NCBI RefSeq assembly: GCF_003966335.1
Contig: NZ_CP034549.1
Coordinates: 2,790,001-2,822,000, forward strand
Source of the DNA: Nonlabens ponticola
GTDB taxonomy: Bacteria; Bacteroidota; Bacteroidia; Flavobacteriales; Flavobacteriaceae
Length of the DNA: 32,000 nucleotides
Direction of reading: 5' to 3'
The translations under genes and the position numbers were made by a program. The notes beneath the pieces were generated by a model, which worked only from the letters and a program-made list of their open reading frames with translations, was not told the origin of the DNA and searched no databases. How positions within the stretch are numbered: position 1 is the first letter of the stretch; each line of letters opens with the position of its first letter. Positions 1 through 32,000 of the stretch are shown here, piece after piece.

Positions 1-17
1 CGATTGAAGTAGCGACC

Positions 18-560
18 ATGCAAGGACGTGAAAAGGCATATTTTGCCAGCGGTTGCTTCTGGTGCGTCGAGGAGATTTATGAGAGTGTAAAAGGCGTTGA
101 CGAGGCTATTTCTGGGTACAGCGGTGGTACTACCAAAAACCCAACATACGAGCAATCCAATACAGGAAATACTGGTCATGCAGAAGCTAATGAAATTATC
201 TATGATCCAACCGTAGTAAGTTTTGAAACACTAGTCGATGTGTATTTTGCATCCCAGAACATTGAGCAGGTAAACGGACAAGGACCAGATCGTGGCTCGC
301 AATATCGTAGTATCGTGTTTTATCAAAACGATGAACAAAAGAAGATCATCAATGACAAGATCGCTCAACTAGAAGCTGATGGCTACGACGTTGCTGCTGA
401 GGTCAAACCATTCCAGAAATTTTGGGTGGCAGAGGATTATCATCAGGATTATGCAGAACGTAATCCTAGCAACGGATATATTCAAAACGTGTCCATACCT
501 AGATGGAGAAGATTTGCCAAAGAAATGCCTGAAGTGATCAAAGATGGCGTTAGTCATTAA
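18..560 (+). CDS. msrA: peptide-methionine (S)-S-oxide reductase MsrA
   Basis: 180-aa ORF with the N-terminal GCFWC active-site motif and a C-terminal DYHQDY MsrA-type signature. The frame stays open back to base 3, so the true start may lie upstream of the window. Confidence 0.9.
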   Translation: MQGREKAYFASGCFWCVEEIYESVKGVDEAISGYSGGTTKNPTYEQSNTGNTGHAEANEIIYDPTVVSFETLVDVYFASQNIEQVNGQGPDRGSQYRSIVFYQNDEQKKIINDKIAQLEADGYDVAAEVKPFQKFWVAEDYHQDYAERNPSNGYIQNVSIPRWRRFAKEMPEVIKDGVSH

Positions 561-584
561 GCAAGTTTCAATAAATTTTAAAAA

Positions 585-614
585 GGGTTTCAAAATAATT
601 TGAGACCCTTTTTT
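585..614 (+). terminator. intrinsic terminator after msrA
   Basis: GGGTTTCA (585-592) pairs with TGAGACCC (601-608), with one G-U pair. An 8-nt loop is followed by TTTTTT (609-614). Confidence 0.7.
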
Positions 615-709
615 ATCTCAACTCTATTATTGACCGTGGTTCGGCTAATCTTCTAGCATTTGATTATCAATCGTTTCAGCCTTATTTTAAAATAAACTTG
701 GTCAATAAA

Positions 710-717
710 TAATTTTG
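710..717 (+). promoter_or_regulatory. candidate Bacteroidota -7 promoter box (TAATTTTG)
   Basis: Matches the TAnnTTTG consensus, 17 nt upstream of the Asn-leader ATG. No clear -33 TTG at canonical spacing. Confidence 0.35.
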
Positions 718-734
718 CCTACATTTACCACATC

Positions 735-785
735 ATGAAAAACATGAATAATAATAACGAGAATAATAATCCTTTACTAACGTAA
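735..785 (+). CDS. Asn-rich leader peptide (MKNMNNNNENNNPLLT) upstream of asnB
   Basis: 16-codon ORF in which 8 codons are Asn (AAT/AAC). It is followed 30 nt later by a strong terminator and then asnB, which is the classic attenuator layout. Confidence 0.65.
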   Translation: MKNMNNNNENNNPLLT

Positions 786-815
786 GGTAGATCTCGTTGT
801 TTGCAAAAAATCAAA

Positions 816-842
816 AGGTCTACTGTAAAGTAGGCCTTTTTT
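816..842 (+). terminator. attenuator terminator in the asnB leader
   Basis: AGGTCTACT (816-824) pairs with AGTAGGCCT (829-837): a 9-bp stem with one G-U and a GTAA loop. A T-run (837-842) ends 22 nt before the asnB ATG. GTAGATCT (788-795) can pair with 816-823 as an antiterminator. Confidence 0.7.
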
Positions 843-864
843 CATTTAAAAAAACCAACCAACC

Positions 865-2529
865 ATGTGTGGAATTGTAGCAGTATTTGATCTAAAAAAG
901 GAAAGCAGTGATCAGCGGGAAAAAGTTCTAGAGCTTTCAAAAAAACTAAGGCATCGAGGACCAGACTGGTCTGGAATCTATTGTGGTGATAATGCCATTC
1001 TCGCTCATGAGCGATTGACCATTGTTGATCCGCAATCTGGCGGACAACCGTTATACAGTCCAGATGGCAAAATAGTGCTTGCGGTGAATGGTGAGATCTA
1101 CAACCATCAAGAAATTAGAGATCGCTATGCAGCCTCTTATAAATTCAAAACAAAATCTGATTGTGAGGTCATCCTGGCTTTGTATCAAGACAAGGGCATG
1201 GATTTTTTAGATGAGCTTACAGGTATGTATGGATTTGCGCTATACGATAGCGACAAAGATATATTCATGGCGGCGCGTGATCATCAAGGGATTATTCCAT
1301 TGTATTATGGCCGCGACGACATGGGTCAACTGTACATTGCTAGCGAGCTTAAGGCGCTAGAAGGTACCTGCAAGGAAATTGCACCATTCCCACCAGGACA
1401 TTATTATACTAGTACGAGCAATGAATTTGTAAAATGGTATGATCGTGACTGGAAAGAGTACAATGCAGTAAAAGATAATACCAGCAGTGTGGCTGATCTT
1501 AAAAAGGCTATGGAAGATAGCGTTCATAGACACCTGATGAGTGACGTACCTTACGGCGTGCTATTGTCTGGTGGTCTGGATAGCTCTATCGTTAGTGCCG
1601 TTGCAAAAAAATATGCCGCACGACGCGTAGAGTCTGGTGACCATGCAGATGCCTGGTGGCCTCAATTACACTCTTTTGCCATAGGACTTGAAGGCAGTCC
1701 AGATCTAGAGGCCGCACAAGTGGTTGCAGATCATATTGGCACCGTGCATCATAGTGTAAACTTTACAATTCAAGAAGGATTAGACGCGGTAAAAGACGTG
1801 ATCTATTATCTTGAAACCTATGATGTAACCACAGTACGGGCATCAACACCTATGTACTTGCTGGCACGAGTGATCAAGTCAATGGGAATCAAGATGGTCC
1901 TTTCTGGTGAAGGAAGTGACGAGATTTTTGGTGGGTATTTATATTTTCACAAGGCACCTAATGCACAGGAATTTCATAAGGAAACAGTACGCAAACTGGA
2001 CACCTTGCATTTATATGATAACTTGAGAGCTAACAAATCGCTAGCAGCATGGGGAATTGAAGGCCGTGTACCATTTCTGGATAAGGAATTTATGGATGTT
2101 GCCATGCGCTTGAATCCGCAAGATAAAATGTGTGGCAACGGCAAGATGGAGAAACACATTTTGAGAGAAGCATTTGAAGATTATCTACCCAAGAGCGTAG
2201 CCTGGAGACAGAAAGAACAATTTAGTGATGGTGTTGGATACAACTGGATCGACACGCTTAAAGAAACGGTAAACGAGCAGGTCACAGATGAAATAATGGC
2301 GGCAGCAAGTTTCAAATTCAAGATCAATCCACCACAAAACAAGGAAGAATATTACTACCGCAGTATTTTTGAAGGACATTTCCCTAGTGATGCCGCCGCT
2401 AGTTGTGTGCCGTCCATTAAATCTGTGGCTTGTTCAACTCCAGTAGCGTTGGAATGGGATGCGGCATTTAAAAATATGAATGATCCATCTGGTAGAGCTG
2501 TCGCTGGAGTGCACGATGATGGTTATTAA
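865..2529 (+). CDS. asnB: asparagine synthase (glutamine-hydrolysing)
   Basis: 554 aa. N-terminal MCGI supplies the Cys2 nucleophile of class-II amidotransferases. SGGLDSS PP-loop present. Same length class as enterobacterial AsnB. Confidence 0.95.
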   Translation: MCGIVAVFDLKKESSDQREKVLELSKKLRHRGPDWSGIYCGDNAILAHERLTIVDPQSGGQPLYSPDGKIVLAVNGEIYNHQEIRDRYAASYKFKTKSDCEVILALYQDKGMDFLDELTGMYGFALYDSDKDIFMAARDHQGIIPLYYGRDDMGQLYIASELKALEGTCKEIAPFPPGHYYTSTSNEFVKWYDRDWKEYNAVKDNTSSVADLKKAMEDSVHRHLMSDVPYGVLLSGGLDSSIVSAVAKKYAARRVESGDHADAWWPQLHSFAIGLEGSPDLEAAQVVADHIGTVHHSVNFTIQEGLDAVKDVIYYLETYDVTTVRASTPMYLLARVIKSMGIKMVLSGEGSDEIFGGYLYFHKAPNAQEFHKETVRKLDTLHLYDNLRANKSLAAWGIEGRVPFLDKEFMDVAMRLNPQDKMCGNGKMEKHILREAFEDYLPKSVAWRQKEQFSDGVGYNWIDTLKETVNEQVTDEIMAAASFKFKINPPQNKEEYYYRSIFEGHFPSDAAASCVPSIKSVACSTPVALEWDAAFKNMNDPSGRAVAGVHDDGY

Positions 2530-2550
2530 AATGTGGTGAATAATGTTTGC

Positions 2551-2564
2551 GCTTTCGCGAAAGC
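2551..2564. repeat. iterated palindrome GCTTTCGCGAAAGC, copy 1 (intergenic)
   Basis: Exact 14-mer, 21 nt after the asnB stop. Extended palindrome CGCTTTCGCGAAAGCG. Confidence 0.95.
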
Positions 2565-2569
2565 GTAAT

Positions 2570-2577
2570 TATCTTTA
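2570..2577 (+). promoter_or_regulatory. candidate -7 promoter box (TATCTTTA, imperfect)
   Basis: 7/8 match to TAnnTTTG, 7 nt upstream of the trp leader ATG. The his leader shows the same spacing. Confidence 0.25.
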
Positions 2578-2584
2578 CACTTCA

Positions 2585-2638
2585 ATGCAAGAAAGAACTC
2601 AAAACTGGTGGTGGTACAACATAGCTCAACAGCCGTGA
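2585..2638 (+). CDS. trpL: trp operon leader peptide (MQERTQNWWWYNIAQQP)
   Basis: 17-codon ORF with three consecutive TGG codons (2606-2614), followed by a terminator and trpE. Confidence 0.75.
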   Translation: MQERTQNWWWYNIAQQP

Positions 2639-2662
2639 AGTCACCCGTATGTTTAAATACAA

Positions 2663-2689
2663 AGGTCTGCTTTACGGCAGGCCTTTTTT
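2663..2689 (+). terminator. trp attenuator terminator
   Basis: AGGTCTGC (2663-2670) pairs with GCAGGCCT (2677-2684), followed by a T-run (2684-2689). GCCGTGAAG (2632-2640, spanning the leader stop codon) can pair with CTTTACGGC (2670-2678) as an antiterminator. Confidence 0.75.
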
Positions 2690-2721
2690 GTTTTAATCTT
2701 TTATTGCACTAATAAATAATC

Positions 2722-4122
2722 ATGTTCAAACCTATAACAACACATAAAAATATCCTGGCAGACACGTTGACGCCAGTAGGTATTTACATGCGGTTGAGAG
2801 ACAAGTATCCAGGTAGTATTCTATTGGAGAGTAACGAGTACGGCAGTCGCAGCAACAGCTATTCCTTTATTTGTTGTAATCCAGTAGCTAGTCTCAATAT
2901 CGACCAGAATTTCATAAGTATGAGCTATCCAGACGGCAGCTCTCATGAACAAGAATTTGATTTGTCCTATGATCTAGCTCGTGGTCTAGAAAAATTTAAA
3001 GATCAATTCTATAGGGATGATAATGAGTTTTCATTTCCTACTAATGGACTGTTTGGATACCTTACGTATGACGCGGTTCAATTATTTGAAAATATCAAAT
3101 TTGACCCTAGTAAAATTGAAACTGATGCCATACCCATGGTCAACTATCAGGTATTTCAAAATGTATTGGTTTTTGACCACTATCACAATCAGCTATATGT
3201 ATTTGACCATGCATATAATGGTGCAGATTCTAAGATGGAATCACTTGTGGACACGATAGAACATCGCGATATTGCTCGGTACAGTTTCAATACCACGCAA
3301 GCTGAACAGTCAGAGATGCAAGATCAAGATTTTAAAAATCTTGTAGCCAAGGGCAAGCAACATTGTCAGCGTGGTGATGTTTTCCAGATCGTCGTCTCAC
3401 GCAAGTTCTCGCAATCCTATAAGGGCGATGATTTCAATGTCTACAGGCAATTAAGAGCGATCAACCCTAGTCCTTATCTATTCTATTTTGATTACGGGAA
3501 CTTTAGAATATTTGGATCCTCGCCAGAGGCTCAAATATTGATCAATGACGATACTGCCAGCATTCAGCCTATCGCAGGAACCTACAAGCGTACAGGAGAT
3601 GATGCCGCAGATTTGCAAGCAGCAAATGACCTTAAAAAGGATCCTAAAGAAGCAGCAGAACATATCATGCTCGTTGATCTGGCTCGCAATGACCTAAGCA
3701 GACATGCTCGCGATGTACAGGTAACAGATTATCAAAATATTCATTTTTATTCTCATGTAATTCATATGGTGAGTACGGTTACAGGCAAAGTAGCGCAAGA
3801 AGATCGTATGGACTTGATAGGCGACACGTTTCCTGCTGGAACATTGAGCGGTGCGCCTAAATATCGCGCCATGCAATTAATCGATGGTCTAGAAAAAAGC
3901 GCTCGGCAATTTTATGGTGGTGCAATAGGATACTTAGGATTTGACGGTAGCCTTAATCACGCCATCATCATTAGAACTATACTATCACAAAATAATACCA
4001 TGTTTTACCGTGCTGGTGCTGGAGTTGTGGTCGACAGCAATCTGGATAGTGAAAATCAAGAAGTTTATAACAAAACCAACGCTTTAAGAAAAGCTATAGA
4101 ACAAGCAAATGAAACAGTTTAA
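2722..4122 (+). CDS. trpE: anthranilate synthase component I
   Basis: 466 aa. N-terminal LLES Trp-feedback motif. Chorismate-binding C-terminal domain (GTLSGAPK, GGAIGY). Confidence 0.95.
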   Translation: MFKPITTHKNILADTLTPVGIYMRLRDKYPGSILLESNEYGSRSNSYSFICCNPVASLNIDQNFISMSYPDGSSHEQEFDLSYDLARGLEKFKDQFYRDDNEFSFPTNGLFGYLTYDAVQLFENIKFDPSKIETDAIPMVNYQVFQNVLVFDHYHNQLYVFDHAYNGADSKMESLVDTIEHRDIARYSFNTTQAEQSEMQDQDFKNLVAKGKQHCQRGDVFQIVVSRKFSQSYKGDDFNVYRQLRAINPSPYLFYFDYGNFRIFGSSPEAQILINDDTASIQPIAGTYKRTGDDAADLQAANDLKKDPKEAAEHIMLVDLARNDLSRHARDVQVTDYQNIHFYSHVIHMVSTVTGKVAQEDRMDLIGDTFPAGTLSGAPKYRAMQLIDGLEKSARQFYGGAIGYLGFDGSLNHAIIIRTILSQNNTMFYRAGAGVVVDSNLDSENQEVYNKTNALRKAIEQANETV

Positions 4123-4597
4123 AACCATTTTGTCAATCATTATCGCCGCTCTCGCATTAACATCATGCGATAATGATAGAGTACTTTTCAAAACCAATCT
4201 TGAAACTAATGACCAAAAAACGAACATAACATATTCACCTAATTTGAATTTTGAATTTGTGGTCGACAGCGCATCTGTTCTTCTTGACAATGAGGATTTG
4301 AAAAATGCCTTACGTGGCGAGACGGCAAAGGGTGGAACGTTATACAAATCAGATAGATTTCAAGTGAAGTTATTCCTAACTACTTTTTATTATTCTGGTG
4401 TTTATCAATATGAATTCAAACTACGCACCTTTAGTAAAGACATGAAAATCATTGATTCTTATACTTTTTCACAAACTACTAGAGATCCTGCCTGTGCCGC
4501 TACCCTAACTAGCGATCTGGAAATCACAAAAAGTTGTGAAGATGGATCAGAAATTATTGCCCAAATTGACGATTACGGTAAATTCATTGAGCGATGA
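4109..4597 (+). CDS. hypothetical lipoprotein embedded in the trp operon
   Basis: 162 aa. Signal peptide with lipobox LTS-C (Cys20). The start overlaps the trpE end by 14 nt and the stop overlaps the trpG start (ATGA). No family recognised. Confidence 0.6.
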   Translation: MKQFKTILSIIIAALALTSCDNDRVLFKTNLETNDQKTNITYSPNLNFEFVVDSASVLLDNEDLKNALRGETAKGGTLYKSDRFQVKLFLTTFYYSGVYQYEFKLRTFSKDMKIIDSYTFSQTTRDPACAATLTSDLEITKSCEDGSEIIAQIDDYGKFIER

Positions 4598-5169
4598 AAA
4601 AGTCACCTAACATTCTTGTTGTTGACAATTACGACAGCTTTACCTACAACCTAGTTCACTATTTAGAAGATCTCGAGGCAACGGTAACGGTGTACCGCAA
4701 TGATGAAATTGAACCAGAGGATACGTTGTCGTATGACGCTATTGTACTATCGCCAGGACCTGGAATTCCCAAGGAAGCAGGAAATCTCATGGATATTATT
4801 GAGACTGCAAAAGGTAAAGTTCCGCTTCTAGGAATTTGCTTGGGACATCAAGCAATTACAGAATCCTACGGCGGCACTATCATTAATCTAGATAAAGTTT
4901 ATCACGGTATCGCGACGACAATGACACATCACGGTAGCGATTTATTTGCAGGTATTGATGAGCAATTTGAGGCTGGTAGATACCATTCTTGGAATGCTCT
5001 AAAATCTGACTTCCCAAAAGAATTAGAAGTTACAGCCATTGATGAACAAGGTGAGATCATGGCATTGCGTCACAGGGAACTACCTATTTACGGCGTGCAG
5101 TTTCATCCAGAAAGTATCATGACGCCACAAGGTAAAATTATGCTCAAGAACTTTTTAAACAGCTTATAA
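4594..5169 (+). CDS. trpG: anthranilate synthase component II (glutamine amidotransferase)
   Basis: 191 aa. GICLGHQ catalytic Cys and HPES motif of class-I amidotransferases. Confidence 0.93.
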   Translation: MKKSPNILVVDNYDSFTYNLVHYLEDLEATVTVYRNDEIEPEDTLSYDAIVLSPGPGIPKEAGNLMDIIETAKGKVPLLGICLGHQAITESYGGTIINLDKVYHGIATTMTHHGSDLFAGIDEQFEAGRYHSWNALKSDFPKELEVTAIDEQGEIMALRHRELPIYGVQFHPESIMTPQGKIMLKNFLNSL

Positions 5170-5170
5170 T

Positions 5171-6163
5171 ATGAAAGAGATTTTGAATGAGTTGTTTGAT
5201 CATAAGACGCTTTCGCGAAAGCGTGCTCACGACATACTTACAGCCATAACAGCTGGTGAAGTCAATGATGCACAGATCGCCGCATTTCTTACCGTGTACG
5301 GAATGCGCAGCGTGACAGTGGATGAGCTCGCTGGTTTCCGCGATGCTATGCTGGAGCAGGCTTTGCTTATTGATCTAACCAAATACAATCCTATTGATTT
5401 ATGTGGTACTGGCGGCGATGGCAAGAACACTTTTAATATCAGTACACTAGCAAGCTTCGTTACTGCTGGTGCTGGAGTGAAAGTTGCCAAACACGGTAAT
5501 TATGGAGTAAGTTCTGTAAGCGGTTCTAGTAATGTAATGGAATCCATGGGTTTCAAGTTTACCAATGATTTTGAAACGCTGGAAAGGCAAATTGATCAAG
5601 CGAATATATGTTTCCTGCACGCTCCCTTATTTCACCCTGCGATGAAAGCAGTAGCACCAATTAGAAGAGCACTCGGAATCAAAACATTTTTCAATATGTT
5701 GGGTCCACTTGTAAATCCAGCAAGACCCAAATTACAAAGTGTTGGTGTTTTTAATTTGCAATTAGCGCGCAACTATGAATATCTGTTCCAAAATGAAGAA
5801 GGAAAACGATATGCTATCCTGCATGCACACGACGGTTATGACGAGGTGAGTTTGACGGGAAAAACAAGAGTTGCTGGTAACAATGGTGTGGTAGACTTAA
5901 AACCAGCAGACTTCAACTTAAATAAATTGACGCTGGAACAAATTGCTGGTGGCGAAACCGTTGAAGACGCAGCTGCCATCTTCAAAAATGTATTGGAAAA
6001 TAAGGCTACAGAGGCTCAAAAATCAGTCGTAATAGCAAACGCGGCAACCGCTATCGCTGTGGCTCAAGAAGTTTCACTTGTTGAAGCAGTTGGTAAAGCA
6101 AGAACATCATTAGAATCTAGCAAAGCGCTGGAATGCTTCAATAAATTACTGGAATTACAATAA
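5171..6163 (+). CDS. trpD: anthranilate phosphoribosyltransferase
   Basis: 330 aa. GTGGDG PRPP-binding motif and KHGN motif. Confidence 0.95.
   Translation: MKEILNELFDHKTLSRKRAHDILTAITAGEVNDAQIAAFLTVYGMRSVTVDELAGFRDAMLEQALLIDLTKYNPIDLCGTGGDGKNTFNISTLASFVTAGAGVKVAKHGNYGVSSVSGSSNVMESMGFKFTNDFETLERQIDQANICFLHAPLFHPAMKAVAPIRRALGIKTFFNMLGPLVNPARPKLQSVGVFNLQLARNYEYLFQNEEGKRYAILHAHDGYDEVSLTGKTRVAGNNGVVDLKPADFNLNKLTLEQIAGGETVEDAAAIFKNVLENKATEAQKSVVIANAATAIAVAQEVSLVEAVGKARTSLESSKALECFNKLLELQ
5209..5222. repeat. iterated palindrome copy 2 (inside trpD, read as LSRK)
   Basis: Exact 14-mer. Extended palindrome ACGCTTTCGCGAAAGCGT. Confidence 0.95.
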
Positions 6164-6250
6164 CATCAAATACGTTTACTATTGTGGGATTAATTCCGAA
6201 ATAATGAACCAAAAAGACTTAATACTTTGTACTAAATACTTCATACTATC

Positions 6251-7054
6251 GTGGAAGACATACTGAAAAAGATTACTGACCGCACCAAAGCAGATCTAAT
6301 GATCAGGAAGCAGAATACCTCACTTTCAGATCTTCGAGCTATGGAAAACTATTCTCGTGAGACCATATCATTTCACGACGGAATAAAATACGGTAGTGGT
6401 ATAATCGCAGAGCACAAAAGACAAAGCCCATCCAAAGGTTCTTTTAAATGCCCAGCAAGCCTTGAGGATATCGTCAAGGGTTATGAGGCTGCTGGTGCCA
6501 GTGCTATCAGTTGTTTGACTGATGAGCCTTTTTTTGGAGGTACTTTAAAAGATCTTCAAGAGGCTAGAACTCATGTTGACATTCCTATCCTGCGCAAAGA
6601 TTTTATGGTCGATCTATATCAGGTACACGAGGCACGCGCTTATGGCGCCGATGCTATATTACTCATCGCGGCCTGCTTAAATGACGAGGAACTTATCACA
6701 CTGTCTGCAGAGGCTATAAATCTTGATTTGGATATTCTATTCGAGGTTCACGATCTGGAAGAACTTAACCGAGTCAAGAAAGTAGTCAAAGACTTTAAAT
6801 CCAGCTCTTATGTCATAGGTGTCAATAATCGCGATTTGAAAAAATTTAAGACTGATATTCAAATAAGCAAAGACTTATTAGAGCACTTCCCTAAGAAAGC
6901 GCTGGCCATCAGCGAGAGTGGTATTTCAGGTCCAGAAGTGGTTCAAGAGTTGCAAGATTTAGGTTATCGCGGTTTTCTCATTGGTGAGAATTTCATGAAA
7001 ACTAACGATCCTGGACGCAGCTGTGCCAAGTTTATAAAAGCGACGACGCTATGA
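6251..7054 (+). CDS. trpC: indole-3-glycerol phosphate synthase
   Basis: 267 aa from a GTG start. IAEHKRQSPSKG motif. 4-nt overlap with trpF. Confidence 0.92.
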   Translation: MEDILKKITDRTKADLMIRKQNTSLSDLRAMENYSRETISFHDGIKYGSGIIAEHKRQSPSKGSFKCPASLEDIVKGYEAAGASAISCLTDEPFFGGTLKDLQEARTHVDIPILRKDFMVDLYQVHEARAYGADAILLIAACLNDEELITLSAEAINLDLDILFEVHDLEELNRVKKVVKDFKSSSYVIGVNNRDLKKFKTDIQISKDLLEHFPKKALAISESGISGPEVVQELQDLGYRGFLIGENFMKTNDPGRSCAKFIKATTL

Positions 7055-7689
7055 TGATCAAAGTTTGCGGCATGCGAGAAACGAGCAATATCGATGAACT
7101 ACAACAACTCGATATTGATTTTATGGGCATCATCCGCTATCCTAAAAGCAAGCGGTATGTTGACGATCAGCAAAAGGCTGCCATTGAGCAATGCACGATG
7201 AATAAAGGCACCGTTGGCGTTTACGTCAATGCGTCCCTACAAGACATCTTGCAGGATATCATTCCCTTACAGATGGATGTTGTACAGTTGCACGGTGATG
7301 AGGATTCCGCTTTCGCGAAAGCATTACTAGAATTAGACATCAAGGTATTTAAGGCATTTCAAATTACCGATGACTTTGACTTTGATATTCTGAAAGATTG
7401 GGAACAACTAGCTGAAGCCTATCAAGGAAAATTATTTTTCCTATTTGACACAGCAACCAAAAATTATGGCGGCAGCGGCAAGAAATTTAATTGGCAATTA
7501 CTCGACAACTATCAAGGAATGGTGCCTTTTCTATTAAGCGGTGGCATTGCGCCAGATGATGCAGAGTCCATTAAGAATATCAAACACGACATGTTTCTGG
7601 GAGTGGATCTCAACTCGCGATTTGAGGACGAGCCAGGAATTAAAAATATCAAAGCTATCAAAGGCTTTGTTGAAAAATTGAGAAAATGA
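7051..7689 (+). CDS. trpF: phosphoribosylanthranilate isomerase
   Basis: 212 aa. N-terminal IKVCGM motif. Overlaps trpC and trpB by 4 nt each. Confidence 0.9.
7309..7322. repeat. iterated palindrome copy 3 (inside trpF, read as AFAKA)
   Basis: Exact 14-mer with a GATTCC 5' flank. Confidence 0.95.
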
Positions 7690-8861
7690 GCTATCAAGTA
7701 GATGAGAAAGGATTTTACGGCGAGTTCGGCGGTGCTTTCATACCAGAATTGCTGTATCCTAATATTGAGGAACTTCAGGAAAACTATCTGAAGATCGAGA
7801 AAAGTGAGGAATTCCAACAGGAGTTTCACCAACTGCTCAAGGATTATGTAGGCCGCCCAACACCCTTGTTTTTGGCAAAGCGACTGTCTGCTAAATACGG
7901 CGCTGAAATCTGGTTAAAACGCGAAGATCTTTGTCACACTGGTGCTCACAAAGTAAATAACACGATAGGCCAAATCCTACTTGCAGAAAAACTCGGCAAG
8001 AAACGCATCATCGCAGAAACCGGTGCAGGTCAACATGGTGTCGCCACCGCAACTGTTTGTGCCTTAAAAGGTCTGGATTGTATCGTCTATATGGGCGAGA
8101 AAGATATTGAACGACAAGCACCCAACGTTGCACGCATGAAAATGCTCGGCGCAGAGGTTAGACCAGCAACCAGCGGCTCTAAAACGCTAAAAGATGCTAC
8201 AAACGAGGCTATGCGCGACTGGATCAACAATCCAGAAGACACGCACTACATTATAGGATCGGTAGTTGGACCGCATCCCTATCCAGATATGGTGGCGAGA
8301 TATCAAGCCATCATTTCTAAAGAGATCAAAGAGCAAATGCAAGGTTTGCCTGATTATGTTATTGCTTGTGTAGGTGGTGGAAGTAATGCCATGGGTGCAT
8401 TTTATCACTTTTTGGATGATCCAACAGTCAAACTCATAGGTGTTGAAGCGGCTGGAATGGGCGTAGATACAGACAAAACTGCCGCGACTTTGACCTTAGG
8501 AACACCAGGAGTTTTACACGCCAGCAGATCCATCATGATGCAAGATAAAGACGGTCAAGTAGTAGAACCACACAGTATAAGTGCTGGACTTGATTATCCA
8601 GGCATTGGACCAGCACACGCTTGGTTAAAAGTTTCTGATCGTGCTAAGTACATGGCTGTCACCGATGCCGATGCGTTGACTGCTGCTGTAGAATGCAGCC
8701 GATTAGAAGGCATTATTCCTGCCTTGGAAACTGCTCACGCTTTTTCTGTTTTGAAAGATCTAGAATTGAAACCAACAGATCGTGTGGTGATCAACTTATC
8801 AGGTCGTGGTGATAAAGATATGGACACCTATATGCGTGAATTGAAACTCAACGAACTTTAA
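7686..8861 (+). CDS. trpB: tryptophan synthase beta chain
   Basis: 391 aa. [12 protein letters not shown]-lysine motif and GGGSNA motif. Confidence 0.97.
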
Positions 8862-8864
8862 GCT

Positions 8865-9647
8865 ATGCAGAACAAACTGACCCAACTATTTGCTAGCAAG
8901 CCTAAGAATTTGCTCAATATATTTTTTACCGCTGGTTACCCTAAACTTGAAGACACAACGGTTATTTTAAAAGCCTTGGAAGAATCCAAAGTGGACTTGG
9001 TAGAAATCGGTATTCCCTTTAGTGATCCGCTGGCAGATGGGCCTACGATTCAAGAGAGCAGCAAAAAGGCGCTGGAGAATGGTATGTCCATTGAAAAGCT
9101 GTTCACCCAATTGGAACAATTCAAAAATGAAAATCCAGATTTCAATACGCCAATCTTGTTGATGGGATATTTGAATCCCGTGATGCAATTTGGACTGGAT
9201 AAGTTCTGCGCACGTTGTGCTAGCGTTGGCATGGATGGATTGATCATCCCAGATTTACCCATGTATTCATATCAGATGGAGTTCAAGGATACTTTTGAGA
9301 AGCATAACATTTCTAATGTATTCTTGGTGACGCCACAGACTTCAGAGAAACGTATTAGGGAGATTGATGCCAATTCGACCGGCTTTATTTATGCAGTGAG
9401 CAGCGCCAGCACCACAGGTACAAAAGCAGATTTCTCTGCCGCTGCAGACTATCTGGGAAGATTGCGAGACATGAATTTGAACACTCCAGTCTTAACCGGT
9501 TTTAATATCAAGAACAAGCAAAACTTTCAGGATGCCTGCAACTATGTGGACGGCGCAATCATAGGTAGCGAGTTTATCAGACAAATTTCTGACAGCTCAG
9601 ACCTCGAGAGAACTGTTTCAGAGTTTGTAAAATCTATTAAAGGTTAA
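8865..9647 (+). CDS. trpA: tryptophan synthase alpha chain
   Basis: 260 aa. PFSDPLADGPTIQ motif. Confidence 0.95.
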   Translation: MQNKLTQLFASKPKNLLNIFFTAGYPKLEDTTVILKALEESKVDLVEIGIPFSDPLADGPTIQESSKKALENGMSIEKLFTQLEQFKNENPDFNTPILLMGYLNPVMQFGLDKFCARCASVGMDGLIIPDLPMYSYQMEFKDTFEKHNISNVFLVTPQTSEKRIREIDANSTGFIYAVSSASTTGTKADFSAAADYLGRLRDMNLNTPVLTGFNIKNKQNFQDACNYVDGAIIGSEFIRQISDSSDLERTVSEFVKSIKG

Positions 9648-9662
9648 ATTATTTGTAAGTAC

Positions 9663-9676
9663 GCTTTCGCGAAAGC
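9663..9676. repeat. iterated palindrome copy 4 (intergenic)
   Basis: Exact 14-mer, 15 nt after the trpA stop. Extended 20-bp palindrome TACGCTTTCGCGAAAGCGTA (9660-9679). Confidence 0.95.
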
Positions 9677-9687
9677 GTAACACCTAT

Positions 9688-9695
9688 TACATTTG
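9688..9695 (+). promoter_or_regulatory. candidate -7 promoter box (TACATTTG)
   Basis: Perfect TAnnTTTG match, 7 nt upstream of the his leader ATG. Confidence 0.4.
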
Positions 9696-9702
9696 CACTG
9701 CA

Positions 9703-9750
9703 ATGAATAACAACGCAACACATCACCATCATTTTGACACTTACCTGTAG
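9703..9750 (+). CDS. hisL: his operon leader peptide (MNNNATHHHHFDTYL)
   Basis: 15-codon ORF with four consecutive His codons (9721-9732), followed by a terminator and hisG. Confidence 0.75.
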   Translation: MNNNATHHHHFDTYL

Positions 9751-9790
9751 GCGAGCAAAAAATGTATTGATGTAACTCAACATATTTAAA

Positions 9791-9817
9791 AACCCGTCTA
9801 TTTCAGGCGGGTTTTTG
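9791..9817 (+). terminator. his attenuator terminator
   Basis: CCCGTCT (9793-9799) pairs with AGGCGGG (9805-9811), with one G-U pair, followed by TTTTT. Confidence 0.7.
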
Positions 9818-9818
9818 C

Positions 9819-9924
9819 ATTTCTGCGCAGGCAGAAATCTCTGACTCGGGAAACCTGAAGCGACCGAATCAGATGAAAACAATAGTTTCATGATTTTCCC
9901 CTTTGGGGAAATGTCCGCAGGACA
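9819..9924 (+). repeat. train of five back-to-back hairpins in the hisG 5' region
   Basis: ATTTCTGC-GCAG-GCAGAAAT (9819-9838). TCTGACTCGG...CCGAATCAGA (9840-9873). ATGAAA...TTTCAT (9873-9891). TTTCCCC-TTT-GGGGAAA (9895-9911). TGTCC-GCA-GGACA (9912-9924). Confidence 0.7.
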
Positions 9925-9945
9925 ATGGGGCCAATAATAAAAATT

Positions 9946-10797
9946 ATGATCAGAATAGCAGTACAGAAATCAGGAAGGTTAAGTGACAAGTCGCTACAAT
10001 TATTAAAAGATTGTGGGATCAAATTTGATAACGGGACACGCAAATTGAGCGCTAAAGCAAAGAACTTCCCAATGGAGATTCTTTTCTTGAGAGACGACGA
10101 TATTCCTCAATATGTCGCACAAGGCGTGGCAGATCTTGGAATTCTAGGACTAAATGAGGTCGAAGAGAAAGACCAAAAAGTCGACGTGATCAAGCAGCTA
10201 GGTTTTGCAGGTTGTAGATTGAGTCTTGCCGTTCAGAAAGATGTCAATTACACAGGTCTGGAATGGTTCAACGGCAAGCGTGTGGCGAGTAGTTATACAA
10301 CCATCGTCAAAAAGTTCTTTGCCGATAAAAGCATCAACGCAACCACTGAAGAAATAGGTGGCAGCGTAGAAATCGCTCCAGGAATAGGCCTCGCGGAAGG
10401 AATTTGCGACATCGTTTCGACTGGTTCTACATTGATCATGAACGGATTGAAAGAAGTAGAAACGGTCATGTACAGTGAGGCAGTTCTTATTTCTAATCCA
10501 TCATTAAACGATGAGAAAAAAGAGCTATTGGACAAACTCATGTTCCGCATGGATGCGGTCATGAATGCATCTAAAAACAAATACATCTTGCTGAATGCAC
10601 CTAACGATAAGGTGGATGAGATTTCTGCGCTGTTGCCAGGAATGAAAAGCCCGACGGTATTACCGCTGGCCGAAGAAGGTTGGTGCAGTTTACATTCTGT
10701 TATTGAGGAAAATGATTTTTGGAATGTGATTGATCAGCTCAAGGAAGCTGGCGCTCAAGGTATTTTAGTCAGCCCAATTGAAAAACTAATCGTCTGA
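9946..10797 (+). CDS. hisG: ATP phosphoribosyltransferase, long form
   Basis: The ORF is open from ATG 9925. I prefer ATG 9946 (MIRIAVQKSGRL) because it aligns with the conserved HisG N-terminus and 9925 abuts a hairpin. About 283 aa including the C-terminal regulatory domain. Confidence 0.9.
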   Translation: MIRIAVQKSGRLSDKSLQLLKDCGIKFDNGTRKLSAKAKNFPMEILFLRDDDIPQYVAQGVADLGILGLNEVEEKDQKVDVIKQLGFAGCRLSLAVQKDVNYTGLEWFNGKRVASSYTTIVKKFFADKSINATTEEIGGSVEIAPGIGLAEGICDIVSTGSTLIMNGLKEVETVMYSEAVLISNPSLNDEKKELLDKLMFRMDAVMNASKNKYILLNAPNDKVDEISALLPGMKSPTVLPLAEEGWCSLHSVIEENDFWNVIDQLKEAGAQGILVSPIEKLIV

Positions 10798-12092
10798 TGG
10801 AAATCGTACTCAACCCATCTACGAGCCAGCAGGCTAGTTTATTGGAGAGACCGATGAAACAAAGGTCTGAAGTGGATAGCGCTGTAAAAGACATTATCCG
10901 ACTCGTGCGCGATAATGGCGATCAGGCATTGATTGCATTTGCACAGCAATTTGACAACGCCACCATTACAGATTTGAGAGTCTCTGCTCAAGAAATTACC
11001 GCGGCAGCTGCTCAAGTTCCAGCAGATTTGAAATCTGCAATCCAGACAGCCTACGACAACATCTATAAGTTTCACCAGGCTTGTTTTACTCGTGAATATC
11101 CAGTAGTAGAAACCATGCCTGGCATGACGTGCTGGAGAAAATCATTGCCTATTCAAAAAGTAGGATTGTATATTCCTGGAGGCTCGGCACCGCTGTTCTC
11201 GACAGTTTTGATGCTGGCAGTACCTGCAAAAATTGCTGGAAACAAGCAAGTAGTCCTTTGTAGCCCAACGGATGAGCATGGAAATATAAATCCAGTGGTT
11301 CTGTACACCGCAAGTCTTTGTGGCGTCACAGAGATCTATAAAGTTGGCGGTGCTCAGGCGATCGCTGCCATGACACACGGCACGCAAAGCGTTCCAGCGG
11401 TACACAAGATTTTTGGTCCTGGTAATGCTTTTGTCACTAGAGCAAAAGAATTGGCACAGCAGCAAGGTGTCGCGATCGACATGCCGGCTGGACCTAGCGA
11501 GGTTTTGGTCATTGCAGATCAACACGCTAATCCAGAATTCGTGGCTTCAGACTTGTTAGCTCAAGCAGAACACGGTCACGATTCCCAAGTAATTCTACTT
11601 ACAGATTCTGAGAAACTTGCTAAGGATGTAGACGATGCAGTAAAGTCTCAAATAAGCACGCTTTCGCGAAAGCAAACTGCCGAAGCTGCCCTGCAGAATA
11701 GTAGAACTATCGTGTTACAAAGCATTACAGAATGTGTAGCCTGGTCTGATGTATATGCACCAGAGCACTTAATTATCAACACACAAGATGCTGAGGCAGT
11801 AGCAAATCAAATCGAAGTAGCTGGCTCCATATTTATAGGTTCTTACACTTGTGAGAGCTTGGGCGATTATGCCAGCGGCACCAATCATACCTTGCCTACT
11901 TACGGTTATGCAAGGAATTACAGCGGTGTGTCTGTCGATAGCTTTGTCAATAAAGTGACCTACCAGAAAGCGACCGCTCATGGGTTACAAAACCTAGGTC
12001 CTGCTGTTGAAATCATGGCAGCCGCCGAAGGTCTGGATGCGCATAAAAATGCGGTGAGTGTAAGATTAAAAAGTTTAGAAAATAACGATTAG
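10797..12092 (+). CDS. hisD: histidinol dehydrogenase
   Basis: 431 aa. QAEHG motif. Start overlaps the hisG stop. Confidence 0.95.
   Translation: MEIVLNPSTSQQASLLERPMKQRSEVDSAVKDIIRLVRDNGDQALIAFAQQFDNATITDLRVSAQEITAAAAQVPADLKSAIQTAYDNIYKFHQACFTREYPVVETMPGMTCWRKSLPIQKVGLYIPGGSAPLFSTVLMLAVPAKIAGNKQVVLCSPTDEHGNINPVVLYTASLCGVTEIYKVGGAQAIAAMTHGTQSVPAVHKIFGPGNAFVTRAKELAQQQGVAIDMPAGPSEVLVIADQHANPEFVASDLLAQAEHGHDSQVILLTDSEKLAKDVDDAVKSQISTLSRKQTAEAALQNSRTIVLQSITECVAWSDVYAPEHLIINTQDAEAVANQIEVAGSIFIGSYTCESLGDYASGTNHTLPTYGYARNYSGVSVDSFVNKVTYQKATAHGLQNLGPAVEIMAAAEGLDAHKNAVSVRLKSLENND
11660..11673. repeat. iterated palindrome copy 5 (inside hisD, read as LSRK)
   Basis: Exact 14-mer. Confidence 0.95.
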
Positions 12093-12095
12093 CAG

Positions 12096-12115
12096 ATTCC
12101 GCCCTGCGGCGGAAT
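12096..12115. repeat. GC-rich hairpin module ATTCCGCC-CTGC-GGCGGAAT
   Basis: Perfect 8-bp stem with a 4-nt loop in the hisD-hisC spacer. No U-tract. Confidence 0.7.
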
Positions 12116-12127
12116 GACAATACAAGA

Positions 12128-13345
12128 ATGAGTTTCAATTTAAAAAACATAGTCCGCAAAAACATCTGGGATTTAAAGGCCTACTCTAGCGCACGCAGCG
12201 AATTCAAATTGTATGGCGATGTCTCGCCAGCGAGAGAATCTGCCGAGAGCAAAAAGGAGCTTACGCTACTAGATGCTAACGAGAATCCTAACGATCCAAA
12301 AGCTCATAACTCTGAACTCATAACTCCTAACTTAAACAGATATCCAGATCCATTGCAAAGTGAGATCAAGGAAATATTGAGCGAGCAAAAAGGCATATCT
12401 ACTGATCAGATTTTTGTGGGTAACGGTAGTGATGAAGCCATTGACCTGCTCTACCGCATTTTTTGTGAGCCTGAAAAAGATAGTGTAATTACGTGCCCGC
12501 CTACTTATGGAATGTACGAGGTGAGTGCAGCGATCAACGATGTAAAGGTGATCGAGGTGCCTTTGAATGAACGCTTTGAATTGAACGTGAAACAGATCCT
12601 GAAACGAGTTCAGGATGACAAGTCGGTAAAGCTTTTATGGATCTGTTCTCCTAATAATCCTACAGGAAATATACTGCTCAAAGCTGATTTGGAACACGAC
12701 TGGCAAGCAGAAAACTATACCAAAGGCGGCATGATGGACATGCCGTACAATCCAGAATTTGAAGCTGAATTAAAAGAGAATAAAAAACTTATGGACCAGC
12801 TCATCGGTAGATTTGACGGTATCGTGGTGGTAGATGAAGCCTATCAGGATTTTACAGAGAACCAAAGTTTTATCAGTAGACTGGAAGATTATCCTAATCT
12901 AGTGGTGCTGCAGACCATGTCAAAAGCACATGGACTAGCAGGCGCACGAACAGGTTTTGCTTTTGCCAGCAAAGAGATCATCGCACTTTTCAATAAGACA
13001 AAACCGCCATACAATGTCAATGAGCTTTCTCAGAAAGCAGTGGTAGCTGCTCTCAAGAATATTGACAAAACAAGATCACAAGTAGAAGAATTGATCGACA
13101 ACCGTGAAATCCTCATTGCCGATTTGCAACAACTTAGCTTCGTAAAACAAGTGTTTCCTAGTGAGGCGAACTTTGTTTTGGCAGAGGTTGAAGATGCGAC
13201 CGCGGTTTACAATTACCTGAAAGACAAATCTCTGATTGTACGTAACCGTAGCAGTCAGATACAGAATACGTTGCGATTTACGGTTGGAACTAGGAAAGAG
13301 TGTGAGGCGTTGATGGAGGCGTTGAAAGAATATAAAAACAGTTAG
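12128..13345 (+). CDS. hisC: histidinol-phosphate aminotransferase (expanded)
   Basis: 405 aa. SPNNPTGN, DEAY and the MSKAHGLAGAR PLP-lysine motifs. About 45-50 aa longer than typical HisC because of internal extra segments. Confidence 0.93.
   Translation: MSFNLKNIVRKNIWDLKAYSSARSEFKLYGDVSPARESAESKKELTLLDANENPNDPKAHNSELITPNLNRYPDPLQSEIKEILSEQKGISTDQIFVGNGSDEAIDLLYRIFCEPEKDSVITCPPTYGMYEVSAAINDVKVIEVPLNERFELNVKQILKRVQDDKSVKLLWICSPNNPTGNILLKADLEHDWQAENYTKGGMMDMPYNPEFEAELKENKKLMDQLIGRFDGIVVVDEAYQDFTENQSFISRLEDYPNLVVLQTMSKAHGLAGARTGFAFASKEIIALFNKTKPPYNVNELSQKAVVAALKNIDKTRSQVEELIDNREILIADLQQLSFVKQVFPSEANFVLAEVEDATAVYNYLKDKSLIVRNRSSQIQNTLRFTVGTRKECEALMEALKEYKNS
12594..12623 (+). repeat. 30-nt hairpin module AGATCCTGAAAC(G/A)AGTTCAGGATGACAAGT, copy in hisC
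   Basis: 29/30 identical to 17072-17101 in hisIE. Contains the 8-bp stem ATCCTGAA/TTCAGGAT. Read in the same frame (ILKRVQDDK). Confidence 0.85.
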
Positions 13346-13361
13346 TTGAATTAAAAAAGCG

Positions 13362-13381
13362 AAGCCGTCCAGCGATGGCTT
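13362..13381. repeat. GC-rich hairpin module AAGCCGTC-CAGC-GATGGCTT
   Basis: Located in the hisC-hisB spacer. The preceding 15-mer AAAGCGAAGCCGTCC (13356-13370) is identical to 16312-16326 inside hisF. Confidence 0.7.
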
Positions 13382-13386
13382 GACTC

Positions 13387-14496
13387 ATGAAAAAAGTATT
13401 ATTTATAGATCGCGACGGGACCATCGTCAAGGAGCCGCCAACTGATTATCAGCTGGATAGTTTTGAGAAGCTGGAGTTCTTGCCTATGGCAATTACCCAA
13501 TTGCACCGTATTGCACGAGAGTTGGATTATGAGCTGGTAATGGTGACCAATCAGGACGGTCTGGGAACGGATAGCTTCCCTGAAGATACCTTCTGGCCAG
13601 TGCATAATTTGATGATGGACATTCTTGAAAAAGAAGGCGTGACATTTAGTGAGGTTTTGATTGATCGTTCTTTTCCAGAACAGAACGCACCGACTCGCAA
13701 ACCTCAAACTGGTTTGTTGACACACTATATTAAAGGCGACTATGACCTTGCCAACAGCTTTGTCATAGGCGATCGCAACAGCGATATGCAGCTCGCCAAA
13801 AATTTGAGCTGCAAAGGAATTCAGCTGCCATCGATTACAGACGACACGACTTTTGAAGACGAATTGGTTGTTTTAAAAACCGATTCTTGGAAAGATATTT
13901 TTCAGTTTTTAAAAGGTCAACCGCGCAAAGTATCGGTAAGCCGTAAAACCAATGAAACCGATATCAACATCACGCTCAATCTGGACGGCTCTGGAAACGG
14001 AACGATAGATACAGGTTTGAAATTCTACGATCACATGCTGGAGCAATTGCAGCGCCATGGTTCGCTGGACTTGGATATCAAAGTGAACGGTGATCTGGAA
14101 ATCGACGAGCACCACACCATTGAGGACACCGCTATTGCGCTAGGTGACGCTTTCGCGAAAGCGTTATCCTCTAAAAAAGGGATTAATAGATATGGGTTTT
14201 TGTTACCTATGGACGACTCATTGGCCAAAGTAGCAATTGATTTTGGCGGAAGACCATGGATCGTTTGGGAAGCAGAATTTAAAAGAGAATACGTGGGCGA
14301 TATGCCAACCGAATTGTTTTTCCACTTTTTCAAATCCTTCAGCGATGCAGCAAAGTGTAACTTGAATATGAAAGTGGAAGGCGACAATGAGCACCACAAA
14401 ATTGAGTCGCTGTTCAAAGCTTTTGCGAAAGCGATAAAAATGGCAGTCAAACAAACAGGTGACGGTAAATTACCTAGCACTAAAGGCACATTATGA
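13387..14496 (+). CDS. hisB: bifunctional histidinol-phosphatase / imidazoleglycerol-phosphate dehydratase
   Basis: 369 aa. N-terminal HAD motif FIDRDGT. C-terminal IGPD domain ([24 protein letters not shown]). Confidence 0.95.
14149..14162. repeat. iterated palindrome copy 6 (inside hisB, read as AFAKA)
   Basis: Exact 14-mer. Extended palindrome ACGCTTTCGCGAAAGCGT. Confidence 0.95.
14419..14432. repeat. decayed palindrome copy GCTTTTGCGAAAGC (inside hisB)
   Basis: 13/14 match. The single C->T change is at the first C of the central CGCG. Read as AFAKA. Confidence 0.6.
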
Positions 14497-15137
14497 TTGC
14501 AATCGTAAAATATAACGCAGGAAATATAGGCAGCGTGACAAATGCGCTCAATCGGCTGGGCGTGAAAAATAAAGTCACGGATGATTCTGCGGAATTGAAA
14601 ACCGCCGACAAAGTGATTTTCCCAGGAGTTGGCGAGGCTGGTACAGCGATGAACTATTTGAAAGAACGAGGATTAGATCAGGTTTTGAAAAGCTTGGATC
14701 AGCCGTTTCTTGGTATATGTCTTGGCATGCAATTGATGTGCAACCACAGTGAAGAAGGTAACACAGAATGTCTAGGAATTTTTGACACAAACGTCAAGCT
14801 GTTTCAATCCAAAGAGTTCAAAGTGCCGCATATGGGATGGAACAGTTTGAATACTGAATATCGATCAACGAATGACGAATTTGGAATTGAGAACAATCAA
14901 AAATCAAAAATCGTTAATCAGCAATCGTTAATCCTGCAAAGCTTACCGCAGCAGGCAGATGTGTATTACGTGCACTCCTATTATGCGGAGCTATGTGAGG
15001 ATGCTGCTGCTACTTGCGATTACATTTTGCCTTTTAGCAGCATGCTGCAAAAGGATAATTATTATGCGACGCAGTTCCATCCTGAAAAGAGCGCTGGAGT
15101 TGGTGAGCAGATTTTGAAGAATTTTATTTCCTTATGA
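14493..15137 (+). CDS. hisH: imidazole glycerol phosphate synthase, glutamine amidotransferase subunit (expanded)
   Basis: 214 aa. GICLGMQ and FHPEKS motifs. About 20 extra residues between the MGWN and VHSY motifs. Confidence 0.93.
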
Positions 15138-15898
15138 GAATAATACCAGCGATAGATATCATTGACGGGAAATGCGTGAGGCTTTCTCAAGGTGATTACA
15201 ATCAAAAAACGGTCTATAATGAAGATCCGCTAGAGGTGGCTAAGGAATTTGAAGCCAATGGTATTCAATACTTGCACCTGGTCGATCTTGATGGAGCCAA
15301 GAGCGCTCATGTGGTCAACTGGAAAATATTGGAGCGTATAGCTAGTCAGACCGATTTGAAGGTTGATTTTGGCGGTGGCGTGAAAACAGACGACGATATA
15401 AAAGTTGTTTTTGAAAGTGGTGCCAAACAAGTTACGGGTGGCAGTATAGCCGTTAAAGATCCTGAGACTTTTGAAGGATGGATCGAGAAATACGGCAGCG
15501 ATAAAATCATACTTGGTGCAGACGCAAAGGATGGCATGATTGCCACACACGGTTGGCTAGAAAGTAGCGAGTTGGAAGTGGTAAAATTTATCAAAGAATG
15601 GAATAAAAAAGGCATTGAATACGTCATTTGTACGGATATCGCCAAAGACGGTATGCTTGCTGGGCCAAGCTATGATTTGTATAAAAAGATTCTTGACCTC
15701 AACACGACAAGTCCAGCAGAGGCCATCATCCCATCAGCAGATGATTTTGACGACGGCATTAAACTAATCGCCTCTGGTGGTGTGGCCGTTGCAGATGATC
15801 TACATCGCTTACGCGAAATGGGTTGTGAAGGAGCAATCGTAGGAAAAGCTTTTTATGAAGGTAGAATCAGTTTCAAAGAGTTGAGAGAATTTATATGA
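15134..15898 (+). CDS. hisA: ProFAR isomerase
   Basis: 254 aa. N-terminal [15 protein letters not shown] motif. 4-nt overlaps with both neighbours. Confidence 0.93.
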
Positions 15899-16692
15899 GC
15901 CTCAAAAAAAGAATTATACCATGCCTAGACATCAAGGATGGTCGCACCGTCAAAGGAATAAACTTCGTTGGACTGCGCGATGCTGGTGATCCAGTACAGT
16001 TGGCACAGCAGTATGCCGATCAAGGTGCTGATGAATTGTGCTTTCTCGACATCACGGCTACCGTAGAAAAACGGGAAACGCTTGTACCACTAGTCCGCGA
16101 GATCGCTGCTGTGTTGAATATTCCGTTCACCGTTGGTGGTGGCATTAATGATGTCAAACTCGCCAAAGAAATCATCAAGGCTGGAGCCGATAAAATTGCG
16201 GTCAATAGCGCCGCCGTTCACAGACCTGAATTGATCAATGAATTGGCTGCCGAATTGGGAAATCAGTGTGTGGTGGTGGCTGTCGATACTAAGCGTATAG
16301 CGTTAAGCGATAAAGCGAAGCCGTCCCTCGACGGCTGGAAGGATAAGGTGTTTGTCTCTGGTGGTCGCACGGAAACTGACAAAGAAACAATAGCGTGGTG
16401 TACAGAATGTGAGCAACGTGGTGCTGGAGAGATTTTGCTAACAAGCATGGATCACGATGGTACTAAAAACGGATTTGCTTTGGAGATTACGGATACGCTT
16501 TCGCGAAAGCTAAATATACCGATCATCGCATCTGGTGGTGGTGGTACGGCTGCTCATTTTGAGGAATTATTCAAAGATACCCATGCCAGCGCAGGACTCG
16601 CGGCAAGTATATTCCATTTTGGTGAGTTACCAGTGCCTGAATTGAAAAAGCAATTGGCAGACGCTAATGTAGAGGTGAGAATAGTTATTTAA
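15895..16692 (+). CDS. hisF: imidazole glycerol phosphate synthase cyclase subunit (expanded)
   Basis: 265 aa. [16 protein letters not shown] motif and [15 protein letters not shown] motif. Confidence 0.95.
16312..16336 (+). repeat. hairpin module AGCCGTC-CCTC-GACGGCT with a shared 15-mer, inside hisF
   Basis: The 15-mer 16312-16326 is identical to 13356-13370. 7-bp stem at 16319-16336. Lies in a roughly 10-aa extra segment of HisF ([12 protein letters not shown]). Confidence 0.7.
16497..16510. repeat. iterated palindrome copy 7 (inside hisF, read as LSRK)
   Basis: Exact 14-mer. Confidence 0.95.
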
Positions 16693-17379
16693 ATGGACAT
16701 GATGAAACCAGATTTTTCTAAATACAATGATGGACTTGTTCCCGCAATCATCCAAGACGCTTCCAGCGGTAAGGTTTTGATGTTGGGATACATGAATGAA
16801 GAAGCCTATCAAAAGACCGTAGACGATAAACGCGTGACCTTTTTTTCACGCAGTAAAAATAGACTGTGGACTAAAGGCGAGACTTCCAAAAATTATCTGG
16901 ATGTCATGAGTATGGCTTTGGATTGTGATCAGGATGCAATTCTAATCAAAGCTCACGCCCATGGCCCGACTTGTCACACAGGTAGCGAATCCTGTTTTGA
17001 TGCAAATAGCAGCAATGAAGATGATGAAATGTTACGTTTTCCTGCCTCGCCGGCAGGCAAGCGCAAAAGCGAGATCCTGAAACAAGTTCAGGATGACAAG
17101 TTCACCATCAACGATCTTGAAAAAACCATTCATCAAAGAATTGATGACAAGGTAGAAGGTTCTTACACGTACTCATTGATCCAAAAAGGGATTAATAAAG
17201 TGGCTCAAAAAGTAGGCGAAGAAGCGGTAGAAACCGTTATAGATGCCATCAACGGCAAGGATGAAGACTTTCTTTATGAAGCGGGCGATTTGATGTATCA
17301 CTATCTCGTTTTACTCAAAGCTAAAGGATACTCGTTAGCTGATATTGAAGTTGAGTTGGCAAAGCGTCATGGCAAGTAG
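16693..17379 (+). CDS. hisIE: bifunctional phosphoribosyl-AMP cyclohydrolase / phosphoribosyl-ATP pyrophosphatase (expanded linker)
   Basis: 228 aa. GPTCHTGSESCF cyclohydrolase motif followed by a PRA-PH helical domain. About 30 extra residues lie between the two domains. Confidence 0.93.
   Translation: MDMMKPDFSKYNDGLVPAIIQDASSGKVLMLGYMNEEAYQKTVDDKRVTFFSRSKNRLWTKGETSKNYLDVMSMALDCDQDAILIKAHAHGPTCHTGSESCFDANSSNEDDEMLRFPASPAGKRKSEILKQVQDDKFTINDLEKTIHQRIDDKVEGSYTYSLIQKGINKVAQKVGEEAVETVIDAINGKDEDFLYEAGDLMYHYLVLLKAKGYSLADIEVELAKRHGK
17072..17101 (+). repeat. 30-nt hairpin module, copy in the hisIE linker
   Basis: 29/30 identical to 12594-12623. Read as ILKQVQDDK. Preceded by a second hairpin, CCTGCC-TCGCC-GGCAGG (17041-17057). 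Confidence 0.85.
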
Positions 17380-17493
17380 TTGCCATTTGAAGCGATTCAA
17401 GCGGTATAAAAATCATTGCTTGAGCCTATGACTATTATTGGAATAACTTTAAACTAATTCCTAGAGGTATTACCGTCAAGATTTTCAAAATTT

Positions 17494-17510
17494 CTGAGCT
17501 CGACAGGATT
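17494..17510 (-). repeat. tRNA-Arg 3'-end fragment, copy 3 (15/17)
   Basis: CTGAGCTCGACAGGATT compared with GTGACCTCGACAGGATT at the tRNA 3' end. Confidence 0.75.
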
Positions 17511-17576
17511 GTTTCATAATTCTAAGCTAGCTAACGTTGGTGAATAAGAAACTAACATTCAACTTTTTTATAAAAC

Positions 17577-17607
17577 AAAGAACCACGCTTGCTAGCGTGG
17601 TTTCTTG
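17577..17607. terminator. bidirectional hairpin terminator
   Basis: GAACCACGC-TTGCTA-GCGTGGTTTC, flanked by an A-run and a T-run. Confidence 0.6.
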
Positions 17608-17614
17608 AATAATA

Positions 17615-17631
17615 GTGACCTCGACAGGATT
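17615..17631 (-). repeat. tRNA-Arg 3'-end fragment, copy 2 (17/17)
   Basis: GTGACCTCGACAGGATT is identical to 17726-17742. Confidence 0.85.
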
Positions 17632-17673
17632 GCTGCGCGTCCTGACAAAGCTCCGCTTTGAGAATACCACAAA

Positions 17674-17707
17674 CAAAAAAACGCTCAAGTAAACTTGGCG
17701 TTTTTTC
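17674..17707. terminator. bidirectional hairpin terminator downstream of tRNA-Arg
   Basis: ACGCTCAAG-TAAA-CTTGGCGT, flanked by AAAAAAA and TTTTTT. Confidence 0.65.
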
Positions 17708-17726
17708 TTATTGCGGTATTCATTCG

Positions 17727-17800
17727 TGACCTCGACAGGATTCAAACCTGTAACCCTCAGAGCCGAAATCTGATGCGCTATTCAGTTGCGCCACGAGGCC
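17727..17800 (-). tRNA. tRNA-Arg (anticodon TCG)
   Basis: Manual cloverleaf fold of 74 nt. 7-bp acceptor stem with one G-U. D stem GCGC/GCGC. Anticodon stem TCAGA/TCTGA with loop TTTCGGC. 5-nt variable loop. T stem ACAGG/CCTGT. CCA is not encoded. Confidence 0.85.
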
Positions 17801-17863
17801 TGTTATAGTATCAAAGATACTTTCATTTATCAAATAAGATTAGTAATCTCAAATTTGATTGCA

Positions 17864-20800
17864 TTAATCTTCATCACTCTCTTCAACCACCAGATAATCA
17901 AGATTTAGTGCATTGAATTTCTGGTTGAATTGCTTGATATCATCAGAGAGTACTTTGTTGAATTTTGCTAATTCTGTTTCAATTTCTGCGCTTAATTCAT
18001 CACGCACCGCAATCATTTGCTGCGTTGGTGCAAAATCTCCTACTGAAGCTAGTGCATTCAAATGAGCTAATTTATTGGTCAATCGTATTGGGAAATTCAA
18101 TGGATCTTGACCACTGCGATTTTGAGTTTGGTAGAGTGCCTTTTCTACCTCATCAAATTTAGTAAGCATTGTGTCTGCTAACTCAACCATTTCCTTGACG
18201 CCATCTTCCTCGCGATCTCCATATGCTGTTTTAAAGGCTTTGAGTTTCTTGTTGAAATCTCGGATTTTCTCAATGGATTTATGCGCCTCGTCAACCGTTT
18301 CATTGACAGAATCAACAAAGTCAAATTGAGATTGCATATCTGCTGCTGTCGCTTCACTATTGGGCGCTGCTACGATTTCAATGTTGCGTTCTAAAGATTC
18401 TTGCGGTGTTTCCAAAACTACTTTGTACGTGCCAGGCGTTGCCCGAGGTCCTGTAAGATCTGCCCACCATAGGATCATGCCTGGCAATTCTTTGGCACCA
18501 TCATATTCTGTATCCCAATTGAACATGTTAGAACCTGCATCTACCTTCAACTTGTTCTTCTTGTCATAGGTACTGTATTCTTTAATGAGCTTATCGTTGC
18601 TATCATAAAACTTAAGTGCCACACTATCTGTTGCCATTGCCTCTGGAATATAATAATGCACTTGGACTCCAGCAGGATGATTAGTTCCCGATGTCAATGA
18701 TGATCTACCACCACGACCAGCCATGCGGTACGCCGTTTTGGGTGCAAATAGCTGTAATGATTCTGCAGTGGTTTGCTTGTTACGCTTTCGCGAAAGCGGT
18801 ATCATCTTCAAGCCCTGTCTCACTAATTCTAAATCGTCATGGATCCAAAGGCTGCGACCCTGTGTAGCGACAACGAGATTGTTCTGTTTTACCGCAAGAT
18901 CTGTGATAGGTACGATGGGTAGATTCATCTGGAAGCTAGACCAGTTATCACCATTATCGTCGCTGATGTACAGACCAGTCTCGGTTCCAGCATATAGAAA
19001 TCCTTTTTGTCGATCATCTTCACGCACCACGCGAGTGAAGTGCTCACTAGGAATGCCATCGTTGATTTGTTGCCATGATTTACCATAATCTGTCGTTCTA
19101 AATAGATAAGGTTTAAAATCGCCCAGTTTATATCGCGTCGCAGCTAGATAGCAAGTTGCGGCATCGTATCTGCTAGGTTCTATGCTGTTGATTTGTGCCC
19201 ATTCTGGTAGTTTTTTAGGGGTAATATTATTCCAACTTTGCCCACCATCTTTAGATAAGTGAACAAGCCCATCATCACTACCTACCCAAAGCTCACCTTG
19301 TTTGACTGGCGATTCTGCCGCAGCAAAGATGGTCCCATAATACTCGACGCTTGTATTATCTTGAGTTATTGGACCACCGCTTGAAACGAGTTTCGTTGGG
19401 TCGTTTCTTGTCAAATCGTCTGATAATGTCTGCCAGCTCTCGCCCTCGTTGGTTGTGACGTGCACATGATTTGAGAAAGCATAAAGTTTGTTAGGTTCAT
19501 GCTTAGAAAACAGGATAGGGAAATTCCACTGGAAGCGGTATTTCATATCCTCGGCGCCATGACCCATTGGGTTGTCTGGCCATACATTTACCGCTCTAGT
19601 AGATTTTGTCGCGTGATTGTATCTAGTCAGAAAACCGCCATAGCTACCACCGTAAACAATGTCATTGTTCTTAGGATCTACCGCAATGTGTGCGCTCTCG
19701 CCACCTGCGGTGCCTTCCCAATCTGCATCTGTAATGGAACCGCCTGTCGTACGGTGAGGTATCCTAATAGTACCGTTGTCCTGTTGTGCCACATAAATGC
19801 GATATGGGAATGAATCGTCTGTCGTTACTCTATAATACTGTGCGGTAGGCTGGTTGTGATAAGTACTCCACGTCTCGCCACCATCATAGGTGATTTGTGC
19901 ACCACCATCATCGCCCATGATCATACGGTCTGGATCTTCTGGAGCTATCCATAAATCATGGTGGTCACCATGAGGCGCGCGTGCGCTGATGAAATTACGG
20001 CCACCATCGGTACTTTTATGGTAAGAAACGTTTACTACATAAACCTTGTCCTCGTCTTGAGTGTCCGCATAAATTCTTGTGTAATACCACGCTCGTTGTC
20101 TCAGGCTGCGATCATCATTGGTTTTTGTCCAGGTAAGACCACCATCGTTACTGCGATACACGCCGCCTTCATCCTTGTTTTCTACAATGGCATACACGCG
20201 ATCGCTATTCACCGGCGATACTGTGACACCCATGATACCTAACGTACCTTGGGCAAAACCATCGTTTGTTGAAATCTCCTTCCACGTCTCACCATAATCG
20301 GTGCTTTTCCACATCGCGCTGCCATCGCCACCACTACTCAAGCTGTACGGCGTGCGTTGCAGTCTCCATGTTGTTGCATATAGATTGCGTGGATTTGATG
20401 GGTCGATAATCAAATCGACTGCGCCAGCCATGTCATTGACATATAATACCTTTTTCCAGTTTTTACCACCGTCGATGGATTTGTAAACACCACGATCTGT
20501 AGATTCCTTATAGATATTACCCAGAACGCCTGCGTAAACGATATTATGATCATTAGGATCAATCGCAATGCGAGGTACGTGCCTGCTTTCTGGTAGTCCA
20601 GAGAATTCCCAAGTCTTACCTGCATCCACTGTTTTCCATATACCGTAACCACTAGAAACGTTACCGCGCACGGTTTTCTCGCCACCACCTACATAAATCA
20701 CATTATGATCACTAGGTGCTACGCTTACCGCTCCTATACTACCGCCAAAGTAGCCATCTGAGATATTCATCCACGTCCTACCACCATCCAGCGTTTTCCA

Positions 20801-21016
20801 TACGCCACCACCGGTGCTACCAAAGTAAAATAGGTTAGGTTGTCCAGGCACGCCCGTTACCGCTGCGCTGCGCCCACCACGGAATGGTCCTAGTTGTCTA
20901 AACTTTTGTGACTCGTAGAATTTTTGTGCCTCTGGTGGTTCTGGTAACTGTTGAGAATTTGCTTTCGCGAAAGCAAAAACTAAAAAGACATAGGTAACAA
21001 TGCTTGAAATCTTCAT
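17864..21016 (-). CDS. secreted BNR/Asp-box repeat protein (sortilin/VPS10-like, GH74-like beta-propeller)
   Basis: 1050 aa with a signal peptide. At least 10 Asp-box motifs of the form (S/T)xDxGxxW (WKTLDGGRTW, WKTVDAGKTW, YKSIDGGKNW, WKSTDYGETW, YRSNDGGLTW and others). Helical C-terminal region. Confidence 0.8.
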   Translation of the reverse strand: MKISSIVTYVFLVFAFAKANSQQLPEPPEAQKFYESQKFRQLGPFRGGRSAAVTGVPGQPNLFYFGSTGGGVWKTLDGGRTWMNISDGYFGGSIGAVSVAPSDHNVIYVGGGEKTVRGNVSSGYGIWKTVDAGKTWEFSGLPESRHVPRIAIDPNDHNIVYAGVLGNIYKESTDRGVYKSIDGGKNWKKVLYVNDMAGAVDLIIDPSNPRNLYATTWRLQRTPYSLSSGGDGSAMWKSTDYGETWKEISTNDGFAQGTLGIMGVTVSPVNSDRVYAIVENKDEGGVYRSNDGGLTWTKTNDDRSLRQRAWYYTRIYADTQDEDKVYVVNVSYHKSTDGGRNFISARAPHGDHHDLWIAPEDPDRMIMGDDGGAQITYDGGETWSTYHNQPTAQYYRVTTDDSFPYRIYVAQQDNGTIRIPHRTTGGSITDADWEGTAGGESAHIAVDPKNNDIVYGGSYGGFLTRYNHATKSTRAVNVWPDNPMGHGAEDMKYRFQWNFPILFSKHEPNKLYAFSNHVHVTTNEGESWQTLSDDLTRNDPTKLVSSGGPITQDNTSVEYYGTIFAAAESPVKQGELWVGSDDGLVHLSKDGGQSWNNITPKKLPEWAQINSIEPSRYDAATCYLAATRYKLGDFKPYLFRTTDYGKSWQQINDGIPSEHFTRVVREDDRQKGFLYAGTETGLYISDDNGDNWSSFQMNLPIVPITDLAVKQNNLVVATQGRSLWIHDDLELVRQGLKMIPLSRKRNKQTTAESLQLFAPKTAYRMAGRGGRSSLTSGTNHPAGVQVHYYIPEAMATDSVALKFYDSNDKLIKEYSTYDKKNKLKVDAGSNMFNWDTEYDGAKELPGMILWWADLTGPRATPGTYKVVLETPQESLERNIEIVAAPNSEATAADMQSQFDFVDSVNETVDEAHKSIEKIRDFNKKLKAFKTAYGDREEDGVKEMVELADTMLTKFDEVEKALYQTQNRSGQDPLNFPIRLTNKLAHLNALASVGDFAPTQQMIAVRDELSAEIETELAKFNKVLSDDIKQFNQKFNALNLDYLVVEESDED
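18784..18797. repeat. iterated palindrome copy 8 (inside the BNR gene, read as LSRK)
   Basis: Exact 14-mer. Confidence 0.95.
20961..20974. repeat. iterated palindrome copy 9 (BNR signal peptide, read as AFAKA)
   Basis: Exact 14-mer. Extended 20-bp palindrome TTTGCTTTCGCGAAAGCAAA. It encodes the A-x-A signal-peptidase site. Confidence 0.95.
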
Positions 21017-21136
21017 AGTTGCTGGATTTGGGTTAAAGATAAGTATAACTCATAATTTAAAGTTAAGGGAAAAATATACCTACATACAGGAAATAACAAT
21101 AGGCTGATAAACAGCAATCTAGCTTAATTTCAACTA

Positions 21137-21748
21137 ATGAAAATGAGAGATAACATACCAGTACCAAAAACTGAAAGCGCTAGCGAAGAAAATCAACGAT
21201 TATTCGAGATTCTTGAAACGCAGCACGGCTTCGTACCCAATTTGATGGCGGTAATGGCTTTGTCTGATACTGCTCCAAGGATGTATCTAGATCAAATCAA
21301 CCGAACGACGTCTCTCACTACTAGGGAAATAGAAATTATAAATCTAGTGGTGAGCGAGTATCATCAATCGCTGTATTGCTCAAGCTATCATCAAGAGGTA
21401 ATTAGCGATGAGATATTAACTGCTGACGAAATACTAGCAGTAAGGAATTTCAAATCTACAAACGAAAAGGAACAGTCTCTTATTGATATTGTATTGCGCA
21501 TCGTGGGCAATAAGGGCAATGTGCCTGACAGATATTTTAAGCAGTTTTTAAATACTGGACATAGCCTAGAACAGTTGGTTGATATCATCATGGTGATTGC
21601 CAATAAAACTATTAGTAATTACCTGTATAAGGTATTTGCTTTTCCTATTGATTTTCCCTGGGCGACACCGCTGACCGCTAAAAGTTCCTTCAAACGATAC
21701 AAGGATCTTGCTACTTCCTATTATCGGGAAAAACGTAACATTAACTAG
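21137..21748 (+). CDS. carboxymuconolactone decarboxylase/AhpD-like family protein, degenerate paralog
   Basis: 203 aa, alignable to the downstream paralog (FVPNLM.., ..TISNYL.., PIDFP). The CxxC..H motif is replaced by SLYCSSYH. Confidence 0.65.
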   Translation: MKMRDNIPVPKTESASEENQRLFEILETQHGFVPNLMAVMALSDTAPRMYLDQINRTTSLTTREIEIINLVVSEYHQSLYCSSYHQEVISDEILTADEILAVRNFKSTNEKEQSLIDIVLRIVGNKGNVPDRYFKQFLNTGHSLEQLVDIIMVIANKTISNYLYKVFAFPIDFPWATPLTAKSSFKRYKDLATSYYREKRNIN

Positions 21749-21828
21749 GAACATCAGGACAGTATTGAGCATGCCTATAGCGGCATCTTTGTACGGTAAT
21801 TAAAAACAACAATTAAAAATTATATATC

Positions 21829-22377
21829 ATGAGTTATTTAAATGTACCATCGAGAGAAGATGTAAGTCCTGCAAACCAGGCAATATTTGACAATCTGGAA
21901 AAGAAAATAGGTTTTGTACCTAATCTATATGCAACTTATGCGCACAGTGAGTTTGGATTAAATAATCTACTACAATTAGGTGGTGCGCCATCATCATTAT
22001 CTAATAAAGAACAGCAAATCGTTAATCTAACGGTGAGCCAGGTAAACAACTGTGACTACTGTCTAGCAGCACATACCGCAATGGGAAAAGGCGCTGGTTT
22101 CAACGACGATCAAATTCTTGAAATAAGAACTGGTCACGCCAGTTTTAATGAGAAGTATGATGCTCTTGCAGCTCTATCTAAAAATATTACCGAGAATAGA
22201 GGTTATGCCGATGAACTACATGTGACTAATTTCTTAGAAGCTGGATATACCAAAGAAAATCTAGTCGATGTCATCTTGAAGGTAGGTGAGAAAACCATCT
22301 CAAATTACTTGCATAATCTTACTAAGGTACCTGTTGATTTTCCAGCAGCACCATCTCTTAAACCTGAATTAGCCTAA
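21829..22377 (+). CDS. carboxymuconolactone decarboxylase/AhpD-like family protein
   Basis: 182 aa with the NNCDYCLAAH motif typical of the AhpD-core/CMD family. Confidence 0.8.
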   Translation: MSYLNVPSREDVSPANQAIFDNLEKKIGFVPNLYATYAHSEFGLNNLLQLGGAPSSLSNKEQQIVNLTVSQVNNCDYCLAAHTAMGKGAGFNDDQILEIRTGHASFNEKYDALAALSKNITENRGYADELHVTNFLEAGYTKENLVDVILKVGEKTISNYLHNLTKVPVDFPAAPSLKPELA

Positions 22378-22413
22378 GGTTCACAACGCTTTCATAGTTG
22401 GTTTGTAGATAGG

Positions 22414-22440
22414 TCCCTAATCTTGATTTAAGATTAGGGA
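22414..22440. terminator. bidirectional terminator between convergent genes
   Basis: TCCCTAATCTT-GATTT-AAGATTAGGGA, a perfect 11-bp stem. Confidence 0.75.
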
Positions 22441-22450
22441 TCTATTGATT

Positions 22451-23281
22451 TTACGAATTCCTAAAAGCCAGCGGCGATGTACCTGCATGCTTCTTGAAAA
22501 ACTTAGAGAAATGACTAGGTTCATTATACCCTAGTTCATAAGCGATTTCTTCTGCAGTTTTGTCTGAATATAGTAGCAGTCGTTTAGCCTCTGCGGTGAT
22601 GCGGTCATTAATTATTTTTAATGGACTGCGCACATCATGTTTTTTGAAAAAGTTGCTGAGTGTCTTGGGTGACTTGAAAAGCATCTCGGCATAGTCTGCA
22701 ACTTGATGTTTCTCTTTATAATGTTGCTCAACAAGGATATTGTATTTGCGTATGAGATCAACTTGCTTTACAGACATGTCGTTGACGTTTTCTAATCTTT
22801 TGACAAGTCTAGTTCCTGTAATCAGCATACGTTTGAGAAGCGTGCGCAGCATCTCGCCCTGAATGTTGTCTTTAATCTCAAATTCTTCCTGAAATAACAC
22901 CAACATCGCATCCATGGATTTTTGCTCTTTCTCGCTCAAATCTATGATCGGTGCTGTGGACGAACCATAGAATAATAATCCCATACAAGATACCTCGCTA
23001 TCATGATCTTTAATGCAGTAGAACTCGCGATTGAAGACATAGGCAATAAGGCCGTAGTTGTCTTTTGGAATCTCGATGACATTCACTGGTGTGCAAAAAA
23101 GCACTTGGTTTTCAGTTAGCGTCACATCATAACCATCGACCACAATTTGCTGTGAACCATGAGTACACCAAACGATTTTATAGAGATTCTTTTCTTTAAG
23201 TAAGTGTAAGGATGGACCACATTGAAAGCTTGTAACCGTAAACTGGCCTTCTTCTTTTATATTATGATAATCAAGTTTCAT
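22451..23281 (-). CDS. AraC family transcriptional regulator
   Basis: 276 aa. C-terminal double HTH (IAYELGYNEPSHFSKFFKKHAGTSPLAFR). Confidence 0.9.
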   Translation of the reverse strand: MKLDYHNIKEEGQFTVTSFQCGPSLHLLKEKNLYKIVWCTHGSQQIVVDGYDVTLTENQVLFCTPVNVIEIPKDNYGLIAYVFNREFYCIKDHDSEVSCMGLLFYGSSTAPIIDLSEKEQKSMDAMLVLFQEEFEIKDNIQGEMLRTLLKRMLITGTRLVKRLENVNDMSVKQVDLIRKYNILVEQHYKEKHQVADYAEMLFKSPKTLSNFFKKHDVRSPLKIINDRITAEAKRLLLYSDKTAEEIAYELGYNEPSHFSKFFKKHAGTSPLAFRNS

Positions 23282-23311
23282 GACTTAAATATACTCAAAA
23301 GCTTGATGCAA

Positions 23312-23611
23312 CTATTTGAGATTTTTTCTCATGTTCCTGATGCTTTGTGCGTTTACAACTTTAAATCCATTTCGCTTAAGTTTTGACGCCGCGATACCAC
23401 TGCGACCGCCCATAGCGCAATAAACAACAATAGGTTTATTCTTATCTAGTTTATCCATTTGTGCATCAATTCCCTGCACAGGAATATTGATCGATCCTTC
23501 TATGTGATCGCTATTATATTCTGACGCTGTGCGCACATCTAGTAGTGTCGCATCCTGCTCAACATAGTCTTTTATTTTACTGCTCTTGTTTTTATTGAAA
23601 AATCCCCACAT
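23312..23611 (-). CDS. rhodanese-like domain protein
   Basis: 99 aa. Active-site loop CAMGGRS in a single rhodanese fold. Confidence 0.85.
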   Translation of the reverse strand: MWGFFNKNKSSKIKDYVEQDATLLDVRTASEYNSDHIEGSINIPVQGIDAQMDKLDKNKPIVVYCAMGGRSGIAASKLKRNGFKVVNAQSIRNMRKNLK

Positions 23612-23638
23612 GTGGCTAACTGTTTTTGGGTTAGTACG

Positions 23639-23652
23639 CTTTCGCGAAAGCT
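23639..23652. repeat. iterated palindrome copy 10 (intergenic)
   Basis: Exact 14-mer, 8 nt downstream of the hydroxylase stop on the minus strand. Confidence 0.95.
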
Positions 23653-23660
23653 ACATTACA

Positions 23661-25316
23661 TTAACTCTCTAACAACTCATCAATTTCAGAGATCAACAAC
23701 CACTGTTCTGCGTGATTGTTTTGAACCTCATCTCGCAATTTGCGCAACGTATCGTCATTGATCTTGTCTTCTTCCCTATAATGACGCACCTTTTTATAAA
23801 GTTCTTGTAGCGATTGTTCTTTCTTGCTTATGGGGTTTTTGGCGGTCGTTGTCTCGCTCTCATGGTAGATTAAATCAAAGCTGTGATAGTCTGCAGGACC
23901 AGCGTAGGCGCTCACGATATCCTTGCCCACCGCTAGATTGAGCACGCCGTCGACCGGCGAGAACAGTACTTCATCCTTGTAGGTGATTGTACAATCTGTA
24001 AACTGTATCAACATGAGCTTGCCGTTGAGATTGCGCATTCCCGTGATGTTCAATCCTTCTACACGTATGCCGCTCTCATAGGTAAATTCAATGCGCTCGT
24101 TGTCATAAAAATTATAAGCTTGTAAATCTCGCGGCCCCATATCCTCAATTGCAAGATTGATACCTTTGAGTTTACCTACTGGCGATAAAAATCCTTGATG
24201 ATGAGTCGCTGTACCATGTCCTATGAGTTCTTTCTCACGGTAGGCGAGTGCAGTTTTTCCCGTTGTCTCAAAGAAGATTACTTCTTGATCCTCATTTTTA
24301 ATCATCCTGGTAAACACGCCAGAAACCTGTAGCCCAGTACTTAATTCAATAGTTCCCAGACTTTTTGAATCAATGAGCTTTTGCAATCCACGATGACCGC
24401 CTTTGCGCACTGCCATGGTATTGGCAAACTCTTCCAGCACCTCGCTCAAATGAGCAAAGTTGGGTGTGACATAAAGATGTGGTTGCTTGCGTGTGATGTC
24501 AAAATCCTGGTAGGCTGCATCAATGCTGTAAGATCGTTTCTCGACTTCAGGCTCCAAGCAGCTCTTGCTCTCACCTATGCTGGAAAGTAGTCCAGCACCG
24601 TATAATTTAGGATCTTCTAGCGTTCCTATCAATCCATACTCGACCGTCCACCAGTGCAGGTTACGTATGAGCGCCATTTCACTGGGCTCCACTTTTTTAT
24701 TTTGCAGCTCATCAACCAGATTCTCTGCCTGTTCTATTTGATTCTTAAGATCGTTGTCATTCTCGCCGGATCGTTGTTCTTTAAGTATCGACAGCCGGCG
24801 CACCGCTTCATACATCTCATGATCGTGTGCGCTAGAGATTGCCTTGCTACCTATCTCACCAAAACGTCTTAAATACTCCGCATAATCTGGACTGGCGATG
24901 ATAGGTGCATGACCAGCAGCCTCGTGAATGATGTCAGGTGCTGGCGTATATTCAATATTTTCAAACTTGCGTATGTCTGCCGCGATTACCAGAATCTTAT
25001 AGGCTTGAAATTCCATAAAAGCTGCTGGTGGTATAAATCCATCTACGGCAACGGCAGCCCAGCCTATCTCCTTGAGAATACGATTCATTCCATACATTGA
25101 TGGAATTTCCTCGATGGATATTCCCGTTTTGCGAAGTCCAGCCATGTAGGATCCATGCGCTACCTGGGATAGATACTCTACATTCTTACGCATCACGTGT
25201 CGCCATACCGCTTGATCCTGTGCGGTATATTCCTCATAATTTTGCGGCTTGATAAACTGCTTGAGATGCGGTGGCAACCGCTCAATAAGTGGATTGCTGG
25301 GTATTTTCTTATCCAT
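23661..25316 (-). CDS. aromatic amino-acid hydroxylase (phenylalanine-4-hydroxylase-like), long form
   Basis: 551 aa. Iron ligands HEAAGH plus TVEYGL, and the YGAGLLSS motif of biopterin-dependent hydroxylases. An extra C-terminal domain of roughly 250 aa has no fold I recognise. Confidence 0.8.
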   Translation of the reverse strand: MDKKIPSNPLIERLPPHLKQFIKPQNYEEYTAQDQAVWRHVMRKNVEYLSQVAHGSYMAGLRKTGISIEEIPSMYGMNRILKEIGWAAVAVDGFIPPAAFMEFQAYKILVIAADIRKFENIEYTPAPDIIHEAAGHAPIIASPDYAEYLRRFGEIGSKAISSAHDHEMYEAVRRLSILKEQRSGENDNDLKNQIEQAENLVDELQNKKVEPSEMALIRNLHWWTVEYGLIGTLEDPKLYGAGLLSSIGESKSCLEPEVEKRSYSIDAAYQDFDITRKQPHLYVTPNFAHLSEVLEEFANTMAVRKGGHRGLQKLIDSKSLGTIELSTGLQVSGVFTRMIKNEDQEVIFFETTGKTALAYREKELIGHGTATHHQGFLSPVGKLKGINLAIEDMGPRDLQAYNFYDNERIEFTYESGIRVEGLNITGMRNLNGKLMLIQFTDCTITYKDEVLFSPVDGVLNLAVGKDIVSAYAGPADYHSFDLIYHESETTTAKNPISKKEQSLQELYKKVRHYREEDKINDDTLRKLRDEVQNNHAEQWLLISEIDELLES

Positions 25317-25318
25317 GA

Positions 25319-25945
25319 ATGCGTGAGTTGGCTCAAAGCTACTTTAAAAAAGATACTTTCGCATCATATCTTTACCACGTGACCCATCGCCAAAAGCAAA
25401 TTTTTAAGACCGCAGCCGTGCTTTTTAAAGAACGCGGTTACAGCGCCGTGACCATGCGTGATGTCGCGGCAGCTATGAATATCAAGGCAGCAAGCTTGTA
25501 CAATCACATATCTGGGAAACACGAGATTTTAGCCAGCCTTGTTCTTGAGGTGGCTCATAAGTTCTCAAGTGGTATGCATGCAGTACGGTTGGATGGTGAT
25601 TCCGCTTTTGCGAAAGCTGAAAAACTTATAGATCTACACATACAAATTGCCGTTGATCATACAAATGCACTCGCGGTTCTCAATACTGACTGGATGCATC
25701 TAGAGGGCAAGACATATGAGGAATACATCGCTTTGCGCAAAAAGTATGAGCAGGATTTTAAAGAAATTCTAGAACAAGGGATAGCCAGTAGTGAATTTAA
25801 AAAGATGAATGTGGATACTATGCTTTTCAATCTTCTCAGCACATTGCGATCCATTTACCTATGGATACCAAAAAAATCGACCACGCAAGTGGCCGATTTA
25901 AAGAATGAACTTCCTGTCATCTTGTTGACTGGAATAAGTAACTAG
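25319..25945 (+). CDS. TetR/AcrR family transcriptional regulator
   Basis: N-terminal HTH (AVTMRDVAAAMNIKAASLYNHI). ATG 25319 lies 2 bp from the divergent hydroxylase start, so in-frame GTG 25379 is a plausible true start. Confidence 0.85.
   Translation: MRELAQSYFKKDTFASYLYHVTHRQKQIFKTAAVLFKERGYSAVTMRDVAAAMNIKAASLYNHISGKHEILASLVLEVAHKFSSGMHAVRLDGDSAFAKAEKLIDLHIQIAVDHTNALAVLNTDWMHLEGKTYEEYIALRKKYEQDFKEILEQGIASSEFKKMNVDTMLFNLLSTLRSIYLWIPKKSTTQVADLKNELPVILLTGISN
25604..25617. repeat. decayed palindrome copy GCTTTTGCGAAAGC (inside the TetR gene)
   Basis: 13/14 match with the same C->T change as 14419. The 26-nt block 25597-25622 matches the ftsZ copy (reverse complement of 31645-31670) with 1 mismatch. 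Confidence 0.75.
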
Positions 25946-27054
25946 TTTGCTTTTTGCTCTTCTAGCGTTGGGTAATCTGTGTAGCCTTCACGACCTGTAC
26001 TGTAGAAAGTTTCTTGATTCCAGTCAGCGGTTTCTGCCTTGAGTTCAAAACGGTGTACGAGATCTGGATTTGAGATAAACAGCTTGCCGTAAGCGACACA
26101 ATCTGCATGACCACTCTCAATTACGGCATTACCTGATTCTCTATCAAACTCGTTGTTTATCATCAAATTGCCATCATACATGGGTCTAAAGTGTTGGGCA
26201 ATGTCAGTCACTAGAAAATCAACATCGCTCACATCTGTAAATGGCTCGCTCAAATGAATATAAGCTAGTTTGTGTGGGTTCAATCTTTTGATCAAATACT
26301 CAAAAAACGGAATGGTATCAGGCGTCGCCTCGATTCCAAAAGTGCCGTGCAGCGATGGATTGAATCGGCAGCCTATGTGACCTTCAGGGAAATGTTGTTT
26401 TACGGCATCTAATACCTCAAAGAAAAAGCGTGCTCTATTCTCGTGAGAACCACCATACTTGTCGTCTCTCAAGTTTGCATTCTTATTGAAGAACTGATGA
26501 ATTAAATACCCATTAGAACTATGAATTTCTACACCATCAAATCCAGCGCGGTAGGCTCGTCCAGCGGCATCACCAAAACTCTCTACCACCATTTGAATTT
26601 CTTCATAGGTCATCGCGTGTGGTTCTACCGTTTGTTGCTTATCGCCTTTAGGGCCGCGCATTTCTGCATTAGGGTTGACTGCGCTTGGTGCCCACGGTTT
26701 TTTACCATCATGAAAGTCTGGTAGCGACATTCTACCTACATGCCATAACTGTAAGAATATTTTACCACCTTCATCGTGCACACTGTCAACCACACGTTTC
26801 CAACCAGCTTCTTGCTGGTCGTTGAAGATTCCTGCGACGTTGTAATAACCTCTTGCGCCGCGAGCAACCTCGCTACCTTCAGTAATAATGAGACCAGCGC
26901 CAGCGCGCTGAGTGTAGTAATCTACATGCTTTTGTTCTGGAGATTGGTGTTCATTATCGGCACGACATCTGGTCATGGGTGCCATGATGACGCGATTCTT
27001 AAGTTTTACGCTTCCTAGACTTATGGGTTGTAGTAATGGTTGATCTATGCTCAT
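25942..27054 (-). CDS. NADH:flavin oxidoreductase, Old Yellow Enzyme family
   Basis: APMTRCRA and HSSNGYLIHQF motifs. The ORF is open to 27099, but MSIDQPLLQP (ATG 27054) fits the family N-terminus. The stop overlaps the TetR stop by 4 nt (convergent genes). Confidence 0.88.
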   Translation of the reverse strand: MSIDQPLLQPISLGSVKLKNRVIMAPMTRCRADNEHQSPEQKHVDYYTQRAGAGLIITEGSEVARGARGYYNVAGIFNDQQEAGWKRVVDSVHDEGGKIFLQLWHVGRMSLPDFHDGKKPWAPSAVNPNAEMRGPKGDKQQTVEPHAMTYEEIQMVVESFGDAAGRAYRAGFDGVEIHSSNGYLIHQFFNKNANLRDDKYGGSHENRARFFFEVLDAVKQHFPEGHIGCRFNPSLHGTFGIEATPDTIPFFEYLIKRLNPHKLAYIHLSEPFTDVSDVDFLVTDIAQHFRPMYDGNLMINNEFDRESGNAVIESGHADCVAYGKLFISNPDLVHRFELKAETADWNQETFYSTGREGYTDYPTLEEQKAN

Positions 27055-27162
27055 GTTTTTTATTTTCAAGTTAAGCCAGCCATAAGCGATGTATGCCAAT
27101 CTAGCGTTAAACGCAGCCTTTGTAATTGTTAAGGTAATTCTGGTAATCTCGTACGCACGGAT

Positions 27163-27402
27163 TTAGGTCATCTGTGGACGATACCTATAACAATGCACGA
27201 TCATAAGTATCTTAATGTTTGAAAACAATCCACGATACATAAAGGTAGAGATGGAAATACTTTTAAAAAGAAAGCCGCCATCACGAGACATATCATGCTC
27301 TTGATGTTTAACATCGATGTACCGAAAAATTGACGAATTCATTTGGTAAAGGTTTGCTGTCTTAAAACACCAGGCTTGAAAAGACTGGCAGCGTATTTGC
27401 AA
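27163..27402 (-). pseudogene. MFS transporter C-terminal fragment (truncated paralog of 28533-29879)
   Basis: GGFLFKSISISTFMYRGLFSNIKILMIVHCYRY aligns with GGILFETITTYTFLMGGGLFLIITILMIVHRYRH of the intact gene. The 28-nt block 27184-27211 is 27/28 identical to 28581-28608. No N-terminal part is present. Confidence 0.65.
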
Positions 27403-27429
27403 AAAGGAGCGCGACGAGGATCTAAATTT

Positions 27430-27455
27430 AATCCTACTATGGTCACGAATGAATA
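27430..27455 (+). repeat. inverted, diverged copy of the tRNA-Arg 3' end plus its flank
   Basis: AATCCT-ACTAT-GGTCACGAATGAATA compared with the minus-strand sequence AATCCT-GTCGA-GGTCACGAATGAATA at 17717-17742. The 15-mer at 27441-27455 is the exact reverse complement of 17717-17731. Confidence 0.55.
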
Positions 27456-27900
27456 TTTCAATAGTGATAGAAAACTCGTTTTCACACTGAACCTAAAATC
27501 TTTTTTTTCTATCACAAACTTGACAGTCATAAATAAGAGTAGATCTTGTGACACTACTGAGAGTGTGGCTTGCTTACGGCATTTAATAAATTTTAACAAC
27601 TTTATTAAATAAATTGTTAGTTCCTACTAACAATGCACTTGCTATAGCAAATGGAGACATGTTGATTCATACCTTATCAACTTTATGAATGATAACCATC
27701 CAGTACGTATTCTAAAGAAAAAATTGCTGACTATAGATAAAGTACTGTTTACCAGTATTTTAACCAATGATAATAATATCGATAAAAGTTATGTATCGTG
27801 TTGAAAAACTTGCTTAAACGCGTATTATATCGATAAATTAGTTTTCAACGAATTGTAAAAAATCAAATACTATATCATTGTAAATCAGAAGATAAGATGT

Positions 27901-28482
27901 ATGAAGTATATAGCTAAATTATTCTTTATTGCTGTTATGACGACTAATGCACAAGTTGGCATCAACACATCAACACCACAAGAATCCCTGCATGTAGCAG
28001 GTACAGTGCGCATAGAAACAACAAATCAAGCTTCGGTGAAGACTACAAAGCTTTTTGGACTTAATGATGACGGCACGTTGAGAGAAATAGAGGTAGGAGA
28101 AAACTTAGTGCTTACTAATAATGTCCTGCACGCAAGACCTTATGATCATTCATTTGGGCAAATAAATTTGACCGTAAAAGATAATAACAATGTGGACCTA
28201 TTACTCGACCCAGGAGAGGCCAACTTTGGAAAAACAATAATAAGAGTGAACAATTCTTCAGGTGAATCTCAAATTACAGGCTTCACAGATGGCTACGATG
28301 GACAGCATATTTGGCTTTATGCAGTCTCTGGAACTCTAAAACTAATTCCCAACGATACTGGTTCCAGCAATGGTAACCAGATTGAAGTCAATGAAAAACC
28401 TGCTGCAAAATTGTGGGCTATGATTGAAGTAATTTATGATGGTACCCGTGGCAAATGGATTATAATGCAGAGTCATGCTTAA
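27901..28482 (+). CDS. hypothetical secreted protein
   Basis: 193 aa. Signal peptide ending in AQ-VGINTSTPQESLHV, an N-terminal pattern I recall from uncharacterised Bacteroidota surface proteins. No catalytic motif recognised. Confidence 0.6.
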   Translation: MKYIAKLFFIAVMTTNAQVGINTSTPQESLHVAGTVRIETTNQASVKTTKLFGLNDDGTLREIEVGENLVLTNNVLHARPYDHSFGQINLTVKDNNNVDLLLDPGEANFGKTIIRVNNSSGESQITGFTDGYDGQHIWLYAVSGTLKLIPNDTGSSNGNQIEVNEKPAAKLWAMIEVIYDGTRGKWIIMQSHA

Positions 28483-28532
28483 TAATGCATTCAGGTAATT
28501 AGTTATTTGAAAGGATTAAGGCTGCTTGAATT

Positions 28533-29879
28533 TCATGTTACAACTACATCAGCGGTCTCCGTCTTAAGATCATCCTTATGCCTATAACGATGCACGATCA
28601 TAAGTATCGTGATAATCAAGAATAATCCACCACCCATAAGAAAGGTGTAGGTAGTTATGGTCTCAAAAAGAATACCACCCATGACCAGGCCTATCATGCT
28701 GGCGATGCTGCCCATGGATGTTCCAAAACCTTGAATGGTTCCTTGCGTTTTCTTAGTTCCTGTAGCCGACAATAAGCTCAAGAAACTAGGCCACATCAAT
28801 CCGTTACCTATGGATAGAATGGTGTTAGCTACATAGAGCATGACGATACTCTCAAAAGTCAATAAACTAAAACTGATGGCTAGACATAGTGATCCAATCA
28901 AAACTAATGTGTGACTGTTGATACGCTTGGAAAGCCAATTTAAAATTGGACCTTGTACCACCACCATGATCAAACTAGAATAAGCTAGAAAAATTCCTAG
29001 TTCAATTGCTGTCCAATCCAGCAAGGTATTTGCATAAATCGGCAGCCCAGCATAAAACAGACTGAACGCAAAAAAGGTCAAAAAGTAAATACTGAACAGC
29101 AGCGGTATTCCAGATATTTTGATGATTCTTTTGAAAGCAACAGCATCTTCATCTTGCTGCTCTTCTTCACCTTCGGTATAACAGTCTTTATGTTCTACCT
29201 GAAAAAATCTTCTGATATTTCTCAGGCTTATTTTTCTGGTATCTACCGCGCATGGATTGCTTTCTTCAAGCCTGTAATGGATCACGAAGATTGCAATCAA
29301 TGAGATGATTGCGGCTATGATGATGGGTAGCAACTCCTCAAGAAATGTTGTGGCTAACAATCCTGCCACCGCTGGTCCTAAGACAAATCCCAAGCTGGTG
29401 CTGGCGCCCATCTTCCCAAAATTTGAATTGCGATTCTCGTCATCAGAGATATCAGAGAGATAGGCATTTGCTACAGATACATTGCCACCGGTAAAACCAT
29501 CAAAGATCCTTGCGATAAAAATCACGATCAGCGGCAAGGTCATCACATAGTTTCCAGTAATTTCTGATTCTTGTGACCATAGGTCTGTTTCTGGAAGCAA
29601 GAAGGCTAGGATGAACAAAGACCAGGCGAGAAAAGTTCCTGCCTGCGAGATGATCAAAACCTTCTTACGCCCTATGCGGTCTGATAATTTTCCTAAAATA
29701 GGTGCACCTATAAACTGAAAAAACGGATACATCGCACCTAGAATCCCGTAAATAAAACCATTGCCGCCAAAGTCTGTAACAATGTAAATGAGAATAGGAA
29801 TAACAACACTATAGCCTAATATCCCAATAAAATTGACCATTAAAATCGGGAAGATCTTTGACCTTAATAATGATGCCAT
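28533..29879 (-). CDS. MFS transporter (drug:H+ antiporter-like)
   Basis: 448 aa with about 12 hydrophobic segments. MFS motif A GKLSDRIGRKK. Acidic central loop. Confidence 0.88.
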   Translation of the reverse strand: MASLLRSKIFPILMVNFIGILGYSVVIPILIYIVTDFGGNGFIYGILGAMYPFFQFIGAPILGKLSDRIGRKKVLIISQAGTFLAWSLFILAFLLPETDLWSQESEITGNYVMTLPLIVIFIARIFDGFTGGNVSVANAYLSDISDDENRNSNFGKMGASTSLGFVLGPAVAGLLATTFLEELLPIIIAAIISLIAIFVIHYRLEESNPCAVDTRKISLRNIRRFFQVEHKDCYTEGEEEQQDEDAVAFKRIIKISGIPLLFSIYFLTFFAFSLFYAGLPIYANTLLDWTAIELGIFLAYSSLIMVVVQGPILNWLSKRINSHTLVLIGSLCLAISFSLLTFESIVMLYVANTILSIGNGLMWPSFLSLLSATGTKKTQGTIQGFGTSMGSIASMIGLVMGGILFETITTYTFLMGGGLFLIITILMIVHRYRHKDDLKTETADVVVT

Positions 29880-29952
29880 AAAGCGTGTACTTGACCTTAA
29901 AGATACTCATTGTCAGAGTGAGCTAATCAACCTTGCAAAAAGGTAAAACTAG

Positions 29953-30216
29953 TTATCTATCTTTTAATTCCTCAAGGTATTTGTGCCATACCTTTTCTGC
30001 TTCTTTCATGTCATCATTGCGATGTGGATGATGCTTGGAACGCTGTTCCATGGTAACACAAATTTGCTTGCCATGCGCGAGATCGATCTCTCCTTCATCG
30101 AGCAGTCTCTCAACTTTTTCCACGCTTTCTTCGGCTTTTTCTTTATCCTTGAAGCCTAAGCCTTCGACGGTGCTTGCTGGGTTATCGTCTGTGTAAAGGT
30201 TTTCTGATTTTGACAT
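29953..30216 (-). CDS. small conserved hypothetical protein
   Basis: 87-aa charged, helical ORF with no competing frame. Family uncertain. Confidence 0.55.
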   Translation of the reverse strand: MSKSENLYTDDNPASTVEGLGFKDKEKAEESVEKVERLLDEGEIDLAHGKQICVTMEQRSKHHPHRNDDMKEAEKVWHKYLEELKDR

Positions 30217-30293
30217 TTTTTATTTTCAAGCTACAAACAAACCCAAAATCTGAACTTCTACTTTTCAGACATTTAACGTGAGGCAATAAAAAA

Positions 30294-30314
30294 GGCCTCT
30301 GAAATTCAGAAGCC
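30294..30314 (-). terminator. intrinsic terminator after yqeY
   Basis: Minus strand GGCTTCTGAA-T-TTCAGAGGCC, with one G-U pair, followed by TTTTTT (plus-strand A-run 30286-30293). Confidence 0.7.
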
Positions 30315-30336
30315 CTTATCACTTTACTTGTTCGAT

Positions 30337-30786
30337 CTATGAATTCAGTTTTTGCTTGACGATGGTGCTTATCGTGCGACCATCTGCCTTACCTGCCAGC
30401 AATTGATTTGCTCTGCCCATGACTTTACCCATGTCTTTCATTCCATTAGCACCAGTTTCATCTATGACTTGTTGCACGACTGTAGCAATCTCGTCTTCAG
30501 ACATTTGCTCTGGTAGGAATTGCTCTAGTACTGCAGCTTGCGCTAGCTCTGGTTCTGCGAGATCATTGCGGTCTTGCTCAGTAAAGATTCTTGCGCTGTC
30601 TTTTCGTTGTTTTACCAACTTCTGGACGAGTTTTATCTCTTGCTCTTCACTTAACTCTGCCGCGTCACCCGATGTTTTAGCAAGCAATAGCTCACTCTTT
30701 ACAGCTCTTAGTGATGCAAGCGCTACTTGATCCTTACTTTTCATGGCCTCTTTCAAGGCTGTCATGACTTTCTTTTCTAAACTCAT
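30337..30786 (-). CDS. yqeY: GatB/YqeY domain-containing protein
   Basis: 149 aa. An N-terminal KEAMKSKD...LR.VKSE pattern and the length are typical of the YqeY family. Confidence 0.85.
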   Translation of the reverse strand: MSLEKKVMTALKEAMKSKDQVALASLRAVKSELLLAKTSGDAAELSEEQEIKLVQKLVKQRKDSARIFTEQDRNDLAEPELAQAAVLEQFLPEQMSEDEIATVVQQVIDETGANGMKDMGKVMGRANQLLAGKADGRTISTIVKQKLNS

Positions 30787-30823
30787 TTCTTCAATTTCTA
30801 ATTATTAGCAACAATCAAATACA

Positions 30824-32000
30824 TCAATCTGGATTGTCGTGCAAAAAGGAATTATTGTTAGATCGCAACTGGATCTCATTGTTCTCATCAGTATTCAAGG
30901 TGGTTCTTGAGATCGAGGTTCCCGATGGATTCTCGTCTAGCTCTACACCATGACGCTGAAATGCAGGCTTGCTTTCAAGCTCTTCTAACCTGTGTGTTGA
31001 TTTAAACTTGAAGTTATAGGCATGCATTTTTCTCTTGCGCTCTTCCGCTCTCAATTTCAACACCTCATTGATAGGCATCTCAGTTGGATCTAATTCTTGA
31101 TCAACAGGTTGAATTGTGGCTGGCGCAGGTGCTTCTGTGACCTTTTTGGTCATGATTTCAACCTCAGCTTGCTCATTTTTTGTTGGCTGTGCTGCGTTCA
31201 AGTTTTCCTCAACTTCCATGTAATCGTCTAGTGAGTACTTGCGTATTCCATCATCGGAAACCTCGGTCACTGGGATCACTTCAACGGCATCATTGACCTC
31301 GATATCCTCTAATTGGTAGGTGATTTTATCTTCTGGTGCATTTGCGTTCTCATCCTCATGCAGCGGCATATCAAAGTCAAAAAGGATTTGTTCCTTTACC
31401 TCAATTTGATCTTCTTCCTGTGGCTGCGTTGCTACTGGTTCTTCTTCTCTTATCGTATAATTGATGGCATCTTGATCCAGCACCTCATCATAAACGACGT
31501 TCAGATTCTTGATAAATTCAGTCGTTGGGATCAATGGATTTTCCATGACTGGTGGCATGATCTCTTCTGGCTCTTCATCGCCTAGCTCGTGCAATATGAT
31601 GACTGGTTCCTCGACCTTTTTTATTGGTTGTGATGGTTGTGGTGTTTCAGCTTTCGCGAAAGCGGAATCATCAACATTATCTTCTTCCTGATCGTCTTGA
31701 TCCATAATCAATTTGCCTGGTTGCACGTTGCCATTACCGTTGTCCAACACCTGTGTGGTGCGCTGCTCTTCTTCCAGCGTGTGGATGATGCGACGCGTCT
31801 CTGTATTTGATATCTCATTTTGCTGTTCTGCATCAAAGCCTGTGGCAATAACAGTCACCGCGATGGCATCACCTAATGATTCTTCCTCGCCTACACCCAT
31901 GATGATGTTTGCGCCGCCGCCGGCCTCGTTCTGGATATGCTCGTTGATCTCACCTATCTCGTCAATTGTGATCTCCTCAGTTCCAGAAACAATGAGTAGC
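30824..32000 (-). CDS. ftsZ: cell division protein FtsZ (3' part; 5' end lies beyond the window)
   Basis: The frame is open to the window edge. It reads ...EITIDEIGEINEHIQNEAGGGANIIMGVGEEESLGDAIAVTVIATGF, then a roughly 300-aa acidic linker and a conserved C-terminal peptide (NNSFLHDNPD). Confidence 0.92.
   Translation of the reverse strand, partial: LLIVSGTEEITIDEIGEINEHIQNEAGGGANIIMGVGEEESLGDAIAVTVIATGFDAEQQNEISNTETRRIIHTLEEEQRTTQVLDNGNGNVQPGKLIMDQDDQEEDNVDDSAFAKAETPQPSQPIKKVEEPVIILHELGDEEPEEIMPPVMENPLIPTTEFIKNLNVVYDEVLDQDAINYTIREEEPVATQPQEEDQIEVKEQILFDFDMPLHEDENANAPEDKITYQLEDIEVNDAVEVIPVTEVSDDGIRKYSLDDYMEVEENLNAAQPTKNEQAEVEIMTKKVTEAPAPATIQPVDQELDPTEMPINEVLKLRAEERKRKMHAYNFKFKSTHRLEELESKPAFQRHGVELDENPSGTSISRTTLNTDENNEIQLRSNNNSFLHDNPD
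31650..31663. repeat. iterated palindrome copy 11 (ftsZ linker, read as AFAKA)
   Basis: Exact 14-mer. Confidence 0.95.

Follow-up and report, generated by a model that had tools for sequence, protein, structure and literature searches.

The window analysed here, a 32,000-nucleotide stretch of the Nonlabens ponticola genome, carries asnB, which encodes a glutamine-hydrolysing asparagine synthetase B. The AsnB protein matches the corresponding NCBIfam model at 930 bits over residues 1-554 of 554, and it is 100% identical to the Nonlabens ponticola AsnB. Upstream of asnB, in the same orientation, lie msrA, a putative promoter, a short open reading frame (ORF) rich in asparagine (Asn) codons, and an intrinsic terminator (Table 1). 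As msrA has a terminator of its own, separated from the leader ORF by a 120-nt spacer, the asnB leader appears to form a separate transcription unit. We considered and rejected an assignment of the asnB-leader terminator to msrA, both because of this second terminator and because the gene upstream of the leader varies: some species have msrA there in the same orientation, others a divergent Nramp-like gene. With a divergent upstream gene, as in N. agnitus and Nonlabens sp. Hel1_33_55, the asnB-leader terminator cannot end an upstream operon.

Table 1. Positions within the window of the features of the asnB leader region and of two further leaders
Feature	Position	Strand	Details	Basis
msrA	18-560	+
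msrA intrinsic terminator	580-614	+	hairpin 580-613, then T-run	-17.4 kcal/mol, z = -4.8
Putative Bacteroidetes sigma-A promoter	697-727	+	-33 (C)TTG 697-700; -7 box TACATTTA (TAnnTTTR) 720-727	motif match only
Leader ORF MKNMNNNNENNNPLLT	735-785	+	ATG at 735; stop TAA 783-785	sequence read directly
Segment 1, 5' strands of predicted anti-antiterminator	753-777	+		minimum-free-energy fold
Segment 2, 3' strands of predicted anti-antiterminator	782-801	+	contains antiterminator core GGUAGAUCU (786-794)	fold, duplex energies
Intrinsic terminator (segments 3 and 4)	813-842	+	left arm 813-824; GUAA loop 825-828; right arm 829-840; T-run 837-842	terminator scan, fold
asnB, presumed regulated gene	865-2529	+	asparagine synthetase B	NCBIfam PRK09431
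trp leader MQERTQNWWWYNIAQQP	2585-2638		terminator 2661-2686; ahead of trpE at 2722	sub-threshold Rfam Bacteroid-trp match, 30 bits
his leader MNNNATHHHHFDTYL	9703-9750		hairpin and T-run ~9792-9817; ahead of hisG at 9925

The codons of the leader ORF are ATG AAA AAC ATG AAT AAT AAT AAC GAG AAT AAT AAT CCT TTA CTA ACG TAA. Eight of its 16 sense codons specify Asn (six AAT and two AAC; 741-743, 747-758 and 762-770), and the wobble-read AAU is the commonest codon; after the last of them, the stop is reached in four further sense codons (771-782). This enrichment in codons for the amino acid of the downstream gene is kept in all 18 sequences compared below, and it is rare among the small ORFs counted. 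Within the window, the leader's 8 Asn compare with at most 3 in any other ATG-started ORF of 10-25 codons (246 counted, six frames), and across 88 related loci (L001-L088) 12 of 3032 such ORFs contain at least five Asn codons, 8 of the 12 being asnB leaders. The his leader of the same window likewise opens with MNNN. Bacteroidota do not use Shine-Dalgarno-led initiation, and initiation without a leader or a Shine-Dalgarno sequence, instead of Asn sensing, could account for part of the A-richness of the early codons. An ORF of 16 codons is too short ever to be called by gene finders, and we flag it for annotation.

The leader ATG begins 7 nt past the -7 box of the putative promoter, for which the Bacteroidetes sigma-A consensus is quoted as TAnnTTTG (PMC9723704). 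The TA..TTT motif and the upstream TTG, spacing included, are kept in 15 of 15 Nonlabens-type sequences.

At the other end of the leader, the core stem of the terminator pairs GGUCUACU (817-824) with AGUAGGCC (829-836), and A/U pairs lengthen it to 813-840, giving 12 pairs in the scan and a hairpin of -15.2 kcal/mol. Its loop is of the GNRA type, and 22 nt (843-864) separate the T-run from the asnB ATG. Just past the leader stop codon, the string GUAGAUCU / GTAGATCT at 787-794 is complementary to 816-823 in the left arm of the terminator; addition of the G786·U824 pair yields a 9-bp antiterminator helix (786-794 with 816-824), which is mutually exclusive with the terminator. The antiterminator/terminator-arm duplex reaches -9.9 kcal/mol, compared to a shuffle mean of -4.1 (p = 0.005). 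The original prediction, made from the sequence without database searches, had described a 16-codon ORF with eight Asn codons at 735-785 and a GNRA-looped terminator with a T-run 22 nt before asnB, and both are confirmed, the first by direct reading of the sequence and the second with a stem at 813-840 and a T-run to 842. Its antiterminator pairing with 816-823 also stands, at 787-794 rather than at 788-795, a slip of 1 nt.

The minimum-free-energy fold contains one more element, which the original prediction lacked. Positions 753-762 pair with 792-801, 767-768 with 788-789, and 772-777 with 782-787, such that a long nested hairpin joins the middle and the last codons of the leader to the stop codon and the 16 nt beyond it. 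Because this 1:2 hairpin pairs leader codons with the post-stop segment, it would sequester the antiterminator; as modelled, it is the anti-antiterminator of the textbook four-segment attenuator. The pairing overlaps the leader ORF, and the same nested topology is found in 18 of 18 sequences. The region 725-850 as a whole has a folding energy of -31.8 kcal/mol (z = -5.7), and none of 200 shuffled versions was equally stable.

Conservation and covariation in Nonlabens

A search of genome contigs with AsnB yielded, among the matches listed, 80 Bacteroidota loci at 71-79% identity. A terminator lies close to asnB in two of these 80 listed matches, one from a Nonlabens sp. (L001) and one from a Bacteroidales MAG (L036), and in both an Asn-rich 16-codon ORF precedes it. 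We added the contigs of the closest AsnB proteins (N. agnitus, N. antarcticus, Nonlabens sp. Hel1_33_55 and several MAGs), all of which have the element, and seven further distinct sequences upstream of an AsnB start, obtained from a metagenome scan by a terminator-based pattern. The element is kept in 15 of 15 distinct Nonlabens-type asnB loci as an ORF of 13-17 codons with 4-8 Asn, and a terminator sits between leader ORF and asnB in every orthologue that has the ORF. Conservation of the Asn ORF and the terminator upstream of asnB, whose absence the original prediction had named among the observations that would refute it, thus held at all 15 Nonlabens-type loci. The terminator is conserved in all Nonlabens-type orthologues, and GTAG in segment 2 is invariant in 15 of 15, although this part of the analysis is biased because 7 of the 15 sequences were picked by a terminator pattern.

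The Nonlabens-type leader peptides are MKNMNNNNENNNPLLT, MTNIVNNINSNNSLLT, MLQNNNFRTNNNPSQT, MTNNNNIGNNNSLRM, MLINNNIRTNNNPSLT, MLQNNNFRTINNNPLTM, MSTVNNSNVIFNTSHK, MININNNINFNNSLLR, MSTNNNFRTNNNPSQT (two loci with differing DNA), MLKNNNFRTNHNPLQT, MSINNNFRTNNNP, MLINNNIRTNNNPSRK, MLQNNNFRTNNNPSQM and MIKNNNIRVNNNPLQT, with the consensus M-x-x-NNN-[FI]-R-T-NNN-P-x-x-x-stop. AAT/AAC swaps occur and indels come in threes or multiples thereof, leaving the Asn frame intact, and each of the three stop codons (TAA, TAG, TGA) is represented. The extremes are a metagenome variant (L126) with a premature stop after NNNP and a leader (L086) in which the Asn count is down to 4. Most leaders have a Pro codon after the Asn run. 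We rejected a peptide-level role for this conserved codon: in three loci (L001, L082, L088) it is replaced by Ser (UCU) with the pairing to GG retained, an indication that the constraint is on the RNA rather than on the peptide.

Covariation was sought in each of the pairings. Run on a MAFFT alignment, RNAalifold recovered only the terminator and a small stop-codon hairpin, with no two-sided changes. MAFFT misregisters the outer 1:2 helix between the window and the majority type, and we therefore counted on the majority-type register. There, 83.8% of the alignment cells of the 1:2 structure are paired, versus 33-47% when the 3' partners are slid, and four pairs are changed on both sides (8 cells), a level reached by 0 of 500 shuffles. 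The compensatory changes, among them CGAG/CUCG, CAGA/UCUG and CAACGU/ACGUUG, fall at equivalent positions; in the per-sequence pairs, for instance, the position at a distance of +8 from the stop is G-C, A-U or C-G. For the 1:2 region, z-scores lie between -0.8 and -4.7. We regard the covariation of the 1:2 helix, as read from these alignments, as modest. The antiterminator, counted on the alignment, has no covariation inside Nonlabens, where the GGUAG core and the terminator vary so little as to be uninformative; in the majority Nonlabens type, the antiterminator duplex has a weak -5.7 to -6.4 kcal/mol (p about 0.05-0.12 relative to shuffles). The stem covariation that the original prediction had proposed as a check is thus present, to a modest degree, in the 1:2 helix and absent from the terminator/antiterminator core inside Nonlabens, which is too conserved.

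A second clade and the distribution of the element

The Bacteroidales MAG locus, L036, has an AsnB ~72% identical to that of the window. From a search with this protein we took four relatives (L209-L212), two of which, L211 and L212, carry the element and have AsnBs with 83% identity to that of L036; in the other two, L209 and L210, the Asn ORF and the terminator are both missing from the sequence directly upstream of asnB. L036, L211 and L212 are Bacteroidales-like. In L036, the leader MFNHNTLFNNYNPLAD is followed by the post-stop segment AGGAAAGC and the terminator GGCUUUCCU / AGGAAGGCC; in L211, the leader MNNNNANALNNNPMSD by GGAGAGC and GGCUUUCC / GGGAGGCC; and in L212, the leader MYLLNNNNLFNYNPFQW by GGGGAAG and GGCUUUCC / GGAGAGCC. 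These terminators have no sequence relation to that of Nonlabens, but in each of the three loci a segment at or just past the stop codon is complementary to the left arm of the locus's own terminator. The antiterminator duplexes reach -13.0 kcal/mol in L036 and -12.1 kcal/mol in L211 (p <= 0.001). Between Nonlabens and this clade, every antiterminator/terminator position differs while the complementarity is maintained.

Elsewhere the element is uncommon. It is missing from 78 of the 80 Bacteroidota asnB loci among the matches listed, and also from L213, whose AsnB (79% identity) is the nearest outside Nonlabens synteny; asnB clearly does not require it. The conservation across Flavobacteriaceae that the original prediction asked about is found in Nonlabens, with a recurrence in the clade of L036, L211 and L212, and is not family-wide (2 of 80 among the matches listed). 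Where the parts occur, they occur together: among ~90 loci chosen from the matches listed by AsnB similarity alone, a GC-containing terminator (at least 3 G-C pairs, within ~120 nt upstream of asnB) and an Asn ORF co-occur in 10, and neither is found alone in any. A weak AT-only hairpin flagged at one locus (L002) by a liberal finder is excluded from this count. In three Winogradskyella loci, a small ORF rich in Asn codons points away from asnB; since it has no terminator and lies ahead of an unrelated secreted protein, we dismissed it as a chance product of AT-rich sequence.

Chance could be invoked for the asnB leader as well, given that intergenic regions are AT-rich and that most Flavobacteriaceae asnB genes lack the element: an ordinary terminator or REP-like hairpin would then simply lie beside an AAT-rich stretch, with no regulatory role. 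The element is nonetheless kept in no fewer than 15 Nonlabens-type sequences and is found again in a distant clade, where antiterminator and terminator are again complementary, the statistics for Asn count, duplex energy, spacing and covariation point the same way, and the terminator of msrA is a separate one. We consider such a juxtaposition extremely improbable.

Ribosome position and a proposed mechanism

We folded the nascent transcript of the 18 sequences up to the terminator loop under three ribosome conditions. With no ribosome, the 1:2 hairpin forms in 15 of 18 and leaves the terminator arm unpaired, which predicts termination; L086, L211 and L212 form the antiterminator instead, and in ribosome-free L158 the antiterminator is likewise thermodynamically favoured. 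When the last Asn codon occupies the ribosomal A-site and a further 12 nt are masked, the left arm is taken up by the post-stop segment at about -5.9 to -16.6 kcal/mol, predicting read-through; with the ribosome on the stop codon and 12 nt masked, the left arm is unpaired, predicting termination. All three expected states were thus modelled across the 18 sequences, with exceptions (L086, L158, L211, L212) confined to the ribosome-free state. The proposal that a ribosome at the stop codon masks the antiterminator while one stalled at the Asn codons frees it is borne out by this occupancy modelling in 18 of 18.

The stop follows the last Asn codon after exactly 4 intervening codons in 17 of 18 sequences, in both clades. 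With this spacing, the antiterminator starts just past the 3' edge of an Asn-stalled ribosome and lies under a ribosome at the stop codon, and the four codons, as judged from the leader sequences, would fit a ruler set by the ribosome footprint. A constant ruler in two clades without nucleotide similarity is, in our view, the strongest single argument for a switch that depends on ribosome position.

The constancy of this distance also bears on a different view of the unit, namely that it is a premature terminator, constitutive or otherwise controlled, or a small RNA gene, with the ORF an untranslated by-product of AT-rich sequence. In its detailed form, the ~110-nt transcript from promoter to T-run would be the functional product, for instance a trans-acting sRNA. 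The unit does have its own promoter-like motif and a strong terminator, translation of the ORF is only predicted, and RNA derived from an attenuator can act in trans, as PMC7968998 describes for rnTrpL of Sinorhizobium. An untranslated ORF would, however, leave several observations unaccounted for, including the in-frame Asn codons in two clades otherwise unrelated in nucleotide sequence, the restriction of indels to multiples of 3 and of AAT/AAC swaps to synonymous changes, the fixed four-codon distance itself, and the Asn counts given above, with no other small ORF of the window exceeding 3 and, across the related loci, asnB leaders making up most of those with at least five. The element is, moreover, always directly upstream of and co-oriented with asnB, whose product makes Asn, and a role in trans could add to attenuation without substituting for it. 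We judge this view quite unlikely.

Instead, we favour a ribosome-mediated leader-peptide transcription attenuator that would couple asnB transcription to the supply of charged tRNA-Asn, and we assign this reading a probability of roughly 0.8. The evidence is comparative and thermodynamic throughout. The Asn-sensing attenuator of the original prediction is thereby supported at the level of sequence, where all of its testable predictions held. The elements themselves, their conservation, complementarity and spacing are observed; from them we infer that the promoter is active, that ribosomes translate the leader and stall on it, and that asnB is regulated as a result. The course of events might be as follows.

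Transcription would start probably a few nt before the leader AUG, from the promoter with the -7 box at 720-727, and the 16-codon leader would be translated as RNA polymerase advances toward the terminator. When Asn is plentiful, the ribosome should reach the stop codon and cover ~783-797, making the antiterminator (786-794) unavailable; the terminator and its T-run would then form, and transcription would end 22 nt before asnB. A leader free of ribosomes would be expected to have the same outcome, with segment 2 held in the 1:2 hairpin (753-777 with 782-801). When Asn-tRNA is scarce, the ribosome would stall on the Asn codons, chiefly in the second cluster (762-770), with a footprint over segment 1 that ends just short of the stop codon. 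Segment 2, freed in this way, could pair with the emerging left arm (816-824), so that the terminator would be blocked and asnB transcribed.

An attenuator built in this manner might respond to something other than asparagine. It could sense general translation capacity or another signal, such as Asp or Gln supply, the queuosine status of tRNA-Asn, or an arrest at NNNP that depends on the peptide, with the AAU-rich codons serving mainly to keep a leaderless 5' end unstructured. Consistent with this, the asn, trp and his leader ORFs all open on A-rich codons at a distance of 7 nt from a -7 box, MNNN being the opening of the his leader, the wobble-read AAU dominates the asnB leader, and Pro usually comes after the Asn run. 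However, initiation does not explain a second Asn cluster 9-11 codons in and at a fixed distance from the stop, and at the corresponding place the trp and his leaders bear WWW and HHHH. The Pro codon gives way to Ser (UCU) in the three loci noted above with the GG pairing kept, and the regulated gene makes asparagine. A signal other than asparagine seems unlikely to us.

A broader reading joins these observations: an unrecognised class of Asn leaders that arose, or was kept, in at least two distant Bacteroidota lineages and is built on the four-codon ruler, with the asn, trp and his leaders of Nonlabens leaderless or near-leaderless. Ribosomes would in that case load at the extreme 5' end of the nascent RNA and keep step with RNA polymerase. 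To our knowledge, 5'-end loading as a means of synchronisation with the polymerase is undescribed for attenuators, and we offer the combined reading tentatively, as possible but doubtful.

Relation to known leaders and asparagine regulators

Leader-peptide attenuation is a known class of regulation, and the Asn/asnB case proposed here for Bacteroidota is, as far as we found, previously unreported in the openly readable literature. The original prediction had remarked that no Asn-codon attenuator was described for asparagine synthetase, and our search of that literature (including PMC4833913, PMC7366714 and PMC2965389) likewise found no precedent and no asparagine leader peptide. The broad attenuator survey of Naville and Gautheret contains no Asn or asnB case. 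In Flavobacterium psychrophilum, leader peptides have been predicted for ilvE, hisG, trp and aromatic genes (PMC9723704), and neither the text nor the supplements of that transcriptome study contain an asnB or Asn leader. At gathering level, Rfam gives only tRNA in the whole window; at E <= 10, the region 560-900 matches unrelated sRNA models far below threshold, and no T-box or leader family. If the mechanism is correct, asparagine would join Trp, His, Phe, Leu, Thr, Ile/Val and Cys (actinobacteria) among the amino acids sensed by leader peptides, and this would be the first asnB regulatory mechanism in Bacteroidota, a phylum with non-model promoters and translation initiation. The element is small, about 110 nt, and is an easy reporter target; as two sequence-unrelated versions share one geometry, it offers a clean system for relating footprint length to attenuator design and for studying repeated evolution.

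The closest relatives in design are the enterobacterial trpL, hisL, pheL, thrL, leuL and ivbL/ilvL, which share with the asnB leader, as modelled here, an ORF rich in codons for the end product, a fold selected by the ribosome, and the same four segments with exclusive 1:2, 2:3 (antiterminator) and 3:4 (terminator) pairings. Unlike these classical attenuators, the asnB leader would sense asparagine and has the single target gene asnB. It also belongs to a phylum without Shine-Dalgarno-led initiation, and it is only 16 codons long and possibly leaderless (7 nt after the -7 box), with no sequence similarity to classical leader families and no match to an Rfam leader family. Closer in phylogeny are the Bacteroid-trp leader (Rfam RF01692; Weinberg et al. 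2010, PMC2864571) and the predicted F. psychrophilum leaders, from the same phylum and with the same presumed mechanism; they serve other amino acids and genes. The original prediction also placed trp and his attenuators in the same window, and these are real, with leaders and terminators ahead of trpE and hisG, and the trp leader, 1.7 kb downstream, has the same promoter-to-AUG spacing as the asn leader. That the same genome uses the attenuator design for trp and his is counted in favour of the asn attenuator.

In other bacteria, asparagine metabolism is controlled by different means: Asn-specific T-box leaders lie upstream of asnS/asnA in Firmicutes, and AsnC controls asnA in E. coli. The purpose is the same as that proposed here, namely to step up the synthesis of Asn, or the capacity for charging, once Asn or Asn-tRNA runs low. 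The T-box also works by a choice between terminator and antiterminator, yet it binds uncharged tRNA directly and independently of translation, whereas AsnC is a protein regulator, unlike the RNA leader of asnB.

Leader starts and the trp and his attenuators

All three leader ORFs in the window, those of asn, trp and his, start exactly 7 nt downstream of a putative Bacteroidetes -7 box, and this spacing is kept across the Nonlabens asn leaders. In the three loci of the distant Bacteroidales-like clade, which has its own, sequence-unrelated version of the asn leader (L036, L211, L212), the -7-like box lies farther off, 19-24 nt upstream of the ORF. Judged from sequence, the 7-nt spacing suggests that the asn, trp and his leader transcripts are leaderless or near-leaderless.

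The gene order asnB, trp leader, trpE is maintained throughout Nonlabens (L081-L088; window 865-4122), which places two amino-acid units, each with its own probable attenuator, back to back. The Rfam Bacteroid-trp model scores only 30 bits against the window's trp leader, below its gathering score of 49, so that the curated model misses the genus at default thresholds. The terminator-like hairpin and T-run of the his leader were found by reading the sequence; the hairpin is absent from the + strand list of a simple terminator scan. The his leader peptide has, curiously, three Asn codons immediately after its start.

Positions of the leaders, putative promoter boxes, small ORFs and palindrome copies
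Feature	Locus	Position	Strand	Sequence	Neighboring genes
-7 box and leader start, asn	window	720-737		TACATTTA (box)	
-7 box and leader start, trp	window	2570-2587		TATCTTTA (box)	
-7 box and leader start, his	window	9688-9705		TACATTTG (box)	
trp leader	window	2585-2690 (terminator 2661-2686)		MQERTQNWWWYNIAQQP (peptide)	before trpE (2722)
his leader and hairpin	window	9703-9817 (hairpin and T-run ~9792-9817)		MNNNATHHHHFDTYL (peptide)	upstream of hisG (9925-10797) and hisD
Variant asn leader	L126	4288-4462	-	MSINNNFRTNNNP	
Asn-rich small ORF, Winogradskyella	L028 (relatives in L041, L059)	1404-1466	-	MKLNFHILNNKTQINYNLKY	
16-nt palindrome sites	window	2550, 5208, 7308, 9662, 11659, 14148, 14418, 16496, 18783, 20960, 23637, 25603, 31649		CGCTTTCGCGAAAGCG	
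Palindrome outside window	L081-L088, L101, L103, L126, L135, L157, L158, L165, L206			CGCTTTCGCGAAAGCG	

Asn-rich ORFs in other loci

In one metagenome contig (L126), the asn leader reads NNNP followed immediately by a premature stop, and the RNA elements downstream of that stop are unaltered; possibly this leader is in decay, or its tuning differs. The Asn-rich small ORFs of Winogradskyella are divergent from asnB, lie upstream of a secreted-protein gene and are without a terminator in all three loci (L028, L041, L059), and they probably reflect AT-rich chance.

An iterated palindrome

The 16-nt palindrome CGCTTTCGCGAAAGCG is highly iterated, with 13 copies in the 32 kb window at ≤2 mismatches (0 expected from shuffles), and exact copies are also found in other Nonlabens loci. 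Ten of the 13 are intragenic, and within ORFs the palindrome is always read as xLSRKx or xAFAKAx, the third phase never being used. Two intergenic copies lie closely upstream of the trp-leader and his-leader promoters, one at each. In kind, the Nonlabens palindrome is similar to the HIP1-type iterated palindromes.

Follow-up and report, generated by a model that had tools for sequence, protein, structure and literature searches.

The closest described counterparts of the repeated word reported here are HIP1 of cyanobacteria and the uptake sequences of Pasteurellaceae (USS) and Neisseriaceae (DUS). HIP1 (GCGATCGC) and the alternate HIPs are perfect GC-rich palindromes, hyper-abundant in genes and spacers alike, which arise by substitution, are conserved across genomes far above background and spaced non-randomly (PMC5861425), deviate mostly at their outer bases, and have a debated function (methylation, nucleoid structure or transformation). 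The word that we describe in Nonlabens, GCTTTCGCGAAAGC, resembles them in all these respects, but it belongs to Bacteroidota, is unrelated in sequence, and measures 14 bp, or about 20 bp if its flanks are counted, where HIP1 has 8. Its ratio of observed to expected occurrences (O/E) is about 5e4, against 15–300 for HIP1; its density is about one per 2.3–4 kb, against up to one per gene or more; and it shows short-range mutual exclusion where HIP1 has a 10–90 kb periodicity. Unlike in HIP1, no cognate methyltransferase was found for it in the sampled DNA, and its inner 6–8-mers are not enriched alone.

Like USS and DUS, the word is clade-specific, numbers about 1,000 copies per genome (an extrapolated figure in Nonlabens), is fairly evenly spaced and depleted in constrained coding DNA, where it has a reading-frame bias, and lies in proteins that have changed to fit it, some new copies being replaced patches. 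However, all established uptake sequences are asymmetric 9–12-mers, often arranged in inverted pairs as terminators, whereas the Nonlabens word is a perfect 14-bp palindrome that occurs singly, and uptake bias, competence and a receptor have been demonstrated for them, while for our word all three are putative.

REP/BIME sequences, MITEs and Rickettsia palindromic elements (RPEs) are also short palindromic repeats with many copies, and RPEs lie in frame within genes, as do other such repeats in Nonlabens; yet these elements are inserted, longer and bring indels, whereas the word is length-neutral, and REPs are confined to spacers and linked to a RAYT transposase. The sites parS and matS and those bound by Noc (NBS) and SlmA (SBS) are 14–16 bp palindromes recognized by dimers in genes and spacers, with a chromosome-organizing role that is putative for the word, but they number tens and are regionally confined and degenerate, as against roughly a thousand near-exact words (extrapolated). 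Finally, the mini-hairpin d(GCGAAAGC) of Hirao and colleagues matches the word exactly over the 3' half of both strands, although its known occurrences are a few priming or promoter sites and engineered oligonucleotides and not a genome-wide iterated sequence, and its folding here is putative. The literature searched contains no description of GCTTTCGCGAAAGC, in line with an earlier sequence-only reading of this DNA, which had not recognized it as a described element.

Results

The window, the whole 32-kb stretch of Nonlabens ponticola DNA analyzed, contains 11 exact and 2 one-mismatch matches to the 14-base perfect palindrome GCTTTCGCGAAAGC and no two-mismatch form; both one-mismatch matches, starting at 14419 and 25604, are GCTTTTGCGAAAGC. 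This recount agrees with the sequence-only reading, as do all of its start positions but one, given as 23639 and correctly 23638. Window-trained Markov models of order 1–5 predict 1e-5 to 2e-4 exact occurrences per window (0.15 at order 5 if the copies are kept in training) and dinucleotide-shuffled sequence has 0.07 matches with two mismatches or fewer, values so far below 11 that chance is ruled out, as had been claimed. Extrapolated over the 2.87 Mb contig, the window density gives N. ponticola about 1,000 copies. The word is not an artefact of assembly or adaptors, since public assemblies made independently for at least nine genomes, and many metagenome contigs besides, have it in frame at orthologous sites. 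The earlier reading had remarked neither on how very regularly the copies are spaced, nor on their occurrence throughout the genus, nor on the GCGAAAGC mini-hairpin octamer that forms the 3' half of each strand.

ORF and Pfam mapping bears out the reported placement of the copies in unrelated housekeeping genes and in spacers: trpD, trpF, hisD, hisB (two, one of them degenerate), hisF, a BNR/Sortilin-domain gene (two), a TetR-family gene (degenerate), an FtsZ-like tail and three spacers. The first spacer copy (2551–2564) lies between an asparagine-synthase gene (865–2529), whose stop it follows by 21 nt, and the trp leader, whose ATG (2585) it precedes by 20 nt. The second (9663–9676) lies 15 nt past the end of trpA and 26 nt before the ATG of the his leader (9703), and all six Nonlabens genomes compared at this spacer have it in that place (N. 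ponticola, N. marinus, YIK11, N. dokdonensis, N. xiamenensis and N. antarcticus). The third (23638–23651) lies 9 nt beyond the stop of an aromatic-amino-acid-hydroxylase-like gene (23661–25316, minus strand). In trpD (5171–6163, plus strand) the exact copy at 5209–5222 covers codons 13–18 in phase 2 and reads T-LSRK-R; the one in trpF (7051–7689), at 7309–7322, encodes AFAKA and is exact also in the N. marinus and N. xiamenensis orthologues. The exact hisD copy (11660–11673) is read as T-LSRK-Q where outgroups have a conserved LPRK, and N. xiamenensis, which retains the proline, has the one-mismatch word GCTTCCGCGAAAGC. Two hisB copies encode AFAKA. The exact one (14149–14162) is exact in five of six species, with (A/V)F(S/N)KA in outgroups; the other, 270 bp from it (14419–14432), has a synonymous C6-to-T mismatch. 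At this second site the AFAKA peptide is ancestral in Bacteroidota, and the word is exact in N. marinus, YIK11, N. xiamenensis and L324 and carries three synonymous mismatches in N. dokdonensis and N. antarcticus.

The exact hisF copy (16497–16510, T-LSRK-L) aligns without indels to outgroups, whose residues here vary. The hisIE inter-domain linker (17035–17073, plus strand) keeps the remnant of a further copy, CGTTTTCC...AAGCGCAAAAGCGAG, split by the small hairpin CCTGCCTCGCCGGCAGG; the word is intact there (RFRES) in N. marinus and N. dokdonensis. The BNR/Sortilin-domain gene (17864–21016, minus strand) has exact copies at 18784–18797 (P-LSRK-R) and, in codons 15–19 of an N-terminal signal-peptide-like region, at 20961–20974 (AFAKA). 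The degenerate copy in the TetR-family gene (25319–25945), at 25604–25617, has C6 changed to T and encodes AFAKA, and the N. marinus orthologue has an exact copy. The last exact copy (31650–31663) encodes AFAKA in the long acidic C-terminal linker or tail of a minus-strand gene that runs off the window. The ORF has no Pfam match and is presumably FtsZ by its motif, the upstream in-frame translation ending the FtsZ core with ...NIIMGVG...VTVIATGFD.

The word is clade-wide in the marine flavobacterial genus Nonlabens, occurring roughly every 2–3 kb. The search of relatives that had been proposed as a check found the word 65 times in exact form in the trp/his loci of nine Nonlabens-type genomes, which total 199 kb (O/E about 5e4; these loci are orthologous and hence not independent samples), and not once in 1.43 Mb covering the trp/his locus of 80 other Bacteroidota; the nearest outgroup, L326, also has none. 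Metagenome loci were picked because they bear the word, and their densities and flank statistics are accordingly biased. The word also occurs in tailed-phage contigs, in structural modules and at conserved places. Only 60% of copies are coding, as against 87% of the DNA, which amounts to an approximately 4-fold enrichment in spacers, and coding copies favour one reading frame (79/27/26). Tandem, convergent and divergent spacers have the same copy density, with at most one copy each.

Comparison of orthologues shows that the word is not inserted but comes about by nucleotide substitution in DNA already present, which upholds the earlier view that it is not MITE- or REP-like: the hisF, hisD, hisB and trpF sites align without indels, and residues have been altered to accommodate the word (LPRK to LSRK in HisD; (A/V)F(S/N)KA to AFAKA in HisB). 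Sometimes copies arise by short-patch replacement in variable protein loops. Other small palindromic repeats lie in frame in variable loops of Nonlabens proteins, and the word trades places with other palindromes or with indels in hisC and in the linker of hisIE. It appears wherever a spacer or the encoded peptide (AFAKA, LSRK or FRES) tolerates it. Once there, it is maintained by a force on the DNA itself, which fixes synonymous positions and replaces conserved residues: among species 72–80% identical, word sites are conserved in 40–100% of cases, as against 1–7% for control 14-mers, a 10- to 30-fold difference, and in four N. ulvanivorans strains all five copies are invariant while 5.7% of alignment columns vary.

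Copies mutually exclude each other over about 1–2 kb, forming a quasi-regular lattice. Nine consecutive gaps in the window measure 1997–2677 bp, with a coefficient of variation of 0.10 that was reached in none of 400,000 simulations (P=1.8e-5 for a minimum gap of at least 1997). The same under-dispersion shows up across six orthologous loci (P=0.00025). Metagenome contigs, which are independent, have it too (P=0.001 to 0.045), with only 6 gaps out of 67 shorter than 1 kb. Degenerate copies keep away from exact ones (median distance 1.9 kb, against 1.0 kb at random; P=4e-6).

With the word masked, TCGCGA (O/E 1.3), TTCGCGAA (1.0) and CGCG (0.8) stand at background, so enrichment concerns the 14-mer as a whole and no 4–8 bp enzyme site within it; the CGCG/TCGCGA core, proposed earlier as a methyltransferase target, is weakened to a candidate only. 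Copies with zero, one and two mismatches number 221, 24 and 22, so that exact forms outnumber one-mismatch forms about 9:1 and some 90% of recognizable copies are exact. Half of the one-mismatch variants (12 of 24) are C-to-T or G-to-A changes at CpG positions, and most two-mismatch forms have lost an outer dinucleotide, with a symmetric double change in 1 of 24. The extended consensus ACGC...GCGT put forward earlier is borne out in part by the window (C at −1 in 9 of 11 copies, A at −2 in 7, G at +1 in 6, T at +2 in 5), while other species prefer TTC...GAA or TCC...GGA. Overall the 14-mer has weak symmetric flanks, TTNC...GNAA, which extend the palindrome and covary weakly within loci at ±2 (P=0.006). 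The full 14-mer and these flanks point to recognition of duplex DNA by a putative sequence-specific, probably dimeric, protein. GCTTTCGC and GCGAAAGC overlapped by GC give exactly the word; lone GCGAAAGC-type octamers are just 2–3 times enriched after masking, and the standard fold energy is −2 kcal/mol for the 14-mer and −7 to −13 kcal/mol for the hairpin with flanks.

Discussion

Its conservation, frame bias and intergenic enrichment place the word with HIP1 and the uptake sequences, the analogues already named from the sequence. We tentatively favour, without holding it as established, a clade-wide iterated word of this class that is recognized as a duplex of at least 14 bp and serves as a putative self-DNA tag, most plausibly for uptake or recombination. 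Such a tag would bias DNA uptake and/or homologous recombination and would therefore spread by molecular drive, as proposed for USS/DUS and recently for HIP1; if a single copy on each imported or recombined fragment were enough for the full benefit, the even spacing would be accounted for. Uptake-driven molecular drive is expected to distribute USS evenly, and these are underrepresented in coding DNA under constraint (PMC7811141). Methylated HIP1 boosts natural transformation (bioRxiv 10.1101/2024.09.10.611283), an uptake-sequence role has been proposed for it (bioRxiv 10.64898/2026.06.24.733823), and by analogy methylation of the CGCG core may take part in recognition. Within Flavobacteriaceae, natural competence with a preference for self DNA is known from Riemerella columbina (PMC7965970). 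Copies in phages are not obviously predicted by pure uptake drive unless they reside in long-resident prophages, and a chromosome-structuring binding site equally predicts even spacing and conservation.

A lattice of 14–16 bp palindromic sites for a putative nucleoid-organizing or partition protein, either dimeric helix-turn-helix or ParB/Noc-like, is possible but on the unlikely side. The sites would then be maintained by selection for regularly spaced anchors and not by transmission bias, and the non-random spacing of HIP1 has been read as a signal of nucleoid structure (PMC5861425). Dimeric DNA-binding proteins typically recognize sites of this form, a perfect 14-bp palindrome between weak symmetric flanks; under-dispersion and DNA-level conservation fit, and copies in phage structural genes would make sense if all DNA that replicates in the cell had to carry the site. 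However, the known sites of nucleoid-associated proteins, and parS, NBS, SBS and matS, are degenerate and occur as tens per genome, against the near-uniformity of the word; parS and NBS probably have half-sites in a register one base off from that of the word.

We consider unlikely a functionless ratchet of the kind that Elhai modelled for HIP1 (PMC4390886), in which an orphan methyltransferase on CGCG or TCGCGA and methyl-directed or very-short-patch-like mismatch repair would convert near-matches to the word. The GC-rich palindrome with its CGCG/TCGCGA core stands out in a 41% GC genome, the CpG transitions and the outer-base changes of two-mismatch forms recall such a process (the latter as in HIP1; PMC4390886), phage copies fit a cell-wide repair bias, and Vsr-like DUF559 genes are conspicuous in the sampled loci. 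But a specificity of at least 14 bp far exceeds a type II methyltransferase site, the inner motifs being at background, and repair bias does not predict mutual exclusion; moreover, the DUF559 junctions hold no copy or near-copy of the word, and a low-power regex scan of about 0.85 Mb of sampled DNA found no m5C methyltransferase signature.

Less probable still is a single-strand signal, for which the 14-mer would be the most compact duplex carrying the exceptionally stable mini-hairpin GCGAAAGC on both strands, as its GC overlap with GCTTTCGC directly reveals. The hairpin would fold on unwinding, in lagging-strand synthesis or entry of transforming DNA, and could exclude SSB, resist exonucleases or position primase; the spacing is regular and, at about 2.3 kb, on the scale of Okazaki fragments. 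The octamer melts at 76.5 °C, is nuclease-resistant, is missed by nearest-neighbour parameters and is found at the phage G4/ssiA priming sites (PMC13037366), and the palindrome-extending flanks with their weak covariation agree with pairing. Against this, lone octamers are little enriched, the one-mismatch variants are out of step with what is published on which hairpin positions tolerate change (PMC13037366), compensatory double changes are absent from the word, and the calculated fold of the 14-mer is weak.

An intrinsic terminator or mRNA-stabilizing hairpin behind genes is largely refuted and very improbable: the three spacer copies of the window do lie 9–21 nt past stop codons and the flanked hairpin is appreciable, but most copies are intragenic, spacer density is independent of gene orientation, the word has no U-tract and no Rfam match, the trp and his leader attenuator terminators are separate structures, and sequence is conserved, not pairing. 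Hardly credible is the footprint or miniature of a MITE-, REP- or RPE-type mobile palindrome inserted in frame, since, notwithstanding the other in-frame repeats and the swaps in hisC and hisIE, most orthologous sites are unchanged in length, synonymous or single-codon changes make the word, terminal repeats, target duplications and transposase are lacking, and 14 bp is too short.

Returning to the putative self-DNA tag of the HIP1/USS class, the word of Nonlabens would represent a new counterpart of HIP1 and the DNA-uptake sequences, longer than these and with strikingly even spacing.

Results

A search of the window places the 14-bp perfect palindrome GCTTTCGCGAAAGC (hereafter the word) at 11 sites, starting at 2551, 5209, 7309, 9663, 11660, 14149, 16497, 18784, 20961, 23638 and 31650, together with two copies of an identical one-base variant, GCTTTTGCGAAAGC, at 14419 and 25604, and no form with two mismatches. 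The count of 11 exact and two one-mismatch copies in the earlier sequence-only reading is therefore retained, while one of its starts, 23639, is corrected to 23638. That reading had also set the copy number well above chance, and rightly so: Markov models of order 1 to 5 expect between 1e-5 and 2e-4 exact copies, and dinucleotide-preserving shuffles of the window gave 0.07 matches. Its distribution of the copies over genes and spacers agrees with ORF and Pfam calls, which put three in spacers and the others in unrelated genes (trpD, trpF, hisD, hisB twice, hisF, a BNR/Sortilin gene twice, a TetR gene and the C-terminal linker of an FtsZ-like protein). Because the word lies in frame at orthologous positions of independent assemblies, an adaptor or assembly artefact is excluded. 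A stretch of 6 kb, from 25618 to 31649, holds no copy of the palindrome.

Looked for in related genomes, as had been proposed from the sequence, the word proved to be clade-wide in Nonlabens types and was found in none of the other Bacteroidota sampled. HisF of the window shares 100% identity with the N. ponticola protein, which is encoded on a 2.87 Mb contig. Copies in the his/trp locus of the window were then counted, per roughly 21 kb, in further public assemblies. There were ten exact copies in N. marinus and 11 in Nonlabens sp. YIK11; seven, plus one with a single mismatch, in both N. dokdonensis and N. xiamenensis; three plus two one-mismatch copies in N. antarcticus; eight plus one in a Nonlabens-like MAG (L324); two plus two in a more distant relative (L325); and six in each of four strains of N. 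ulvanivorans, one of which (L327) has an additional one-mismatch copy. Over nine genomes, whose isolate loci are orthologous to one another, this amounts to 65 exact copies in 199 kb (O/E about 5.6e4). The same locus in 80 other Bacteroidota species, among the matches listed, contained no copy in 1.43 Mb, and the closest outgroup locus (68% HisF identity) had none. A metagenome scan yielded about 105 low-GC marine contigs, chosen for carrying the word, of which 42 have at least two copies. Scanning viral sequences with the bare 14-mer returned mainly single chance matches in high-GC contigs, the informative ones being low-GC contigs with multiple copies; several of these in IMG/VR (L094, L119, L122, L058 and L041) have their two or three copies 3.6-6.5 kb from one another, alongside PHROG genes for portal, head protease, major head and tape measure proteins, the structural modules of tailed phages, and related phage contigs keep their copies at identical places.

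The copies are regularly spaced, a feature that is absent from the sequence-only reading. The gaps between the first ten exact copies in the window measure 2658, 2100, 2354, 1997, 2489, 2348, 2287, 2177 and 2677 bp (CV 0.10); none of 400,000 random placements gave an equally regular run of nine gaps, and the chance that no gap falls below 1997 bp is P=1.8e-5. By the Greenwood statistic, each of the six orthologous loci is under-dispersed (combined P=0.00025), and the same holds for independent metagenome contigs, with P=0.001 for those of at least three copies and P=0.045 for those of at least two; in these contigs only six of 67 gaps are shorter than 1 kb. Degenerate copies lie at a median distance of 1.9 kb from exact ones, compared with 1.0 kb for random positions (P=4e-6). 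The sole close pair, 270 bp apart in hisB, has both members intact in N. marinus, YIK11 and the Nonlabens-like MAG (L324); one member has decayed in N. ponticola, and one carries three synonymous mismatches in N. dokdonensis, N. antarcticus and N. xiamenensis.

With coding and spacer DNA separated by a simple longest-ORF gene call, which is heuristic beyond the window, coding DNA contains 132 copies and spacers 89; since 87% of the DNA is coding, spacers are enriched about 4-fold. All three frames are in use among the coding copies (AFAKA 79, LSRK 26, RFRES the rest), and an apparent rule of the window, that the word never occurs in the F-R-E-S frame, is broken elsewhere by 27 of the 132. Density is the same in tandem (0.83/kb), convergent (0.78/kb) and divergent (0.70/kb) spacers, and no spacer has two copies. 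This equal density, divergent spacers included, argues against an intrinsic terminator or mRNA hairpin, and so do the weak folding of the core (-2 kcal/mol both as DNA and as RNA) and the location of 60% of the copies within genes. At the gathering threshold, Rfam finds one tRNA only in the window.

The sequence-only reading had set the copies apart from MITE or REP insertions, and the orthologous sites bear this out, as they are without indels and differ by synonymous or codon changes. Protein and codon alignments reveal no indel at the word sites of hisF, hisD, hisB (two) and trpF. The HisB peptide FKAFAKAIK, ancestral throughout Bacteroidota, is encoded in Nonlabens either by the exact word (GCT TTC GCG AAA GC) or by GCA TTT GCA AAA GC, which has three synonymous differences, and the N. 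ponticola copy at this site shows one C-to-T decay. At the first HisB site, an outgroup (A/V)F(S/N)KA has become AFAKA in Nonlabens (S/N to A), N. xiamenensis having GCC TTT GCC AAA GC, with three synonymous differences. In HisD, LPRK is conserved in outgroups and LSRK accompanies the exact word in other Nonlabens species (P to S), while N. xiamenensis retains the proline and a word with one mismatch. In the HisC loop and the HisI-HisE linker, both hypervariable, a different small palindrome takes the place of the word or interrupts it, so some gains and losses are patch replacements. A mobile repeat of the REP, MITE or RPE kind can be rejected: there is no insertion polymorphism, copies are not confined to spacers, and indels occur solely at the hypervariable-loop sites.

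Between species with 72-80% identical aligned DNA, 40-100% of word sites are exactly conserved, compared with 1-7% of all other aligned 14-mers; none of the five aligned copies varies across four strains of N. ulvanivorans, which are 96-97% identical and have 5.7% of their columns variable. The enriched unit is the entire 14-mer. The combined set contains 221 exact, 24 one-mismatch and 22 two-mismatch forms, half of the last lacking an outer dinucleotide, and once the word is masked TCGCGA (O/E 1.3), TTCGCGAA (1.0) and CGCG (0.8) are at background, the lone octamers GCGAAAGC or GCTTTCGC being enriched only 2-3 times. Flanking bases show a preference for C at -1, G at +1 and T-rich/A-rich positions at ±3 and ±4, giving TTNC-word-GNAA, with a weak complementarity at ±2 that is significant within loci (P=0.006); the preferred flank is TAC...GTA in N. 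ponticola and TTC...GAA in the others.

The core of the palindrome reads TTCG-CG-AA. The hexamer TTCGAA is strongly avoided in the Nonlabens his/trp loci (O/E 0.20 over the window, L001-L005, L324, L325 and L327, versus 0.64 in other Bacteroidota), and because of this avoidance a TTCGAA-specific restriction system is suggested for the genus.

Several other features of the locus were observed. The trp leader MQERTQNWWWYNIAQQP (window 2585-2638 and 2661-2689) and the his leader MNNNATHHHHFDTYL (9703-9750 and 9793-9816), each with a hairpin and T-run behind it, form classical leader-peptide attenuators, here in a flavobacterium, for which Rfam gave no match. The trp and his promoters (TTACACTT / TTACATTTG boxes) begin 10-11 nt downstream of the copies at 2551 and 9663, and in each operon the word therefore overlaps the -33 region. 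It does not mark an insertion or synteny breakpoint upstream of the his leader, as the breakpoints are tens of bases away. A second perfect-stem palindrome, ATCCTGAAAC(G/A)AGTTCAGGAT, encodes ILK(R/Q)VQDD in frame in hisC (12596-12616), where other Nonlabens species have the 14-mer (AFAKA) instead, and in the hisIE linker (17074-17094). The same linker (17035-17073) holds the two parts of an ancestral 14-mer, whole (RFRES) in N. marinus and N. dokdonensis, with 21-27 nt inserted between them; the insert, which YIK11 shares, contains the hairpin CCTGCCTCGCCGGCAGG and encodes PASPAGKRK. A dispersed repeat, GGGGAAATGTCCGCAGGACAAT (9905-9926), occurs 11 times across the Nonlabens-like set and never in the controls, and is in frame in the HisC N-termini (...GKMSAGQ.G...) of L001 (N. 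marinus), L003 and L005. The variable loops of Nonlabens HisF, HisC and HisIE are made of recurring peptides, reminiscent of Rickettsia palindromic elements.

Larger insertions and rearrangements are also found. In three genomes the C-terminus of HisD continues into an entire Vsr-like DUF559 (PD-(D/E)xK) endonuclease domain, and in one such a domain is inserted in frame in the middle of HisH (L003 3447-5153; L005 3281-4972; L324 3035-4858 and 7556-8686). These domains look like in-frame selfish gene insertions, and their junctions in hisD and hisH have no copy of the word with up to four mismatches. Other inserts in the his operon of various species are toxin-antitoxin pairs (RES/Xre, PIN/DUF6364), an acetyltransferase and DinB. 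Behind the tRNA-Arg(TCG) gene (17726-17800, - strand) come two partial duplicates of its 3' end (17499-17510 and 17620-17631; core AATCCTGTCGAG), about 110-120 bp apart, a pattern that integrated elements typically leave as remnants of their attachment sites. From the BNR gene to an OYE-family oxidoreductase (about 17.8-27.1 kb), the window is inverted relative to N. marinus (L001 12.1-20.0 kb).

Discussion

The word is a real, clade-wide iterated palindrome, generated by substitution, maintained at the DNA level and mutually excluding. Functionally it very probably belongs with HIP1 and USS/DUS while being a member of neither. HIP1 has gone unexplained for three decades, and USS/DUS are, to our knowledge, known from two proteobacterial families only; Campylobacter jejuni tells transforming DNA apart by the methylation of a short palindrome. 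As in HIP-class elements, a short perfect palindrome exceeds expectation by orders of magnitude, is dispersed through coding and non-coding DNA, has originated by substitution and not insertion, and is conserved between related genomes beyond background. As with USS/DUS, it is clade-specific, occurs fairly evenly at roughly one per 1-3 kb, is depleted from constrained coding DNA, and shows frame bias and accommodation by the proteome.

The two systems had been named as nearest analogues from the sequence, and the behaviour of the word agrees with what is reported for both. Over-representation, conservation both within and between genes, and non-random spacing are reported of HIP1 (PMC5861425); its deviations fall mostly at outer bases, and a methylation-linked repair ratchet has been proposed for it (PMC4390886); natural transformation has recently been linked to it (bioRxiv 10.1101/2024.09.10.611283; bioRxiv 10.64898/2026.06.24.733823). 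Molecular drive is expected to distribute uptake sequences evenly and to deplete them in constrained DNA (PMC7811141), and DUS spacing matches conversion-tract length, with many new DUS arising via recombination and not point mutation (PMC2397512). The word is set apart by its phylum, its length of 14-20 bp, its perfect symmetry, its mostly exact copies, and a short-range exclusion in place of long-range periodicity. HIP1 proper is GCGATCGC in cyanobacteria, whereas the word has another sequence and is hosted by Nonlabens (Flavobacteriaceae); USS/DUS are asymmetric and often form terminators as inverted pairs, whereas the word is a perfect palindrome with a maximum of one per spacer. That it is not a described element, as first supposed, is in line with searches of open-access papers and preprints, which turned up nothing relevant on the word, on a Nonlabens palindrome or on iterated palindromes in Flavobacteria or Bacteroidetes.

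The reading that we tentatively prefer, at somewhat less than an even chance, is that the word tags self DNA for uptake or recombination, with a drive that would saturate at one copy per fragment and so produce the spacing. A dimeric protein would recognise the tag in duplex form, over at least 14 bp. Another member of the Flavobacteriaceae, Riemerella columbina, has natural competence and a preference for self DNA (PMC7965970). The same copies could form a lattice of nucleoid anchors, which we consider unlikely. Somewhat less credible still is a ratchet of methylation and repair without function; m5C methyltransferase signatures were absent from about 0.85 Mb of sampled DNA by a crude motif scan of low power. 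In the HIP class, an internal sub-site typically has a cognate DNA methyltransferase, mostly an orphan.

Improbable, too, is a single-strand mini-hairpin signal, in which the word would be a genome-wide "punctuation" of single-stranded DNA about every 2-3 kb. The d(GCGAAAGC) mini-hairpin is extraordinarily stable, nuclease-resistant and missed by nearest-neighbour models (PMC13037366); the 3' half of each word strand is this very octamer, and the 14-mer is the most compact duplex that has it on both strands. Whichever strand loses its partner, be it at the replication fork or as DNA enters the cell, would fold into a nuclease-resistant knob that excludes SSB and that would serve either to position priming or to mark and protect self DNA. 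Compensatory (symmetric, pairing-preserving) double changes within the word, sought as evidence of a hairpin, numbered one in 24. If true, the mini-hairpin reading would amount to a new kind of chromosome-wide structural code, beyond an uptake sequence or a methylation site.

An independent system in a third phylum would be a strong comparative test case for HIP1 and USS/DUS: the word is far longer (28 bits), its copies are near-exact and its spacing rule is unusually clean. It could separate a drive through uptake or recombination from a repair ratchet linked to methylation, from anchoring of the nucleoid and from single-strand structure. As the word is 14 bp long, its binder should be easy to fish out, and as word-free and word-bearing DNA are trivial to synthesise, the question is directly testable in a cultivable marine flavobacterium. 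The word shows DNA-level forces overriding conserved residues of core enzymes (HisD and HisB). In metagenomes it serves as a sharp marker of this taxon, and it could hold the key to the transformation of Nonlabens and its relatives.

Follow-up and report, generated by a model that had tools for sequence, protein, structure and literature searches.

Nonlabens and Dokdonia carry a high-copy DNA word that is specific to these genera, the 14-letter palindrome GCTTTCGCGAAAGC, and a copy seldom becomes established less than about 1.7 kb from another. In the marine bacterium Nonlabens ponticola, ten consecutive copies follow one another at gaps of about 2.3 kb, and this run is an inherited stretch that is packed near the exclusion limit. 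Of known systems, the tags that Neisseria and Haemophilus use in DNA uptake resemble the pattern most.

The word and its copies

The DNA analysed (the window) is a 32-kb stretch of N. ponticola, positions 2,790,001-2,822,000 of the forward strand of contig NZ_CP034549.1 (assembly GCF_003966335.1), within which lie the trp and his operons. The word occurs 11 times in exact form, and matches with up to two mismatches number 13 in total, against 0.07 expected by chance. It is mostly extended to the 16-mer CGCTTTCGCGAAAGCG. The flanks are T-rich and C-poor on one side and mirrored, A-rich and G-poor, on the other, and this symmetric AT-richness extends to about 18 nt.

A sequence-only reading of the window had held that the copies disregard gene boundaries, reading frame and strand, and we see the same: three are intergenic, and the others are found in coding sequence in two frames and on both strands. 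The first intergenic copy (2551..2564) lies 21 nt past the asnB stop codon, and has orthologous exact copies with near-identical flanks in Nonlabens marinus (locus L121) and Hel1_33_55 (L123). The second (9663..9676) is placed 15 nt past the trpA stop and upstream of the his leader, with orthologous exact copies in all three sister loci (L121, L122 and L123), and the third (23638..23651) is 9 nt beyond the stop of a minus-strand Biopterin_H-like gene. Within genes, the word is read as LSRK in trpD (5209..5222, from codon 13), hisD (11660..11673, where outgroups have LPRK), hisF (16497..16510) and a minus-strand BNR/VPS10 gene (18784..18797, from codon 740, in a variable loop). It is read as AFAKA in trpF (7309..7322), hisB (14149..14162), the signal-peptide region of the BNR/VPS10 gene (20961..20974, from codon 15, minus strand) and orf358 (31650..31663, minus strand). 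The trpD and trpF copies each have an exact counterpart at the orthologous position in L121 and L123, and those of hisD, hisB and hisF have orthologues in three of three sister species.

Beyond the window, 190 exact copies were counted in 771 kb of Nonlabens/Dokdonia-group DNA. About 91 of 120 word-bearing genome blocks belong to Nonlabens, Dokdonia or allied Flavobacteriaceae and hold several copies per 8 kb, and the remaining 29 are singletons from mostly high-GC taxa. The sampled copies use all three reading frames, with 76% inside ORFs and 24% intergenic. An outgroup his operon has 0 copies in 21 kb. Outside the full word the inner hexamer TCGCGA shows no enrichment, with 92 occurrences against 91-97 expected (CGCG, 825 against about 1000). 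Copies are also lacking from presumed newer DNA, for which there are two examples only: the AT-rich region at 27.1-30.3 kb of the window, and the first 6 kb of L124, which bears RHS-type genes. The former had already been pointed out in the sequence-only reading as an AT-rich region after the run, and its GC content at 27-28 kb is 0.33.

Spacing in the window and across the two genera

The nine gaps between the ten consecutive copies measure 2658, 2100, 2354, 1997, 2489, 2348, 2287, 2177 and 2677 bp, giving a mean of 2343 bp, an SD of 235 bp and a CV of 0.100. The gap list drawn up earlier was right for eight of these, with only the last given 1 bp too long, as 2678. Trials that scattered 11 sites uniformly over 32 kb gave a CV of 0.10 or less for the most even run of 10 in about 5e-7 of cases, confirming that the even run first described from sequence is real. 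A decayed copy follows 1966 bp after the 23638 copy, also as described. In the sister loci, the stretch matching window positions 782 to 2551 contains zero copies.

Gaps were sampled in blocks of 8-15 kb drawn at random from DNA of Nonlabens, Dokdonia and relatives, yielding about 250 gap-to-next-copy measurements, of which 88 were complete gaps and 163 were ended by a block edge. Over a total exposure of 325 kb at distances below 1.5 kb, 9 next-copy events were seen where about 68 were expected at the plateau rate, which is a depletion of approximately 8-fold (Poisson P = 2e-19). Non-random spacing therefore holds across both genera and not in the window alone, and passive, independent spread of copies, which the sequence-only reading had argued against, is excluded. 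At distances over about 1.8 kb the chance of encountering another copy no longer changes, with a hazard of 2.0-2.6 per 10 kb, indicating that the spacing rule is a local minimum distance and not a lattice. The flat hazard, together with gaps of 2.1-6.5 kb in random Nonlabens blocks, does not support the preferred period and chromosome-scale placement mechanism that had been proposed. The same reading had set an exponential genome-wide gap distribution as the sign of a local coincidence; the pooled blocks show no genome-wide period and a depletion of short gaps. Some conserved close pairs do exist, 270-950 bp apart, such as a pair at 270 bp in hisB in three species, and since some of these are stably conserved the exclusion is soft and not absolute.

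The distances can be described by random sequential adsorption (the 'car parking' problem), in which saturated gaps range from d to 2d, average 1.34 d and have a CV of 0.21. For a d of 1.7-1.8 kb this fits the window mean of 2.34 kb, and random sequential packing simulated with the same exclusion gave a mean gap of 2.28-2.42 kb, with 1.3-1.5% of 9-gap runs attaining a CV of 0.10 or less. The model is a description and not a mechanism, and its hard minimum is unlike the soft exclusion of the real copies. The 2.3-kb rhythm of the window results from near-limit packing of the trp-his segment and from inheritance. In a literature search we did not find an evenly spaced palindrome pattern described for Nonlabens or Dokdonia.

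Conservation, gain and decay of copies

Most of the run is inherited: for seven of its ten exact copies, the his-trp loci of sister species also have a copy at the orthologous position. Nine window copies are identical there at 14 of 14 letters, at an overall DNA identity of 74-82%, and letter-identical orthologous copies are seen in other pairs too, including Dokdonia and Aquimarina. Between-species identity is 0.79-0.80 within 400 nt of copies and 0.77 beyond, a rise so slight that it gives no strong signature of copy-centred recombination.

The two copies in the BNR gene lie at gene offsets of 2220 (18784 copy) and 43 (20961 copy) in N. ponticola and at 2217 and 40 in YIK11 (L124), where the neighbours of the gene are different, and both align to exact copies in BBFL7 (L026); these copies arrived together with their gene via a rearrangement. 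The 23638 copy, tenth of the run, is specific to the N. ponticola lineage, with no equivalent copy in N. marinus and an uninterrupted 4799-bp gap at that place in BBFL7. The copy in hisD arose by nucleotide substitution, not insertion. It brings no length change and only a Pro-to-Ser substitution (LPRK to LSRK), and LSRK is found in 69 of 72 Nonlabens-like HisD proteins, with LPR-x in 44 of 48 others. In YIK11, a hisC copy matches the closest relative at 4 of 15 positions by hand count on the alignment, and an abrupt gain of this kind has been reported for recent DUS (PMC2397512).

Loss of copies can be followed in the window itself. A one-mismatch copy in hisB (14419..14432, GCTTTTGCGAAAGC, C6 to T), 270 bp after the 14149 copy, had been overlooked in the sequence-only reading. 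The orthologous position holds the exact word in L121, L122 and L123, that is, in all three sister species, from which we infer that the ancestral array was less regular than today's. The same decayed form is found in a TetR gene (25604..25617), at a position where L121, L122, L123 and L026 all have the exact word. A remnant with two mismatches in hisIE (17034..17071, ACGTTTT...CGCAAAAGCG) is interrupted at 17041-17061 by a 21-nt hairpin insertion, CCTGCCTCGCCGGCAGGCAAG; this site is intact in N. marinus (L121 16629) and split likewise in YIK11.

Such decayed forms are rare overall. In the 771 kb of Nonlabens/Dokdonia-group DNA, copies with 0, 1 and 2 mismatches are present at 190:15:14, and decay most often takes the form of C to T at the position-6 CpG, as in 4 of the 15 one-mismatch copies, among them the two that lie in the window. 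Published ratios of exact to one-mismatch copies are 438:947 for the uptake word of A. pleuropneumoniae and 5648:1830 for HIP1 (PMC1939737). The ratio of 190:15 is far from both of these and implies that recognition is close to all-or-none, as one would sooner expect of an enzyme or a dimer that binds tightly.

Possible roles of the word

Our best mechanistic guess, offered tentatively, is that the word may be an uptake-sequence-like tag maintained by biased recombination; uptake and recombination tracts were among the suggestions of the sequence-only reading. A sequence-specific, probably dimeric, receptor would favour the uptake or recombination of word-bearing fragments, with the word acting as a 'self' tag, and word-bearing alleles would displace word-less alleles by molecular drive. 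Mutated copies would be rapidly re-converted from the population, which would account for the rarity of one-mismatch copies. An extra copy would gain no drive when the same fragment or tract of about 2 kb already carries one, and this would account for the exclusion zone. Core operons of long residence would fill to saturation, and recently acquired DNA would remain empty. An even USS distribution is an expected result of molecular drive (PMC7811141), and the spacing of DUS matches conversion-tract size (PMC2397512). Natural competence is known from some Flavobacteriaceae, among them a species with a preference for its own DNA, and k-mer counts up to 10 nt in the same study revealed no DUS (PMC7965970). 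A literature search turned up no reports on competence or DNA uptake in Nonlabens or Dokdonia.

Like DUS and USS, the word is short and exact, present in hundreds to thousands of copies and specific to related genera. Its copies likewise lie within genes in all frames, are enriched in spacers and often come just past stop codons; related species keep them at the same positions, amino-acid changes are imposed or tolerated in permissive protein regions, and spacing is more even than random, possibly on the scale of recombination tracts (PMC7811141, PMC2397512, PMC1939737). Apparently newer DNA may likewise be poor in copies. Lineage-specific over-representation, and coding and non-coding copies at orthologous positions, are thus shared with these tags, but the graded family of near matches expected of them is not seen at 190:15, against about 1:2 in A. 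pleuropneumoniae. The word also differs in being a perfect palindrome of 14-16 bp, where DUS and USS are asymmetric 9-12-mers, and in an exclusion of short gaps that is far sharper than theirs. Close pairs are common among known DUS and USS, which are not palindromes, and no uptake sequence is known from Bacteroidota, the host phylum of the word.

A possible but doubtful alternative is that the copies make up a selected array of sites where a dimeric chromosomal protein binds or is loaded, with a reach of about 1 kb to each side, such as nucleation points for a nucleoid protein, sites for a ParB/Noc-like loader, nicking or strand-discrimination repair sites, or a duplex 'Chi-like' protective signal. 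Each site would cover its neighbourhood, so that a second nearby copy would add nothing and would not be kept; the exclusion zone and near-saturated packing fit this logic of coverage. The perfect palindrome with its symmetric flanks, the nearly all-or-none specificity, and letter-exact conservation between species, which in HisD goes as far as altering an amino acid, all point the same way. We consider it unlikely, in particular, that a very specific dimeric protein acts on the resident chromosome with selection or 'writing' keeping one site per about 2 kb of core genome, which would be a sequence-encoded ruler without a described bacterial counterpart. The parS sites of ParB and the NBS of Noc are dimer-bound perfect palindromes of 14-16 bp with TTTC/GAAA arms and act over kilobases, and the word shares their size and arm sequence. 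However, its half-site geometry is unlike theirs, with arms 2 bp closer together, and they number from a few to about 70 per genome, compared with roughly one word per 2-5 kb, a density higher by orders of magnitude. We know of no bacterial system with around a thousand such sites mostly within genes, the upkeep of so many 14-bp sites by organism-level selection would be costly, and no candidate protein was identified in this analysis. The absence of copies from presumably newer DNA also suggests slow accumulation and not a need for full coverage. According to PMC1939737, which cites the proposal, Karlin and colleagues put forward such roles for evenly spaced USS.

The remaining explanations agree less well with the data. 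It is improbable that the word is a functionless by-product of biased repair or methylation, for example by very-short-patch-type correction towards the word, a reading that has its parallel in HIP1 (GCGATCGC) of cyanobacteria. HIP1 is likewise a high-copy, position-conserved palindrome, spread by substitution in genes and spacers, lineage-specific and of unknown function; the frequent C to T change at the position-6 CpG would be expected if that C were methylated, and genes with DUF559/Vsr-like nuclease domains occur in these genomes, some annotated as fused upstream of hisD. In contrast to the word, HIP1 is 8-10 bp long and built around a methylase/restriction site, and its 10-mer is denser, at about 1 per 0.6 kb in Synechocystis (counts, PMC1939737). 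A repair bias would leave the 1.7-kb exclusion zone unexplained, and the inner TCGCGA, being at expectation outside the word, does not look like the core of a word that grew from a methylase site. Known VSP-type contexts are far shorter than a specificity of 14-16 bp, and we know of no exclusion spacing for HIP1. That the copies are insertions of a short, mobile palindrome (REP, MITE or RPE-like) is barely credible and largely refuted: despite the palindromic form, the many copies and the 21-nt hairpin elements inserted in frame nearby in hisIE, one of them inside a word copy, the HisD copy carries no indel, only Pro-to-Ser, and positions are stable across species. Conservation, save for a compositional bias, ends about 2-4 nt outside the word, with no conserved sequence past 16 nt, and 76% of copies sit in ORFs, across three frames. 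We give as little credence to a local coincidence without a spacing rule, which both the window and the pooled-block probabilities refute, or to an RNA hairpin or terminator. Three window copies do lie 9-21 nt past stop codons, and intergenic copies taken with their extensions give folding energies of -4.9, -8.1 and -9.8 kcal/mol, but the majority of copies are within genes, the core hairpin (-1.9 kcal/mol, z = 0.05) is as weak as those of shuffled sequences, an A-rich 3' flank stands where the stable GC-rich hairpin of an intrinsic terminator would be followed by a T run, and an Rfam search of the word gave no match. A Chi-type signal was also rejected: Chi is an asymmetric 5-8-mer with replication strand bias, which a perfect 14-16-bp palindrome cannot carry.

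The HisD substitution from Pro to Ser shows that a signal in the DNA can win out over conservation of the protein. Should the word prove to be an array of intracellular binding sites, chromosomes would have an organising signal of a new kind. Should it prove to be an uptake sequence, none would have been known before outside Proteobacteria and none that is palindromic, and its sharp exclusion distance and near lack of degenerate copies would make it an unusually clean test system for molecular-drive theory. It would also point to sequence-selective DNA exchange in abundant marine Flavobacteriia. On either reading, the word marks Nonlabens and Dokdonia core DNA as distinct from acquired DNA.

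Copies of the palindrome in the trp–his segment

Window proteins match proteins encoded on the 2,872,100-bp chromosome of Nonlabens ponticola with full identity. In window order, msrA and asnB precede the trp block (trpE, an unnamed ORF, trpG, trpD, trpC, trpF, trpB and trpA) and the his block (his leader, hisG, hisD, hisC, hisB, hisH, hisA, hisF and hisIE). After hisIE come a tRNA gene and a minus-strand gene for a 1050-aa BNR/VPS10 protein, then two CMD-family genes, AraC, a Biopterin_H-like gene, TetR and OYE, and the window ends with YqeY and one unnamed ORF after an AT-rich stretch that contains an MFS gene. The word repeated here, GCTTTCGCGAAAGC, is a perfect 14-nt palindrome, with exact copies starting at 2551, 5209, 7309, 9663, 11660, 14149, 16497, 18784, 20961, 23638 and 31650, and one-mismatch copies (GCTTTTGCGAAAGC) at 14419 and 25604. 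Dinucleotide-preserving shuffles give an expectation of 0.07 matches per window. The sequence-only reading had the exact copies right but missed the one at 14419, a decayed copy that follows 14149 by just 270 bp. Three copies lie 9–21 nt past stop codons, those in coding sequence translate as AFAKA or LSRK, and both strands are used.

From the first to the tenth exact copy, the nine successive distances are 2658, 2100, 2354, 1997, 2489, 2348, 2287, 2177 and 2677 bp (the last had been read as 2678, the others correctly), with a mean of 2343, an SD of 235 and a CV of 0.100. When 11 sites were placed uniformly in 32 kb, an equally even 10-site run arose in about 5e-7 of trials, so the regularity that the sequence-only reading held to be more than chance is real.

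Several other elements lie in the same operons. A his leader peptide (MNNNATHHHHFDTYL, then a stop; 9703–9750) and a hairpin with a T run 3' of it (9789–9816), both upstream of hisG, make up a histidine attenuator (9703–9816), in which Rfam gave no match at the gathering threshold. A 28-nt repeat, AAAGCGAAGCCGTCCAGCGATGGCTTGA, occurs at 13356–13383, 16312–16339 and 26336–26363 (copies 86% and 68% identical) and holds a GCCGTC...GATGGC hairpin; its sites include the hisC–hisB spacer and the interior of hisF.

Orthologous positions and origin by substitution

Syntenic loci were compared from N. marinus (L121), Nonlabens sp. YIK11 (L122) and Hel1_33_55 (L123). The gap series of the sister loci resembles that of the window (2677, 2054, 2436, 1931, 2507, 270, 2333...), and base-level mapping, a check that had been proposed from the sequence, finds nine window copies to be exactly orthologous (2551, 5209, 7309, 9663, 11660, 14149, 14419, 16497 and 25604). 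Orthologous copies keep 14 of 14 bases in surrounding DNA that is merely 74–82% identical, and the window's two decayed copies (14419 and 25604) are intact in sister species. The copy at 23638 is the sole one specific to N. ponticola. Within the BNR gene, copies sit at offsets 43 and 2220 in the window and 40 and 2217 in YIK11, and both align with exact copies in strain BBFL7. As these copies are constant within the gene while the YIK11 gene has different neighbours, the gap at each edge of the BNR gene in the window was made by rearrangement, not by placement. Copies are also common to other orthologous block pairs, including pairs from Dokdonia and Aquimarina. The copies are old and position-specific.

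The HisD alignment shows what a copy costs the protein. At the copy site, LSRK is found in 69 of 72 Nonlabens-like HisD proteins and LPR-x in 44 of 48 from other Flavobacteriaceae, with no length change at the copy; the mobile-element reading was rejected on this alignment. Copies are written via substitution, overriding protein sequence; those in the BNR gene are located in the signal peptide and a variable loop. A hisC copy in YIK11 agrees with its closest relative at just 4 of 15 positions (our own count on the alignment), and this recent gain looks abrupt rather than gradual. An equally abrupt gain of recent DUS, the DNA-uptake sequences of Neisseriaceae, was described by Treangen et al. 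(PMC2397512).

The compared loci also differ in features of other kinds. Several Nonlabens hisD genes are annotated with an N-terminal extension of about 70–180 aa, most about 130 aa (homologues P0014, P0016, P0022, P0037, P0059, P0074, P0076, P0080 and P0081). It bears PF04480 (DUF559, Vsr-like nuclease), mostly with PF18741, and suggests insertion of a small nuclease gene in the hisG–hisD interval; the window's hisD has no such nuclease extension. An element of about 40 nt, GATTTTCCCCTTTGGGGAAATGTCCGCAGGACAATGGGG, is 97–100% identical between species and lies in differing spacers between trp and his genes (window 9892–9930; N. marinus 8083–8121; YIK11 11307–11346; Hel1_33_55 8083–8121, 11305–11346 and 14366–14406). 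It therefore appears to be either a small mobile element or a spacer element under strong constraint. Compared with its N. marinus and Hel1_33_55 counterparts, hisIE carries two in-frame 21-nt hairpin insertions (regions 17041–17061 and 17072–17101). The insertion CCTGCCTCGCCGGCAGGCAAG interrupts a degenerate palindrome copy, and the second insertion results in 30 nt that share 97% identity with ordinary hisC coding sequence (12594–12623). Both are common to YIK11, a species pattern at odds with the apparent relatedness of the four genomes.

Synteny breaks after hisIE, where the minus-strand tRNA gene (17727–17800) and three 21-nt direct repeats (17490–17742, 111–121 nt apart) together span 17490–17800. 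The BNR and CMD genes are located at this break, and the block from OYE to AraC has the opposite orientation in N. marinus. The AT-rich stretch (27033–30233, GC 0.33–0.40) begins at the other inversion breakpoint and contains the MFS transporter and an ORF without a Pfam match. Two repeats also lie in this stretch, one of 62 nt at 27181 and 28578 (79% identical) and one of 41 nt at 27033 and 30193, and the palindrome is absent from it.

Distribution of the word and its minimum spacing

The exact word was scanned for in one genome per species. Among the matches listed (120 blocks), about 91 blocks come from Nonlabens, Dokdonia or unnamed Flavobacteriaceae, where 8 kb usually contains several copies, and 29 are singletons in unrelated, mostly high-GC taxa. 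In 21 kb of an outgroup his operon, neither an exact copy nor a match with up to two mismatches occurs. Taken over 294 sites, the full word is the 16-mer CGCTTTCGCGAAAGCG, with C at −1 in 80%, and it has a T-rich, C-poor flank that reaches about −18 and is mirrored on the opposite side. Across 771 kb from these genera, exact, one-mismatch and two-mismatch forms number 190:15:14. The word is thus far more ‘digital’ than USS, the uptake sequences of Pasteurellaceae, or the cyanobacterial iterated palindrome HIP1, for which exact and one-mismatch counts are 438:947 and 5648:1830, respectively (PMC1939737). Of the 190 copies, 45 fall outside ORFs of at least 100 codons; the remainder are coding and occupy all three frames (77:27:41). 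Among the matches listed, the viral contigs mostly have single copies, including a set of isolate-project viral genomes of about 50 kb (IMG taxon ids starting with 2974...) that have one copy each, and a few have 2–3 copies 3–6 kb apart. The latter could derive from prophages or from host DNA of these genera.

Genome-wide spacing was assessed with random blocks taken from related genomes and metagenomes in place of the N. ponticola chromosome; the blocks gave censored observations of how far away the next copy lies. Pooled genome and low-GC metagenome blocks gave 88 complete and 163 censored gaps. The hazard per 10 kb is 0.08 at 0–0.5 kb, 0.45 at 0.5–1 kb, 0.32 at 1–1.5 kb and 1.19 at 1.5–1.8 kb, then 1.8–2.6 from 1.8 to about 5 kb. 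Below 1.5 kb, 9 events were observed where about 68 were expected (P = 2e-19; genome blocks alone, 5 events in 188 kb of exposure), which indicates soft exclusion up to about 1.7 kb. Past this distance the process is memoryless, and the pooled blocks show no drop in hazard after 2.7 kb. Neither the gap list nor the hazard table gives a clear sign of a lattice with missing sites, in which gaps would be multiples of 2.3 kb. In random Nonlabens blocks the gaps run from 2.1 to 6.5 kb, Dokdonia blocks show a weak mode at 2–3 kb, and other tight runs exist (e.g. 1999, 2345, 2329 and 2739 on a metagenome contig). These related blocks therefore bear out a non-random spacing in the depletion of short gaps, but not a 2.3-kb period.

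At the average pooled-block hazard a run like that of the window essentially never arises, and the trp–his segment is therefore locally saturated. Random sequential packing to saturation with a minimum of 1.7–1.8 kb gives a mean gap of 2.28–2.42 kb and a CV of 0.21, and 1.3–1.5% of its 9-gap runs are as even as the window. A dead-time-plus-exponential model at local density gives P = 0.05–0.19 for dead times of 1.8–1.95 kb, and lower values for dead times shorter than 1.8 kb. The saturated stretch descends from an ancestor shared by these Nonlabens species, the N. ponticola run being slightly more regular through decay of 14419 and 25604 and gain of 23638. In short, the rule is local minimum spacing plus inheritance. 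The sequence-only reading was right to invoke a non-passive process, but in view of this rule its periodicity at chromosome scale was overstated.

Candidate mechanisms

Because the 14-mer essentially never arises by chance, each copy needs a positive force. If that force disappeared near an existing copy, an exclusion zone would arise naturally. Uptake-sequence drive is the known process that works in this way: a single tag per imported fragment suffices, and tags build up in long-resident DNA until their distribution turns relatively even, as is expected under such drive (PMC7811141). In Neisseria, DUS spacing follows conversion-tract length (PMC2397512). The Flavobacteriaceae include competent species, among them R. 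columbina, which prefers its own DNA; that study found no DUS, with k-mers counted only up to 10 nt (PMC7965970). We tentatively take an uptake-tag mechanism to be the likeliest explanation, with rather less than even confidence. Arguing against it are the perfect palindrome, the rarity of degenerate copies, the sharp exclusion, and a searched literature with nothing relevant on competence in Nonlabens or Dokdonia. The first three match the main rival, a putative tight dimeric binder on the chromosome with kilobase-scale reach. The slightly higher interspecies identity near copies is weak and confounded by gene conservation, and does not discriminate between these readings.

Outside the word, TCGCGA and CGCG occur at expected frequency. 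The methylase-site reading was rejected on these inner-site counts, which also lend no support to a purely repair-driven, HIP1-like origin, which would also leave the spacing unexplained. Reading the word as a terminator or RNA element failed direct tests.

The searched literature has no mention of the word or its core, and nothing relevant on palindromes in Dokdonia or iterated palindromes in Bacteroidetes. As far as that literature shows, the element is undescribed, and it is best placed with the over-represented genomic words DUS, USS and HIP1, as a new variant.

Follow-up and report, generated by a model that had tools for sequence, protein, structure and literature searches.

The palindrome GCTTTCGCGAAAGC forms the core of a longer, degenerate one (~20-26 bp). 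It is a motif at the DNA level, specific to one marine clade within the Flavobacteriaceae that comprises Nonlabens, Dokdonia and uncultured lineages related to them. Point substitutions create new copies where the DNA, or the peptide it encodes, already resembles the motif; once perfect, a copy persists without change at its site in different species as the bases around it diverge. The palindrome, which is perfect, seems to be undescribed so far in the phylum Bacteroidota. The 32,000-nt stretch of Nonlabens ponticola DNA analysed here (the window) contained 11 exact and two one-mismatch copies, compared with 0.01 expected; both one-mismatch copies read GCTTTTGCGAAAGC. In un-ascertained DNA from eight species, 74 copies were counted in 219 kb, and the density in Nonlabens and Dokdonia was approximately 1 per 2.3-3 kb. 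The his loci of 80 other Bacteroidota (1.35 Mb) yielded only two copies. The mismatch classes were sharply separated, with 256 exact copies, 27 with one mismatch and 22 with two. The sites in the window are listed below, with reading frames named by the encoded peptide; the host genes had been identified correctly in the earlier note.

2551..2564, exact; intergenic, 21 nt past the asnB stop and upstream of trpE
5209..5222, exact, complete 18-mer ACGCTTTCGCGAAAGCGT; trpD residue 13, LSRK frame
7309..7322, exact; trpF residue 87, AFAKA frame, left flank GATTCC
9663..9676, exact, 18-mer; intergenic, 15 nt past the trpA stop and ~250 nt upstream of hisG, immediately upstream of a TAnnTTTG-like box
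11660..11673, exact; hisD residue 288, LSRK frame
14149..14162, exact, 18-mer; hisB residue 255, AFAKA frame
14419..14432, one mismatch, silent TTC>TTT; hisB residue 345, AFAKA frame, only 270 nt from the residue 255 copy
16497..16510, exact; hisF residue 201, LSRK frame
17057..17070, degenerate, GCAAGCGCAAAAGC with four mismatches; hisIE
18784..18797, exact; minus-strand gene of a BNR/sortilin-like protein, residue 740, LSRK frame
20961..20974, exact; BNR protein residue 15, within the signal peptide (...LVFAFAKA...), AFAKA frame; in relatives, the motif repeatedly occupies signal-peptide ends of the AFA type
23638..23651, exact; intergenic, 9 nt past the stop of a minus-strand aromatic amino acid hydroxylase gene
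25604..25617, one mismatch, silent TTC>TTT; TetR-family gene residue 96, AFAKA frame
31650..31663, exact; minus-strand ftsZ, variable C-terminal linker, AFAKA frame; the ORF leaves the window at its end and matches N. ponticola FtsZ at 100%

Overall, orthologous sites were exact though their flanks were only 68-88% identical (12-32% diverged), and orthologous sites without the motif mostly differed from it at three or more positions. The trpF site was exact in N. marinus, N. ulvanivorans and N. xiamenensis, the site upstream of hisG (9663) in six relatives, and the hisD site in six, with 1-2 mismatches in two others. The copy at hisB residue 255 was exact in 8 of 9 relatives. The copy at residue 345 sits on an 11-residue peptide conserved across Bacteroidota; this site was exact in 5 of 9 relatives and carried three mismatches in three. 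At BNR residue 740, the motif was exact in a metagenome contig (L093) with flanks 68% identical, and AFAKA(E/D) was kept in 11 of 13 Nonlabens FtsZ proteins. Since the TetR site was exact in all six aligned relatives, its copy has decayed in the ponticola lineage. The proposal that the motif was imposed on existing codons by substitution rather than inserted was borne out by orthologue alignment: every copy that could be tested in this way was a substitution. Alignments with 4-80 orthologues were gap-free over the 19 residues around the trpD, trpF, hisD, hisB residue 255 and hisF sites, and the imposition on codons applied at sites where the ancestral peptide was already near the motif (KTLSKDEA>KTLSRKRA, LPRKE>LSRKQ and GEAFIKAL>GDAFAKAL). 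The hisF site was exact in the ponticola/marinus/YIK11 clade and had 3-8 mismatches in more distant Nonlabens, which indicates that it was built via successive substitutions.

Protein-coding constraints only filter where the motif lies and in which frame. The frame counts given earlier for the window were right: AFAKA four times (trpF, hisB, the BNR signal peptide and ftsZ), to which the one-mismatch copies of hisB and TetR add two; LSRK four times (trpD, hisD, hisF and BNR); FRES never. The accompanying claim that only two of the three frames are used stands within the window but not in general. The same operon has an exact copy in the FRES frame, within hisIE, in N. marinus, N. dokdonensis and N. 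ulvanivorans, and the degenerate site at 17057 aligns with a one-mismatch FRES-frame copy in N. antarcticus hisIE. Across 885 kb of marine contigs from related lineages, 13-22% of the coding copies were in the FRES frame; the count in related metagenome contigs was 24 of 108. FRES is thus not a forbidden frame, and its absence from the window (0/8, P ~0.14-0.33) is a small-sample effect. The bias itself is real, with AFAKA the commonest frame and FRES the least used. FRES was used approximately 2-fold less than under a codon-usage null, while LSRK, which needs the rare codons TCG and CGA, contributed 22-27% of coding copies where 1-2% would be expected, a 10-20-fold excess. As the frame bias does not follow codon usage, the DNA word rather than the peptide is kept. 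Outside the core, flank preferences formed a single degenerate palindromic extension (C at -1 in 80%, T at -3 in 66%, T at -4 in 70%; commonest flanking 4-mer TTCC), two-fold symmetric whatever the direction of the gene.

Copies recur quasi-regularly along the DNA, with roughly one kept per 2.3 kb. The coefficient of variation of spacing was 0.58, compared with 0.94 under random placement (0/5000 simulations as low), and 44% of gaps fell between 1.88 and 2.68 kb versus 13% for random placement; orthologous sites of related species enter these statistics more than once, which makes the gaps partly interdependent. Gap length had its mode near 2.3 kb, with more gaps near 4.3-5.0 and 6.2-7.4 kb, and ten gaps in a row within the window measured 1966-2677 nt. 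Duplicates lying close together appear dispensable. About three quarters of the un-ascertained copies lie within genes. Intergenic copies were nonetheless in excess (15 of 63, versus 8.8% non-genic DNA; P=3e-4), and 14 of these 15 sit 9-123 nt 3' of a stop codon. Non-syntenic segments at 27.1-30.3 kb of the window and 13.6-19.8 kb of contig L204 carried no copies. The lytic Nonlabens phage P12024S (35.7 kb) had none at up to two mismatches, where host density predicts ~12-15. A prophage-like contig (L216) carries the motif at near-host density, so the phage/host contrast rests on one lytic phage.

The flanks had been read in the earlier note as flank-sharing subfamilies produced by copying. 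The sharing was confirmed letter for letter: the TetR and ftsZ copies are identical over 26 nt bar one mismatch, and copies 9663 and 23638 have an AGTAC flank in common. Copying is not needed to account for it, as these flanks are mainly the degenerate extension of the palindrome at ancient orthologous sites, and GATTCC-core-GGAATC is this palindrome translated as D-S-AFAKA-E. Spread of copies from one another, through gene-conversion-like patches or a tiny mobile element, would explain why the TetR/ftsZ pair exists when an independent position-frequency null predicts ~0.006 pairs of this kind, and why both copies have the same +1 base within a species (T,T in N. ponticola; G,G in N. marinus). 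Yet both sites are ancient and orthologous throughout Nonlabens, and their identity ends exactly where the extended consensus ends. Each orthologous site also retained private flanks across species (ggtgac-core-gttatc, identical among the hisB residue 255 sites; gattcc in TetR), and both the intermediates at the hisF site in outgroups, which point to stepwise substitution, and the gap-free alignments without target duplication oppose copying. We therefore regard such spread as improbable, although the shared +1 base may reflect a single local conversion between the TetR and ftsZ copies. Both one-mismatch copies do have C>T at the first C of CGCG, as previously described, and both orthologous sites are exact in relatives. 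The interpretation of this change as a deamination signature has no more support than simpler explanations, however: it is the only silent G:C>A:T transition available in the AFAKA frame, so the shared C>T does not indicate 5-methylcytosine. Six of eight such variants in the wider sample lay in that frame, and among intergenic copies one change hit the outer CpG cytosine and one the inner, so methylation need not be invoked. Methylation also enters Elhai's HIP model, by which a functionless motif would be a neutral by-product of repair, a methyltransferase (TCGCGA or CGCG) and a Vsr-like endonuclease correcting near-matches. HIP sequences are associated with a methyltransferase (PMC4390886). 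The core holds CGCG and the NruI-type site TCGCGA, the ~10:1 ratio of exact to one-mismatch copies would suit active correction, C6>T ranks among the most frequent variants, and DUF559 domains (Vsr-like fold) are conspicuous in the his operons of relatives. On the other hand, silent-site filtering accounts for the C6>T excess, the DUF559 inserts do not adjoin motif copies, and TCGCGA outside the motif is neither depleted nor expanded (9 sites in the window versus ~5 expected). To our knowledge, no methyltransferase or Vsr site comes near a specificity of 14-26 bp. Neither even spacing nor decay of close duplicates is expected from repair bias, and the lack of copies in the lytic phage also counts against it; we consider this origin unlikely.

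Among known systems, REP/BIME and MITE-like repeats are also short abundant palindromes, often shortly past stop codons. REPs are extragenic, imperfect, 30-40 bp long and spread by insertion (RAYT transposases), whereas most Nonlabens copies lie in genes and are gap-free relative to orthologues, so they are not REP-like insertions. HIP1 (Highly Iterated Palindrome 1, GCGATCGC) and the alternate HIPs of cyanobacteria are likewise perfect palindromes with a CG-rich restriction-type core. HIP1 is over-represented by orders of magnitude inside and between genes, as is the Nonlabens motif; it too spreads via nucleotide substitution without insertion, has non-random spacing, and is kept at orthologous sites, therefore by selection; whether it functions in chromosome structure or in DNA uptake/recombination is still debated (PMC5861425, PMC4390886, 10.64898/2026.06.24.733823). 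The Nonlabens motif differs in phylum, is unrelated in sequence, has an invariant 14-bp core extending to ~26 bp rather than 8 bp, and is sparser. The uptake sequences of Neisseriaceae (DUS) and of Pasteurellaceae such as Haemophilus (USS) also occur at ~1 per 1-3 kb, more evenly than random, and, again like the Nonlabens motif, arise through mutation and recombination with a reading-frame bias (PMC2817400). They are scarcer in coding than in intergenic DNA, with dyad-symmetric intergenic copies right after genes, and are clade-specific, positionally stable, and missing from foreign or unshared DNA and from genes that have no homologues (PMC2817400); the Nonlabens motif resembles them in these respects too. 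Unlike this motif, itself a palindrome, DUS and USS are asymmetric, 9-12 bp long and recognised by a pilin, which in Neisseria is ComP.

What the motif does can be judged from the same features. Its two-fold symmetry and length of 20-26 bp suggest a recognition site of a dimeric DNA-binding protein. An RNA-level element, with a transcript hairpin as terminator or 3'-end stabiliser, would suit the post-stop position of the intergenic copies and the fold of the extended palindrome (-6 to -14 kcal/mol; the core alone, only -1.9 kcal/mol). But the predominance of copies inside genes and the independence of flank symmetry from gene direction argue against it, no U-tract was found after intergenic copies, and no Rfam family matched the motif, making this role very improbable. 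A chromosome-architecture site is possible, at which an abundant dimeric protein of nucleoid-associated or SMC-loading type would bind and selection would keep one site per ~2.3 kb. The quasi-regular spacing, the extension to ~26 bp typical of dimeric binders, the positional conservation and the absence from a lytic phage all suit it. The sites parS (ParB) and NBS (Noc) are perfect TTTC...GAAA palindromes of 14-16 bp with dimeric readers that act on chromosome organisation; they number ~4-70 per genome, versus ~1000 for the Nonlabens motif, and their half-site gap is 4 nt rather than 2. We know of no nucleoid protein that uses ~1000 strictly identical 14-bp sites. HIP1 offers a precedent of selection and periodicity, and chromosome organisation or marking is the function proposed for it by Xu, Lawrence and Durand (2018) (PMC5861425), but its periodicity is 10-90 kb rather than ~2 kb.

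The best-fitting reading, which we hold tentatively, is an uptake/recombination signal for natural transformation. The motif is dense, evenly spaced, enriched past stops, letter-perfect and absent from a lytic Nonlabens phage, which points to a DNA uptake sequence or a HIP1-type self-tag. As far as the sequence data go, all features would suit both this reading and the architecture site, and separate them in no respect; post-stop enrichment and the dispensability of close duplicates are likewise compatible with both. Preferential uptake of own DNA is known from Riemerella columbina, a naturally competent member of the Flavobacteriaceae (PMC7965970), and HIP1 raises transformation efficiency and has been proposed as an uptake signal (bioRxiv 10.1101/2024.09.10.611283; 10.64898/2026.06.24.733823). 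In Nonlabens and its relatives, the motif would most likely mark DNA as 'self', a tag read out per unit of length and serving uptake or recombination in natural transformation as DUS/USS do and as proposed for HIP1, and it may accumulate via biased uptake and homologous recombination (molecular drive), selection, or both.

The 14-nt palindrome GCTTTCGCGAAAGC occurred in the window in 11 exact and 2 one-mismatch copies, giving 13 copies in 32 kb, where dinucleotide-preserving shuffles gave an expectation of 0.01. The genes present there are asnB, trpEGDCFBA, hisGDCBHAF-IE, tRNA-Arg, a BNR/sortilin-like protein, a TetR regulator and the 3' part of ftsZ. The DNA comes from Nonlabens ponticola, one of the marine Flavobacteriaceae, and the encoded HisF and FtsZ match that species' named proteins with 100% identity. 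The motif was also present in all his-operon loci of six other Nonlabens species and one related MAG, in the dcw locus of N. marinus, and in the dcw/ftsZ locus of Dokdonia sinensis (7 exact and 3 one-mismatch copies in 22 kb). Overall, Nonlabens and Dokdonia DNA that had not been selected via the motif (8 species) contained 74 copies in 219 kb. By contrast, the his loci of other Bacteroidota had 2 copies in 1.35 Mb (80 genomes, among the matches listed), both on the universally conserved HisB peptide FKAFAKA; these loci came from a HisB search of genome contigs in which the relatives listed had at most 69% identity, and they serve as a negative control rather than as a statement of orthology. 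One exact copy was found at 7747 in 22 kb of Leeuwenhoekiella sp. A16, a genus outside Nonlabens/Dokdonia, so neighbouring genera may hold the motif at low density. A metagenome scan with the longer 18-mer form yielded at least 120 marine contigs with 245 copies in 885 kb, and the GC content of the contigs among the matches listed was 31-45%, with one at 55%. Exact copies were about ten times as common as one-mismatch copies. The phenomenon is both genuine and strong, and it is apparently undescribed in the searchable literature: our search found neither the 14-mer nor any palindrome of such a kind linked to Nonlabens or Flavobacteria, and the matches for TTTCGCGAAA were irrelevant.

The copies are evenly spaced. 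In the window, ten consecutive gaps measured 1966-2677 nt, with a CV of 0.10 when the TetR variant was counted. In the 219 kb not selected via the motif, the median gap was 2340 nt and the CV was 0.58 versus 0.94 for random placement (0 of 5000 simulations). There, 44% of the gaps fell within 1.88-2.68 kb, for which random placement gave 13% and a maximum of 33%, and other gaps clustered near 4.3-5.0 and 6.2-7.4 kb. On the metagenome contigs, gaps shorter than 1 kb made up 7% versus 32% for random placement. Altogether, the CV was 0.54-0.58 against 0.89-0.94 at random, and the observed values were reached in 0 of 2000 and 0 of 5000 simulations.

The earlier note proposed that the motif had been imposed on existing codons, and the orthologue alignments bear this out. 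At five testable sites in conserved enzymes the alignment with 4-80 orthologues was gap-free, and the ancestral peptides were already similar (LPRKE>LSRKQ, GEAFIKAL>GDAFAKAL). The motif therefore overwrote existing codons and was not inserted. Together with stepwise intermediates in outgroups, which have 3, 5, 6 and 8 mismatches at the hisF site, the alignments point to an origin by point mutation and recombination. Mobile repeats of the REP/MITE type are insertions relative to empty sites, extragenic and often accompanied by target duplication, whereas most copies of the motif lie in frame in conserved enzymes with no gap against up to 80 orthologues; we rejected this class. Once made, the sites are kept between genomes beyond neutral expectation: the 14-mer was usually perfect at orthologous sites while the 150-nt flanks were 68-88% identical, and imperfect sites mostly differed at three or more positions. 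The least conserved copy was the one-mismatch hisB copy at 14419, which is only 270 nt from a neighbouring copy. A reading of this site as the conserved FKAFAKA peptide and not a decayed copy was overturned, as it is exact in 5 relatives; the peptide is found universally, and the unbroken word in the DNA at this site is clade-specific. Because the orthologous sites are exact in close relatives, both variant copies in the window have plausibly decayed. The results show a clade-specific DNA word, made by substitution and held at fixed sites and at regular density.

The motif is its own reverse complement and has three possible translations, AFAKA, LSRK and FRES. The frame assignments claimed for the window, with AFAKA and LSRK in use and no FRES, hold as follows.

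Coding copies in the window, by reading frame
trpF: AFAKA frame
hisB, 14149, residue 255: AFAKA frame
BNR signal peptide: AFAKA frame
ftsZ: AFAKA frame
hisB, 14419, residue 345: AFAKA frame, variant copy
TetR: AFAKA frame, variant copy
trpD: LSRK frame
hisD: LSRK frame
hisF: LSRK frame
BNR, 18784, residue 740: LSRK frame

The broader claim that only two of three frames are used is right for the window (0 of 8 in the FRES frame) and fails elsewhere. Relatives with database gene calls had 26 AFAKA, 10 LSRK, 4 FRES and 12 intergenic copies. An exact FRES-frame copy lies in hisIE of N. marinus, N. dokdonensis and N. ulvanivorans, within the same operon as that of the window, and hisIE of N. ponticola has only a 4-mismatch remnant at 17057. 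For the metagenome contigs, frames were assigned by a codon-usage log-likelihood caller that was checked against known genes and database gene calls, the remaining error type being copies directly upstream of a start codon. All copies on these contigs divided into 137 intergenic, 55 AFAKA, 29 LSRK and 24 FRES, and those not used for fishing the contigs into 40 intergenic, 36 AFAKA, 12 LSRK and 7 FRES. The copy at 4133 of L124 lies in the AFAKA frame of hisB. Given the FRES shares in relatives and metagenome, zero of eight in the window is unremarkable (P about 0.14-0.33). The codon-usage null was.59-.68 for AFAKA,.01-.02 for LSRK and.31-.39 for FRES, so the metagenome counts of 55/29/24, set against.59/.02/.39, reveal a clear frame bias: FRES is about 2-fold below the null, and LSRK is more than 10-fold above it. 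Since LSRK is over-used despite its rare codons TCG and CGA, it is the DNA word that is kept, and protein tolerance is merely a filter. In secreted or hypothetical proteins, AFAKA-frame copies also recurred within residues 12-30, where ...AFA-K agrees with the A-x-A that closes a signal peptide; this position appears to be a "cheap" niche that the motif favours.

AFAKA copies at signal-peptide-like positions
Window: 20961
L204: 13627 and 19814
L205: 20378
L207: 20557
L208: 13336
L201 (N. marinus): 16874

Beside the core, the flanks are a degenerate extension of the palindrome. In each half-site, position -1 was C in 80%, -2 was never G, -3 was T in 66% and -4 was T in 70%, with C nearly absent out to -10; the commonest flank 4-mer was TTCC, followed by the (T/G)TAC class. 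Flanks shared between copies had been taken as a sign that copies arose from one another. The 26-nt identity between the TetR and ftsZ sites and the shared AGTAC flank are indeed exact. Nevertheless, copying is unnecessary to explain them, because the sites are old, the flanks of each site are private, and the extension itself spells the shared peptide: GATTCC-core-GGAATC in the AFAKA frame reads D-S-A-F-A-K-A-E, exactly the peptide common to TetR and ftsZ. The TetR site was exact in 6 of 6 aligned relatives with the same gattcc flank, and AFAKA(E/D) was present in 11 of 13 Nonlabens FtsZ linkers; judging by these alignments, both sites are old. Private flanks are kept at each orthologous site across species (for example, ggtgac...gttatc in hisB), which argues against a spread of copies from one another. 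A single local conversion between TetR and ftsZ might account for the remaining oddity: full identity of the 12-nt flanks has an expectation of 0.006 under an independent null, and the two sites share their +1 base within each of two species, T in N. ponticola and G in N. marinus. We consider spread by copying highly improbable.

We also surveyed phages and rearranged stretches. The whole genome of the lytic Nonlabens phage P12024S had no copy, even at up to 2 mismatches. TCGCGA is likewise missing from it, against about 4 sites predicted by base composition, and a DNA methyltransferase gene of its own lies at 32699-33376. By contrast, a few IMG/VR "viral" contigs carry several copies, and identical distances between copies across several of them suggest one related element.

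IMG/VR contigs with several copies
L216 (UViG_2617271332_000001): copies at 4210, 7851 and 10955; prophage-like, with an S49 prohead-protease-like gene and a phage depolymerase domain
L225, L226 and L238: copy pairs 4480 nt apart
L221 and L235: copy pairs 4880 nt apart

Non-syntenic stretches were without motif copies. Compared with N. marinus, N. ponticola has the OYE-to-BNR block in inverted orientation (window 17400-27900 versus L201/L252). Between BNR and ftsZ, N. marinus has MarC-PBP1-Omp85 and N. ponticola has an unknown 193-aa ORF, an MFS transporter and an 87-aa ORF; the latter stretch (27.9-30.2 kb) lies inside the only long motif-free gap of the window (25604 to 31650). In N. dokdonensis (L202), a 1.8-kb block with a hypothetical gene and an AAA ATPase is inserted between trpA and hisG, bracketed by exact copies at 510 and 2320, which may be coincidence; this was the only case fitting a role of the copies as cassette-insertion boundaries, and we did not retain that role. 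Several relatives carry DUF559/MTES_1575 domains (Vsr-like PD-(D/E)XK endonuclease) fused in frame to the HisD C-terminus, and one MAG has a DUF559 domain in frame in the middle of HisH, with about 165 extra residues between residues ~120 and 143. Both arrangements look like the result of selfish endonuclease domains inserting into housekeeping genes. Several Nonlabens relatives also have toxin-antitoxin-type modules (DUF6364-PIN; Xre/RES) and a GNAT gene between his genes, all absent from N. ponticola and N. marinus.

Insertions in his loci of relatives
L202 3447-5153: HisD-DUF559 fusion
L206 3281-4972: HisD-DUF559 fusion
L208 3035-4858: HisD-DUF559 fusion
L208 7556-8686: HisH with internal DUF559 domain
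L202 10853-11559: toxin-antitoxin-type/GNAT insertion
L206 11025-11707: toxin-antitoxin-type/GNAT insertion
L208 10864-11564: toxin-antitoxin-type/GNAT insertion
L206 1264-2165: toxin-antitoxin-type/GNAT insertion
L208 985-1892: toxin-antitoxin-type/GNAT insertion

Both variant copies in the window carry C>T at the outer C of CGCG, as reported earlier, but the proposed signature of 5-methylcytosine does not follow, as the same change is silent in the AFAKA frame. No G:C>A:T transition other than TTC>TTT (mirror GCG>GCA) is silent in that frame. The 36 one-mismatch variants from all loci included C6>T and G1>A 8 times each, C2>T 5 times and an inner-CpG change once; of the 8 C6>T variants, 6 were silent in the AFAKA frame, 1 was intergenic and 1 was non-silent. 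Intergenic variants hit the outer CpG once and the inner CpG once. AT-biased mutation plus a protein-selection filter is sufficient to explain the variants, and methylation is neither indicated nor excluded by their pattern. TCGCGA and CGCG outside the motif were at or above expectation, showing no restriction-site avoidance. That the motif is a by-product of methylation-directed repair appears improbable from these sequences; the Vsr-like DUF559 inserts in the his genes of relatives could be thought of as its readers or targets, but none adjoins a copy. An RNA hairpin is the least probable reading of all. Intergenic copies were in excess (15 of 63 versus 8.8% non-genic DNA, P=3e-4), and 14 of the 15 sit 9-123 nt past a stop codon as dyad-symmetric elements after genes. 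An intrinsic terminator, however, is a GC-rich hairpin followed by a U-tract at gene 3' ends, and we rejected this class: no T-run or U-tract follows the intergenic copies, the hairpin energies are modest (-1.9 kcal/mol for the core and -6 kcal/mol for the 18-mer), and most copies are intragenic. No Rfam family matched at any copy. Separately, the copy that precedes hisG is followed, about 11 nt downstream, by a conserved (T)TACnTTTGCA box (window 9677-9720), also present at orthologous positions in L201, L202, L204, L205, L206 and L208. The box is similar to TAnnTTTG, the -7 promoter element of Bacteroidota; about 7 nt beyond it an ATG may open a his leader peptide, and in such a putative promoter the motif would overlap with the -33 region.

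In sum, the observation in the earlier note was accurate for the window, and three of its four inferences over-reached. Hyper-abundant genomic words are rare; only three classes, USS, DUS and HIP1, are well studied, and what HIP1 does is still under debate 30 years on. Like HIP-type words, the motif is a perfect palindrome that is hyper-abundant inside and between ORFs. It differs from HIP1 (GCGATCGC or the cyanobacterial alternate octamer) in sequence, in its invariant core of 14 bp and in phylum, and is an analogue of HIP1 and not a member. More broadly, it is an analogue in Bacteroidota of HIP1 and DUS/USS, with an unusually long core and sharp spacing. Its full set of properties, including identical copies far above chance in one clade, is the list given for uptake sequences (PMC2817400). 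For HIP1, published work reports selection, a non-random spacing and a part in transformation (PMC5861425; bioRxiv 2024.09.10.611283; bioRxiv 2026.06.24.733823). Within the Flavobacteriaceae, natural competence with preference for own DNA is documented for Riemerella (PMC7965970), which lends indirect support to the idea of a preferred uptake of motif-bearing DNA. By analogy, the motif could be an uptake or recombination self-tag read by a putative dimeric protein, a reading to which we give somewhat less than an even chance. A chromosome-architecture site seems somewhat less likely, and sequence data cannot tell it from an uptake tag. We tentatively suggest that Nonlabens, Dokdonia and relatives may use the palindrome, extended to about 20-26 bp, as a chromosome-wide "self" ruler with one copy per ~2.3 kb and a putative dimeric reader. 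Turnover would be set by neighbour distance, with new sites fixed in opening gaps and duplicates less than about 1 kb apart decaying.

If true, Bacteroidota would have their first DNA-uptake signal sequence or, alternatively, a regularly spaced nucleoid anchor of a new type. The motif would be a fourth independent hyper-abundant word, in an ecologically important marine phylum, with a long invariant core and ~2.3 kb spacing. For annotation, the motif accounts for the AFAKA, LSRK and FRES peptides that recur in these proteomes and for their runs of rare codons. With many sequenced species and orthologous sites gained and lost, it offers a clean comparative system that could separate selection from molecular drive, and phylogenetic profiling could help to find the putative reader protein. 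Including the motif in constructs might raise genetic tractability, as methylated HIP1 does in Synechococcus, and the system could test natural transformation with self-recognition in marine Flavobacteriaceae.

Follow-up and report, generated by a model that had tools for sequence, protein, structure and literature searches.

A dispersed, TGTC-tagged hairpin repeat within hisC and hisIE of the Nonlabens his operon

Two copies of a hairpin module and their reading frame

The analysed window, a 32-kb stretch of DNA from a Nonlabens species (Flavobacteriaceae), carries the same 30-nt module within two genes of the his operon, hisC and hisIE. The identity of 29/30 bases and the 8-bp inverted repeat described by the first-pass annotation were both confirmed (Table 1). 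The sole mismatch was the central loop base (G in hisC, A in hisIE), and in both copies the arms ATCCTGAA and TTCAGGAT enclosed a 5-nt loop. The 30-mer had no match in 100 dinucleotide-preserving shuffles, even when three mismatches were allowed. The predicted folding energy of either hairpin was close to −10 kcal/mol for RNA and −6.5 kcal/mol for DNA. Both host ORFs were full length, with intact Pfam domains. Besides the two copies of this variant, the window contained one related hairpin. Only tRNA reached the gathering score in the Rfam 15 scan of the window, and the regions around either copy gave nothing or chance snoRNA matches with E above 1.

The common reading frame had also been put forward as a feature of the pair. 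Both copies do read ILK(R/Q)VQDDK; however, two of the three plus-strand frames of the module reach TGA (AGA TCC TGA and GAT CCT GAA ACA AGT TCA GGA TGA), so a sense copy inside a gene must read ILKQVQDD. The shared frame is therefore forced and is no independent coincidence.

Table 1. Hairpins, palindromes and host genes in the window (positions counted from its first nucleotide)
Feature	Position	Strand	Sequence or layout	Context
AT-initiated 8-bp hairpin, 4-nt loop, without GAC tag	9819-9838		ATTTCTGC-GCAG-GCAGAAAT	spacer upstream of hisG
Related hairpin, 4-nt loop, CGTC-1-like	12096-12119	+	ATTCCGCC-CTGC-GGCGGAAT + GACA	35-nt hisD-hisC spacer
hisC ORF	12128-13345	+	405 aa, PF00155	histidinol-phosphate aminotransferase; host of copy 1
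Module copy 1	12594-12623	+	AGATCCTGAAACGAGTTCAGGATGACAAGT; AG + hairpin ATCCTGAA-ACGAG-TTCAGGAT (12596-12616) + tag GACA (12617-12620) + AGT	inside hisC; ILKRVQDDK, in QILKRVQDDKS
hisIE ORF	16693-17379	+	228 aa, PF01502 + PF01503	host of copy 2
Split, degenerate genus-wide iterated palindrome	17035-17071	+	left CGTTTT (17035-17040), right CGCAAAAGCG (17062-17071)	HisIE linker
21-nt unit with hairpin	17041-17061	+	CCTGCC-TCGCC-GGCAGG	HisIE linker; PASPAGK
Module copy 2	17072-17101	+	AGATCCTGAAACAAGTTCAGGATGACAAGT; AG + hairpin ATCCTGAA-ACAAG-TTCAGGAT (17074-17094) + tag GACA (17095-17098) + AGT	HisI-HisE linker of hisIE; ILKQVQDDK, in EILKQVQDDKF

Distribution and consensus of the hairpin

A search for further copies, as proposed in the first-pass annotation, revealed a widely dispersed repeat. 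With RG on its left and GAC-R on its right, the hairpin ATCCTGAAAC-N-AGTTCAGGAT was detected in genomes representing species of many phyla, in at least 120 stretches where approximately one was expected, as well as in 34 viral-contig stretches. The hosts among the matches listed included Patescibacteria, Sphingomonadales, Bacteroidota, Treponema, Gastranaerophilales, Elusimicrobiota and a Rickettsia endosymbiont; no Nonlabens record was among them. Multi-copy contigs were also seen (four copies in L146, four in L095 and three in L041). The consensus was drawn from 178 copies, including the viral ones. Position −1 was G in 169 of these, and the upstream dinucleotide was AG in 127 and GG in 40. 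The hairpin was followed by the tag GAC in 168/178 copies, a figure that includes the 34 viral stretches preselected with GAC in the search pattern, and the next base was G or A in 157. The flanks had nothing in common except the upstream RG and the downstream GAC-R. The conserved unit was 27 nt long. A second stem variant, ATTGCGCA..TGCGCAAT, was likewise dispersed, in at least 120 metagenome stretches, with the flanks AG...GACA.

The copies proved not to be always in frame, nor always in the same frame, the point that the first-pass annotation had wished to see checked. Approximately 102 of 135 copies (about 75%) were located outside ORFs of at least 150 codons, while the remaining 33 were in stop-to-stop ORFs of that length, 15 in sense and 18 in antisense orientation. 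The intragenic copies elsewhere used all three open frames (ILKQVQD, HPELVSGS and ILNLFQD). In-frame copies were found in genuine genes, encoding RarA, GltB, IleRS and Fe-ADH, and Pfam confirmed the host gene for the five tested. In RarA of another phylum, the module was present with no gap relative to E. coli RarA. The 154 hairpin loci had no ORF family in common other than widespread housekeeping and phage genes.

Occupancy of the hisIE and hisC sites in Nonlabens

The presence of the module in orthologues, another check proposed at the outset, was polymorphic at both sites. The earlier claim of an extra linker of about 30 residues in HisIE was correct (228 aa versus 195-200 aa in the outgroups), and the outgroup HisIE proteins contained no ILKxVQDDK-like peptide. 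Besides the window, the hisIE hairpin was present in L123, N. agnitus and YIK11; it was absent from N. marinus, Hel1_33_55, MB-3u-79 and N. tegetincola. The filled site exceeded the empty site of N. marinus by 21 nt (AGC GAG [ATC..GAT] GAC AAG TTC versus AGC GAA AAC AAG TTC), and no target duplication was visible in this comparison. In YIK11 and N. agnitus the pairing of the hisIE copy was lost (TTCAGGAT changed to TTAAAGAT), and the L123 hairpin had different flanks. The neighbouring PASPAGK unit was itself nested centrally in a degenerate copy of a 14-16-nt palindrome, CGCTTTCGCGAAAGCG; at this site N. agnitus carried an uninterrupted palindrome, CGCTTTGGCGAAAGCG, and YIK11 the nested unit too. 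N. marinus and MB-3u-79 had an intact CGC TTT CGC GAA AGC at the equivalent of the split palindrome, translated as RFRES in the relatives. The HisIE linker is built of nested palindromes, and the hairpin within it is a present/absent polymorphism of 21 nt.

The hisC module, in contrast, is not a net insertion and adds almost no length. As the first-pass annotation had judged, the HisC segment was of normal length: between two anchor motifs it comprised 57 aa, compared with mostly 55 in the outgroups, and exceeded that of E. coli HisC by 3 aa. Four alternative palindrome alleles were found at this site (ATCCTGAA..TTCAGGAT, ATTGCGCA..TGCGCAAT, GCTTTCGCGAAAGC and ATTTCCGC..GCGGAAAT), and most Nonlabens species had one or another of them. 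The four types were interspersed on the HisC tree, with neighbouring residues co-varying with the allele type, and all of them, together with the palindrome-free allele of N. tegetincola, had an equal segment length (56-57 aa). Plain transposition does not predict such length-neutral occupancy. A palindrome nested in a palindrome was also seen in the hisC loop of a relative. The hisC copy was present in N. marinus, Hel1_33_55 and N. ulvanivorans and absent in YIK11, N. agnitus and N. antarcticus, the first two of which had a different palindrome there; decay of hisC copies was observed in N. spongiae and N. antarcticus. Neither N. tegetincola nor the outgroups had a hairpin at hisC or hisIE. 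The outgroup peptide at the module site was natively alike (ILKAIDNNSK in Tamlana), as was IREAIERAR in RarA, so the module peptide resembles native surface sequence. At the orthologous hisC site of N. marinus, 24 nt were identical to the window (0/24 differences versus 42/180 in the flanks), and the hairpin was more conserved than nearby silent sites (third positions differing at 0/8 versus 28/60).

Further hairpins were distributed across the his operon. The one in the hisD-hisC spacer, oriented like the two module copies and folding with −13 kcal/mol (RNA), was kept in N. marinus, and its L123 counterpart, ATTCCGCT-TTAT-AGCGGAAT, showed a compensatory C-G to T-A change. The hairpin upstream of hisG is possibly a further, tag-less relative. 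Six distinct sites were occupied (hisD-hisC spacer, hisC, hisH-hisA spacer, hisA, hisF and hisIE). Approximately 200 kb of Nonlabens loci contained 16 GAC-tagged hairpins, compared with about 0.45 in shuffles, and all 16 were on the sense strand. AT-start hairpins numbered 20 in 85 kb of his operon versus 2 in 149 kb outside, an enrichment of about 17-fold that is inflated, since counts at orthologous sites depend on one another; none was located in the trp operon, which is adjacent and runs in the same direction. A randomly inserting element does not explain this concentration and uniform orientation. The conserved silent sites and the compensatory pair change point to selection or homogenisation and not to an element carried along neutrally.

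Origin of the copies and relation to known repeats

The account that we consider probable as a whole is that dispersed hairpins of the REP class settled in the his operon of Nonlabens and were kept where the reading frame and the protein tolerated them. Mostly extragenic elements would have colonised the operon within the genus, in sense orientation, and a copy in a coding region would survive only if its frame was open (the single sense frame, ILKQVQDD) and the protein tolerated the peptide. The tolerant place would be the flexible inter-domain linker in HisIE and, in HisC, the end of a surface-variable segment directly before the conserved strand with the SPNNPTG motif. The units may move in the form of single-stranded hairpins, either with the help of an unlinked activity acting in trans, for which no candidate gene was shared by the 154 hairpin loci, or by template switching during replication. 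Pre-existing hairpins and microhomology may turn a site into a repeated target, and homologous recombination may shuffle alleles among Nonlabens lineages. The length-neutral occupancy of hisC and RarA, the conserved silent sites with the compensatory pair change, and the concentration of sense-oriented hairpins in the his operon weigh against this account. Each copy conforms to the pan-bacterial consensus and differs from the other in its distribution across the phylogeny; we infer that the hisC and hisIE copies are family members with independent histories, with no duplication specific to this pair.

A true donor-recipient relationship, in which a local event within the operon (template switching during replication, or short-patch conversion, with microhomology as the guide) made one of the two copies from the other, appears improbable. 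The two copies lie 4.5 kb apart in one operon in the same orientation. Outside the 27 nt conserved throughout the family they share three further bases, AGT at +5..+7, and AAGT follows GAC in only 2/178 family copies. Since AAC AAG TTC is already present at the empty hisIE site of N. marinus, ACAAGT offers microhomology with the right flank of the hisC copy, and the unchanged length of hisC and RarA where the module is present suggests templated replacement over insertion. Three shared bases are nevertheless weak evidence (roughly p = 0.03), and the two sites are occupied separately: N. marinus and Hel1_33_55 have the hisC copy without the hisIE copy, N. ulvanivorans also has the hisC copy, and in YIK11 and N. 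agnitus the hisIE copy is accompanied by another palindrome in hisC. The loop base differs as well, the G in hisC being common to N. marinus, and the hisIE hairpin of L123 is flanked differently. Coincidence, whereby both proteins need ILKxVQDDK and codon usage yields the same DNA, could draw on the natively similar peptides of outgroup HisC and RarA; it is refuted by the nucleotide identity, which includes all silent positions, by the perfect 8-bp stem, by the spread of a mostly non-coding 27-nt unit through at least 120 genomes and by the outgroup HisIE proteins devoid of such a peptide.

Somewhat less remote, though still unlikely, is selection of the hairpins as cis-acting structures of the his operon, acting as barriers in mRNA processing or stability, as translational pause sites or as a DNA binding site; any hairpin of the superfamily could then serve, and the translated peptide would be a tolerated by-product. 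The enrichment in the his but not the trp operon, the uniform sense orientation, the recurrence at six sites, the conservation relative to silent positions, the compensatory change in the hisD-hisC spacer and the four different palindromes at one hisC site are in line with such a role. However, the enrichment statistic is inflated, and clustering in a uniform orientation would equally be expected from local transposition or from the recombination of entire alleles. Other phyla and viral contigs contain the 27-nt unit in hundreds of contexts unrelated to the his operon, it has decayed in some lineages at both hisIE and hisC, it is missing from both sites in N. tegetincola and the outgroups, and no Rfam family matches it.

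Within the favoured account of dispersed, tolerated hairpins, the two 30-mers represent a single variant within the CGTC/TGTC-tagged REP superfamily, a membership shown at the level of architecture. As defined by Di Nocera, De Gregorio and Rocco (2013, PMC3733652), who distinguish the families CGTC-1 to CGTC-4, CGTC REPs have a CGTC or TGTC (or CCTC) tag, an 8-9-bp stem starting with AT, with A-T pairs at its first and second positions, a 4-5-nt loop and a short tail with the consensus CCA. The same paper describes them as mostly extragenic, with in-frame intragenic copies of 8-9 aa, as present in several phyla, including Bacteroidetes and Spirochaetes, and as lacking an identified dedicated transposase. 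The complementary strand of our unit reads TGTC, an 8-bp stem starting with AT, a 5-nt loop (ACRAG on the coding strand), the second arm and a short tail; the reverse complement of both copies reads TGTC-ATCCTGAA, and all the related Nonlabens hairpins start with AT, their loops being 4 or 5 nt long. The multi-phylum spread, the mainly extragenic location with an in-frame minority and the lack of a linked gene are also shared. By architecture, the closest published family is CGTC-2 (8-bp stem, 5-nt loop). Where the published tail has CCA, that of Nonlabens has CTG or CTC, complementary to the upstream CAG/GAG; a CCA tail is found in the alphaproteobacterial copies, those with GG (tgg) upstream. 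The paper's lists do not include Nonlabens as a host, nor hisC and hisIE (or hisF and hisA of the relatives) as host genes, and it reports no concentration in one operon, no alternation of palindrome families at one orthologous codon position and no length-neutral occupancy.

The resemblance to Rickettsia palindromic elements (RPEs) noted in the first-pass annotation holds at the level of this class. RPEs are palindromic and translated in frame in surface-exposed parts of functional genes (Ogata et al. 2000, 2002, cited by PMC3733652); in the latter paper, RPE-4 and RPE-6 of Rickettsia conorii are assigned to CGTC-4 and CGTC-1. The module is similarly read in frame within genes that stay intact, and IleRS of a Rickettsia endosymbiont (L024) contains this very hairpin beside the CGTC-1-type peptides CHSREGGNP and DSRLRGND. 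An RPE in the narrow sense is ruled out by the Nonlabens host, the 27-nt unit and the copies in many phyla; RPE-1 is Rickettsia-specific and 100-150 nt long, whereas the unit here is pan-bacterial and of 21-27 nt, and the hisC copy, unlike RPEs, does not lengthen its protein. GTAG REPs and REPINs are also short, tagged, dispersed hairpins, occasionally in frame in genes, often arranged as inverted dimers and thought to move as single-stranded DNA. Their tag is GT[AG]G rather than TGTC, and they are usually species-specific, in contrast to the stem found here, which is identical across phyla; no RAYT-like or other shared gene adjoined the copies at the 154 loci. A REP/REPIN-RAYT system, in which REPs flank their cognate RAYT gene, was rejected on the tag and on these loci, though a RAYT gene may lie elsewhere in the genome. 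MITEs measure 70-300 bp, have inverted repeats at their ends and duplicate the target site; the unit here is too short for one, and no target duplication accompanied the hisIE copy.

The HIP1-type palindromes of cyanobacteria and DNA uptake sequences are 8-12 nt long, lineage-specific and present about once per kb, also inside coding regions, where gene length is unchanged. The length-neutral copies in hisC and RarA, and especially the 14-nt GCTTTCGCGAAAGC palindrome of the genus, resemble such motifs. The module differs from them in being 27 nt long, cross-phylum and rare per genome region, and its hisIE copy is a clear 21-nt insertion.

The hairpin module in hisC and hisIE

The pair of near-identical 30-mers reported in the first-pass annotation was recovered on one strand, with one copy in hisC and the other in hisIE. 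The copies agree at 29 of 30 bases, the exception being the central loop base, and no comparable 30-mer match was obtained in shuffled sequence. Chance or convergent coding was excluded. Both copies contain the inverted repeat ATCCTGAA / TTCAGGAT around a 5-nt loop, with a predicted hairpin energy of approximately −10 kcal/mol as RNA and −6.5 kcal/mol as DNA, followed by a GAC tag. The same reading frame in both genes stands as a fact but not as an independent coincidence: TGA occurs in two of the three plus-strand frames of the module (read from the sequence), leaving a sense-oriented intragenic copy readable in one frame only, and the common frame therefore follows from the common orientation. 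The best relatives of HisIE and HisC all belonged to Nonlabens (Flavobacteriaceae), the closest HisC being that of N. marinus (86%).

Features of the window
Feature	Position	Strand	Remarks
trp operon	about 865-9647	+	
his operon	9925-17379	+	after the trp operon
hisD-hisC spacer hairpin	12096-12119		
hisC	12128-13345	+	class I/II aminotransferase, 405 aa
N-terminal HisC insert	12218-12253		residues 31-42
Module copy 1	12594-12623	+	read QILKRVQDDKS
About 40-aa HisC insert	12680-12810		residues about 185-228
hisIE	16693-17379	+	bifunctional, 228 aa
PASPAGK unit	17041-17061		21 nt
Module copy 2	17072-17101	+	between PRA-CH and PRA-PH domains; read EILKQVQDDKF
tRNA-Arg (TCG)	17726-17800	-	just downstream of hisIE
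tRNA-Arg 3' end and partial copies	17490-17510, 17611-17631, 17722-17742		21 nt
Inverted tRNA-Arg match	27427-27463		37 nt, 76%
GCTTTCGCGAAAGC copies	2551, 5209, 7309, 9663, 11660, 14149, 14419 (1 mismatch), 16497, 18784, 20961, 23638, 25604 (1 mismatch), 31650		

The extra linker suspected in HisIE was confirmed by comparison with outgroup proteins, which measure 195-200 aa and have almost no linker; HisIE ranges from 201 to 242 aa in Nonlabens, the difference lying entirely in the linker. The orthologues were polymorphic: the hairpin is present in the window, YIK11, N. agnitus and the Nonlabens relative L123, and absent from N. marinus, Hel1_33_55, MB-3u-79 and N. tegetincola. The filled site of the window (AGC GAG ATC CTG AAA CAA GTT CAG GAT GAC AAG TTC ACC) exceeds the empty site of N. 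marinus (AGC GAA AAC AAG TTC ACC) by 21 nt, the length of the hairpin, and no target duplication was seen between these two sites. The 3' arm is degenerate in YIK11 and N. agnitus, where it reads TTAAAGAT. Just upstream of the hairpin site, relatives carry CGC TTT CGC GAA AGC (RFRES), a copy of the 14-nt palindrome GCTTTCGCGAAAGC. In the window and in YIK11 (L121, position 10322), a 21-nt unit with the hairpin CCTGCC-TCGCC-GGCAGG (peptide PASPAGK) splits a palindrome of this type at its exact centre, and in N. agnitus the palindrome is uninterrupted. In hisC of L130, a Nonlabens contig, a 24-nt unit (TSTSLSGT) is nested in the loop of a decayed allele A hairpin, and its 18-nt core is found again in the linker of N. 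antarcticus HisIE. An assembly artefact was ruled out, since these units recur at identical sites in independent Nonlabens genomes. A hairpin similar to that of the PASPAGK unit, CCTGCC-N5-GGCAGG, is translated as LPAGQAG in an unrelated ORF of L119, and the short repeat ACTTCGACT(T/C)CGCTCAGT (peptides TSTSLS and TSTPLS) was noted in hisC of L130 (10484) and in hisIE of N. antarcticus (L129, 16940).

As previously judged, the HisC segment holding the module is of normal length: PPTYGMY to SPNNPTG spans 56-57 residues in nearly all of approximately 85 Nonlabens sequences and mostly 55 in outgroups, and E. coli HisC has 3 aa fewer in the alignment of this segment. Four hisC types carry different palindromes at this site. 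They were interspersed on a neighbour-joining HisC tree built with the module segment masked, including among nearly identical sequences of N. ulvanivorans and N. xylanidelens, and the neighbouring residues vary together with the type. This is most simply read as an exchange of a few old hisC alleles through homologous recombination. The A' hairpin is itself a dispersed repeat, found in at least 120 metagenome stretches, mostly of gut origin and again flanked by AG...GACA, and not found in viral contigs; the hisC sequence downstream of it occurs in none of the A' metagenome stretches listed. An origin of A' (ATTGCGCA..TGCGCAAT) as an in-situ compensatory derivative of A was therefore ruled out.

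Alleles at the hisC site
Allele	Reads	Palindrome	Carriers
A	ILK(Q/R)VQDD	ATCCTGAA..TTCAGGAT	window, N. marinus, Hel1_33_55, N. ulvanivorans, others
A'	IAQQVRND	ATTGCGCA-ACAAG-TGCGCAAT-GAC, confirmed at DNA level	MB-3u-79, others
B	DAFAKAK	GACGCTTTCGCGAAAGCG	YIK11, N. agnitus; decayed in N. antarcticus
C	EISACAEIK	ATTTCCGC-CTGC-GCGGAAAT	L123, N. xylanidelens
None	VNNQITNNENLK	without palindrome	N. tegetincola

A second hypervariable insert lies in the N-terminal part of Nonlabens HisC, also in the equivalent region of L125 and L129, and measures 8-17 aa when compared with L123 and L124. The N. marinus version is formed by a pair of short hairpins (approximately TTTCCC-CTTTC-GGGAAA and TGTCCGC-CGCAA-GCGGACA). 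A further insert, of approximately 40 aa (LKADLEHDWQAENYTKGGMMDMPYNPEFEAELKENKKLMDQLIGRF), supplies most of the added length of the 405-aa HisC; it is kept within the genus and missing from E. coli HisC, where the alignment splits into two stretches.

Hairpins and iterated palindromes in the Nonlabens his region

A census of hairpins with an 8-bp stem and a 4-5-nt loop in 11 Nonlabens loci (234 kb) returned 20 perfect AT-initiated hairpins in his operons (85 kb) versus 2 outside (149 kb), an enrichment whose statistic is inflated by the non-independence of orthologous sites. One of the two outside lies in the spacer upstream of hisG. GAC-tagged hairpins numbered 16 in these loci, versus approximately 0.45 in shuffles, and all were on the sense strand. 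Six distinct sites were counted (the hisD-hisC spacer, hisC, the hisH-hisA spacer, hisA, hisF and hisIE), and the chance of all six falling within about a third of the sequence is approximately 0.002. Between the window and N. marinus, the hisC hairpin and tag differ at 0 of 24 nt and 0 of 8 third positions, versus 42 of 180 nt and 28 of 60 third positions in the 60 flanking hisC codons. The two changes in the hisC hairpin of Hel1_33_55 avoid third positions. The hisD-hisC spacer hairpin is the same in N. marinus and shows a compensatory change of a C-G to a T-A pair in L123.

Translated tagged hairpins were also noted in HisF (the loop after VVAVDTKR and the C-terminus) and HisA (the loop before KLIASGG) of several Nonlabens (L121, L122, L126, L127, L128 and L129), with the peptides IPGQARND, IPDQARDD, IPHQVRND, ELRVQND and C-terminal IPAKAGI. 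The last forms the HisF C-terminus of N. agnitus, with the variants IPAKAKI, IPAKAAI and IPAKIGV in YIK11, N. marinus and Hel1_33_55. No intact tagged hairpin was found in hisF or hisA of the window. These repeats explain the hypervariable HisIE linker and the variable HisC, HisA and HisF loops in Nonlabens; ILKQVQDD, IPAKAGI and RFRES should be annotated as translated repeats, not as protein motifs.

In Nonlabens, the his operon appears to be a hot spot for insertions in general. That of N. antarcticus (L129) is broken by extra genes (6207-7108, 8224-9915, 14131-14661 and 15968-16650): a RES-domain pair ahead of hisG, a DUF559/MTES_1575 domain joined to HisD, an acetyltransferase separating hisA from hisF (shared with MB-3u-79; L126, 14040-14573) and a DUF6364-PIN pair before hisIE. 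In the window, the 3' end of tRNA-Arg has two partial copies (81-86% identical, 111 and 232 nt off) and an inverted match, all of which may have been left behind by integration at the tRNA.

The perfect palindrome GCTTTCGCGAAAGC occurs in 11 exact and 2 one-mismatch copies in the window versus 0.01 expected, in genes and spacers alike, and is translated as AFAKA, LSRK or RFRES. Its spacing is strikingly regular, with nine successive gaps of 1997-2677 nt between exact copies. The density was 0.19-0.58 per kb in all 11 Nonlabens loci. The window shares the relative positions of the copies with N. marinus and Hel1_33_55, and in part with N. spongiae, as would fit orthologous sites. The motif resembles a highly iterated palindrome of the whole genus and could be uptake-sequence-like, HIP1-like or a chromosome-organising site. 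No literature on it was found, and it may be more unusual than the module itself.

Related hairpins in other phyla and in viral contigs

Further copies were sought as ATCCTGAAAC-N-AGTTCAGGAT, which occurs in at least 120 stretches versus about one expected (one genome per species). The hosts among the matches listed included Patescibacteria, Sphingomonadales, many Bacteroidota, Treponema, Gastranaerophilales, Elusimicrobiota and a Rickettsia endosymbiont, and viral contigs provided 34 more stretches with the hairpin and GAC. The flanks of the copies are unrelated save for R-G directly upstream and G-A-C-R downstream; thus, the conserved unit is 27 nt. Sister hairpins of other stems, e.g., the GCTGAA..TTCAGC and CCCGGG..CCCGGG types, lie close by in many of these loci. 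Among the matches listed, approximately three quarters of 135 genomic copies were outside long ORFs, and stop-to-stop ORFs of at least 150 codons held 33. A constant frame was not seen: intragenic copies occur in both orientations and use each of the three open frames (ILKQVQD, HPELVSGS and ILNLFQD). Host genes confirmed by Pfam encode RarA/MgsA, glutamate synthase, isoleucyl-tRNA synthetase, an iron-containing alcohol dehydrogenase and a PMT_2/TPR protein. RarA of L094 holds the module with no gap relative to E. coli RarA, so that length-neutral occupancy is not peculiar to hisC.

An all-against-all comparison of 2751 ORFs from 154 hairpin loci revealed no ORF family accompanying the hairpin; the sole shared ORFs belonged to a common ABC-transporter family (7 loci) and to one group of related phages. 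The IMG/VR stretches L143, L146, L151, L153 and L157 are related phage-like contigs with several hairpin copies each, the four in L146 all on the same strand, which suggests that phages are able to ferry the elements between hosts.

Origin of the copies and relation to known repeats

The module is probably a tagged REP-type (short tagged hairpin repeat) element residing in permissive protein segments. The filled and empty hisIE sites, the nesting, and the cross-phylum and viral distribution point to mobility. Neutral random insertion does not predict copies that leave the length of hisC and RarA unchanged, silent sites that stay frozen or a clustering that is operon-specific and sense-only. 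For strand-specific insertion, the GC skew follows the coding strand and is uninformative on replication direction. That the hairpin is a selected structure of the his operon appears unlikely. We would propose, only tentatively and as a doubtful alternative to simple insertion, that the element spreads by a length-preserving, microhomology-guided templated patch, i.e., template switching to another copy, combined in Nonlabens with sense-strand retention through an action on his mRNA. Such patching is pointed to by the essentially unchanged length of hisC, and of RarA of another phylum, by the alternation of four hairpin families at one hisC codon position, and by the native hisC ILK codons and the ACAAGT of the empty hisIE site, which already match the element. 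The same ACAAGT microhomology, together with three extra bases shared by the two copies and found in 2 of 178 others, would fit local templating of the hisIE copy from the hisC copy; however, the distributions of the two copies do not coincide, and we consider this origin very improbable.

As a natural experiment, the his operon of Nonlabens is unusually clean, with filled and empty sites that differ by exactly 21 nt, nested palindromes, four palindrome families at one codon position in close relatives at unchanged protein length, and hairpins more conserved than adjacent silent sites. It allows insertion to be tested versus overwriting, as well as selection as RNA or DNA structures, and is a useful system for studying how such elements spread.

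Full-text literature searches for GTTCAGGATGAC, KQVQDD, ILNLFQD and GCTTTCGCGAAAGC returned unrelated primer matches only, and nothing relevant was found on Nonlabens palindromic repeats or flavobacterial uptake sequences. Rfam gave no family, either in a gathering search of the whole window or in E-value searches around both copies. CGTC-type short tagged hairpin repeats are widespread. No transposase is known to be linked to them. According to the defining paper (Di Nocera et al. 2013, PMC3733652), they combine the tag CGTC, in many cases TGTC, with an 8-9-bp stem whose first two pairs are almost invariably A-T, a 4-5-nt loop and a short tail. They are described there from five phyla, including Bacteroidetes and Spirochaetes, as mostly extragenic with some intragenic copies in frame; the intragenic copies tabulated encode 8-9-aa peptides such as WIPAFAGMT, DSRLRGND and VIPAKAGI. 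No dedicated transposase was found in that study, in agreement with the lack of an accompanying ORF family in our 154 loci. The stem and peptide of the module are absent from the text and supplements of the paper, whose consensus sequences stand in its figures. The reverse complement of the module, TGTC-ATCCTGAA-CTYGT-TTCAGGAT-CT, fits CGTC-2 (8-bp stem, 5-nt loop) as described in the same source, which equates R. conorii RPE-6 with CGTC-1 and RPE-4 with CGTC-4. The analogy drawn in the first-pass annotation to Rickettsia palindromic elements (RPEs) was thus essentially right, as the architecture is that of the CGTC-tagged REP class, which takes in RPE-4 and RPE-6. The element belongs to this already described class, and a new kind of element is not established; the novelty lies in the host and the host genes, in the concentration of hairpins in the his operon and in the way palindrome families alternate at one codon position.
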